52,693 nucleotides of DNA, taken from NCBI GenBank assembly GCA_023231475.1, contig JALJEE010001255.1, positions 1-52,693 of the forward strand, read 5' to 3'. Both the position numbers and the translations under genes were made by a program. The DNA comes from Seison nebaliae (lineage: Eukaryota). Every line of letters starts with the position of its first letter. Within the stretch, counting starts at the first letter, position 1. Below the pieces are notes generated by a model. The model saw only the letters and a program-made list of their open reading frames with translations, did no database searches and had not been told where the DNA came from. Positions 1-52,693 of this stretch are shown in pieces.

Positions 1-354
1 ATGATGCTCGGTTGTCATAGGCCTTTCAATAGAGCATTTATGTTCACGATTTGCGAATTGACTCCTTTGCCATTACTCTTGGTGCAGAGGTATCTGAAAG
101 TAGTTGATTCTGTTCGCAGTTCAACTCTTCCAGTTCCACCGTATACACAATGTGAGAGCTTCTCGTCGCCTCTCCAGTTTTGTGCCACTATTACTCAATT
201 AATTATCCTCTTTCACTTCAGGATGCGCTATTGTTGGCGTCAAACTTCAACATTTCCTCCTATGTTCCTGATTCCCTCAAAAATTACATGGAAACAAGGA
301 GGAGTTTGTTCCTTTACCTCTTTTAAGGATTTGGTCTAATAATAAAAAAAAAAA
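1..354 (+). mobile_element. 3' end of a non-LTR retrotransposon (LINE ORF2 C-terminal region) with A-tail, frameshifted; cut by window edge
   Basis: Peptide MMLGCHRPFNRAFMFTICELTPLPLLL resembles the post-RT region of LINE ORF2; stop followed by AATAAA and an A-run (341-354); homologous to the inverted copy near 51507-51990; frameshift near 183 relative to that copy. Confidence 0.65.
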
Positions 355-787
355 TATATCGATGATGTGTTGAGTAATAATTATTAGTCATCAATAGAAA
401 ACAAATGGACTCATATTACTAGAACTATCGATAGAAAAATTAATTTAGTCAATCAGTTAAAATTATTTCAAATTTCGGATCGGAATTTTTTAACACAAAA
501 AAATTTTTAAAAATATTAAATTATATAAAATTATGAATATAATTAATTTTCTAATATTGCCTATTATATTAGCGAACTGATGTTATGATATATATCTATC
601 TATATATATATCATATATAAATGTTTGAAATGTCATAGAACATAAACCTTGCTAACTGCCTAACGACTATTTCTATTATAATTTTAATTAATGTTGGAAT
701 GTTAAGCAGTTAGAATATTGATCTGGCTTAGATTTAGAAAAGCAGAAACTGTTAAATATTTAAGATATCGAATATAAGTTTAGCCAG

Positions 788-801
788 GTTACCATAGCAA
801 C
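788..801 (+). promoter_or_regulatory. RFX-binding X-box GTTACCATAGCAAC
   Basis: Matches the 14-nt X-box consensus GTNRCC-AT-RGYAAC, about 60 nt upstream of the start codon of ciliary gene IFT122. Confidence 0.85.
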
Positions 802-860
802 GAAGCCATATACATTTTTTATGATCTCATAAGATAGTAGAGAAGTAAGAGAACTGCAGA

Positions 861-3800
861 ATGGTCGAAGTACGAGTACAGTGGATAGAAGATGCGAAGG
901 ATGAGGAAAATAATCGATTACCGTTAGAATTGATTAATTTATCTGGAAATCACTATGCTTAATATATACTAATTTTAGTGTCGTGGATTGTGATATTAAT
1001 CCTGAAAACACTCAACTGATTTGTGCCGCAGGAAAACATGTTTTAGTTTATACGATTATTAATGGAGTGATTGAGAAAACTTTGAAAGGACATTCAGATC
1101 GGATAAATTGTGTTGCTTACTGTAAAGATGGAACGAAGTTCGCTTCAGGTGGTCGAGACAGAACTGTCATCATTTGGAAAAAAGATTTAACTCCTCTCAT
1201 CAAATATTCTCATGCTGATTCTGTACAATGTATGTCTTTCAATCCGATAACTAATGTACTTTGTTCCTGTTCTCCAATCGATTTCAACTTATGGCGAGAA
1301 GGAGACGAAAGTATTCATAAAACAAAAATGAAAGATCGGATAACGGCTGTTGACTGGTCGTCGTGTGGGAAATATTTAGCGTTTGGTTACTTTTCCGGAT
1401 TACTCAGTTTACGAGAAGGTGACGGTGTAGAACGCTTCCGAGTAATTGTCAGTCAATCAGCTGATAAAAGAGAATCAAATCCCATTTGGTGTGTTTCATT
1501 TTGTCCCAAAAGGTTTTTATTCTTTTTCAATATTTTCTAATTTTTCCAATTCACACATAAGAGTTCCATTAGCTGCTTATTTAGGAGAAAATCCGGCGAA
1601 TTATGATCTCCCGTAACTTTTATATCTTTCTTCTCTTCTGTTCTTTCATTTCTTTTTTTTATCGATAATTGACTAACTTTATTTATTACATCTTATTTGT
1701 TTATTTATAATTCCCATCAGAATAACTTCGAAGTGAAAATTTTTAATTTATTTTTTTTTAATTTAATTTTTTTAAAGAACTACATTAATTTTCCCATGAT
1801 TTTTTTCATTCCAATTAAGAAATGAAGATATTCTGTTGGCTGTCGGTGTTTGGGATCGACGATTACTTTTTTATCGTGTTGATGGTAAACAAATAGGAAA
1901 AGATCGAATTTTGGATTATGATCCGTGTTTTGTTCGATGGTTCCCTGACTCAGAATTTCTTCTATGTGGGGGGTCAGGTCGTGTTTGTAATATTCATACA
2001 CGTGAAGGTGTCAAATTGGCGGAAGTGGCGAAGCTATCAGGATGGATTTGGAATTCAAGAGTTATAAAAATTAATGATGAACAATATCATGTAGTTAGTA
2101 ACTGAATTTTATTTGAATGATTTAATAATTTTGATTTCATATAAAGGTTGTTGTAAGTCAAGATGGTTCCATCAGTTTGGTGCATTTATTGATGACAGTT
2201 GTCCACAGTATTTATCGAGATCGTTACGCTTATCGAGAGATGTTGACGGAAGTGATTGTTCAACATTTATTGACAGATGAGAAAGTCAGAATAAAATGTC
2301 GTGATTTGGTGAAGAATGTAGCTGTTTATCAGAATAATTTAGCGATCGTGCTAAGTGCAAAAGTTGTGATTTATCGGTCAGAAGAAAAAAAAGCGGACAA
2401 CATGCAGTATAAATTATTGAATAAGATTCACAAAAAAATTGATTGTGTTGCCGTTTTTATTCTGTCCAGTTATCTGATTTTGTGCAAAGTTCCATTTTTC
2501 TTTAAATTTTCATCACTTATTGTGCATTGAAGGAGAGGAAAATCGAATCGATCGATTTCGATGGAAACAAAATTAATGAATGGACGTTAGATAGTAAAAC
2601 GACGTTTGTAAAAATCATCGGAGGTCCACCTGGAAGTGAAGGAATGTTGGTGGGACAACGAAATGGTCAAGTCACTCAAATATTTGTCGACAATTCGTTA
2701 CCGATGGATGTGGTGAAAATTAACAATTATATTCTTAGTCTCGATTTGAGTATGCAACGTAAGAAATTGGCGATTGTCGATAAAACGAATCGTTTATATG
2801 TGTATAATAAAGTGAAGAAGGAATTGTTGTATGAGGAACCGAAAGCGCGAAGCGTTGTATTTAATCAACGGTTCGAAGATCTGATTGCTTATTCATACGA
2901 GAATAAGATCAATGTGAAAATGTATAATCAAGAGCCTAGAGCGGAATTGTGTCGAGGAAATGTGGTCGGTTATATTGGCAGTTACATATATTGTCTTCAC
3001 AATTTCACCATCACCACAACGGAAATGGCGAATACTGAAGGAATATTTTTGAATTTGAATGATAAGAAATTTAAGTTAATTTTTCTTCAAATATTTTTTT
3101 CCAATTAATATTTTTTTAATATAATATTTGTTAAATTATTTTTCCAATTAATGTATAGTCAAGCATATGATATCGCTTGTATGGGTGCGTCGAAGAATGA
3201 TTGGAAGGAAGTGGGAATGCAAGCATTGAAAGGAAAAAATTATATGGTTGCTACTAAAGCTTTCCATCATACCGGCGACTACAAATTGATGTCATTAATA
3301 TCATCGATCAATGATCGTAAACGACGAGGTGAAACGGTGAACGACGTTTTTTTGGGCGATGCATTCGCTTATCAGAACGAATATGATGAAGCAGCAAAAA
3401 TATATCGACGTGCTAATCGTGACGACTTAGCGATGCAAATGTATTCCGATTTACGAATGTTCGATAAAGCCAAAGATTATATAACTGGTGGAGATCAGGA
3501 GAAACATGCTCTCCTCATGAAACAAGCAGAATGGGCATTAAATAATGAAGAATATTTAGTGGCGGCTGATTTATATGTGGCAGCGAAAGAATGGAATCGT
3601 GCCATCGATATAGCAATCCAACAAAATCGCATCGAACTTATTATGGAAATTGTTTCTAAACTTGACAAAGCTGAGACAACGGCACTTTATAAATGTGCCG
3701 AATATTTGCGATTGAATAATGAGAATATTTATGCTGCTGAAGTTTATATCAAATTGGATGATATCGAACAATTGGTTCTTTTAAGAATTGAAGGAAAACA

Positions 3801-5803
3801 ATGGAATGAAGCATTCGCTATCGCCGAACAAAATCCCGAATATAAATCACTTGTTCTTTTTAATTATGGGAAATTTCTAGCTGAACAAGGAAAGTTTGAA
3901 GAAGCTCAAGACGCTTTCCAAGAAGCCGGACGTCGTATTGAAGCGATTAAAGTTCTGACATCATTGATCGATAACGCAGTGGCGGAATTTAGATTCTCTG
4001 ACGCATCTTACCATTATTGGGTACTCTCCACCGAATATACGGACATTGCCCGAGAAAAATTTTTGAAAGGAAAACGAAAAACTGAAGAATTAGTTTTACA
4101 CGAAACCATGACGCATGGAAATCATGGTGGCGATGCATCTCGAACACGATTCAATCGAATGTTAATGTTTCAACCCGATACCGATTATATGAATATGGAT
4201 GATGGTTTTCTTCGAATTTTTGCTATATCAATCAATTCCATTTTACGTAGAGAATAGTGACCATGAAAAATTTAAAATGAACGATTTATTAAGTGAATTT
4301 CGACGTTGTCAACATTATGCAAATATGTATTATGCATATCAACATATTCATGATTATTTGGTTTATTATTTTTAAATTAATGAAAGAAAATAAGAACATG
4401 AAATTCATTAGGAAGGACATAATCCAGCATTGGATGTTCCAACTTTATTTAATGCAGGACGGTTTATATTCCATTCTCTCCTTCTTCAAGATGATACGCC
4501 CATGGGAATTTCACGATTGTTATTTTAAAATTTATTATATACTTGTGTCATATTTTAATTTAATTAATTCACCAATTTCTAGTAAAGTTCTTTATGTATT
4601 AAGTATTGTTGCTGATACGTTGGAAGTGAATAAATTCGGTAAATTTGTTTGCGATGAAATGAAGAATTGTGTCGTCCCAAGAAATCGTCAGATGGACGTT
4701 TCAAACTATATACTCTCCAATACCACGAAACAATTTAATGACCCCGAAGTTTTGAATTGTTTTTTGAATTAAAATTAACATGTTGGAAATTTGCAGGAAT
4801 TGGAACCATTTTGTTACCGTTGTTCTCAAAATAATCCTCTTTTCAACAAAAATTCTAACCGATGTTCCAATTGTCAACAACCGTTCATTCTCTCAATTGC
4901 GTCATTCAGTTAAATTATTTTTCTTTTTAAAAATTTTAAATTTTCTTTTTAAAAATTTTAAATTTTCCTTATAGAAAATTTACCTGTGGTTGAATTTTAT
5001 TTAGAGAAGAGTCTTGACGATCGAGAAGCAAAAAAACTTGCTACCAAAGTACCAGGATCTGTCTTGTCGGAAACAAAGTTGAAAGTGAAGAAAAATATTA
5101 TCGGTGATGGAAATCAATCGAATGATTCGTTCATAAAAAATATGAAAACAAAAAAAGTTATAAATTCTCTACAACAATTTCGTCAGACGAAAAAATATTG
5201 TTTAGGGCAAAATTGAAGTGAATGAAGAGATTTTACAAGAATCTGAACCAGAGACCATTTTTATAAGTGATTGGAAGAAACCAGGTAAATGGCAATGGTA
5301 CAAATTAATAAAGCCAAGCGAACTAGTTACGATGTGTCCGTCGTGCTATAGAGTTAGTCGTTCTAAATAACAATATTCTCTTTTCATCAATACATTATTA
5401 GTTCTTCGATTCGAGCGAATGGGAAACGTTGTATATTAAAAATGATCGATGTCCCTTCTGCAGAAGAAATGCAAAAAATATCGGAAAGAAAGGAACACTT
5501 TCTAAAGACAAATTTGTTAGACATTTCGCTGCAGAACTCAACCAGAATGACATGGGAATAATAAGTTAAATATTTTATTCATTTAATTCTGTTTTTCAAT
5601 CTATCTTGTCAGATGTCCATCCGACAGTGGAACATATTGATGGAGATCGGGAAACTGTATATGGAGAACCTGAACTATCCCAATCAGTTCCTATGGCACA
5701 GCGAAAGAGTGAAGGAATGAATGGAGTAGGAAAAGTGGATAAAGAAAACGTGCCGGAACCTATAGAAACAGAAAATCCATCTGATGAAATAATTGAACAA
5801 TGA
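861..5803 (+). CDS. IFT122: Intraflagellar transport protein 122 (IFT-A core), about 15 exons
   Basis: N-terminal WD40 repeats ([27 protein letters not shown]), [19 protein letters not shown] motif, TPR-like helical region, C-terminal CYRC and CPFC motifs. Frame joins at introns starting 923, 1513, 1613, 2094, 2489, 3075, 4205, 4361, 4519, 4749, 4909, 5157, 5353, 5565; ATG 861, TGA ending 5803. Confidence 0.95.
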
Positions 5804-6298
5804 ATAATTAATTTTTGTTAAGAACAAAAGAAATTTCCTTTTAAATACGATGTCAATAAAATTAAACTAATTCTAATATGAAAATTTCTTAATAATTTTG
5901 GCAATCCTTATTTATTGACGGATTTTTCCGATAGATCGACAAGTTATTGATCATATTTTTCGTAGTCATTTACAACGAAATTTCCATACAAAAATGAATT
6001 TCTTTGATATTAGCATTGATGTTTACTTCTCCCGAATTAACTGTTTCTCATTATTGCTAATGCTTATTAATTTAAAATACTCTCTACCGGTCAATTTTCT
6101 CAATTGTATTATGAAAGATATATGAGTGCTTGAGAAATTTTCCAACAGTATTTAATTAATTTTACGGTTTGCTTAGTCAAAATTGACGCAATATAGTGCG
6201 GTCGAAGTTGAAGCAGATGAAGATCGGAACGATTTATTGGTACAAATTTTCATCCAAAATTTGCCTTAAACATTTAAGCTATTATTAACCTTTTCTTA

Positions 6299-6751
6299 TT
6301 AACCCTTTACAGCCGAATAGTTTTGTGCATCGAATAAATAACAATTCTTTCCTGCATTAACCGGACAGGTTGTAACGCTATATAAAATTTTTGTAGAGGA
6401 CAGTTTTACTCAGTGTTAGTTTTCAGTGGTTTTTAAATATAAGACATAATATGTCTGTCATTTTATACAGGTGATAGGTTCTCAATCTCAAAAGGTTGAT
6501 CCTACAATCCCTTCCTGTAAGGACATTTTTGTCTTCTCATATATTTTTATAGATTAAATTGAGAAAATTTTTCCTCTAAAATTGTAAATTCTTAAATTCA
6601 CAATCGGTGAGTCGAAATCGAGTACTCCCCATCGACTAACATAGTTAATATCCACCGAGCTTGTGAACAGTACTCTAACACATTAAAATTTTTCTGTGTA
6701 TGCTATTCACCGATTGACAAGGATGTCTTTTTCAGGCAATAAAAGGGTAAA
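6299..6751. mobile_element. Degenerate piggyBac-like non-autonomous element
   Basis: Left end TTAA-CCCTTTACAGCCGAA and right end TTCAGGCAATAAAAGGG-TAAA form an imperfect terminal inverted repeat with one intact TTAA; no ORF inside. Confidence 0.35.
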
Positions 6752-7500
6752 ACTACTATAGTTTTAATTTATTTTTAATGTATGTTAAATGTTAATTATA
6801 TTTTCTAAAAGTTAAATTAAATTTATTTCCTTCGTTTTCACAAACTGGGGAGGTTTATTTGAAATGGGTGAAATGTTTTAGAAGCAAACCTCTTAAGTTT
6901 AAAAAGCTTGTTTAAGTAAACTATTAATAAAACCGATTTCTTTATATTGTAGACTAGCGGAATATGTTACATAGTAAAAATCTAAAGATTATTTTCTGGA
7001 TGTTTAAATAACGCTCATAAATTTCATCTTACACTGTATAGCAAATTTTTTTCTTTATCAACATCAGGAATAAAAAAATTTTGTGATTTTATATTGAAAG
7101 AATTAAGACAACTTATCTTCCTCGTGTAAAATACGACTTATTTGTCAAAGATAAATTTCAGTGAATTAGTTAATTCACACATTTATCAAAGATTTTTTCT
7201 ACATTTTCTTTCTTGTGAAACGTTGTAATGAATGGAGTGAAACTTCAACGAATATCATTCATTTAATTGTGTCAATTTTCAATTATATTCTGAAATATTT
7301 GCGAGGTAACTTTAAATTAATAACGTTTGCGGTAACTTATGTTCTTTTTTCCAAATTACTGTGTGAGTATTTGATTTTTCGATATAATGCTAAATATCAA
7401 ATCGGTTGACCGATTGACCGCTAAATATAATCATATACTAAATATGTTACTATATTAATATTATATATTCATAATATATATGGAATAAAATAATTTTCAT

Positions 7501-7573
7501 GCCCGCTTAGCTCAGTCGGTAGAGCGTGGGACTTTTAATCCTAAGGTCCAGGGTTCGAGCCCCTGGGTGGGCG
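7501..7573 (+). tRNA. tRNA-Lys, anticodon UUU
   Basis: 73-nt cloverleaf: acceptor GCCCGCT/GGTGGGC, D arm GCTC..GAGC, anticodon loop CTTTTAA (TTT at 7534-7536), T arm CAGGG-TTCGAGC-CCCTG. Confidence 0.97.
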
Positions 7574-7580
7574 GTATTAA

Positions 7581-7586
7581 TTTTTT
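7581..7586 (+). terminator. RNA polymerase III terminator (T6)
   Basis: Six T residues 7 nt downstream of the tRNA gene. Confidence 0.75.
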
Positions 7587-7828
7587 GTTTCAAATTTTTA
7601 TTGAAACAAATTTATAATTTTCCTTACAAATAATTAAACACGAATCATAACATTTATAATAGTTTAAATTTAAGCTATTAGAAATTTTCAATTACTTCCA
7701 TGAAATTCGGAAGAAAAAGTATTCATTCTTTAATTTCAGGACTTCTACAGAGAATTAATTTACTAAATTTAGAAATGGTTCTGATAAAATTTGGAACATA
7801 ATTCGTAAAAATAGAACGTTATTACAAT

Positions 7829-8813
7829 TTATAATTCCATTAGCCATTTGTTCAATTGAAAACCTGTCAAGACTATATGAGTTGCATAACTCATATCATT
7901 TCCTTCAAGGACAATTATATGGGGAAATTAAAATCATTATGCTAACTCATTACGTAACTATTCGTTTGATAAGTGATTACAGGATTTGATTTGCCGTAAC
8001 ATGGGATAAATATATCATATTCCGAACAACCAATATATGTCGCAAAAGGATAAAATACACCGAACAATGTTTCTGATATGAAAACTGCTTCAAGTTTTGT
8101 AGACGAGAAAATTCTATGTGCAGTAAGTGGACTGGACTTAATTGCTCCAATGACATTATCTTGGACGGGATCAAATATTTTAATGTCTTCTATCCTGTCC
8201 TTAGAAAACCAATTGAAAGTGTTTGGCGATCCAACATTTTTGAATATAATTTCCATGACAACTTTATTCCCATCATAAATCTGTAATGAAATCTTTAAAC
8301 AAATCAATTAGAATGAAATGATATATTTATTTAAATTCAAACTCTATCATATATGTTACTATTTAAAGAATTGTGGAAATAATGTGACATTGTTTTTGAG
8401 ATTGATGATAAATTCGGAGATGATTTATTTGTATATCCAGTTCCTTTGATGAAATATGAGTACCATTCTTTGTCATTACTTCCAATCATAATCGACACAA
8501 TTTGTTTCCTTTTGATAAGAGCAAATTTTGAAACACAATTTCCTATCATCATATCGGATGGACCTGTAACAACAGTTGAACAAGCAGGAGTTAATGCCTT
8601 TTCATTCTGTTTCATTTTACTTTCAATTGATTTAATTATTAATTTTTCTTCATTGTCACCTTCCGCCACATTAATATCATAAATTACATAATTAACTGGT
8701 TTTTCTATAAACTTCACATTGTTGGCAAAACGTATGATATTAGATTTTGGTTGGCGGCCATCCGTTAATTGAAAGATTAAAATTGTCAGAAAATAAAAGC
8801 AGAAAGGACACAT
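7829..8813 (-). CDS. Uncharacterised secreted protein, 3 exons
   Basis: Signal-peptide-like start MCPFCFYFLTILIFQLTDG; ORFs 8337-8852 and 7942-8307 join through a GTT..AAG intron; a second GTT..AAG intron adds a last exon ending ...NKWLMEL-stop. Confidence 0.7.
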
Positions 8814-9156
8814 CAGATTTAATTTAAAAAAATATTCCATAACAAACAGCACATAACTGACTCTTACTAGGTTTAGTTAGAGGTTCAAGATTTCCCTATA
8901 ATCAAATCCTGTAGTTGAAATTGTGAAACTTATTAATATTATTTCTCAATTTACTAGTTAAACATATTTTGAATGTTACCCATACAACTACTAAGAATTA
9001 CTACTTCATTTATGAATTAATTTCTATTACAAAAATTTTATTATAAATTTATTGAGCACCTAAAGTGGTTATATTATTATAAAAAAATTATTAATTTTGA
9101 GAGGTCCCATTCATTAGTAGTGCTGTGAATATGATCCGTGAGTCCAACGTGATAAA

Positions 9157-9270
9157 GACTCGAGTCCTCCATACATTTTGGAAAAAAAAATCCAAACATG
9201 ATAAGAGTCCTATACATACAAGGCTCGAGCCAAAGCATGAGTCTGGCTCATAGCTTGGCTCGAGTCCTCT
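9157..9270. repeat. Cluster of GRCTCGAGYC palindromes with a ~20-bp hairpin (9222-9266)
   Basis: GACTCGAGTC, GGCTCGAGCC and GGCTCGAGTC copies; arms GGCTCGAGCCAAAGCATGAG and CTCATAGCTTGGCTCGAGTC are near reverse complements. Confidence 0.6.
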
Positions 9271-9814
9271 CATGAATCGGAATCGATTCCTCTCTTTAGC
9301 ATAAATCTGATATAACGTGTCTAAGGTCGTATGTTCGTATTTATATTTATTTCTAAGTTCTGTTTTACAAGTTTAATTTAAAATGTATGAATCATTAGAT
9401 GAATGAAATTATTATTATTTTAGTTCGTAATTATTATCAGATATTCGATTATATGAAATTAATTGTCTAATTGTCATACCAAGAAAACATACACTCTTTT
9501 CAACTAATATTTTCATATTGCTATTAATTAATCTAATATTAATTATATTGCTATTATATTTCTCTTGATTACAGACGATAAATCTTACTGATAGGTCAGA
9601 TCTGGCAAATTCAATTATTGTTCTACATTGTCTCGAATTATTCGAACAAACAATATATTTAAAAAAAACGACCAAAATTCCTCAATTTTTACCCGAAAAA
9701 ATAAGGGTTGAAATAATCAATGATTTTGATACTATTAGATTCACCCCAATAGAAATTAAGGCATTTTTCAAAGGTAACTTTTGTCAAATTTCCTTCAATT
9801 TTTCTATATTTTTA

Positions 9815-9964
9815 GAACTCATTAAGAGAATAAAATCCAGACACATGTAGTTTTTCTCTTTACGACATATAGGAATTTCTTAATGTAGGAATAAAAAGTA
9901 GAAATTTCCTGATATGACAAGATTTTACGACGATGTGTCTGGATTTTATTCCCTTAATGAGTTC
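9815..9964. mobile_element. 150-bp MITE-like element with 32-bp terminal inverted repeats
   Basis: GAACTCATTAAGAGAATAAAATCCAGACACAT versus the reverse complement of ATGTGTCTGGATTTTATTCCCTTAATGAGTTC: one mismatch in 32; weaker internal inverted repeat. Confidence 0.75.
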
Positions 9965-10108
9965 CTCTCCGAAATTGAAAAAAATGGGTGAGTTCAGCTC
10001 CGAAATTGAAAAAAATGGGTGAGTTCAGCTCCGAAATTTCAGTGAGTTCCGCGCCGAAAATAGAGAAGAGGGTGAACTGAAACGAGGGTGAGTTCCGCTC
10101 CGTAACCC
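9965..10108. repeat. Tandem repeat of a 31-bp unit plus degenerate GTGAGTTCMGCKCCG motifs
   Basis: CTCCGAAATTGAAAAAAATGGGTGAGTTCAG occurs twice exactly, followed by two more GTGAGTTCCGC motifs, ending CGTAACCC. Confidence 0.8.
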
Positions 10109-10433
10109 GAATAATTTAATGTTACATTTAGGAACCGCTAGTTACAAAAATAAAGATCTAATAAAAGTCTCATTTCTATAAATATTACTGTTGCGTGTTA
10201 ATTATGAAGGAAAGGGGAAAATATCTATTCTCTCTATAAACCAACGAAATAAACATTTTAGAGTTACATTTTTTCCTTGTCTTTTTTGGGTTACATTTCA
10301 GTTACTATTTGTTAAATTAAACAGTTGATTCAACGGAACAGTAACCTAATTTATAACGTTACAATTTATCAAATTTTATATGCTAGGGAATATAATCATA
10401 ATTTATATTTAGATCATTATTAAATTGAAAATG

Positions 10434-12410
10434 TTACAATTTCATTGAATCGTCGAAGGTTTGAGGCATTTCTTTGTTTAAAGTTTCCGGCAAAAGACCT
10501 ATCATGAGCGCCGCTACAATTGTGCTTATTCCGTAGATTATATTCACCTTCCATAATTGAGGTACCTTGTCCACAATTTGAGGTGAGAGTGCCGATCCGA
10601 TTAATGCGAAGGAACCGCCATATCCGAGAATTTGTCCACGGATTTTTGTGGGAAACAACTCGGAGGCGTGAATATAAATTACGATATATGTGATAGAAAT
10701 AAAAAATTTCTCAAATAGAATCATTACAAATATGGCAATTGAATAATCTCCGTCTGTCGATGAGAATTATAAATTAGATAAAATTCATTTCCAACTTATT
10801 GATCGTCCGTCCTCATACATTAGAATTGCAGTTAAAATGCAGAAAAGTGAAGTAAAAACCAATGACATATAAAATATCACTTTTCTTCCAAATCGATCAA
10901 GAGTGTAGTGGCAGAAGATCGTTGATGGAATTTCAACAGAGGCAGTGATTGCGAAATTGAAATATGGATTAATCTTCGATAATTTATCAGTGTGTAAACT
11001 AATTCCATAATAAACCAAAGCGACGACAGTCCTGAAAATGGACCAAGAAAATTTGTATAAATTTAGAAAATCTTAATAAATTCCCATACCATGTTATCAT
11101 GATGACAGCAATACGAAAAATAATCGTTCGATATCGATTGATATTCGTAAAAATATTTCTAATCGTTCGACGATCAATTATGAAATATGATCTCGTTGTT
11201 TCGATACTGAATGTCGATCCCTTTTTCCCGATAAGTGTCGAACTCTCAATTTTGCAATTCTCACAATGCAAAAGATCAGCAATGTTAATCTAATTGAATT
11301 CAAATGAATACGACTGAAGAAAATGGAAACATTTTTGGAATTTTTTCGGTTGTCGAATAATTGGAAAACTTTCAAAACTTCTTTTTCATCTTTCTTCATC
11401 AATAACCATCGAGGTGATTCCGGTATAAAACTAAGGAGGGAATGAGAGATGAAAATATTGAAAAGATAACAATGATAAGAAGAATAAGAGGAAAATTGGA
11501 ATAAATGCGATTGATAAAATGAATTCCCATTGAGAGTAAGTCAAATAGGAAGTTAAAGCCAAAAATAGTTCTCCAAATATAAATGTATATGCCATTAATA
11601 CTTCGATAAAATTCCGTTTGGTACCGCCAACAATTTCCACACCTAAATTATAAGAGATAAGGAAAAAATTGGAATTAAAATTAATTAACAATATGTCATC
11701 GGTGTCATCCAAAGTCCTTCAAGGAAAATTGACGAGAAAGTTCGACTGATCATATAGAAAAGATATTGACGTGATATGGAAAGACCAGCACAATAAGGTG
11801 CCGAGAACATGAGTATATTGAAGAGGATTAATCCCAATAAATTGAGTTGCAATGCCAATCGTCGTCCAAAATGATCGGACATTGTTCCGGTAATTATAGA
11901 TCCGAAAATTCCTCCAAGAAATAATGCGGTATCTGAATAAGATCTCCAATGAAGACGTTGAGAATCTTGGAAGAAGTTCCATTTCAAAAATAAATTATCT
12001 CGATAATATTTTGTCGAAATTGTCCAATTTGTACAATTAGCATCATCAGTTCCATTGAATTCTGGTATGGAACAAGAACGGTATGGTTCCGCCATGAGAA
12101 ATGTCGACGAGAATGTTTGATAAGCCACAAACAAGAGAATTGGAGATACAAAGAAATAAATTCTTTTCTGATATCCATTAAATTCGGCGTTGAGTATACT
12201 GAAAATTTTGTCAATTCCATTCAAATGATCATTCTCAGAATTGATGCTACTTTTCTTTAATATGATATCTTCCTCTTGAAAATCGTCTCTTCCATCATCC
12301 ATATCATGATGGCCTATGATAATTTCATTAGGACAATAATCATCATGTTCTTTATCGTTCTTATTATTTTCATTGTTATAATAAACTAAAGTCCGTTGGG
12401 AAATCGACAT
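10434..12410 (-). CDS. SLC22-like organic cation/anion transporter (MFS), 6 exons
   Basis: MFS motifs SDHFGRR, IPESPRWL, LDRFGRK, SELFPTKIRG, LPETLNKEMPQT; introns 11688-11643, 11470-11431, 11330-11290, 11089-11032, 10795-10754. Confidence 0.92.
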
Positions 12411-13040
12411 TAAATCATTGAAATTCAATAGAATTCTTATGTTAATGATTTCGATTAAAAATTATATTTCCATCAACGACATCAACATCATGTTGATGAT
12501 CATAATAAAAAAGGAGACAACATCGAACTATGTGTAAGTTTGTTGACATTTTATTTAGGGAAAATTTTTCTCAATTTTCCATTCGAATTCTTCACATACA
12601 AAATTTCAAATTTTATAAATCGTTGACATTTCTATATTCATCTCAAAATCATCCAATCTATTTCTGTGATGATATTAAATTAATCTTAAAAAAGTTAATT
12701 TCAATAAACTTCCTAACATAATTAACAATAAAAGTTCTTTGGAAAAATTGAAGAAATCATCAATGAAATTTTGTTTAAATATTTACCATAACTACCAGAA
12801 CAAATTAATCATGTGACGTTGAAACTCAAATTACTCTTTCCGTCCATTTTGTTGTATGTTGAAGAATGATGGTAAATAAGCGACGATGAGATGAGACGTA
12901 CAAAGTCTAAAATTTTTGTAAGAAAATTTCTCGGAACGAGATGAAACAAAATTGTATAATGAACAAAATTTCAATACAATAAATAAACGAATAACTACAC
13001 ATCATCATTGAGAGAGAGAAGAGAGAGATGATATTAAATA

Positions 13041-16000
13041 ATGACGGAAAAAGATAATGAAAATGACTTAACAACTGAAAAAGATAAAGTTCAAACATTT
13101 AAATTGATTTTAACTGTTAAAACTTCAAATTTGTTTCAGTCCCAGAAAAATTTTATTTTAGCAGCTGTTTTATTAAACGATGCTGTTCATGGAAGACATC
13201 TGGTCTTCGAAGAGACCAGATTAAGGTTTCAATTTTTATGTTTGATGGTCTTAATTAAATTCTCAATATTTTTAAGAAACTATGTTTTATTGAATAGTAA
13301 ATTGATGGCATGGATTTCATGGATTAGTATTTTGGCTTTATTCGTCCTTACCATCTATGAGAATCCAGCCCTCTATCCAATCCATATGGCGGTTTTTTAT
13401 TTGCTTTATTCATTTAATTTATGCATTTGAGATTTAGATACCTCTAGCAATCGAGTTCATTTGTTTATCAATCCAAATGAGCATTTATTTCCTCTCATTT
13501 CGATGCCAACATGATTCCATGTTTTGGAAAGACAAGAAACATGTCGGTTTCCTTATTGTTTGCTTGGTTGGAAATTTATTTTCTAAATTATTTAATATGA
13601 TAATTATAATGATAATTTCTTTTGTTGTCTAGTTGACATTGGTGGATATGATTGCGTATATTTTGTGTTATAGTTTGAATTTGTCGGTACAAGTTCGTAT
13701 CACGAGAATATTGAGAATAACATTCATTCTGACACATATAAAAGCCAAAAACGTTATAGTTTTTTATACATATCGTATATAGAATGTTTCATCATTTTCG
13801 TTCAATTAGTTGAGATTCGCATTCCGCAACATCAGACAAACAATTCCTGATATACTTCACCTTTTAATTCTGATTTTTTGTTCAATTTTGTTCTTCACTT
13901 TATTATCTTTCCAATTATTCCGATCAAAGTTACTAATGTGAAATAATTCTCTAAATTGTTCAATTTTTTCCCAGAAATTATTCTTATGCCAATGGAGAAC
14001 CATATTTCCGGACATTCATCGATTCATTTTGGGATTTATATGTTCTCCTTACCACCTCCAACAGTCCCGACGTTATGTTAGTTTTTTTTATTTAAAAATA
14101 GTTTCTGAATACTCTTTTGTTTAGGGTACCCGCCTATAATCATCGACGACTATATATTCTATTCTTCATCTTATATATCGTCATCAATCTCTACATATTC
14201 ATGAGTATTTTCTTAGCTATCGTTTATGAAAATTATCAAAAACATTTTAAAGTTTCTTAATTGAATTTTTTTTTCTTAATGCTCAAATTATTTTTGAATA
14301 TTTTTCACATTTTCAGGTGGCACTTCACGATTATGTTCTGTATAAAAGAACGAAATTGGATCGAGCATTTTCCGTTTTAGCTGAAAGGAAAGAAGATATT
14401 TCTGTGGAGAAAACATCGAACAATCATCGAACATCGACATCATTAAAACGAAATCGTTATTTTCCATTTATTATCATTATTTCCATCACCTGTTCGTCAG
14501 ATACGTCTTCTCTGATTGCTAAACCGGCAACGACCGATTATTTATCATTGAATAAAGGATTCGTTAATCCATTGGTGGAGGATCAATGTGAAATGGATAA
14601 TGATAAAGAAAATGATCAGTCTGGTCATTTGGTCATTTCTTATAACGATTTCCTTCGATTAATGACGACAAGAAAATTGATTTCCGGTTTCTTTGCCGGA
14701 TGGTTTAATTGGCGGGAACTTGAAGAGAATTCCACTGATTTTGAAACACGTTAAAATTTCCTATTCTTTTATATTTGGTCATTTGGAATTTTAGGTGGGA
14801 ATTACGAAAAAATTTTGACTTTAATGAGATGGCTAGTACTGAATACGACTCAAGATGATTACATAAGTTATTTTATTTAATTAGAAAAAAATTTATAAAA
14901 TACTTTCATAAAAATTTTATAAAATAATTTCTAGCTAAAAATGAATTTATGAGATTGGCAGATATTATCAATGTCCGAATCAGTTCCAAATCGGAACGAT
15001 CACATTGGATCCGAGATTGTTTACCAGCCATGTATGATTCAGTTGTGTCTCGATGGTTAAGAAAATCAGTCAGATCAAAGTTGTTTTTTGTTTTCCGATA
15101 ATTTGAGACTTTTCATTTTCAAAGATTATTTCGACTATTTTTCGATATTATCATATTATTGAACGGATTATTTCTTGCGTTGAAATTGGATGAAGCTGAA
15201 TATTTTTTCCTCTCAATTTTCACTTTAGAACTTTTACTCAAATTATATTCATATGGATTCGATGAATTTCGACGGAAATTTTGGAATATGTTTGTCATTT
15301 TCCTTCACATTTAATTTTCATTTTTTATGTAGTTTCGATCTCTTCATCGTCATAACAGCTTTGGCCGCTGTTATCATCGAACATACTCAAGCAAGTTTAA
15401 GTATTTTAGATATTATCCTCATCATTCGAATGTTGAGATTATTGAAAATATTCGGATCCATTAAACGGTTTTCTATTTGTTATCTTTGATTCACTAATCG
15501 TCTCAAATAGTTTCCGTTTAATTATCATGACACTAACCAATATTGCTCCGTCCATCCTGACATATATCGTCGTCTTATTAGTTTAATTTAAAGAAATTGT
15601 TTAAAAATTCCTCAAATCGATTTTTATAGACATTTTATTATATTTATGCAATCATCGGAATGGAAGCTTTCAATGATTTCTTATCGAAACCAGATAAACA
15701 TTTCAAACATATGTGCCTCAATCCCAAATTGAATGGAAGTGATTTTTGTAAGTTATTAACTTTATTCTAAAACTTTGTTAAAACTTTAAATTTTTTTAAA
15801 ATTTTTAAATATTCTAATTCTCAGGGCAAAATATTATAATAGTAATTTCAACAATATTCTTCAATCGTTCGTCATTCTATTCGAGTTGACAGTCGTCAAT
15901 CAATGGCATGGTTTCCATTATCTCTCCAATTATTATCTCTAAACTAATTTCTGAATAGTAATTACTTCTGGATTTGTTAAATTAACTTCGAAATGGGCAA

Positions 16001-16546
16001 GATTATATTTCATAACATTTCATATGACAAATGTTCTCCTAATTATGAAGTTTAAAGAAACGACTGTTTTTTCTCTCATTCACCTTTCCAGTATATTTAC
16101 AGCATTCATCTTAGATGCTTTCCTGATGGAAATAGAATTGAAACAGACGATCGCTGAAGATCAAATACAGAAGCAGATCATGAAATTGGGCATTTATTTG
16201 GACGAGAACGATTCGACAGATGCATACACCTTCACCGAAATCTTCGAGATTATTAAGAAAATGTTGAAGAAAGGAGAAGAGGGTGGTGCTGGTGAAATAT
16301 CATCGAACAATAAATCAGGAATTAATGATCTTGTTCTCCAAATGTTAAATGATCATCAGAGGCAAATTTTAGATTTGACATTGAACGAAGCGATGAGATT
16401 TCACATCAGTAAGAAAAGTTACTTCTTATCCCGAAAAAAATTCCCTTTAATTATTTCACAATCCTCCTCGCTTCCTTCAAGGTCATTCTCGTGTTGAAGT
16501 ACTTTTACAAAGATTATTCGAAAGTTCGTTAGACGAGAAATCGTGA
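13041..16546 (+). CDS. TPCN3: Two-pore channel 3, about 20 exons
   Basis: Two 6-TM repeats; pore 1 LLTTSNSPDVMVPAY and pore 2 FELTVVNQWH match TPC3 rather than TPC1 or TPC2; S4 IIRMLRLLKI; C-terminal VEVLLQRLFE. Confidence 0.92.
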
Positions 16547-19500
16547 CAATAATTCGAATGATTCGATGAGAATTTGAAGATTGTTTCATAAACTTACTTC
16601 AAAACTCGAAAGGAAAACGGAGGAAAGGAACTTAATTTAATACGATTTTTTCTTCAAAAAAAAGACAATTTATTTTATTTCCTTTCTACTCGTTTTTCCC
16701 ACACCTTATCATCAACTTGTATCGATCGAATTTTTAACTTGGAATCAAAAAATTAATTCAGAAAATTATTAGTTGCCAACGAAAGAAAATTGTTCAAATG
16801 AAGTAAAATGTTAAGAACACTAATCTAGCGACAGGAAGTATTAGACATTTGTAGTGAATTTGCACATATTTCTCACAAAATAGTCTTCGAACGACATTAT
16901 CTTCTGGAAATAATATCAAATTAAATATCATTCCATTCTGTGTACGCCAATCGATGAAACAATATTTATTCCACTTCTCATAAGGATATGATGTGAATGT
17001 TATAAGAATTTCTATGTGGAAATTACAAATTTCGTTTTCATCGAATACATCTTCAAAAAATTTTATGAAAACCCCTAATATCAAACCGCTTTTCCTTAAC
17101 TTCCTCACTCCTGTCGATTTCATCCATCATTCGTTCGGTTTCTTCTTCAGCTGAAATTCATTAATCCAAAATGAATTCGGTTCAACAACATTCAATAAAA
17201 CTTCACTCCAATGGAAGTTGCGTATTATTGGGAGAATTAATTGGAAAAATTTTTTGTGAATAACAAAAAAAATCGATCGATGAATTTCCCAATATACGAT
17301 AGTTGCGCAAAAAAATGTATTTAATACAAAGAGAAACCACACCAGGAAAACGGCTTCTATTCTGGACGGTAAATTCGAATGAAAAATCGATTTGAATTTC
17401 TTGTCGATTCACTGACTTTCCCACACACAACAAAACTTATTGAATGTGGTTGGAAGAAAGTGGAAGGAAAACGAGGAATTCATCAAATTTCACGTGTCGT
17501 CAAATAATGATTGAGAAACGATTAAACGGTTTTTAAGTGGTTTGACATATCACCGCTCTTCTATTCTCTCAACCACATTTTCTCCTTTCAACATAATTTC
17601 TCATTTCTTCTGAGAAAAGACGGCGAGAATAATTTAGGAAATGATAATAGCTCCAATAAAATTAATTTCTACACGAAATCAAACGGTTCTTTATCATTCG
17701 CTTGAAAGTTTTAAGATTAATCATTGCGAAGGAGAATTGTCATGTAAAAATGTTCTCTTATTGCCATGACGAAGATTGGCATTAATTCGACAAGACGAAA
17801 GGTAAATATGGAAGAAAAGAAGGAACTTATTAATATCTCTTATGTTTTCATTATGAATTCTTTCCCACATTCGAAATAGAAAAGTTAATAATAATCATAA
17901 AAGAGAATTGTTAAGAAATCAGTTTATCGATCGACGAAACAACGAAATGTTTCGACATTTCATGCACTCAATTCTCTTGCATTTCATCGTGTTTCCTCTC
18001 CGTGCCCAATCTGAGAGTAGGAAATAATAGGAAGGTCGATCGATTTTCTTCTCTACATTTCATTTTTGGCAATCTCAATGTCGTTTCCATTACATGCATC
18101 AGAAGCGATCTAGAAAAGGACAAGATGGTCTCTCCACGATTTTCAATCTTCTTCAATTCATTTACAAATAAATCGTAATACGAATCATTTCTTTTCTGCC
18201 TGATTTAGTCGAAAAGAAACGAATTCCATCTGAGAAAGTGGTGGTGGAAGAAGAAAAGGAGGAATGTTACGATAGAGAAGGAGGATAATTCGAAGAAATT
18301 TACGGAATTTCCATTGAGACGTCAAATTGAGAATTGTTGTCGATTAACGGAAATTATCTCGAATTTCAATACGATTCTTTTCTCCTCCGATTCTCGTTGA
18401 ATCGGAGAATATTTGATGGACGGACGACAGTGAATGTCTTTCTTTTCTTTTTCCACATCTCCTCGGAAATATTATTATTGTGAAGTTCTCATTCTCATCA
18501 GGAACAATGGACATCCTTGGCAATGTTGTCAGAATGAAATTGTATCTGATTAATAATAAAAAGTTGATTAACTTTCCATTTTTATTTAAAAGACATCGAC
18601 AAATAATGGTGATAATATTACTTGGAATTATAATATTATTATTCATTCCTATATCCGTCTATTTCGATGTTGATTTGTTTGATTGAACATTTGTGGACAA
18701 TTTGAATTTCTCATTTTCCCAATTCAAAATTATTATCTGTCACAAAAATGTCTTGTTGAAGGGAAGAAGAAAATTTTAAAAGAAATTTTTGGAGAATAAT
18801 TTTCGAATATGTTTTGGGTGAAACGAAGTCAGAAATAATGGTGTGAATAATTTCGTGTGGAAAGTTTTATGTTTAAAGAAAATAGTTTGTCTCCCCCTTT
18901 ATGAAGCTCACATGCACTTGGTAATTTCGTCGTATGAAGTTGTTGAACCATTTGACAAGTATGTGGACATTAGAATTAAAAGATGATTGTTGGGCAACAG
19001 ATGTCTCTCCCAAACCGTCCACCTATTAATTGTGAAATGTATTGAATGACTTGAATGAAACGAACAAATAAGTATATCAATTGTTGAATTGATGTTTTAG
19101 AAATGTATAATTGATCTGCTATTTATAGGTGGTAATGGTAATGGTCTACTGCCAAGTGAGTACGAGGAGAAATATGATTTGTAGAAAGTCAGATGTCAAT
19201 TCAATAATATTTTTTATTAATTTCCTCCCCATTATCATCTCTCCATATTCTTTTCGGTCGTCTTCACTTCATTATTTTTTCGTTGAATTTCTATAAAATG
19301 AACATAAATTCCTTTCCATTTTATTAAGCAAATTGCGTAATAGTAATTTATCATAACACATCCATAAAGTTTACGTATCGTTATGAGGATGAGAATTTGT
19401 CTGATGACATTTTTTTTCGTAGTGGTCAGAGATAATGGAGCATATGCCGACGCATATTTCCTCTCCAGTTATTGTTGAAGCTTCAATCGAATTTCCGCAT

Positions 19501-22500
19501 CACACATCTCTCCTATTGATGATCGTGAGCAACGAATTGAGGAAGCGAATAAATGTCCAACCATTTCACTATTTACGCGCATCACAACATATCAAATAGA
19601 AATTAGAGTCGATACAATTTCTCTAATAAAATAAATATCATCCATTATCAATGTCCTATCTATTTCATTCGCTATGTCTTCATCCAATTCATTTGGGTCG
19701 ACATTCTCGTTCGAATGGGCCAGTAAATGCCAAAACAGAAAATTCAAATTCTTCTCTTACTCAATCCAATAAAACATAATTTATTAAGTTAGGCTAATGG
19801 ACGTAGTCCATCATCATCATCATTACCATCAACATTATCATCATTATTATTATTTATTATCATTATCATTATCATTATTTATTATTTGTAATTCTTATAT
19901 TCTCATATGATTCTTAAGATGATTAGTAAAATGAATAAAATATCATCATCGATGTCATTATAGTAAAGGAAAGATGGGGAATTCGGTTACGTAGATTTCA
20001 TTTCTCAATGGACTCTTGTCTAATACTTTTATTTGCATTTATGGCATGCTGTTTAAAGTTCAGCATGTCAACATTCTGTCAGATGTAAGTAGTCGTGCGA
20101 AAAAAAATGAGAAGTGGCCTATTATCGTTACACAACCGCAATGAGGGGAGAAAAGCCAAAACATTCTCCTTTTCACTTCTTCATATTTTGATTTCGGAAT
20201 AATTAATGCTCCAATATACTCATCTACGTATTTCTCATATGTATATCCTCTTCACTATTCCCATTCTCAAATTTCTAATATTTCCTGTTGAATTAATATG
20301 TATTTGTTTATCTAAAACCACAAACGAGAGAAGATATAGATGAAGTAACTGATAAAAAGAATGAAATTTCCAATAAAATTTTTTATCGATTTTCATATTT
20401 TCTTCTTCTTATCAACGATCAGCAGAATAGAAGCATAACACGAAATTTCTATTATTATTTTTATCGAACGAATTCATCTTCCCATCATTATTAAGTGCAA
20501 TGACCAAAATTGTTCGATTGTACACCACAGAAAGAAACACTTAAGTGAGACACTTGTAAAGAATTTGCTTTTAATTCATCCATAAATATTCTTAATGAGA
20601 ATTTGAAGTCCATTCTAATAATCTTTCACTTCCATCAGTTCGAAGGAAATCGGAGAAGAATTACAGGTGAAATATTTCTTAACAACAAATAATTATCCAT
20701 AAAATGTACTGAAGGATTCTTATTATTATTTTTATGAGATCGTCCATTTTTCTTCATTCGTCCAACGATCGTCGATTCATTTTATTAGACGGAAAAAACC
20801 ATCAAACATTTCATTTTCCTTTTTTTCAATTTATTAATTAGTCTAATGTTCAACATCAAAAACCATATTCGATAAGATCTTTTATTGAATTAATATGATG
20901 ATTTGTTTATGATAATAAATTAGATAATAAATCCGCTTTAGGACCATCATTTGTTCAATATTTATTTTCATATTTTCTCTCGTCCACGATATCGTGGAAA
21001 TTACTGAATTCTCTTATCGGAATTTCAATATTGTCTCGTTCGTGTTAGTAACGGAAACCAGTCACGCTAAACTTCAAACAGAGCACTTTTGACTTGTTGG
21101 TTGTGTTAGGACGTGAAACGAACGACCAATTCATAATTTATTATTATTCGAGAGAATTCATTCAAGTTCTCCTTCAACAAACAACGTGTCAATCGAAAGA
21201 GGAAGAGTTCAATGTTGTTTCGTCCAAAAATAATTCGTTTGATACTTTTGTTTGTAGGAAAACATTTTAGTCATTCCCATCGCTAAGTATTGACGGCGGT
21301 GGGGAACGATCGAGTAGTTTTGATAGGCGATGAAGTGCCGATTCATGTGGAAGAAATGAATGACAACAAATTTTGTGTGAGTGAGAATGAATTCTGGGAG
21401 TTGAAATGATTAATCGGTGATAATCCAAATTTAGTTTTCTTATTTCAACTAGAAACATTTGTGGGGAGGAATTATATAATGAAGCTTAATTAAAATTTTC
21501 GTTTGTCATAATTATTCCGTCGAACAAACAATTTTTTATTCGAAAAATTCTATTAACACACATATTTTATGTAATTGGAAAAGCGATTGATTAAATTTAT
21601 TCCAAATTCTCTGTTTGACTACGGAACCGGTTTTAGAATAAATTGGAATGACTGTGAATCGATTTGAATGAGGATCAATAAATTGATGTATACTCAAAAG
21701 GGAACTTATGAAGTAAGTAAATAATGTGAAGAAGAGTCAAGTAGTTTGTAAATCCATTCACATCGCCAGATGCATCAGAGACAGCCAACACATGAAAAGT
21801 TAATCGTTCACTTGAAATTTTGGTGAAATGTTCACTTGACCAAATAATGAGAGTAAATAAGAATTTGTGAAAGTTATAGAATTATTATTACAATTTAGAC
21901 GATTAATTTTATGATATGTCTCTTGTCTGAGATAAGAGAAGTTGTTACCATCACTTTCTTTTTCTTGATATCTTCAACAAAGTAGAAGATTAAGAAGTGA
22001 CTGCCTTTCAACAATTGGCGGGCGAAGTAATTTCAAACCGATTATAATTTTGATATTAAGTCGCCGCTCTTTCATTTGAGGGGCTATTTGTTCCTTTCTT
22101 CTTTCTCGCTACTTATCGTCTTTGCTTTCAAATCAAAGTTCCTTTCCTGATCAAATGTTTTTATTACACATAACAATCTATTCAGTCTCCTATTTCGACA
22201 GTTTTATGAAATGATTCTTTATGTACCAACAAATATCATCTTCTTGAAGATTATCCTTAAGTTAGAGTGGAAGAAGGAGAACTCATTTACTTTTCTTAGG
22301 AGGAGGATTAAGAAAATCTCATAATGGTGAGAGAGAAGTAGAGTAGAAGGACAACACAATCAATAAGGACTGTAGGGGAAATATTAATAAATGTTTCTGA
22401 TGAAGGCTAATACTACTGTAAAATTCCCATTTATTTCTCGATTACTACTAATTCGTCCAGTGAGTGAAGTAGATTCAAATGTGGAGCATTTCAAATCGCC

Positions 22501-25500
22501 ATTAACAGATCGATTTATAGTATTTGTACGATGTCAATAGAGGAGGAAGAAACAGATTAGACACATTAGAACATTTATAGGATTTACATTTATTATTAAA
22601 AGTTTTGGTGTAGCATTTCTCTTGCAACTTCTCAAGAAATAGGAAGACGAACGATAAAAAAGAAATAAAAAACTTTTATTTTCTTATTAGCGACATGCAA
22701 TGATCATTAGTCCCCGCAAATTTGTTATGATAATGAATAATGGGTGGAAGGAGCACAATGGCTGCATGTTGAGATGAAAGGTGATGAATTGAATAATTAG
22801 GTGGTAGACTCCATAAAATATTAATGATCAATATTTTAGTTTCTAAGGTTGCCCCCTCATATTATCATTATTCTTCACATTTCTCATCCTTCACGCCAAC
22901 CCAACCATTCATCGAACCTGATATTTCGAAAAAAATGATGTTAATGAAGACCTTCATGCAGCATAAATTCTTCATCACAATTCCTGATTCACAAACCATC
23001 TCGGCGCTATTGGCATGTTTATATGAAATTCCTTTGAAATCCTCCAACTTTCCTTTCACTATTTGAGACAACATACTGTGACATACGGTTTGTCTAATCA
23101 GTACGATACTAATTGTATGTTCGTTTGTCAATATGATTAGGCTGATTAAGAATGTGCTTCCATCAAATCCAATCACTAATATGGGATAGGAGGTGAATGT
23201 CATTGTTTCTTATTTCTTCCCATTTATTCCCAATTCATCGAAATAATCTTCTCCTACTAATTGTGTATAGTCTGCACAACTACCATACATTTCTTCATTT
23301 AACCAACACAGCCACTGCGGAGGAGGAGGGCGAGGAGGACGAGGAGTGAGTGCGTATATTAGAAGAATCAATTTCAATTTCTCGTGAACACTAAAATAAT
23401 TAGAAGTACTACGTACTTCTGTTACTATAATTCCATGTTTGGTCCGATTAATGGTTGTGGTTGTGAAAACAAAAGAATTCAATTTTCCCCCATATATAAA
23501 CATCAGCTGATATTTTCCTTCGGAGATTTCTTTATTTGATTAACTCGCAAAAACATCCATTACTTATTTATATTAGTTATCATCTGATGTCAATCTAGAA
23601 ATTTATGTACGAAATTCTCTTACTCCTCTTCGAATTGATGGATTGGTCGAAAAGAAACTTTCTCTCACAATTCAAATCGATTCCACAAATTCTCCTTTAG
23701 CGCGCCCACCTGTCGACTATTATGGTATATTGAATAAAAAATTTGCAAGAATATATTGCAAGAAGAAAACAGGTTTTGATAATTAGAAATCTTGAGAATA
23801 GCCATCGTCCATTCTTCACCGTATTATTCTCGTCAATTTAATCATGATTCTTCAACAAACATAATGAAATCGCTCCTCTCACTCAACATTTCTTTATTCG
23901 TCTTCTTCGCCATTCCATATCAATAAGCCACATTTCTCATGAGAGTTCACTTGACATATTCCTCACGCATATTACTCAATGAATGACTCCAGCTGATGTG
24001 AGTTGATCCTCCACATCTTCGTCTAACCATAACACCATCATCATCTTCATCCTCCTCCCACTACTCTACATAAGAATATTTTCCGTTAACGAATGTAAAT
24101 GATATATCATCAGCGAGTAATAATAGTGATTAGGAGGAATGTATAATCATTTCATTAGTCTCTAATCATTTCTCTTTTCATTACATATTCTACGGATGTA
24201 ACCATCGCCTGTTTTTTTATGTCATAAAAACCGTATCGAATTGGAATATATGATTCTAAAAAGAAAAACGAAGCGATTGAACTTTTCACGTCTAAGTGGC
24301 AGTGTAATATTACGTGAAATGAAAGATGAAACTGATTTCATTCTTTTCCACCGTGCTTATGCCAACCGTCCACTATTCAAATTAATTCCTCGATTTGGTA
24401 GCAATTTTTTTGATTTTGAAAAACTTTCCGAACTTTTCCATTTTGTTTATCAATATTTATTTAGTGTCGTTCAATCGACTCAACATAAGAGTAGGAACAG
24501 TACAAACGAATTATATCGTTAGTTTGAGTTCAAATGAATTTCCATCCATTTGGGTTAAACCGTTCGGTAAACCATGACTAGTGTCTGTTGGGGAGCAACA
24601 CGTATCGATACCTAATAACAATGTGGTTCGTGTCGTTGACGATTATTAGCAGATTAATTAATTTAAGTAAATTATTAATAAATAATTCCATCTGAGAGAA
24701 AATTGAATTGTTTTGTGACAGACATTCTTTTTTATTTGACTCACACTCATCATCATTTCGGATTCATCACAATTTTAAAGGTTCTTTTTTAGATATCCGA
24801 ATTTATTTTTGGAGTTTTCGAATTATTTAAATATTAATTCTCATATGGATGTAGTGGAGGATGAGTTGGAGACGAGAATAAAAGGAACAATAGTTCTCCA
24901 TAAAAAAGAAATAAGATATTATCAATCAATTGAAAGAATTAATGAGGAGAATAATAGGAATGAAATAAATCGATTCCAACAAAACATATTCGATCAATAA
25001 GAGAAGGAATTCTTTCGGGTTTCCTTTTACCTATTCCATGTATTACTGCCATGTTGTTGTTGGAGAAGGAATGTATTGTTGAGGTATAATGGAGATGATA
25101 AACGATAAGGAAATGAATAATTCGATTAATTCACTCATCATTTATTCGTCTTTTCATGAAAGAATGTCTGATATGATTGATGCTTCATCAAGATCATTCC
25201 ATAACAATAACAATCGCAGACATTCCTTTTAAGATAGTCCTCAATAATAACGATTGGATTTCTTCCCCAATTTGTTATTGTGTACTACGATCTTCGTCAA
25301 GTGGTCGCGACTGACATTGGATTTGACAAGGTGTTAGGAAAGTTTGGTGATTTGATTAGGAAGTTGCTTGGGAATTTGGGAACGTGTAGATTGGAACTGC
25401 TAAAAAAGGAGAATTGTTGTAATTGGAGTAATCGATTCAGTATTTTCTAATCGCATTAACGAATATAAATCATTTATATGATTGTCGTTGGGAAGACGAC

Positions 25501-27983
25501 ACCTTTCCTTTTGACAATCGCTCACACTATTCGAAACGGATGAATATCTTATTTGGAAGGTGATGAATGATGTTGAAATTCATCTAATCTCCCTAAAAAA
25601 TCATTAGTTTCCAAAGAAGAAATATATTAATATTATTCGTATTAGAATATGTATTTACCATCCGCATTAGAATATAATCAATACCTTCCACACCTAGACA
25701 TTTCCCATCGACAAATGGTAGAATCATCTTCACCTGATCCATTCAAGATTCACATGGCAAGGTGAAGCATTATGCCGGAAGTGAAGCCACAGGCCATTAA
25801 CCACATTATTCGTATTATTCCTCTCATTTATGAATGCAAGAACTGATTATTATTAGTTTATTGAGTGATAATGGAATCTTAACATTATTCGCCTTAAAAC
25901 TTTTCTGAATATAATTCTCATCATTTATCCGATTTTCTTATACGTATATGAATATATATGTTTCGTATAAAAAAAATTTTTTTCAGGCTTCAGATTTTTT
26001 AAGGTTTTTTTATAAATTTCCTTCTTTATATGTATTATTTTTTGAAAATTTTCTTTGAGATCGAAAATAAACAGGAATCAACAATGTCGAATAGTCCAAC
26101 ATTTCTTTTCTTTTTTGAGTGGAAAAGTATATTATTTTAAAGAATGTCTGAAAATATTATTTTTTCATTAGCCATTATAGTTCTAAATGGAATTGCACGC
26201 TAAGGAAATTAATAAGAAATTATAAATTTCATTCAGACACTTCATTCTTCCTTCTACCTTCGATATGATTATGAGGAACAGGAAAAAGTTAGACATTTTG
26301 ATTTTTGATTATCATAATAAGGAAACGAGCAAACCTCTATCATTAATATCAGTGAAAGTTCGGTTGGTCTAATTGAAATTAAAGTGCTCGCTTTCATTCT
26401 TTTTATTATTATAATTCTTTTTCAATAATCATTCTTGTCATCTGACAAATCTTTCTTCTTTCAAATACTTTTATTATGACAAGGAAATTTTCGATTAATC
26501 GATTATTTATAACGCTCCTTCAATTTAACTAAAGTGACAATAGAAATCAATCCTTGATAAATTCATATCATTTCCCATCGACATCTTTCTCAAATGAAAT
26601 AAATTGTTTGTCTTATCATTCTTTCAATATTAGTCCAAATGTCAAAATTTTTAATCGTCTTCAATCATTCTCCCCCCTCCACCACTACTCCATCATATCT
26701 CCACTTCTCATATGATTCCTCATGTTGAGGTGTCAAATAAACATTGGTTGGAGGAATGAAGATGTGAACGTACGTATATCTTCCTCTCTTCTCTCTACTT
26801 CTTCCACAATTGAGTACACGGTCAAAAAGAGGTGTAATCAAACTGAAATGGAAGTTAAATTTTTGTTGGAGTTTCTATGAAGTACTCATAAATCTGTCAG
26901 ACGATGTTTTTGTCGCTTTTCAGGCGCGTGGCTATAAGTATCCTCTCTAACTGTTACTAGTTGATGTATACGAGTAACTTATCGGTTATTTACTTTATGA
27001 ACAGAACATCATAAATTATTCTCATTCTCATAATAATTATTCAATAATAATCATTTCATCTAACCTCAACCTCTCTCATATTTCACAAAGAAGAATGCAA
27101 AATTCCAATACTTAATCTACAATGTCTAAGAAGTCTAAGATGTAGTACGTATTGGAATGAAGGTCACATCAATTATAAGTGAAGAAATCTCACACATCCC
27201 CAACACCCACAACACTCCTCTAATAAAACCTCATTGCCACTCACTAACGAATTCATTAGTTGGCCCAGTTCACTTCTTCAATCGTCTTCATAAGCAGATT
27301 ATCGAATTTACCTCAACTTTCTTCTCTTCTTCTCAAATTCACTCTAATGTCTTCTACAATCTTCCAAGAACTTAGTTAAAAAAGTATATTTTATTTATAT
27401 ATATAAATATATATTTATAGATTTGTTGTAACTGAAAGAAAAGGTCGTGAAGAAAAGAAAAATAATCTTCTTTTAATAAAATGAAATATGTTCGTCTTCT
27501 TTTCAAGTCTAATAAAAAAATTTTTTGTATTAGATTCATTCTTCCATTAACATTTATTTGACCGGTGGTCACTTTTGTACTCCGTCATTATGGTATGCTA
27601 ATGCGAAAATCGAATAGAATCAAATATTTTTTCTCAGATATTTAATGAACAATTCATTTTCCCATTTAATTTCGCCGTTTTGTTTTCAAGTCACATGCGA
27701 CATCGAATTGTGATGGAATGTTTGACGACTACCTAGTGAGATGATTCCTTCATTTTTTTTCGAAGATGATCATTCGAATGATCACGAATAAGTTTTATCT
27801 TCACAAGTTAATGTTGTTTACTGCTTCCGCCTATCGACATAATCGAAAGAAATTGACAGATACTTCCACAGATATTTCGTCTTTGAATCGAACATGATAT
27901 GTGTAATGTTGTGGTTTGTCGTGAATAAATGTTGTTTGGTGCAAATTGTGCTTGACAAAATCTATGTTTTATTTAATCAAAAT

Positions 27984-28421
27984 TTAGATTTGTATTGAAT
28001 TCATCCGATTGCGACAACACGACGTAATTGGAATGTATTCATTTACTCCTTCCGGGTCTTTATTTTTAGAATGTTCTTCTTCATCTTCTTCTTCTTCCAA
28101 CTTACGAATACCTATTTGCTTGCGGTTAGTTTCTCTCGTCCCGTTGTTGTTGTTATTGATGAAGGAAAGAAATTGGTTTAGTAAATCATTTACATTCTTT
28201 TTAAGCGAATTCCGAATTAATCTACTGAACATTCTGACAGGATAAGATGAGATAAGATTTGTTTTTGAAGAATTCTTCTTCTTCTTTTTGGTTCTCCTTT
28301 TATTATCAATCAAATAAGAGAGAGTGTTGAATGTCGTTGAAATTGACGATTTCCTGTTCACCTTCCCAATGTTGAACATGTTGATCCTAGACATGTGGAT
28401 GGGGATAGATGGAGGAAACAT
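27984..28421 (-). CDS. Possible orphan low-complexity protein (145 aa)
   Basis: ATG-initiated ORF, long for this AT content, with poly-K, poly-N and poly-E runs like other proteins here; no recognisable domain. Confidence 0.3.
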   Translation of the reverse strand: MFPPSIPIHMSRINMFNIGKVNRKSSISTTFNTLSYLIDNKRRTKKKKKNSSKTNLISSYPVRMFSRLIRNSLKKNVNDLLNQFLSFINNNNNGTRETNRKQIGIRKLEEEEDEEEHSKNKDPEGVNEYIPITSCCRNRMNSIQI

Positions 28422-30580
28422 CGGATTTAATTAGTAATTGGAGAAAATAAACTACTGCAACAGACAAAACAATCTATCCAATTCTCTTCCTCCTTCATCA
28501 AAAACAAGAGAAGTATAATAATAATTCGTTCAAATGATTATCGGACGATTTCGATTAGTTTTCTATCAAGTCAAATCTTTTTCGAATTCAATTATCCTCC
28601 CAACTTCTCTTCTCACTATTATCCCCAGTCAACCCAATTCAACTATTCATCCCGATCACATGATCGAACAAACAACTTCGCCAATTCACATTTAATCATA
28701 TCCGTCTAATGATCCGTGTGAACATCATTCATTTACTTTACAATTCTCTTTAACGAATCTAATCAAATCAGTTCGTTCTCCTCACCCCAATAATGTGAAC
28801 TCGAGTCGACGTTCTCGTTTAAATTAAGAAAATTAATTTTTGTTTCTGATATCGGAAAACCGTCGCAATTGTCGGTGAATGAGCAGAAATGACTTTAGAG
28901 AAAACATTTTTTTTTTAAAGATTTATGACAATATGAAATATTTGGTTCTCTTCTCTTTAGCCGAAAGCAAACTTCCGTCATTCAAAGCATTCTTCCTTTA
29001 CTTTCCAAATCCGATTTATATTATAGCGAACAATTTACCGATTAACTTCCACTGTGAGATGGTTGGGAATTATTCGCTTACTCTTTATCTCACACAGTCG
29101 ATCAAAGAGAGGAGGATGTGCAATTAATGAAGAAGTGTATGCGATTCATTAACCAACACCACCACAACCAAATTAATTAGAGAGAGAGTATCGATTTAGT
29201 GGGAAATGAAACAGCTGTTTCAATCTCGTCCCAACCATATAAGAGTTCTTCTTCCAAGACTATCCGAATATTCGATCTCAACGATCTTCTTATCATTCAC
29301 TATCTGTATGAAATCGTATGTTTGTATTTAGTTCATAATGATATTTGTACTGTGAATAAAAATGAAAAAAAAATTATTTTTCATAATTTCTTGAAAGAAA
29401 TGTCTGCGCACATAATCGTATCGCCCAACTAATATAGGTGGGTTAAAGTTAGACTTCATATAAACATCAGAGGAAACTTCTACATCATTTCTACATTTTA
29501 CATCATCCATTTACACAAACAACTGTGTATAAGGGGATTGGGAAAGAGGAATAGAATTTGTTCTTTTCTCCCCAAAAGAAAAACTATTTAGATGTACATC
29601 AATTCCGTTGCTGTGACTCCATATATATTCCGGAGGATTATTTAAAAAATAATTTACTTTTTTTGGATTATTTAAAAAATAATTTAACTTTTTTCATTCT
29701 ACTTATCAGATTCCATTTTCTCCATATTGTTATTCCTTACTAATGATATTTAATTCGATTCTTTTCGTCATGTTCCTTCTTTATTTTTTTAAAGAAAACT
29801 CTTTTTTGTAAACATTTTCCTCTTAATTTTCCGAGAAAGAAAATTGATCGACTGAAGATGAAAAACAAGTCCGAATTGAGATGAGTGTGCGTATCATTTT
29901 TTTTTAGAGAATTGTTGTTGTTGTAGTCGGATTGATAAGACTGAACATCTTCTCACTGAAATCATAATAAGAACCACGATAGGAGTGGTGGTATTTTATC
30001 ATAATTATTTTCATGTCATTTCCATTCCACTTCATTCATTAGTGTTAGAAAAAGAAAAGTAAGAAGAATAATAAACAATTGTGTTTTTTTTTGGAGATAG
30101 ATCGATTTATTTATTTACTTACAATACAAATTTCACAAGAAAACGACGAATTAGTTCTTGAACTGGCACCATATCTTCATCGTACAAAGTCTATCTATTC
30201 ACCGATTCATCTCAACATTTATGGTTCGACTGTACATGACATCTTCTGTCAACATTTGGCATTGAAGCGACGGAGGTGAGCAGCGGCGGATGCTCCAAAT
30301 TTCACTATCACAATAGACATCGATTAACTTTCATCCCCGAAACAGTTTTATTTGCAAGAGTTGCTGTCATTGTTACTGCTACAAACAAATCGATTGTTGT
30401 TTGTTACTCCTTCCCCTTTCAATGTGGATGGTTCGTGCACATTCTATCCGATTATTTCACTACCTCATTGTATAGTAACGGAAATTGGGAAACAATCGAA
30501 CAATCTTTTCTTCTTCACGACGAAATTCGGAAATAAGAAAATCTTAAGAATAATTATTGGAACAATTCCCGATGATTTGA

Positions 30581-33500
30581 ATGATGATGCTCTCTCACAT
30601 TCCTTATAAAATTATCCTCATATTCACCATCATCACCAATAGCATATCAATGAAATCAGGAAATGGTTATGGTTTGAGACATCGTCGAAAAAATTTTCAC
30701 AATTTGAAATTTATCGATTTGTTCAATATCGATTCGAAACGAACTAGCAAACGAGAAGTTAATCAATTGAACGAACAATTACTCGAGTCGACACCGAAAC
30801 TTCGAACTCGATTCCCAAATAATGAAAAGTTCTCCGATTTGAAACTAATGAAAATGAAATCGAAAATCGTTCGATCTGCATTAGATGCAAAACGCATTTC
30901 TCCTAACACTCTCATCATTGTACGGAAACCATCAGACAAGGAAGTTCATTTGAATGACACCTTCTCACTCTCTTGTCATACAATGAGTGCGAGACAATTA
31001 GCGATGCAAAATTGGAAATTGATTACGAAAGATGAAGCCGATGTCCATTGGCTACACAATGACAAACTGGTTATCGATGGGAAAGGTACGGAGAAAATGG
31101 ATAAGAAAAATTCATTCATCAAATATGAAATGTTAAACGATTTAACATTGGTCGTCAATCAAGCGAAATTATCAGATAACGGAAATTACACCTGCGTCAT
31201 CAGTAACGAATGGAAAGTATCGAGTGCTAACGGTAGAGTGCACGTGATGGATGATTTAGAATATTTTGGAAAAAGTACTCAAAACTTCTCCTCAAATATT
31301 CAAATTAATTTCAATTTGAAATTAGTCAAAGCCGAACATGCCATCGAAACGGTGAGGAATCAAGAGAAATTTATCGCTAATCAAAAACAAAAGGAATCGC
31401 CACATTTACAAATCGGTTGGCGATTAAGGAAGATTCGGAAACGATTATATGACGATATATTCAAACGGAAATTCAAATTAAAAAATTTGAAATATTCGAT
31501 CGAGATCAAATTAATTCGAGATGATAATTATGTGATGGAATGGAAAGAATTGATTAGTGGAACGATTCAATCCTTCACAAAATCATTCCAATACGATTAT
31601 ATTCCATTAACGAATTTAGTTCGAGAAGCGAATTCTTTATCGGAAATTAACTTCAAAAATTTGAGCTGTATCGTTCGATTGAAATTCCATCGAATTGATA
31701 TCGTCGATAAGAAGAATTTGAATAGACGTAATTCAATTTATTTAAATGGAAGTAGTGACAATAGTCTCATCTTTCGATTAATTGTGGAAAAAGAGAAAAT
31801 TTTGAAAAAGACAATTCCCATAAAAGAAACTAAAATTTCATCGGAAATCACCGAAACGAAACCGTTAGAAATAAATCAACGGAAAAGTATTTTGGAGAAT
31901 ATCGAAAGTAATTCCTTTTCAAACATTCAATTACATATCACTGAAACGATTGTGAATGATGAACGTAATGACGAAGTGATATTGAAATGGAATATCTTCT
32001 CCGATCAAGAACATTTTGAAAATATTTATAAAAGTGAATGTAAAATTCTCACGAAACAATTATCGGCATTGATCATTTCTTATCAACAAATGGATAACGT
32101 GACAAGTGACACATTAGTCAATTTAGATTATGCTTGGGAACAGGTTGTTGTAATTCTTCCAAAAGATTGGTCAGTTTGCGACCATTTACTAATGGAAAAT
32201 CAAATGAATTCAACACTCGATCGATCGACGGCGTTGAGATTGAAGAAATTACATAAAAATTCAATTTATCGAATCGAAATTATTCTAGTAAAATTAGATA
32301 AGACGAGCGAATCGTTTCCTGACGGAGATTATGAGGAGAGTATTATGGAAACGGATGAAGAATTGAGAATTATTCTTCAATCGAAACCGAGTAATCGAAT
32401 TCTGGTGAAGAATGGAAAATTGTTAAATAATTTAACGTCCGTCCAATGGAATAATGATCGTTCGATGATAATGGAGAAGGAAAGAACATCAGAAAAGTTA
32501 TTTAAAGAGAATTCGAACAAACTGAATTTTGATGCATGGAAGAATCATTTGATGTACGTCATCTTTAGTATCGGAATGTCGTTATTGGGAGTGATGTTAA
32601 TTATGATCGGTGTGATCGGAATCAATCGATATCGGAAAAAGAATCATATGAAAATTATTTGTGATTTAAGTGCAATTCCATCGAAATTATTCGGAATGAA
32701 AAATTTCGATCACCATCATCGTTCTTATAATAATCATCATCACCAGGGACGTCATCAATCAAAGAAACAAAATACTTTCCCTAATAAAATGAATCAAATC
32801 GACGAAAATGGATATCCGAAAGATATTCGACTTAATCATCAGAAATCATCTGATATGAGTTTCATTCAATTACCAAATAATAATCATATGACAAACAATC
32901 GACATAATCATTTACAACAACAACAACAACAACAACAGACTTTACAACCGTTTATTCCGGTTCCGATGAATTATAATGGAACGATAAGAATTCTCGGTTC
33001 GAACACAACGGCAAATACTAATTCGACGAAAGTGTCATTGACAAACTCAAATGGACGTTCATCGAATGATGATAATTCGACGGATAATACAAATCTTTCG
33101 CCAATGCAAACCGACAACAACAACAATAATAACAATAAGTCAATAAATGTTCTTTATCAAACGAATATGAGACAACCCAATCAACAAATACCATTATTAG
33201 TTTGTGCTAATGGTCGTTTTGAACAGCCAACACTAATATATGACAATGCACAGGAAACTAATCAGTTTAATGATAATTCAACGACAACTAATGATATGTC
33301 AACGATACCAATCATTTATTTAACAAACAATCCCCAACAACAACAACAACAACAACAACAGTATAATAATAATTTTAATCAGAATCAAATGATTAATGAT
33401 TCCCATCAAACAACAACAACAACGACACCATTGTTTAAGGGTCATCGAATTGTCAATCAATTTCCAAATGAAACAAATCAACCGATTTTGTATATGAATC

Positions 33501-33826
33501 CGTCGTTCGTTTTTGCCAACAATTCCGAAAATAAAATTGATCCTACAATTAATTCCGATATGTTAGTCAATATGAATATGACAAACGGGAAGATAACAAC
33601 AACGGCGTCCACATCTAATCCATTGAATAATTTGGAATTGACCAATTCCTTATTCAATTCAACAATAACAACATCAATGAATGGAACTTCAATTTCTCCA
33701 TCGACCAACGTCACATCAACTACCTCGACAACCACCAAATTTAATGAGACGAACTTCAAATTTTCAAATTTATTTAACAACAAAAATGATCAACACTCTT
33801 CAACCAACAACAACAACAACAACAAC

Positions 33827-33860
<34 letters not shown>

Positions 33861-33979
33861 GTAATGGTAATTGGTTACCATCAAATTCGTTTTCGAATGA
33901 TATTTTCGATCAAGAAAATTTCTATCATACTCTATCACACCATCAACAACAACAACAACAAAATAAAATTGATATTTAA
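30581..33979 (+). CDS. Single-pass Ig/FN3 cell-surface receptor, possibly Ihog/CDON/BOC-like; intronless
   Basis: Signal peptide, one I-set Ig domain (FSLSC..VHWLHND..DNGNYTCVISN), degenerate FN3 region (HITETIVND..EVILKWNI, LKKLHKNSIYRIEI), TM helix VIFSIGMSLLGVMLIMIGVIGI, long N/Q/T-rich tail. Confidence 0.85.
33805..33871 (+). repeat. Coding (AAC)n(AAT)n microsatellite encoding poly-Asn
   Basis: Trinucleotide runs in frame within the receptor tail. Confidence 0.9.
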
Positions 33980-34062
33980 TCAATTTTTTTGTTACTCCAA
34001 AATATTTCCATTAATTTATCATCATCATCATCATCATTTTATTATAGTGAAAAATAAAAATT

Positions 34063-35630
34063 TTATTCATTTTCAATAATTATATTTTTCCTTCGATGAT
34101 ATGAACATTCGCCGTTCTTCACTTGATGGCAACACTTCTTACAAAACTTATCAGTACATCTTTCCGAGAGAGGATTCCCTAGACAATTTCGACATTTCTC
34201 CAAAATTATTTTGTTACTTTTCATCTTGTTCTTATTTGATCGTTTGATCATTCGTTTTAAGCGTTTCAACGAATATTTGCTAAAATCTTGAATCGCCAAT
34301 TGAGACAATTCTTCCGACGGCTCCTTATGTAATTTCCGTTTCATTTTCAGATCGCTGAGAACTCGATCGATTTTTTCCTTTCGAATTTTCTCTTTATCTT
34401 TCTCCTTCATCGTCGGCCTTTCCATCGAACATTGACGATTTTTCGAATGTTTCTCCAGCACATTCACCGCTTCATAATAGACATAGGAAACGTCTTTGTC
34501 CTCCTCAATTTGAGCGTCGAATTCATTCCTAATTTTCTTCATTCCATCCGCCAAATCTTGAACGGTATTGCTCTTGGCAATAATCGATCTCATTTCAATT
34601 GGTTGATGTTCTAAACTGACAAACGACATTTATTAATTAATTACATTTTTTTAAAATTTGAAACACTCGTTGTAATAATTTGAAAAGATGTGCTCGAGTA
34701 ATCGACAATGACGATTTATATGGAATTGCAAAATTGTACAAATATTCTTCTGCCATTGACACTAAATTTAGTTCGTTTTTCGAACATTTTTTAAAAATTT
34801 TGAAATTGTTTAAACTCGATTCTAATTAACATTGGCGTGACAATAAGTGAAAATCATCAAACCTGCAACCATCACACCATCACAACCGGTTTCTTTCAGA
34901 CATCGTTCGATATCATCAAAATATTGAATATTTCCGTTCCCGTACACTGGAATAGATAATGCTTTTCTACCAAATGATTAATGATAAATCAAAAAGTTGA
35001 ACTTGATGGCACTAATATGGTGCCAGTCTGCGAGACCGGTATTCGGTCCTCTTTCTTCTCTCAATCGTCCGTGAACTGTTAACATCTTATTCTCGTTAAA
35101 TTTCCTCTCAAATCGAATTTTAATTTGTTAACTTTAATTCCACAATTCTCCAACATCTTCGCATATTCTACACTTCGTTCCACCGTTTCCAATCGTCGAA
35201 TTTTCGCCGTTACAGGAACTTTCAATGTCTTCGCTGCTTCTGTTAACATCGACCGTACCAATTCGACATTCTCTTGCAAATATGCTCCGTAATTTCCACG
35301 ACGTGCGATTCGTTGAGGACATCCAAGATTGAGGTCTACTCCATCGATATTATATTTTTCCACAATCTTTCCCGCATTCACAAATGTCTCCACATCATTT
35401 GCACAAAATTGCACAATGAGTGGGCGATCGGTGATTCCGAGTGAGTTGGCGAGTTCTTGTTCTCCAATGAACTGTTCGAATTGATATGTTGTATCATCAA
35501 CGAATAATTTCGCATGTATCATCGGCGTGTAGCATAATTGACAATTGTATTTCCTTGAGATTTGGCGCCACGCCAGATCGCTCTGTTCGACCATGGGTGC
35601 GAGAATGAGTCGATATTTGGAGAAATCCAT
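34063..35630 (-). CDS. DUS1L: tRNA-dihydrouridine(16/17) synthase-like, 5 exons
   Basis: [59 protein letters not shown] motifs and a C-terminal Cys/His cluster ([17 protein letters not shown]); four GTT introns. Confidence 0.95.
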
Positions 35631-35723
35631 AAAAATTTAAATTTTTTAAAAATTCTTCTAAACAAATTTCTTTAAATGAAAGAATATAATCAGATAATAA
35701 ATGAATAAAAAAAAGAATAAATT

Positions 35724-37682
35724 TTAGAATGTTAATGAATATCCAAGAATCCAAATAAATTGATAGATTTGGAATATGTATATAGTGGTATGAATATCAG
35801 GAGTATTGATGATTTCATAGAGGAATTGAAGGAAAGACGAATGAAAAGAAATAAGTGGAGAAGATTTGAGGAGAATTTGAATTAAATGAAGAAACAATAA
35901 ATAAGAGATTGGATGAGAAAAGAAGTAGAAGAAACGAGAAATTATTCGTTTTATCCAATTGTCGAATGGCCAAACACATTGGATGAATAACGGTGATAAG
36001 ATCAATAAAAATACAGCCATTCCATAATTGAGAATTGCCAAATTTCCGATAAATAACGATAAAGTGAAAATGGTAAAGAATCTCAAATATTTCCATTCAT
36101 TCAAACCATCCATTTCATTTCCGTTTGACGATTGATATTTCCCTTTTAATTCTACATAGGAATATTGATACATACTCAATATCGGTTGAATAATTATGAC
36201 ATTCAATACCATCAGAATTAGAAAATAAAGTGAATTATTTTCAAAAATTTTCTCATCAATAAAAATTGTAGAAAGAATTGGTTGTAAGATTGATTTGAAT
36301 GAATGAAGAATAATTTGATTATTTAAAAATAATGTCAATATCGTCGCGGTAAAGATGGGTGAGAATAATCGGTAAAAATTGATGAGAGTGGAAGATGGAA
36401 TATTTTCTCTTTTTTCTTTTTCTTCATTTGAATTTTTGAAAAAATTTAAAATTGTTGATGGAAATTGAAGTAGATGAAATAAATCGAATTGATTGAGAAT
36501 TAATTCGTTTCCACTAAACCAAACGAAAAGTAATTGAAGAATTAAGGGAATGAAGAAAAAAGCGATGATAATCATATAATGACCGATTGGAATGAAGAAG
36601 AACGGATGAACGAGAATATAGAAGAAGAAAGATTGATGGAATCGTTCTTGTAAATTATTGACACTCCGCAACAATCCAATGATTCCATCAAGTATCGATT
36701 TGACAGATAACCATTTCCGTTTTGATGGTATTCCTTCGATCGTTATAGCATTGATTCGATTCCGAATAAATGATGAATGACATCCGTCTGGTAATCCTGT
36801 CGCTTGTTTCGTAATTTGTGAGAGATAGTTGAGGAAGAATGATGGATAATATCCGATTTTCACACGATCTCGTCGTTCGACAAAATCATAAAAAAGAGAA
36901 TGATGAATTCGAATTGGAATGTCATTATTGTATGAATTGATGATGTGGAAACTGTTGATCAAATCCAAATTTGGTAATTGTCCATTTGCACCAATATAAT
37001 TCAATTTTAAATGATCGAAAGGAATTTTAAATGATTTTCTCCCAACAATCTCTTTGTGGAAGAAATTCAAAACGATTCCACCTTCGATCGATCCGCAACG
37101 ACTTGATAATTTATTAAAAGTTTCATTCGAATGAATTCCCAAATAAGATTTCAACCAAAAATCCGTTCCATTCATTTCAGATGATGAGAATAAAAATATG
37201 AAATCTTTCGCTAGAAAAACAGCTCGATTCAAATGTTTCATCAGAAATAGACCGATGGAAATTCCATAAATATTTATCTCTTTCTTCTCTCTCCTCATCG
37301 GAATGACAATGACTATCGATTCGGATGAGGCAAATCGTGGCGCTCTCAAAAAACCATAAACATTGACTTTTCTATCATAAATTTGTTCGTAAAACTCGAT
37401 GAAATTTTTCTTCATAAAATTCTTTATCAATTCAAATTGACAATCGATCAATTCGTCGAAATCAGATGAGGAACAAATCGATAATTTATGAGCGAAATCA
37501 TTCAATGAATTATATTCTGATATTTGTGTGTCGACCAGTCCTGGCGTCAACGCATTCTCACTCACATAATTGTGAGAAGCGAAATAAGGTTGACTGATAA
37601 TGAGAAATAATCCCACTCCGATCACATATGACCAGATGGAAAAAAGAATTCGCAATTCAACAAATATTCTCCAGAGATTCAT
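35724..37682 (-). CDS. GPAA1: GPI transamidase subunit GAA1, intronless
   Basis: YVSENALTPG, NVYGFLRAPR..ESIV, LAKDFIFL, GANGQLPNLDLIN, RSVNNLQERFHQSFFFY motifs and multiple C-terminal TM helices. Confidence 0.96.
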   Translation of the reverse strand: MNLWRIFVELRILFSIWSYVIGVGLFLIISQPYFASHNYVSENALTPGLVDTQISEYNSLNDFAHKLSICSSSDFDELIDCQFELIKNFMKKNFIEFYEQIYDRKVNVYGFLRAPRFASSESIVIVIPMRREKKEINIYGISIGLFLMKHLNRAVFLAKDFIFLFSSSEMNGTDFWLKSYLGIHSNETFNKLSSRCGSIEGGIVLNFFHKEIVGRKSFKIPFDHLKLNYIGANGQLPNLDLINSFHIINSYNNDIPIRIHHSLFYDFVERRDRVKIGYYPSFFLNYLSQITKQATGLPDGCHSSFIRNRINAITIEGIPSKRKWLSVKSILDGIIGLLRSVNNLQERFHQSFFFYILVHPFFFIPIGHYMIIIAFFFIPLILQLLFVWFSGNELILNQFDLFHLLQFPSTILNFFKNSNEEKEKRENIPSSTLINFYRLFSPIFTATILTLFLNNQIILHSFKSILQPILSTIFIDEKIFENNSLYFLILMVLNVIIIQPILSMYQYSYVELKGKYQSSNGNEMDGLNEWKYLRFFTIFTLSLFIGNLAILNYGMAVFLLILSPLFIQCVWPFDNWIKRIISRFFYFFSHPISYLLFLHLIQILLKSSPLISFHSSFLQFLYEIINTPDIHTTIYIFQIYQFIWILGYSLTF

Positions 37683-38363
37683 TTTTGAACGAAATTTTAT
37701 AAATTATTCTTCTTTTTTTTAAGAATTTTTTATTCTTATGAAATTTCTACGAAAATTTCTTCGTTTTATTATTAAACTTCATGAACTTAATCTTTAAATG
37801 GATTTTCCTCCATTTTCATTTAATTTATTATCAAATTAATATTTGTTATTCGATTAAGTTCGGCTCGTCTCCACAACGTGAAAGAGCATCTGGAGACGTA
37901 ACATCAACTGGAAATTGGAAGATTGGATTGGAAGAGAATACGAAAATTTTCATTTTTTAAATTTTCAGAAAAGTCAAAGAAATTTCTTAATTTTATTAAA
38001 CGTTTTTTTCTTGTCTTTCATCAAATTTCATACCTATTTGTTAAGAATGAGAATAAATTTCGAGAGAATCATGAAAAATTAATGGAAGTCTATTGTTCCT
38101 CACTTACGTCTTATGAGACAGCTCACAATTCAATAGATGTCTTTAATATGAGTGTTCGAGTTGTGTAATTTGGTTTAAGAAATAATTTTAGAGAGAAATA
38201 AAATTGTGAGGAAAAGTTTATGAATTTTTATCATCATCAATGCACCAGCTGCTATTGAATATACTGGAAATAGTTTAATTTATTTTGTGTTATTAATAAA
38301 AAATTGTGAGGCAAAAATCTCTCCATTCCAATCAACTGAGAGAAGAGTTCAAATAAAAATTTA

Positions 38364-41300
38364 ATGAGAATGAAGTTCCAACATTTCTTTCTTCTTTCCC
38401 CACAAATAAATTCCTACAAATGAAACGTGTTTATAGATTGTTGTACATGAGAATTTATAACATTGAGAAACAGAAATTATCTTACTACATCTTATGGATA
38501 TCGATTGGAATATTTTATTCCATCGTATTCGCTGTCGGATATATCGGTTTTTTGTCTTTTAGAAATTTATTTGAATTCTGTGTTTGTAGCTCCACCAATG
38601 TTATTCTCACGATCGTATAACGAATCGAATATGTATCCAAAACCGTTGAATAATTTCAGTGTTTATATTTTATTTTGAAATTAATTTGAATTTGGTAATG
38701 TTCTTAGGGTCCGTTCACTGTCAAATCACCGTTAGTATCGATATTTAATCAATATATGTGGTGCTATCTCGAATTCGATTTGGATGGGAAAAATAGTTTA
38801 TTATTTTTTCATTTAATTCAATTATCAAATTTTCATTATTATAGTAACCGAAAATGAATCACATTCGATAAATATTTCTTATCAATTAGTTGGAGTTCAA
38901 GAACTTCCTGACTCGTCTCATGATCATGCAACGTCATTACAAACTGATAAAGTATCAAATCGAGCTATGCGAGACGAAAATAATGAAACAGATCGATTTA
39001 TGGAAGGAAAGGAAAATAAAAATTCTTATGAATCGGTCGATACAATAACGAATTATTCTCATGATAATGATCATTATGAGAAGAGTGTCCATACGTCAAT
39101 AATCTCCCAAATCAACATAGAACGTCATCGTTTAACGGTTGGTCATTTTATTTAAAAATCGGTCAAATGTTCGTGTTGAACGTTGAAAAGTGAAAATAAA
39201 TGAATTTTCATTCGTTGAGGAAAGTGAAAAGTCGAGAGAGATGAAAGTGATGCAATATCACTGGGCGAAAAGGAGATTGATCTTTAAATGATTATGAAAA
39301 GGAGATGAATTTTTGAATGATTATGAAAGAAGAGATGAATATTTATATAATGATAGGAGAGGGGATGAGTATGATTATGAAAAGGAGAATAGATCGATTA
39401 TCAAAATTGATGATGATGATGATGATGATGTTTCGCGTAGACAAAAAATAATTGTCCGTTCAAAATATTTTCGATATGGAAATTATTGTTCGGAGAGAAC
39501 ATATAAAGAAATATCTCGTTGATGAAAATCGATTGAATCGATTGAATGCGTTGCATTCATTTTCCTGCAATACAGAAACGGCAATCCGTCATTATTTCTA
39601 TTTTCGCAAGCAGCCAACTGTGACCATAATGGTCAGTCAACTATATGAGAGAACGTCATCATTTGATTTATTCTTATTCTTATCTTCAACATTTCTTTTT
39701 CAATTCAATACAGCGACTCATCATTATCTCATAAAAAACTTTTATTTCGTAACTAATTCTCAAATTACAACTTGAATATTTCAATCGACTATGAGCTTCT
39801 ACAGCATGAGTAGCGATAGTGATATGTACCAATATGGTGGAGGCAATCCGGGGGGCGGATATTCCAGTGGTGGAGGGGGCGCACCCGTAGCACAACAAGC
39901 AGCACCCGCTGCTATGCCTGTGGCGAGAAGTACCGGTGGTTACGCTCCGGCTGGATACAATGCCGGTGCCACTTATGGATATACACAAGGTGGAAGTTAT
40001 GGTGTGGTTCCTGCTAGACGTCAATTGGCACCAAGGCGACAAATGGTCCGTGCTAGAACACCACCACCAATAGTCCAAACTAGACGTGTCCGTGCCCCAA
40101 CACCACCACCACAATTAGTGGAACGTGTGGTAGTTCAACCATCTCCACGTGTCATTTTAAACATTGTGGAAGAACGACCAACAACTCCTCCTCCACAAAT
40201 CCGAAATAGAACTGTTCGAGAACCGGCGAAAGGACCACCAATTGTACGACGACAAGTCGTTCGTGTTCCACCTCGTGGCAATTATCAATATGGCGGTTAT
40301 CAAGAAGCACAAGGAGAAGCGTATGGTTCTGGATCATATTCCGATTCTTACAGTAGCGACGATATGGGAGGTGCTTATGGTGGCGGCTACGAAGTTAGTA
40401 GCGGTTATCAACAACAACAACAACCTCAACAACCGTATGGAGCTGGTTATGGCGGTTATGGTGGGCAATCGTATGGATATGGTGGGGGATATGGTGGAGG
40501 ATATCAATAAAGAAATGAAAATGAAAATTATTGACTGAATTTTTAACGATAATTTGTTGAACAATACAAATATTCGAATGATACTTTCCATGTACATTTG
40601 ATGTTGATTTCATTCTTTTTTTTCCTGTTTGTATTTTCTTTTATTGTTCATGTGATATTCGTCTAGATTAGCACATCGCTTCCTTTCCTTCGAAAACATA
40701 TAATTTAAACATACAATCCAATCACTTGATTGAACATTTTTTTTATTGTTGCTTCATCTCTTATGGATTACTGACGAATGTTTTTCATCGAATATTTTTA
40801 TATGTTTCCTCCCCATTATTTTCATTCAATGTTCTAATAAATGGCAAATACTTCATTCCATTTCTTCTTCACTTCTCTGCTCAATATTCTCTTGACGAAT
40901 TTGACTTTGATAGTTGAATGTTTGTTTTCATCTATTTGAAGGTTGTCTAGTTCATTCTTATCTTTCAATTTCATCGAACTCAACCTCTTCTTACTTATAA
41001 CTTATAAGTTATAACCACCTTAACCTTACTTAAGATATATCTTAAGTAATTCAAATTAGTGTAAATTTTTATTTACTTTTCAATATTTTTGTTGATTTTA
41101 AATGACGTCAGAAAGTTTAAGTTTTTTTTAATTTCTTTCAGTTTTTTAATTATCTAACGTGCGAAACTATCGAGATTGTTTTTATGTTATTCTTTTATTA
41201 TTCAAATATTCTCGATTTCAACTGATGATTCGGAATTCTGAAAGGAAATGAAAAAGTTTCAATTATTTTATGATTCTAATTCTCAAGTGTCACCATTTAC

Positions 41301-44300
41301 TTCGATCGATATGATGAGGAGAGTAGATGAGTTTGACATTAGGAGTGTGAATAGATAGATGGATAATTTTCCATAGGACGACGTTCTTTGATGAAAACCG
41401 TTAAAGTTAGGAAGTGGATGGATGAAATGAAAGAGAAAGTTGATATAAAAGGGAAAAGGAGAGAATCTATTAAAATTGCTAATCATCAAAAAAGAACGAT
41501 GACCTAGTCATGCTAAGAATGTTTGTACGTGAAATACGGAGTTGTCAGTTTCGTATGAACGAGTTGAATGAGAGAGAATAATTATTGTCATTTGAAACGA
41601 GGCCAGTGCACGCTACAAAGCATCTTTATCAATTTGGTAACTAGGCCATCGCCTAGTTGGGAAGATGCATCTGATCAATCAAGCAAATCAATAATTGAAA
41701 ACATCTATAAATATCGAATTGAATCCCACAGTTTTTCATTACAATCCTTTAAACATAAACCCATCCACATCTTAGTTGCCATATTCCCCGTTCCACAAGC
41801 AAAATGAGAAAATTGTATGGAAATCACGCTTCATCCACTTCCGGACAAATGGACCATCGAACTGTTCAAGGAATCTCTTCGAAACAACAGAGAAATGCGG
41901 CGGCCGCCGCCGCTCAAGCAGCTGCAACTAACCAAATGATGATGCAGGCAAGCATGATGCAACCGATGATGATGCAGCAACCACAAATGCAATGTGCTAA
42001 TGGTCAATGTTCGATAATGCCACAAATGATGCCACAGCAGAATGCATGTGCATTTGGTGCATGTCCCATGCCATTTGGTCAATCGCCGATGTTGAACGCG
42101 GTAGCACAAGGAGTTCCACGTGCCGAAGTTGGTGCTGACATGAGCGGAGCTGCCAGTGCCGCAATTCCATTGACAACGCCATTTGCACTTCAACAACAAG
42201 CACAACAACAAGTACAACAGCAAGCACAACAACAAGCATCACAAATGCAACAACAGCCACAGTGGAATAATTCGCAATGGATGATGAATAATGGAATGTC
42301 AGGCTTTTATTAGACGGAAACGAAACGAGACAATTCTCACAATTTCCCTGATAATAATTATAATAATAATAATAATAATAATACAATGAACGAATACACA
42401 AATACGAGTAGAATAGAATAATTATTATTTAAACTGATTAATTACTAATTGATTGTATATTATGTTGAATTATCCTGCTTTTTTAACTCTTTTTTTCATT
42501 TCATTTGAAAATTCATTTATGAATATGTGAGACATGAATGGAAGACATATCAACGTCTTTTATTATTTAAATCTTTCTCTATCGTTTTTTCCTGATCGTT
42601 TCTCTTCATCTGTTCCTTCTTTTTTTTTTCAATAAATTGTGAATTATAATTCTCATTTTCCCCTCTTTTTTATTTATGAAAATCAAAACAACTCAACCAT
42701 CATCCAAATGAATGACATCCACTGTCTAATGATGATAATGATTCACTTTTGACATGTCATACTCATTCTTATGAGTCGAATAAAACACCTTAGCTCGACA
42801 CACCACATAGATGATGAGGAAGAGTAAAAATGCAATCACAACTGATGTAATAATTATTCCTACCAACATTATCCATAGCGCATGATTGGCAATCGGCTTC
42901 ACATATTCTCGAACGACAATCATTCGTTTCTCAACATCTGTCACATTGCTTCCTTTCATCATCGCACTCAACGGTTGTTGAACTATCGTTTTGGGTTGAG
43001 GTATCTCAATTCGGATATGTCCCTTCAATTCACTCGATTCTGGATTACCACTCAACTTTTTCTTGATGATTCTATGAAAGTATTTCTCAATATTCTTCTC
43101 GATCTTCTTCCGTCTCTTATCTAACGTTATCGAATGTTCGTCATTCAGATTAAAGTTGCCTTCGTAATGATCCAACATAAAGGCGATCAATTCATTTTTA
43201 TTCTTCATTCGTTCCTTCAACTTCTCCTCACAATACTTATAAACATTTTTCCTGAATTCTGATTCATGTTTTTTAAATTTTTTCAATTCGTGACTCGACA
43301 ATTTATCGGGATAGTCGGAGAGGATCTCGTTGGAAAGCAAGACACATATGGATCGCTGTCGTGCCCACTGATTCGTGTCTATATTGCTCTTTATACTTTG
43401 TCCGATCTCCATTCTCAACTCCTTCTCGTTATCCTCTATAATCTCCACACCTCTCTTACGTGACGGTTCCAGCTCATAATTGTTATCGTTCCCCATGGGA
43501 TAATAAGTAAAGGCGAATTTAAAACAGAAAACTATAATAATACGGTGAACACTATTCATGATTTGTAATGACAAAAGATTTTTTGAAATTGTAAAATGAA
43601 ATAGAAAATAGTTGAAAACTAAAATAGAATCGAAAACGTCACTAATTTATATATAAATTTCTCTTTCATTATTATTTCGTTCATTAGAATCATCGAATTC
43701 TACTCTTCAAATTGAACTCACTAACTTACAACTATTATTTGTGTCGAGTCAATTTGACGGAAATCAATTCACAAAATCATGAAGCACAACCAGCGAGACA
43801 CATTCAATTCAAGTCATTCCACATTAAAGTTCAATTTTCTTCTTTCTAATTATTTCACATTATTTTCATTCCAGTTTCAATATTATACAAAAAGTTTCAC
43901 CGAATTCGAAATCGCCTATCGTATAGCCATAATCATTATAACTTTCATCGTTCTGGTTATCATTCTTTTAATTTAATTTTAATCTTATTTTTTTTACTTT
44001 AAAATTAGTGTCTCTATTGTAATAATATTCAACAATTTCCTTTACTAATTTGGAATTATGAACAGAAATGGATTCTCTTCCTTCTCGCCATGCAAATCAT
44101 TGACGCAAGTTCAAATTTTTTCATTATTCGCTCATCTTTAATATCTCTTCATCGCAATTTCAGATCCTTTATATGAATTAAAATTCATTTATCATCATCA
44201 TTTCATCGCGATTCTTGATCAACTGTCCCATCAACTTTTCTTATTCTCTATGGGAATGTTCTGGCTTACACTACTCCATTCCTTTATGAATGACGATCGT

Positions 44301-45100
44301 CGATTTATCACCTTCTACTTTCCCAAACTACTTCTCGCCACTTTCATGTTTCTCGTCATTTTTCTTTTGCAAGAACAAAACCTGAAATCTTACCATAAAT
44401 CATTCTCTTCCATCAATATGTATACATCTTCCTTATCTTCATGGCGAGCCACCATCGTTAACATTTATTTATCATTCATTTACCTTCTTTTTATCTTTTA
44501 TTTCATTTTAGTTATTGATCATTTTGGTGATCACTTCTATTATTATTTATGTAACATGGATATTTATTCTAACCATCATCAATATACGCTATGCAAGAAA
44601 TTTCAAATATACCAGTTATTTTTTTATTAATTTATTTTTATTTATTTCTTCTCATCCAAAAGATAAACGAGTAAAATGGGCAATTGGTACATTTTCCATA
44701 TTCTCCTTGAACATTATCATTTATTTATTATTCCATTACGAATATTTCGTGCAATCATTGATCGGATTTACACTTCCAACATTCTATTTCGAGTCGTGTG
44801 TTCAATTCCTCTTTCCAAGAGCGTCCACGAATTTCCTCGTTATTCTTCTCGTCTACATCTATTCGCCATGCAAAACACCAAAAGGTTTCACCTTAATTTT
44901 TTTCCTCTCCTTCTAAATATGTCTAAGCTAAGGAATATCTTCGAGAAGAGATTTGTATGGATCCATTGGAATGGACAAAAAATCAATTAGATCAAATGTA
45001 TCCACTAGTGAGGGAAGACGATGATGACGACGAAACATCGATTGTTACTAAACTTTGTGATGATTCGGATAAAGAATATGACTTTGGGAAGAATAATTAA
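38364..45100 (+). CDS. TMEM181: Transmembrane protein 181 (Wntless-related), about 12 exons including a 4550-nt intron (39138-43687)
   Basis: N-part MRIYNIEKQK..VGYI and GPFTVKSPLVSIFNQYMW; C-part FTEFEIAYR, WNYEQKW, FYFPKLLL, VYIYSP and acidic tail. The first mini-exon (38364-38374) is less certain. Confidence 0.85.
39285..39392. repeat. Degenerate minisatellite (ATGATTATGAAAAGGAGA core)
   Basis: Three recognisable copies of the core inside the large TMEM181 intron. Confidence 0.6.
39791..40510 (+). CDS. Gly/Tyr-flanked, Pro/Arg/Val-core protein (239 aa), nested in TMEM181 intron
   Basis: Intact ATG..TAA ORF, much more GC-rich than surroundings; GGY-rich ends and core repeats RARTPPP, RAPTPPP, RPTTPPP; no signal peptide. 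Confidence 0.92.
   Translation: MSFYSMSSDSDMYQYGGGNPGGGYSSGGGGAPVAQQAAPAAMPVARSTGGYAPAGYNAGATYGYTQGGSYGVVPARRQLAPRRQMVRARTPPPIVQTRRVRAPTPPPQLVERVVVQPSPRVILNIVEERPTTPPPQIRNRTVREPAKGPPIVRRQVVRVPPRGNYQYGGYQEAQGEAYGSGSYSDSYSSDDMGGAYGGGYEVSSGYQQQQQPQQPYGAGYGGYGGQSYGYGGGYGGGYQ
41706..41713 (+). promoter_or_regulatory. TATA box for the Gln/Met-rich gene
   Basis: TATAAATA followed about 25 nt later by initiator-like ACAGTT, ~100 nt upstream of ATG 41804. Confidence 0.55.
41804..42313 (+). CDS. Gln/Met/Ala-rich low-complexity protein (169 aa), nested in TMEM181 intron
   Basis: Intact ORF with elevated GC, own TATA box, two CxxGxC motifs (CANGQC, CAFGAC), C-terminal SGFY. Confidence 0.85.
   Translation: MRKLYGNHASSTSGQMDHRTVQGISSKQQRNAAAAAAQAAATNQMMMQASMMQPMMMQQPQMQCANGQCSIMPQMMPQQNACAFGACPMPFGQSPMLNAVAQGVPRAEVGADMSGAASAAIPLTTPFALQQQAQQQVQQQAQQQASQMQQQPQWNNSQWMMNNGMSGFY
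42726..43559 (-). CDS. Uncharacterised type I membrane protein, antisense-nested in TMEM181 intron
   Basis: Intronless ORF; hydrophobic N-terminus (IIIVFCFKFAF), charged helical middle, TM helix ALWIMLVGIIITSVVIAFLLFLIIYVVC, short tail. First ATG at 43559. Confidence 0.85.
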   Translation of the reverse strand: MNSVHRIIIVFCFKFAFTYYPMGNDNNYELEPSRKRGVEIIEDNEKELRMEIGQSIKSNIDTNQWARQRSICVLLSNEILSDYPDKLSSHELKKFKKHESEFRKNVYKYCEEKLKERMKNKNELIAFMLDHYEGNFNLNDEHSITLDKRRKKIEKNIEKYFHRIIKKKLSGNPESSELKGHIRIEIPQPKTIVQQPLSAMMKGSNVTDVEKRMIVVREYVKPIANHALWIMLVGIIITSVVIAFLLFLIIYVVCRAKVFYSTHKNEYDMSKVNHYHH

Positions 45101-45534
45101 AATTTTTCTTCTTTCTTTTTCCAAATATTCCAATAAATTCTTAAACTAAATCAAACAGTTTAAACAAATTTTCTTTCATTTTCAATAATTGGATCGTGAA
45201 ATTCTGATAAAAACTACTAAATCTTAATTCTTCTAAAGTTCAAATGTATTCTATCGGTTTTAGATGGATGAGTATTTAGAAAATATTTTTGAAGCTTACT
45301 ATTTTGAAAACGTGCCAAATTCAAAAATAATTTTAAGAAATTGTTAAAAATTATTTTTGTAAAATTTTTCCTATTTTCAAAATGTAATTCACTCCTCAAA
45401 ATCACTTCCTCATTAGATAACGTTAATTGAGAATAAATGGGACGGACGTGTTTACTATAAGTAAATTGAAAAGAATTCGTTTCGTTGAGATTGGAAAGCG
45501 AAAAGAAATGACTATAATTGAGATGTAACTTTAA

Positions 45535-46974
45535 ATGAAAAGAATTCCAACTCATATCGATCGTTATCGTAATTTACGAGCAATTATTAAATCGTTGAAA
45601 AGTGCCACATCGGTGTATGGAATACGGGACCGTTTAATTGAATTGAACAACATTTTGTTACAGAATGAACATAATCGATTTGTCGCACAAAATTCGAATA
45701 TTATCGGTTGTTTGAGTCATTTGCAAAATGTGAATTCATATCGATTGGATAACATCGAGATAAGTTATGAGATAAACAAATCTCTAGCACTCTTGGGCTT
45801 AACTCAACCCAAAAATAAGAAGAGTGTAAATGTCCTTTCATTGGATGGTGGTGGTACTCGTGGAGTGATCAGCATTCAAATTTTGAAGGAATTGCAACAT
45901 CGATTAGATGGACGGAAGATCGAAGATGTCTTTGATATCGTTTGTGGCGTTAGTACTGGAGCTATTATAGTTGCACTAAAATTTGCTAACGGACTTAATT
46001 TAGATGAGTGTGAATCAGCTTATACGGAATTTGGTAAGAAGATTTTTGTACGTGATCGAATGAGAAGTTTAAATAATATGTTGTGGACACAAGCTTATTA
46101 TGATTCAAATAATTATGAGCAAATCCTTCAAGAAATGTTTGGTGAGAAAACGATGTTACAAACATCGAAATGTCACAATTCTCCCAGATTAGCTTTGTCG
46201 TCTACGAAAATTTTGGGCCGATCAGCCGAACCATTTCTCTTCCGAAATTACGCCATTTCTCCTTCGTCATCCGTCGAGAATTGGTATGATGGTACATGTA
46301 ACGCGAAAATATGGCAAGCAATTCGAGCGGCAACCGCCGCGCCGATTTATTTCGAAGGATATTCATTCAATTCAAATTATTTTGTTGATGGTGGAATCCT
46401 TTATAATAATCCTTGTTCTTTGGCAATTTTCGAATGTAAAAAATTGTGGCCGACATATCCGATCGGTTGTGTCGTATCAATCGGTACTGGACGTCCACCT
46501 TTGACCAGACCGAAAGATAAATTAAATGAAACTTTATTAAGTCGAACTCTGGGAACAGTTTCTGGTATAATTTATAGTGCGACAAATACGGAGAATGTTC
46601 ATTCTATTCTTCAGGATTTGTTGCCGAGTGAAACTTATTATCGTTTCAATCCGATTATGTCGAAAGATTTCCAATTGGATGATATCGAAGAATTGGAAAA
46701 GATGAAGACGGAAGCGATTGAATATATCAATTTGAATAAAATGAAATTTGATATTTTATTTTATTCGTTGGAGCGAAGAAGTCTTTGGAATCTTCTCAAT
46801 TTCTCCGAAGATCTCGTCAATACTTTACATTCGACTTTGTTCAAATTCTCGTTATTTATGCTCGATTATCATACACCGACGACTTTACGAGGATTCTTAA
46901 CTGCCACAAAGAATAGTTTGGTTTTCGTTTTAACGAAATTAAAGAATTTTATTGATTTGTTGAGAAAGCAATGA
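45535..46974 (+). CDS. PNPLA8: Calcium-independent phospholipase A2-gamma (patatin family), intronless
   Basis: LSLDGGGTRG glycine loop, GVSTG nucleophile, DGG motif, PFLFRNY, WQAIRAATAAP, YYRFNP. Confidence 0.93.
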   Translation: MKRIPTHIDRYRNLRAIIKSLKSATSVYGIRDRLIELNNILLQNEHNRFVAQNSNIIGCLSHLQNVNSYRLDNIEISYEINKSLALLGLTQPKNKKSVNVLSLDGGGTRGVISIQILKELQHRLDGRKIEDVFDIVCGVSTGAIIVALKFANGLNLDECESAYTEFGKKIFVRDRMRSLNNMLWTQAYYDSNNYEQILQEMFGEKTMLQTSKCHNSPRLALSSTKILGRSAEPFLFRNYAISPSSSVENWYDGTCNAKIWQAIRAATAAPIYFEGYSFNSNYFVDGGILYNNPCSLAIFECKKLWPTYPIGCVVSIGTGRPPLTRPKDKLNETLLSRTLGTVSGIIYSATNTENVHSILQDLLPSETYYRFNPIMSKDFQLDDIEELEKMKTEAIEYINLNKMKFDILFYSLERRSLWNLLNFSEDLVNTLHSTLFKFSLFMLDYHTPTTLRGFLTATKNSLVFVLTKLKNFIDLLRKQ

Positions 46975-47084
46975 ATACGTATGAATTGGTTGATTGATCG
47001 ATGAGAAAAGGAAAAGAAATACGGAAAATAATGGAGAACAAAATTAGATTTATTTTAAAATATAAAATTTCTTTTAATCAATTT

Positions 47085-47964
47085 TCAATCTTCGATCTCT
47101 TTGATTAAGTTCGATAATCGATTGAGTGCCTTCCCAATCTTCTCTTCTTTCACATTGATATCTTCACCGTTCGTCATTTCATTATTTTCCAACTCATTCT
47201 CATTCAAATCATTAACAAGTGATTGTTCATCTTTCACTAATAAATTGACATCTTCATCTGTTAATGGAACGAAAATTCCTAATTGATTCTTTAAAAATAA
47301 TCGATAATTGATCAAATCAATCGAAAATCGATAAAAATTAAAACTTTATTCTTCAATAATTGTGGACTGGGACGATAGAGTTGTGAATCGACTTTTGATA
47401 ATGATGATTTCTTTCTGATATTTCTTATTACATTATCATCATCATCATTGTTATCAATAGTATTCTCATCATCATCATCATCATCATCTTCATCGTTTTC
47501 AATTTTTTCTTTTTTCGTTTTTAAAAGTTTCATTTGATTGACAATATCGTCATAGTAATATAGTCGTTTCATTCCGTTAATGTTCGCTTCCACTTCCTCC
47601 TCATTGATCATTGAATTTAACATTTTGTCCGTCTTCACATCTCGATCTAATTCTTCTTGTAACTTCTTCAATTTCAATTCGTCGTTCAACACATTGTAGA
47701 AACTTCTCAGTTTAACTAAATAATTGAAATCTTCTACAAAATAATTTATTAATTAATTAAATTACTTTAAAATTATTTGGAATAATTAGAAACTTGTAAT
47801 ATTTTCGATTTCTTCAATTTCTTTCTCGTTTTCCACGATCGGCATTAACGATCGATATGGTGAGAAGCTGTCTGTTGTCAATGTTTTATTGGGGAGAAGG
47901 AAAGATAAGTGCTGTACTAACGTATGAAATGGAGAAGTGTCAAGAATACAGCGAACTGTCTCAT
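47085..47964 (-). CDS. Acidic secreted protein with dibasic sites, 4 exons
   Basis: Three GTT introns join MRQFAVFLTLLHFIHS (signal peptide), FSPYRSLMPIVENEKE.., and ORFs 47312-47692 and 47085-47315 in frame. Confidence 0.75.
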
Positions 47965-49669
47965 TTTTGGATAAAATCGACTATTTCTCGCATCGACTAA
48001 CTCGCTAGGAATAAATGTGAGAAGAAAAAGGTAAGAGCAGAAATTCAAATTCTTGAAAGAAAGAAAGAAAAAAATGAGTTTTCCTCATTATAATGTGCTC
48101 AAACTACGAAACTGAGACGGATAATTGATAGAAATAATTAGGTAAATGAGAAAAAAATTGAGGTAAAAACGACAACAAATAAGTTAAAGAACTTTGACTT
48201 GTCAAAACATGAGAAAAGTGTTGGAGAATACATGTTAAATATGAAAACGAATCAATCATTCGTCGTCTTTTAGGTGGATATGATGTTAGTGAGAAATATG
48301 TGAGAATTAAATAAATCAAAAGTAGAATTTCTCAATTATTTCTCCATAAATAATTTATTGATATTACTCGGAATAATTCCCGAGTATATCGAGGGAGAGA
48401 ATAGTGTTCAAATGAAATTCGATTAAAACATATATAATATATCCTCTTCGTCTTCCTCATATTGCATACCGTATTTATTTGTATTGATATGTACATATAT
48501 ATTATATACCTAATTGTATATTACAATTATAATTGTGTTGTGCACCGATTCCATGAATTATTATATGTTTTCTTCCTAACGGAAGATTTTGAATTTCGGA
48601 AGGAGAATATTCTAACAATTATCGACACTCTATGTTCTGCCTATACATGTCTCCTTGCCATTCTCCCACTACCCTACACACACGTGTGTCGAACAAAAAG
48701 TAATAATGGAATAAATGACACACACACACACACGTAGTGCACTAATCTCGCGCAGTAAAGAAGACATGATTATCGTTAATTTTCCTTATTTCTCAATGTT
48801 CATTATTTCTTTATACGAACGAACATCACAATCATCAAGCATCAATAATTCTCCAATAATTAACACTAGTAGTAATACACATGGAGGTCATTTCACAGCT
48901 ACCATATCAATGAAGTGTGATGAACAGAATGACATTCTATGGCTTTCCCCATCACCCGAAAAACATTCCCAGCGCCCTCATTAATACTGGAAGTGTCTCC
49001 CTCATTATATTTCCATATTTTGATCTACGAAAGAAATTAAACATGAAAATATTTTCCAATGGAATTTCTCTGAATAATTTTTTGAAACTATTAATTCTAT
49101 TGTTAGTCATTATATGAAAAAGGAGTTCCGGTTTCATTTAAATATTCTGTAAAAATATTTCTCTTTCATTTATTCTTAATCGTTTTCCATCAATTCAATT
49201 ATCTAACCAAGGATAAAATAGTCACTTAAGAAAGTCGCCAATTTAACTAATCAGTCTTATTACTTAAACTTTTAATATGGAAAAAAAATTATTCGTAAAA
49301 AAATGATATAAACATTCTCAGAAGTAAAAATGAGAAAATGTTCGTCGAGGAGACATTATTGATTTTCATCAGAAGGAAATTGGATACGAAGTAGAATGTG
49401 GAAAGTTATTTGTTTGAAGGAAAATATTCTTGTTCGGTTACATCTCCCCCCTTTTTCTTCGACTTACCGACATGAAATCATGTTTCCCTATCCTCTAATC
49501 TTTTGATTGATTGCGTGGCACTTACTAATGGATTATAAGGAGCGCAACTGATCGATTAAACATCCGCTGAGATGAAAATGATGTCTCATCTCATTCGTTC
49601 CGGCTATTTGATGCATTTATTCAATTAGCATATTTGTCATTAGAAGAGCATGACTTCAATGTCTCCCCC

Positions 49670-49676
49670 TATAAAA
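49670..49676 (+). promoter_or_regulatory. Candidate TATA box of nanos
   Basis: CCCCC-TATAAAA about 135 nt upstream of the nanos ATG. Confidence 0.4.
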
Positions 49677-49805
49677 TTCGAATGAAAAAAGGAAGAAATG
49701 AAAAATTTTCTGAACGATCATTCTCAGTCCTGAAACTCGACTAATACGACCTAAATCACTTTTGTCTCATCTGTCAAATTTTTGTCATTTCTCTCCTCAA
49801 ACAAA

Positions 49806-50447
49806 ATGGACTCAAATCGAATAATTCTTGTTAACAATAATAATAATAATCGACAATCAGTCAATCAACTTCGTTATTCAACCGGACGAAGTAACTTCAA
49901 TCAATTGATGAATGAAATCATCTTAGCGAATGAGAAAGTGTATGCAAATCGATTTTTTAATCCAAATTTATTTTCCTTTCAATTTGAACCGTCTGGTGAG
50001 AAGATTGGCGAAAATATCATAAGAAATGGAAATTCTCCTCTCATGCAATTGAAGTATAATGAAGAAAGTTGTAATTGTGAGAATGGATGTAAATATGTTC
50101 CATTCCTATCAACAACAAACAAGTCATTGTCATGCAAACAACTGGATATTTTTATTTACAACGAATTAATTCGACAGAATTTAGGATGTGCATTCTGCAG
50201 GAAAATCTTGACTGAAGTGCGCAAAAATGAATTATTCGCTCTCGATTTACCAATTCACAGAGATTTATTACGACAAATGCTCAACATTCATAACACTGTC
50301 GATCGAGTCACCAACAATGCGTCCTGTCCATATCTGCGAAGTCTTCATTGCAAAATTTGTGGGGCGACTGGCGACTCAGCACATACATTGAAATATTGTC
50401 CAGCTATTCGTGATAACATTCCTCCTTTACAATTGGCCAAACGATAA
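49806..50447 (+). CDS. nanos: Nanos-family CCHC zinc-finger RNA-binding protein, intronless
   Basis: CAFC..H..CPYLRSLHCKICGATGDSAHTLKYCP is the nanos double CCHC signature; first ATG at 49806. Confidence 0.93.
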   Translation: MDSNRIILVNNNNNNRQSVNQLRYSTGRSNFNQLMNEIILANEKVYANRFFNPNLFSFQFEPSGEKIGENIIRNGNSPLMQLKYNEESCNCENGCKYVPFLSTTNKSLSCKQLDIFIYNELIRQNLGCAFCRKILTEVRKNELFALDLPIHRDLLRQMLNIHNTVDRVTNNASCPYLRSLHCKICGATGDSAHTLKYCPAIRDNIPPLQLAKR

Positions 50448-50944
50448 AAGAATTCGATTACTTCCAACAAATTTATTCATTTCCAAAAAACTTTTCCATT
50501 TCCATAAACACTTTCCTTCTTTCATCATTCCAAATTTCTCCCTTCAATCCATCCATATGATTTTCTTCAAAAATTTCTTCATCATCATTTTTCCCAACAA
50601 ATTCAAATTTCTAACCGAATAATTCTTTTATTCGAAATTCTCTCAATTTATCGTTCGTCACCGATTTTCCTTTCTCCACTTCCAAACCGTTTATAGAAAT
50701 ATGATCATCGATCAATTGTATAATAATAAATCGTTTCAATTCATCGATTTCCTTTAATTTAAATAAAAGTTTTCAAATTTTATATAATTATTTTTCTGCA
50801 TTTCTAACTTGAATACTATCAAAAATTGATTTGATACATTTGTTCGCTTCCACACAAAATGCATAAGAAATTAAATTTATTATTAAATCTGAAATGAAAA
50901 AAAAAATATAAAAATTTCAAAAAAAAAATTTTGTAAAATTTTTA

Positions 50945-51031
50945 GAAAGGAAAAATTGTAAAACTTTCAGGAAAGTAAAACTATAAAAATTTCAGGAAAG
51001 AAAAATTGTAAAAATTTCAAGAAGGAAAAAT
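50945..51031. repeat. ~25-bp AT-rich tandem repeat, about 3.5 copies
   Basis: AAAAATTGTAAAAATTTCAGGAAAG-like unit repeated with few substitutions. Confidence 0.8.
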
Positions 51032-51084
51032 ACAATAATTTATGGTCAGAAAAGTTATAAAAATTTTAAAACAGTAAAAAAATA

Positions 51085-51381
51085 TTAACAATAAATTTGA
51101 TTTTTGTGATTGTGTCGAACTGAAAGTAAATTTTTCCAAAACATAATTTTCTTCTCCTCTTCCAAAGAACTGTTTTCCATATAATTCACGATGAAATGAA
51201 TCGATTCTAAACATTTCGCTTCATTTTCCACAATTTTACTTAACGGTCTTTTGTCCCGATTGAATATGGAAATAATTTTCTCGCGTCTTCTTCCAAAACA
51301 TTCATCGAGGATAAACTGGACATCTTTCTGGTTATCTTCTATACATCTCACTTTCAATAGATTATCCATTCTTTTTTCCAT
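51085..51381 (-). CDS. Possible small orphan protein or element-derived ORF (98 aa)
   Basis: ATG-initiated ORF with protein-like charged composition; no recognisable domain. Confidence 0.3.
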   Translation of the reverse strand: MEKRMDNLLKVRCIEDNQKDVQFILDECFGRRREKIISIFNRDKRPLSKIVENEAKCLESIHFIVNYMENSSLEEEKKIMFWKNLLSVRHNHKNQIYC

Positions 51382-51506
51382 TTCAAGAGATTTCTTAAAT
51401 TTTACAATTAATTAAGTTTCCAATTTACAAAATGACATTTTAAAGTTATTCATAAAAATTGTTAAGTTAACGCTTCAAATTCATAAATTTTCGAACGTCT
51501 TAATAA

Positions 51507-51990
51507 TTTTTTTTTTTTTTTTTTTTATTAATCATGTCAAATCCCCGCGGGGTAAATTATAGAGAAAAAAGATAACTCTTTAAAGGAGTTATTTGAAAGA
51601 AGGTTCCTACCGCCATCAATATACTCTTTGAGTGATTCAGGAACAAAAGCACTAATATCAAAGTTCGATATTAGTGATAACGAATCGTCGAGAGAAGACG
51701 AAAAGTCAATGGAATAGTATCGGAAGAAAAATTGAAGAGGCGACGAGAAGCTCTCACATTGTGTATACGTTGGAACGGGAAGAGCCGATCCGGAAACCGA
51801 ATCAACTACTTTCAGGTACCTCTGTGCCAGGAGTAGCGGCAGAGGAGTCAATTCGCATATCGTGAACATAAAAGCTCTATTGAAAGGCTTGTGACAACCG
51901 AGCATCATCCGAACTGTTCTATTATAAGTTCGATCAAGGCATCGTAATGACTTTTCTGTATTCGAGATAGAAACTGGCAGCCTAGACAAA
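51507..51990 (-). mobile_element. 5'-truncated LINE copy with a 20-nt A-tail
   Basis: LRCLDRTYNRTVRMMLGCHKPFNRAFMFTICELTPLPLLLAQRYLK resembles LINE ORF2 post-RT sequence; stop at 51537, then AATAAA and A20 (T-run 51507-51526); homologous to 1-354. The 5' boundary is approximate. Confidence 0.7.
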
Positions 51991-52296
51991 ATTGTCCAGA
52001 CAATATTAAAAAATATGACATTGTCGGACATTAAATTGTCATATTCAAAAGATGAGAAATTTAATTGAAAAAAAACACAAGTACTTATCTTTGAACGGTT
52101 TCATGTATATTTGAACTTCTACATGATGAACTTCTACGTAACATAACGATTCCTTCAATTGAAAATTTCCCATTCTCATCTATTACTTGTCAACATTTTC
52201 TTCCTCTGTTAATATTCAATTCTGTTTGGACTATTTAAATTAAATTTCTTCTCGTCCATAAAAATAAAGTTACTCCGCGGTGGTAGTTTTTCTGTT

Positions 52297-52379
52297 TACC
52301 CTGTAAGCATTTGAATGTCTTGAGAACGTTTATATACATCAAAAAAACGTTCTCAAGACATTCAAATGCCAACAGGGTA
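52297..52379. repeat. 83-nt near-perfect hairpin (35-bp arms), TA-bounded, MITE-like
   Basis: TACCCTGT-aa-GCATTTGAATGTCTTGAGAACGTTT ... AAACGTTCTCAAGACATTCAAATGC-ca-ACAGGGTA. Confidence 0.85.
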
Positions 52380-52693
52380 GTTTATTGCGATTGTGAGAAG
52401 TTGTATAATCAACTTGACGATGAGAATTTACACTCTCACAAAGTTAAAATATAAAACTGTCAGTTAGAAATATATTTGGAAGCAATAATTTTTAAATCAT
52501 AATATTTAGTTTTGTATTGTGCAGGAAAAAAGAGATCACTGTTCTAAAGATTAGAGTTCTGATAAAAATTTCGAATTTCGACATTTGTTTTTGTGATAAT
52601 AGTCGTGAATATTTCCATATGTATTGTTAGACTTTTCTCCATGAAGAATTTCACATAAATGACACATATCCCATAAATGTCGTTTCTCTTGTC

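Follow-up and report, generated by a model that had tools for sequence, protein, structure and literature searches.

The stretch of DNA analyzed here (the window) comprises 52,693 nucleotides of one contig of Seison nebaliae, a seisonid rotifer, or marine wheel animal. Exact mapping of database proteins to the window gave the intron positions of an IFT122 gene, of a two-pore channel gene and of the 3′ part of a TMEM181-like gene. Introns were also called by homology only, with an aligner that was given nothing but non-Seison homologs and a flat splice model with no preference beyond GT/GC-AG, and by an ab initio parse blind to donor positions +3 to +6. The IFT122 gene (861 to 5803, forward strand; database model P0001) has 13 introns, all with GTT donors, nine of which were found by 9-12 of 12 homologs in the homology-only alignments, again all as GTT. 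The sequence-only reading had given 13/14 GTT donors for this gene; the database model has 13/13, with 2094 (GTT) rendered ambiguous by a GTA at 2091, one codon away, that 11/12 homologs preferred to the annotated site. At 4048, 12/12 homologs open a GC-AG gap where the database model has a coding insertion.

The two-pore channel gene (13041 to 16546, forward strand; database protein P0121), whose product matches Pfam Ion_trans twice, contains 19 introns, all GTT, the same 19/19 as had been spliced by hand; 16 of them were recovered exactly, and as GTT, by 13-26 of 26 homologs. A textbook GTAAGT at 15748 (in 15748 to 15757, forward strand) lies four bases upstream of the GTT donor at 15752, which was chosen by 25/26 homologs. 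Similarly, an in-frame GTAAGA at 16409 (in 16409 to 16423, forward strand) lies nine bases upstream of the GTT donor at 16418, chosen by 13/26 homologs, while none chose 16409. To judge from these alignments, both GTAAG sites appear to be unused despite adjoining real donors.

The remaining genes of the working set were assembled largely from the parse. An SLC22-like MFS transporter gene (10434 to 12461, reverse strand; Pfam MFS_1/Sugar_tr), of uncertain start, has five introns in a flat-donor parse with an open frame. Its donors are GTT at 11689, 11470, 11330 and 10795 and GTA at 11089, in agreement with the 4/5 reported before. The GTA intron (11032 to 11089, reverse strand) is the sole well-supported exception; it keeps -1G and +5G, its parse margin is 10.9 and the runner-up choice is likewise GTA. 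A DUS1L-like gene (34063 to 35630, reverse strand) has four introns with GTT donors at 35132, 35002, 34862 and 34664. Its first three exons correspond in turn to positions 1-153, 154-179 and 182-214 of Pfam Dus; no Dus match was found for exon 4 in the Pfam search. The earlier 4/4 count for this gene is reproduced in the working set, with the last two donors, 34862 and 34664, placed by hand on presumed similarity in exchange for two low-margin parse calls (one GTT, one GTG). The 5′ exons of the TMEM181-like gene (38420 to 39137, forward strand; weak TMEM181_GOLD match, E 0.018) have GTT donors at 38547, 38661 and 38796 in the blind parse, and the 3′ exons (43688 to 45100, forward strand) are separated by six short introns, all GTT. 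We infer that the two groups form one gene, in which a 4.5-kb intron may begin with the GTT at 39138. All 11 TMEM181 donors had been called GTT; this holds for the 5′ donors and the 3′ introns, but not for the first intron of the mapped database protein (P0272, 6/7 GTT), which has GTA at 43591 after a doubtful start. Lastly, an unnamed gene (47085 to 47964, reverse strand), seen in the blind parse only and with no Pfam match, has GTT donors at 47793 and 47344; its first donor is either 47921 (GTT) or 47917 (GTA). The blind parse found no further well-supported spliced genes in the rest of the window, and an Atlas search with a nested ORF of the window gave no match.

The same start, GTT, thus recurs in these six unrelated genes, which are distributed over the two strands. 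In the working set, made up of gene models on one contig rather than reads, 51/52 donors are GTT and 1/52 is GTA, a re-count that bears out the original figure of about 56/58; the four donors quoted with it (gttaga 923, gttcca 2489, gttgga 13567, gtttgt 15290) all lie at those positions. The GTT observation is thereby confirmed for the introns as reconstructed. Majority calls from homology only were GTT in 25/27 cases (IFT122 and two-pore channel), and the homology-supported tier of the working set is 25/25. The blind parse gave 19/25 GTT before editing; five calls that were terminal or doubtful (12480 GTC, 47917 GTA, 43591 GTA, 43638 GTC and 39138 GTT) were then removed. With 2091, 1613, 43591 and 47917 all counted as true GTA donors, GTT would stand at 50/55. 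AT richness had been argued not to explain the pattern, rightly so: GTT makes up 39.7% of all GT in the window and T makes up 50% of intron bodies, and 51/52 is far above both expectations (P 1e-19 and 1e-14, respectively). Composition is therefore rejected as the cause.

As controls, we used IFT122 loci of other eukaryotes from a metagenome scan (25 loci, of which 19 aligned and 8 non-redundant ones were kept, leaving out GC-donor calls). The same aligner gave GTT at only 6/71 donors here (Fisher p 1e-26 vs. Seison), and bias of the aligner is accordingly rejected as well. At one AT-rich control locus whose introns are short, 0/14 donors were GTT. In a quick, unfinished tree, none of the 13 scan loci that were placed grouped with Seison and Brachionus. 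Of the mappable Seison IFT122 introns, 8/11 lie at ancestral positions, common to other eukaryotes, where the orthologous donors are GTT in 1/14 cases; old introns have therefore been converted to GTT. We consider it very probable that the GTT donor code is real and genome-wide. Transcript alignments of S. nebaliae in supplement 2 of PMC8351084 contain, in the rows covered, gaps that are mostly 40-90 bases long, comparable to the present introns. In the part of that table searched (19,906 rows, the listing being cut), 17 length strings of exons and introns, taken from five genes of the window, retrieved no row fitting these genes, whereas a control string was retrieved. Contigs of two sequencing runs (X1 and X2) cover positions 700-4850 continuously, have no joints there and resemble DNA; none were placed from X6 or X7, and these contigs speak neither for nor against the introns. 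A search of the window with Rfam, at gathering score or at E up to 1, found no snRNA.

A purine at +3, -1G and +5G are among the most conserved donor signals in animal genes. In Seison, the donor code is altered beyond +3: -1G is not enriched (13/52, at background, p 0.38), +5G is scarce (9/52 against an intron background of 6%, a slight excess, p 0.003), the exon end is A-rich (AA in 20/52 vs. 12.6% expected, p 2e-6) and a U-rich tract occupies +9 to +13 (T 173/260, scan-corrected p 0.0005). This tract peaks with U in 38/52 introns at +9 and 40/52 at +10; it occurs in each tier and in each of the six genes, and is absent from the controls. A purine at +3 occurs in 1/52 donors, as does +3A, the best partner of standard U1. 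The absence of an AGT consensus at +4 to +6, already pointed out, is borne out (+4A 22/52, +5G 9/52, +6T 22/52). Mean Watson-Crick pairing to standard U1 is 3.98 pairs vs. 5.79 in the controls; a U1 with A opposite +3 would form 4.94, a gain that follows by construction. Where a phase-0 intron follows a Lys, Glu or Gln codon, the exon ends in A in 7/7 cases vs. G in 28/34 in the controls; because 81% of such codons end in A in Seison, this reads as relaxation only. The introns have a median length of 48.5 bases and show no branch or polypyrimidine consensus, five branch-point-like motifs being without enrichment. GTRAGT is neither enriched nor depleted in the window (31 vs. 25.7 +/- 4.7), and Val codon use in the spliced genes shows no clear avoidance of GTT. 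The introns have GT...AG ends and their removal restores an open frame that matches homologs, as in the major (U2-type) class, and they lack its GURAGU-like donor with -1G and +5G. Minor (U12-type) introns have a long fixed RTATCCT-type donor; the donors listed here carry no information beyond +3. The loss of -1G, the A-rich exon ends, the U-rich tract from +9 and the Entamoeba precedent were all absent from the sequence-only reading. The first three together favor protein-assisted recognition.

How might such a donor be read? There is an even chance, in our view, that the GUU donor is recognized by a U1 snRNA changed to A opposite +3, and this U1, aided by a TIA-1-like protein and by U5 pairing, is the best mechanism we can propose. 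Such a U1 would pair with G+1, U+2, U+3 and often A-2, with -1 and +4 to +6 adding almost no information. A TIA-1/Nam8-like protein bound to the U-rich tract, which starts just beyond the -3 to +8 stretch covered by U1, would steady this short helix, and intron definition across about 50 bases would add to the helix's stability. During the hand-over, the uridines of U5 loop 1 would pair with the A-rich end of the exon, and U6 G44 would come to lie opposite U+3; because G44 faces +3, U6 need not be altered. The apparent passing over of textbook GTAAG at 15748 and 16409 for GTT 4 and 9 bases away speaks for a change in U1. In Entamoeba, the sole published +3U lineage we found, Roy and Bowser (bioRxiv 10.1101/2022.06.08.495308) describe a U1 candidate with ACAAAC. 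TIA proteins are described as bringing U1 to weak donors via U1C and downstream U-rich tracts (PMC2766253), and in human donors loss of +5G is described as accompanied by more A at -2, -3 and -5, read by U5 (PMC8283771). Against a change in U1, one substitution leaves the loss of +5G unexplained, and Entamoeba keeps +5G; against TIA-type aid, the Seison tract is nearer the donor than the +15 to +25 tracts of PMC2766253.

A less probable but serious alternative is that U1 is standard and that the demand for +3U comes from a later step or from proteins, through a U+3/U6 G44 wobble replacing the lost +5G pair, an altered PRP8/SNRNP27 pocket, or an altered U1C or LUC7. In B-act and the complexes that follow it, U6 G44 is in contact with +3 (PMC9803359), and the scarcity of +5G (9/52) requires a change at the U6 step in any case. 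Roy and Bowser (bioRxiv 10.1101/2022.06.08.495308) point out that an unchanged U6 ACAGA can form a better pairing with GUUUGU. Most atypical-donor lineages retain a standard U1 (yeasts, Giardia, Trichomonas, Thecamonas and Micromonas), those being +4 changes. However, with a standard U1 one would expect binding at GTAAGT and GTAAGA, which lie unused beside real donors, and a preference for -1G or +5G, whereas -1G is at background.

That the U1 snRNP has been lost or no longer base-pairs, leaving proteins and U5/U6 to pick donors in very short introns, seems unlikely. U1 has been lost in the intron-poor red alga Cyanidioschyzon merolae, and the short Seison introns without branch or polypyrimidine consensus would suit such a loss; unlike that alga, however, Seison has intron-rich genes, and its U-rich tract opens directly past the stretch that U1 covers. 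The absence of both donor classes of PMC9803359 (AG before GT in 4/52, GURAG in 0/52) would also fit, but Seison lamins are reported to be alternatively spliced (PMC10125929). It is very improbable that species-trained models and hand splicing merely favored GTT in T-rich DNA, or that the effect is confined to one contig. The counts do come from gene models rather than junction reads, the database models are probably from a trained predictor, the unedited parse gave only 19/25 and homologs favor GTA at 2091; yet the homology-only calls, the AT-rich short-intron control, an intron-body T content of 50% rather than 98% and the agreement of six unrelated genes all contradict this. We give almost no credence to a burst of introner-type insertions or a U1 register shifted by one base (GTT-RAGT), given the ancestral positions, a mean pairwise intron similarity near that of shuffled introns (16.5 vs. 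15.8), a best real pair (50 vs. 33 shuffled) that is a low-complexity A/T stretch, and no RAGT at +4 to +7 (+4R 25, +5A 16, +6G 2, +7T 23 of 52). With composition, aligner bias, shifted register and introners failing, this part of the original proposal, a rewritten donor code in a divergent major spliceosome, is supported at the level of sequence.

If true, the case of an intron-rich animal that replaced these donor signals in its old introns would show that a spliceosome and thousands of sites are able to co-evolve while the introns are kept, in contrast to the route by mass intron loss that has been proposed for Entamoeba and yeasts. Seison would then be a natural test of which step sets donor specificity: U1, the U5/U6 hand-over or proteins. 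Gene finders trained on other animals can be expected to mis-splice the Seison lineage.

Among known systems, the precedent for +3U is Entamoeba, and in the literature searched we found no report of a GTT donor code for Seison or any animal. Entamoeba GUUUGU(U) donors (GUUUGN in 97-98.5%; Roy and Bowser, bioRxiv 10.1101/2022.06.08.495308) share with Seison a near-universal +3U (51/52 here), major-class GT-AG introns and an AT-rich genome. As described there, however, Entamoeba is intron-poor and has a strict six-to-seven-letter motif that keeps +5G, whereas Seison is intron-rich with only GUU fixed: +4 is split between A and U, GTTTG occurs at 2/52 donors, and A-rich exon ends and the +9 tract are added. 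The AG//GU (U5-strong) and //GURAG (U6-strong) donor classes (Parker et al. 2022, PMC9803359; Shen et al. 2024, PMC11347140) resemble Seison in that exon-side information may offset weak U6 pairing, but Seison, with exons ending in AA rather than AG, falls outside both as described. We tentatively raise the possibility that its spliceosome has left both classes: relying on no U1/U6 pairing past +3, it would recognize intron starts by the three letters GUU together with a U-rich tract and an exon end rich in A, and U1 would be either rewired or reduced to a protein-driven particle. Weak U1 complementarity with a U-rich tract just downstream recalls the TIA-1/Nam8-assisted donors of Gal-Mark et al. 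2009 (PMC2766253), which are described for a minority of introns, with tracts centred at +15 to +25; in Seison the tract is seemingly general and peaks at +9/+10. Finally, the GA-AG introns of Eurytemora affinis, for which a U1 variant has been proposed, and of Oikopleura dioica (Frey and Pucker 2020, PMC7072748) likewise represent animals with altered donor recognition; by that account the change is at +2 and affects no more than roughly one intron in ten, whereas Seison keeps GT-AG and changes +3 nearly throughout.

The sequence-only reading held that nearly all introns of the window begin with GTT, and the four donors it quoted are all present where it placed them. Our final set, 52 introns in six genes, bears this out, with GTT at 51/52 donors vs. 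40% expected, and it yields open frames (50 introns checked). Database proteins mapped exactly onto the window gave GTT donors at 13/13 introns in IFT122, 19/19 in the two-pore channel and 6/7 in the 3′ part of TMEM181. Because database gene models may stem from a species-trained predictor, we used a separate spliced aligner, fed with non-Seison homologs and demanding only GT/GC...AG. For the two-pore channel, the aligner reproduced 16/19 introns exactly, each from 13-26 of 26 homologs and each starting GTT; it left unplaced the first intron and another two that lie in a divergent linker. In IFT122, 9-12 of 12 homologs recovered 9/13 introns, again all GTT. It should be noted that 11/12 IFT122 homologs chose GTA at 2091 over GTT at 2094, and that 12/12 bridged what looks like a coding insertion with a GC-AG gap. 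Majority calls from homology only were thus GTT in 25/27 cases for these two genes, and a parser blind to +3 to +6 called GTT at 19/25 donors in four genes outside its training, before its list was edited for the final set. With every doubtful site taken as GTA, GTT donors still number 50/55. Two textbook donor sites each have a homolog-supported GTT donor close downstream: GTAAGT at 15748 (other frame) precedes one by 4 bases, and GTAAGA at 16409 (in frame) precedes another by 9. Within the 307-base IFT122 intron, 1562-1612 is a possible cassette micro-exon with a GTA donor at 1613, picked by 1/12 homologs.

Apart from that intron, lengths range from 36 (34967-35002) to 84 bases, with a median of 48.5 (n=52). 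The expected AGT at +4 to +6 is indeed missing, as had been claimed: +4 is A in 22 and T in 22, +5G occurs in 9/52 (vs. 41/71 in control donors) and +6 is at background. The last exon base is G in 13/52 (vs. 47/71 in controls), not over coding background, while A is enriched at -3 and -2 (each 29/52, p 0.001) and at -1 (26/52, p 0.02). Positions +9 to +13 are 67% U vs. about 50% elsewhere (scan-corrected p 0.0005), with U at +9 in 38/52 and at +10 in 40/52; this tract holds in the 25 homology-placed introns by themselves (p 0.0006) and is absent from control donors. Shifted-register donors were rejected, no displaced RAGT being seen. Acceptors are TAG (29), CAG (13) or AAG (10), and no clear polypyrimidine tract or branch motif was found among the 52 introns; the 3′ splice signal may also be simplified.

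The controls were metagenome IFT122 loci (8 of 25 used, 71 donors), treated with the same aligner. Their donors were GTA (41), GTG (15), GTC (9) and GTT (6), and a locus of 36% GC with introns mostly of 60-130 bases had GTT at 0/14. Since 8/11 mappable Seison IFT122 introns match control introns in residue and phase, and non-redundant orthologous control donors are GTT in 1/14, old introns were converted at their existing sites, which makes an invasion by introners unlikely.

It is established that donors are paired first by U1 and later by the U6 ACAGA box and U5 loop 1, with U6 C42 on +5G and G44 near +3 (PMC9803359, PMC8283771), and that TIA proteins aid U1 at weak donors via U-rich tracts (PMC2766253). 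The mechanism we favor, with about an even chance of being correct, is a U1 with A facing +3 that forms a short helix helped by a TIA-1-like protein and U5. Such an A in U1 would be the simplest account of the near-fixed U and near-absent A at +3. As -1 and +4 to +6 hold little information, the U1 helix would be short and would need help: TIA-1-like help would fit the U-rich tract, which begins just beyond the U1-covered stretch, and U5 help the A-rich exon end. The single firm non-GTT donor (11089) retains both -1G and +5G; this one case is what would be predicted were a +3 mismatch in need of compensation. A standard U1, with +3U selected later or by proteins, is a possible but rather doubtful alternative. 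Loss of U1 pairing altogether is improbable. An artefact seems very improbable, and any other explanation is scarcely credible.

NCBI places S. nebaliae in Rotifera, Pararotatoria, Seisonidae, and a quick tree pairs its IFT122 with Brachionus (support 99). Beneath the main contig at 700-4850 are low-depth contigs ~85-93% identical to IFT122 (runs X1, X2), from a second strain, a related species or a paralog. Long intronless ORFs for an Ig-domain membrane protein (30581-33979), GPAA1 (Gaa1; 35724-37703), a patatin phospholipase (45535-46974) and nanos (49755-50447), four in all, sit amid intron-rich neighbours. A 4.5-kb intron at 39138-43687 may connect both parts of the TMEM181-like gene, whose database model begins only at 43558. 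Within this stretch lie ORFs that have no introns, at 39776-40510 (+), 41759-42313 (+) and 42726-43646 (-), and Pfam matched none of them. The window also carries a tRNA-Lys(TTT) gene (7500-7574), short degenerate repeats at 9970-10100, four with GTGAGT, and a near-perfect hairpin at 52295-52380, whose stem runs for 25 pairs without a break (-51.9 kcal/mol, z -15). Its weak Rfam miRNA match is far under the cut-off; the hairpin may be a new one, either miRNA-like or of transposon origin.

We found no report that donors follow a GTT code, whether in Seison or in any other animal, although subscription journals were thinly covered and absence is not proven. Compact genes are the sole gene-structure remark in the available part of the S. 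nebaliae genome paper (PMC8351084), and neither that part nor those of PMC10599564, PMC10125929 and PMC7072748 report the code. Judged from one contig and homology, the change of donor code in an animal is real and strong, and it is probably unreported. Entamoeba shows the same kind of donor change, and its U1 candidate carries an A facing +3, the change we propose for Seison U1. Seison, however, goes further, having lost both +5G and -1G in intron-rich genes.

What the first reader, a model, noticed from the sequence alone, without database searches (positions are those of the whole stretch)
39138..43687. Three complete genes nested in one 4.55-kb TMEM181 intron, two on the host strand
Seen: TMEM181 coding stops at ..ERHRLT|gtt (39138) and resumes in phase at tag|NHRILLF (43688). 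Between lie intact genes 39791-40510 (+), 41804-42313 (+) and 42726-43559 (-). Nearly all other introns here are under 100 nt. Same-strand nested genes bring their own AATAAA signals (e.g. 40506, 42631) that the host transcript must read through. A normal-distance acceptor (aag 39190) is followed at once by TGA and AATAAA, which would give a truncated TMEM181. Inference: a regulated nested cassette, alternative termination, or a host gene joined by recursive or trans-splicing.
Basis: partly seen in the sequence, partly recalled or inferred. Interest (0 to 1): 0.75.

Follow-up and report, generated by a model that had tools for sequence, protein, structure and literature searches.

The report
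Three genes inside rotifer TMEM181 gene
In the rotifer Seison nebaliae, three other genes sit in the middle of the gene for the membrane protein TMEM181, most likely inside one unusually long intron, an arrangement common in animals, though no transcript joining the two halves has been seen and a true split into two genes remains possible.

Summary
Observation confirmed. The window is a Seison nebaliae contig. TMEM181 coding sequence stops at 39137 and resumes in phase at 43688; the public annotation lists the halves as two proteins. The three genes between look real: A has bdelloid homologues, C has an unspliced transcript, and all three match a diverged second genome. Best reading (about 0.6): one cis-spliced 4,550-nt intron. 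Its donor is GTT, like 14 of 15 RNA-supported donors; its acceptor ranks 1st-2nd of 189 AGs and sits at an ancestral intron position. Weak point: the direct join lacks about 9 residues, including a conserved cysteine; an 11-codon ATG-started stretch (43558-43590) fills the gap but has no acceptor, so gene fission keeps about 0.2. No host-strand RNA could be seen. Multi-gene, same-strand nesting is well known in animals. Side finding: near-exclusive GTT donors in this animal; the scan noted GTT donors before in protist genomes, not this locus.

The parts
38370..39137 (+). TMEM181 5' half: coding exons 38370-38374 (or ATG 38420), 38437-38546, 38590-38660, 38708-38795, 38845-39137; first membrane segment and front part of the GOLD domain, with a roughly 59-residue lineage-specific insert
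   Evidence: Exact mapping of database protein P0008 (SNEBB_004239) with four GTT-AG introns; Pfam TMEM181_GOLD 1-55; profile alignment
39138..43687 (+). Inferred 4,550-nt intron, GTT donor, TAG acceptor, phase 0
   Evidence: Donor fits the local GTT rule (21st percentile of modelled donors); acceptor rank 1 and 2 of 189 AGs; splicing itself not observed
39138..39200 (+). Read-through end of the 5' half: five more codons, TAA at 39153-39155, weak AG at 39190, AATAAA at 39195
   Evidence: Sequence; P0008 ends here; acceptor rank 60 and 55 of 189
39791..40510 (+). Gene A: intronless ORF, 239 aa, Gly/Tyr/Gln-rich ends around a Pro/Arg/Val-rich core; uncharacterised family also found in bdelloid rotifers; likely structural (inferred from composition)
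   Evidence: 4 homologues at E<=1e-3, best named from Didymodactylos carnosus, 47% over 110 aa; second-genome piece 39953-40395, 74 differences in 443; no Pfam hit
40914..40947 (+). Ratchet-like AG|GTT site at 40941 (possible recursive splice point; weak lead)
   Evidence: Acceptor rank 7 and 5 of 189; 3 such sites in the whole window, 0.13 expected per 4.55 kb strand
41804..42313 (+). Gene B: intronless ORF, 169 aa, Gln/Met/Ala-rich orphan, TATA-like box at 41706
   Evidence: ORF and coding model; second-genome pieces 41930-42072 (18 differences in 143) and 42242-42300 (4 in 59); TATA; no usable family or Atlas hit; expression not seen
42346..42391 (.). (AAT)n repeat, the one place in the interval that no listed contig bridges
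   Evidence: Contigs 36500-42345 and 42392-47421 in runs of two studies; the repeat is skipped by the tool
42527..43612 (-). Gene C: unspliced transcript; ORF 43559-42726, 277 aa, hydrophobic N-terminus, one C-terminal membrane helix; orphan, likely single-pass membrane protein
   Evidence: Transcript row M1086; hydropathy; database protein from the second Met; second-genome pieces 42728-42949 and 43474-43635; fold low confidence except the membrane helix
43558..43590 (+). Annotated 11-codon first exon of the 3' half (ATG start, one Cys, GTA donor); real exon, relic exon or predictor artefact; lies antisense in gene C's 5' UTR
   Evidence: P0001 mapping; no AG in its open frame; donor at 5th percentile; fills the profile gap in register but rank 35 of 173 in a local null
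43640..43687 (.). Acceptor region of TMEM181 (CTAAT branch-like motif 43642-43646, pyrimidine tract, TAG) that also holds a two-way TATA box at about 43646-43657, some 40 nt upstream of gene C's transcript start
   Evidence: Sequence and motif scan; transcript end at 43612; dual use is inferred
43688..45100 (+). TMEM181 3' half: exons 43688-43828, 43875-43955, 44009-44108, 44164-44456, 44512-44614, 44663-44884, 44928-45100; rest of the GOLD domain and seven membrane helices
   Evidence: P0001 (SNEBB_004243) mapping with six GTT-AG introns; Pfam PF06664; 30 synonymous against 5 non-synonymous codons among the 40 listed second-genome differences

Best explanation
TMEM181 is most likely one gene whose pre-mRNA is spliced in cis across a 4,550-nt intron (39138-43687), and three independent, intronless genes lie in that stretch. 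Shown: the two halves are complementary parts of one TMEM181 in the right order; the splice signals are canonical for this genome and in phase; the three inner genes are conserved and C is transcribed. Inferred: the cassette entered the old intron in the cysteine loop of the GOLD domain; the donor now used lies 4-5 codons upstream of the ancestral one, so the 559-aa product would lack both loop cysteines (the second is Asn in the sequence). Inferred: the inner genes have their own TATA promoters and poly(A) sites; the host polymerase would read through those sites often enough, as at same-strand nested genes of flies, helped by a strong acceptor, intronless inner genes and probably different expression in tissue or time. 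Some early termination near 39195 or at gene A's signals is likely as leakage. One recursive step at 40941 is possible (about 0.15 within this model).
For: Complementary halves, no overlap. Donor 39138 is GTT: 14 of 15 RNA-supported donors on this contig, 10 of 10 short TMEM181 introns and 42 of 48 donor-blind modelled introns are GTT. Acceptor 43687 ranks 1 of 189 and 2 of 189 with a cleaner training set. In 3 of the animal loci read base by base (L004, L013, L014) a phase-0 intron lies in the same loop, one codon before the second Cys; a fourth, L006, has it elsewhere. The second Cys is Asn in Seison, so losing the first too is coherent: of 63 homologues 60 keep both, 2 lack both, 1 has one. 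The rival first exon has a poor GTA donor and lies in gene C's transcribed 5' UTR. Seison transcripts on other contigs skip 878, 1,240, 1,796 and 3,140 nt (some are exon-skipping isoforms). The 3' half is under purifying selection. Literature passages: 461 of 833 Drosophila nested pairs are in complex nests, 71.3% are on opposite strands, and 71.5% of same-strand inner genes are intronless (PMC5174743); small animal genomes hold more nested genes (PMC8527503).
Against: No transcript crossing the junction was seen. The direct join deletes about 9 profile columns (134-142) including a Cys kept in 60 of 63 homologues, at the end of a long strand and a turn in a homologue's model. The 11-codon stretch restores the register, puts a Cys on the conserved column, ends in EI like three monogonont-type homologues, and gives 436 against 419 matched states and about 7 bits more over the full length. 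The donor is 4-5 codons off the ancestral position. 4,550 nt is longer than any gap in the 7 of 400 table parts read (maximum 3,140). The public annotation has two genes. Other good acceptors lie inside the interval (41775, 42878, 41008, 39713) and must be passed over.
Confidence: 0.62

Rival explanations
1. Gene fission. The cassette split TMEM181 into two genes: a 194-aa membrane-anchored half-GOLD protein ending at TAA 39153 and AATAAA 39195, and a 381-aa seven-helix protein starting at ATG 43558. The two would rebuild the GOLD domain by binding each other.
For: This is the public annotation. The ATG falls on the profile column right after the last residue of the 5' half, with the Cys in register. 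No AG acceptor precedes this exon, so if it is used it must be a first exon. AATAAA lies 40 nt after the 5' stop. 43474-43635 is conserved without gaps in the second genome.
Against: The exon scores no better than random peptides in two local nulls (31.9 bits against 31.8 for the direct join and a null mean of 32.4; rank 35 of 173, 853 of 3,815 window donors as good). Its donor is GTA (1 of 15 RNA-supported donors; 5th percentile). Its promoter would have to lie inside gene C's coding region; no + strand TATA was found between 41706 and 43648. Conservation there is explained by gene C's 5' UTR. The annotation of Sarcoptes scabiei once split TMEM181 nearby and later joined it, so such splits can be annotation errors.
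Confidence: 0.2
2. One protein, but made in an unusual way: the 11-codon exon is included through a non-AG acceptor (for example TG at 43559-43560), or the two halves are separate pre-mRNAs joined by trans-splicing.
For: Including the exon gives the cleanest full-length alignment. Trans-splicing would avoid reading through two same-strand poly(A) sites.
Against: All 18 RNA-supported introns on this contig end in AG. No long complementary arms join the two intron ends; the 22 inverted pairs are 14-35 nt and mostly AT-rich. No promoter evidence for a separate 3' precursor.
Confidence: 0.08
3. Regulated alternative termination as the main function: splicing to AG 39190 or read-through gives a purposeful truncated TMEM181 alongside the full-length form.
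For: AG, TGA and AATAAA are there, 53 nt from the donor, a typical intron length.
Against: The acceptor is weaker than 93% of modelled acceptors; AATAAA occurs 1.9-2.7 times per kb in this window and in 2 of 58 short introns. The product would differ from plain read-through by five residues only.
Confidence: 0.05
4. Artefact or dead gene: a misjoin at the (AAT)n repeat, or a broken TMEM181 relic.
For: No listed contig bridges 42346-42391. The assembly is from short reads (PMC8351084, sections read).
Against: Contigs from two studies match 36500-42345 and 42392-47421 with no differences, so each half is tied to its neighbouring inner genes; the records run 35 and 38 letters into the 46-nt repeat, which implies an overlap (inferred). 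A chance misjoin would not place the two halves in order on one strand. The 3' half shows 30 synonymous against 5 non-synonymous codon changes.
Confidence: 0.05

Closest known systems
Nested intronic genes of animals, including complex and same-strand nests (Drosophila, PMC5174743; ctenophore Hormiphora californensis, PMC8527503; mouse and human, PMC11694760; passages read)
   Same: Several short, intronless genes inside one intron of a multi-exon host; mixed orientation; a compact genome.
   Different: Host splicing is not shown here. The intron would be about 90 times the median length in a genome whose donors carry almost no information beyond GTT, and gene C's TATA box lies in the host's acceptor tract.
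TMEM181, GOST family (GOLD domain plus seven membrane helices; PMC9711517, passages read)
   Same: Domain order, PF06664 and PF21885 matches, best named hits are TMEM181, profile finds Wntless in the PDB.
   Different: About 25-30% identity; a 59-residue insert in the GOLD hairpin; the conserved Cys pair is broken; the gene is interrupted in mid-GOLD by three genes.
Annotation-split TMEM181 of Sarcoptes scabiei (160 aa + 402 aa, later 598 aa)
   Same: Two adjacent annotated proteins dividing TMEM181 in the GOLD domain about a dozen residues before the first Cys.
   Different: There a joined model exists; whether genes lie between its halves was not checked.
Recursive splicing at AG|GT ratchet points (Drosophila long introns; recalled, not read here)
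   Same: One AG|GTT with a median-strength acceptor lies between genes A and B.
   Different: Known cases are mostly in far longer introns; one site here has a chance of about 0.12.

Membership tests
Nested intronic genes | Inner genes lie wholly between two consecutive coding parts of one gene | tested here: met
   Complementary halves flank all three ORFs
Nested intronic genes | Host exons are joined in one mature transcript across the inner genes | not testable with these tools
   No RNA holder listed; host-strand rows lie beyond the cut of the transcript table
Nested intronic genes | Host intron has usable, in-phase splice sites | tested here: met
   GTT donor, top-ranked TAG acceptor, phase 0-0
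Nested intronic genes | Inner units are real, independent genes | tested here: met
   A: homologues and second-genome match; C: transcript and second-genome match; B: second-genome match and TATA only
TMEM181 (GOST) | Wntless-like seven-helix domain PF06664 | tested here: met
   97.7 bits, cut-off 28.3
TMEM181 (GOST) | TMEM181 GOLD domain PF21885 | tested here: inconclusive
   5' half 20.1 bits, below the cut-off of 27.5, positions 1-55 of 111; the 3' half alone has no hit; own profile aligns both parts
TMEM181 (GOST) | Cys pair in the GOLD loop (typical, 60 of 63 homologues; not universal) | tested here: not met
   Second Cys is Asn; first is absent in the direct join, present only in the 11-codon stretch
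Gene fission | 3' half has its own start and promoter | tested here: inconclusive
   ATG 43558 in register but poor donor and no upstream TATA; no RNA
Gene fission | 5' half has its own 3' end | tested here: inconclusive
   Stop and AATAAA present, at background frequency
Recursive splicing | AG|GT ratchet point used as an intermediate | tested here: inconclusive
   One motif at 40941, 0.13 expected; use not testable
Trans-splicing of gene halves | Separate precursors, often with pairing arms | tested here: inconclusive
   No long arms between the intron ends; separate precursors not testable

The most novel reading that the evidence does not exclude
An insertion of three genes has cut a conserved animal membrane protein in the middle of its luminal GOLD beta-sandwich, and Seison keeps both halves as separate genes, the second started from inside an antisense neighbour, whose products reassemble into TMEM181.
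Probability: 0.2. Interest if true: 0.75.

Novelty: new member of a known kind. Interest (0 to 1): 0.35.

Why it matters
If the best reading holds, this is one more complex nest, useful mainly as a warning that the Seison annotation splits genes at long introns, which can inflate the gene loss reported for this lineage, and as a test case of how a spliceosome that sees little more than GTT at donors finds a partner 4.5 kb away past two same-strand genes. If fission holds, it would be a natural split of a GOST-family protein within a folded domain. One alignment of RNA reads separates the two. No paper on this locus, on nested genes in Seison or on its donor consensus turned up in searches (the library lacks most subscription papers).

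Tried and rejected
No whole genome is held, so a second TMEM181 copy elsewhere could not be excluded; the protein searches returned one Seison-named record per half. No RNA holder listed; runs X6 and X7 laid nothing: no evidence either way. Transcript table: the TMEM181 intron patterns gave 0 hits; the held text ends at row 19,906 and its 15 rows for this contig are all minus-strand genes, so the blank says nothing on TMEM181, A or B. Hidden canonical micro-exon: 75 AG-GT phase 0-0 candidates of 3-16 codons, best 33.9 bits against 31.8 for the direct join, none restoring the Cys loop; other phases and a 2-codon candidate at 43605-43610 were not scored. A modelled intron in gene C (43637-43552) is contradicted by the unspliced transcript. 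Rotifer synteny: the one metagenome scan gave 15 loci, none recognisably rotifer. Atlas: best score 0.85 for gene C, nothing for B. Gene C fold: mean pLDDT 51, not searched. Fold search of the homologue model did not run. Rfam: only a tRNA at 7501-7573. No complex prediction was sent: halves of a split domain tend to pass under either model. Table 3 showed 40 of 253 differences, none in 43474-43635, so the codon pattern of the candidate exon in the second genome is unknown. Earlier scan notes near this place: none.
Full report
Source. The window is a whole 52,693-nt contig. Two searches with TMEM181 exons each returned one protein, both named Seison nebaliae (Rotifera, Seisonidea): SNEBB_004239 (P0008, 194 aa) and SNEBB_004243 (P0001, 381 aa). 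The three locus numbers between them fit the three ORFs between (inference). No whole genome is held.

Observation. P0008 maps to 38370-39155 with four introns and ends by reading five codons past the GTT at 39138; P0001 maps to 43558-45100, with an 11-codon first exon and seven introns. The halves are complementary: TMEM181_GOLD positions 1-55 in the first, the Wntless-like membrane domain in the second. A search of 1.8 billion representatives gave 136 hits; 6 of the 10 looked up carry names, all TMEM181-like or Wnt-binding-factor-like membrane proteins or unnamed-function records of animals. A profile from the 63 hits of 440-545 aa aligns both halves in order.

Assembly. Contigs from runs of two studies cover 36500-42345 and 42392-47421 with no differences; the 46 nt between are an (AAT)n repeat that the tool skips, and no listed piece bridges it. 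A misjoin that happened to put the halves in order is unlikely (inference).

The inner genes. A has four homologues, the best from a bdelloid rotifer (47% over 110 aa). C is covered by one unspliced transcript, 42527-43612, in the transcript table of PMC8351084; it has a hydrophobic start and one membrane helix. B is an orphan with a TATA-like box. Low-depth contigs 80-87% alike, a second diverged genome in the same runs, match parts of A, B, C and both TMEM181 halves (tables cut). Among the 40 of 253 differences shown, all in the 3' half, 30 are at third positions; 30 codons change silently and 5 do not. These pieces are too short to show synteny over the interval. PMC8351084 describes two lineages in this species (sections 6 and 9 read).

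Splice code. Donors here are GTT: 14 of 15 distinct RNA-supported donors, 10 of 10 short TMEM181 introns, 42 of 48 introns from a model given no donor preference (five gene models without recognisable homology or with already-counted introns were left out of that count; over all models 63 of 77), against 878 of 2,288 for any GT. AATAAA is seen 5 times where the window mean predicts 10.5. In 7 of 400 parts of the transcript table, gaps of 878, 1,240, 1,796 and 3,140 nt occur on other contigs, so kilobase splicing exists in Seison; none reached 4.5 kb.

The junction problem. Sixty of 63 homologues have two cysteines in this loop. In a confident model of a rotifer-like homologue (pLDDT 87) they lie at the end of a long strand and across the following turn. 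In loci L004, L013 and L014 a phase-0 intron lies 2-3 codons after the first Cys and one codon before the second; L006 has it six codons before the first Cys. The Seison acceptor is at that old position within a codon, and the second Cys is Asn. The direct join lacks about nine profile columns with the first Cys. The annotated 11 codons fill them in register (436 against 419 matched states; 221 against 214 bits), but in two local nulls they do no better than random peptides, have no AG in their open frame, and lie antisense in gene C's 5' UTR, 40 nt from a TATA box that sits in the TMEM181 acceptor tract. They are therefore an artefact, a relic exon, or the first exon of a separate gene. No canonical phase 0-0 micro-exon restores the loop (75 tested).

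Mechanism. I put 0.62 on one cis-spliced intron giving a 559-aa TMEM181 without the Cys pair, 0.2 on fission, 0.08 on a non-AG acceptor or trans-splicing, 0.05 each on purposeful truncation and on artefact or decay. The odds rest on the donor type, the acceptor's strength and position, the joint loss of both cysteines, the awkward promoter that fission needs, and how common nests are. No pairing arms were found; one ratchet-like site at 40941 has a chance near 0.12. What would settle it, host-strand RNA, was not visible: the table is cut before those rows.

Known biology. Passages read: in Drosophila 461 of 833 nested pairs are in complex nests of up to 13 genes, 71.3% are on opposite strands, and same-strand inner genes are mostly intronless (PMC5174743); Hormiphora has 2,357 nested genes, many parallel, and smaller animal genomes have more (PMC8527503); in mammals both orientations are about equally common (PMC11694760); TMEM181 belongs to the GOST family (PMC9711517). 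PMC10125929 (passages) added nothing. Of PMC8351084 I saw the outline, passages, sections 6 and 9, a search of supplement 1 and seven parts plus searches of supplement 2, whose unseen remainder bears directly on the main claim. Searches showed no paper on this locus.

Verdict. A real, correctly described arrangement; most likely a new example of a known kind, unproven at the RNA level, with a one-in-five chance of a far more interesting gene fission. Interest 0.35.

Noticed in passing
whole window: Donors are almost always GTT with no downstream consensus (14 of 15 RNA-supported; 52 of 58 modelled), unusual for an animal; one search showed no paper on it. Possibly more interesting than the finding itself.
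   Followed up: partly
window 43640-43687: One 48-nt stretch serves as TMEM181 branch point and pyrimidine tract on + and holds the likely TATA box of gene C on -.
   Followed up: partly
window 42527-42650: Gene C's transcript ends at 42527 and would overlap gene B's 3' UTR if B uses AATAAA 42631.
   Followed up: no
window 49806-50447 and 50132-51459: An intronless nanos-type gene (zf-nanos) is overlapped at its 3' end by a spliced minus-strand transcript.
   Followed up: no
window 16550-30580: About 14 kb with almost no recognisable genes in an otherwise dense contig, upstream of an intronless Ig-domain membrane protein gene (30587-33979); two of the three ratchet-like AG|GTT sites lie here (22847 +, 22918 -).
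   Followed up: partly
window 1-336 and 51540-52100: Near-identical peptide stretches at both contig ends suggest a repeat or mobile-element fragment; no Pfam hit.
   Followed up: no
window 35630-35724: GPAA1 stop and DUS1-like start lie 94 nt apart on the same strand; separate transcripts are listed.
   Followed up: no
window 39267-39390: Three to four imperfect 29-nt purine-rich repeats near the start of the long intron.
   Followed up: no
window 38900-39100: About 59 extra acidic, low-complexity residues in the GOLD hairpin of Seison TMEM181.
   Followed up: partly
window 7501-7573: A tRNA gene.
   Followed up: no
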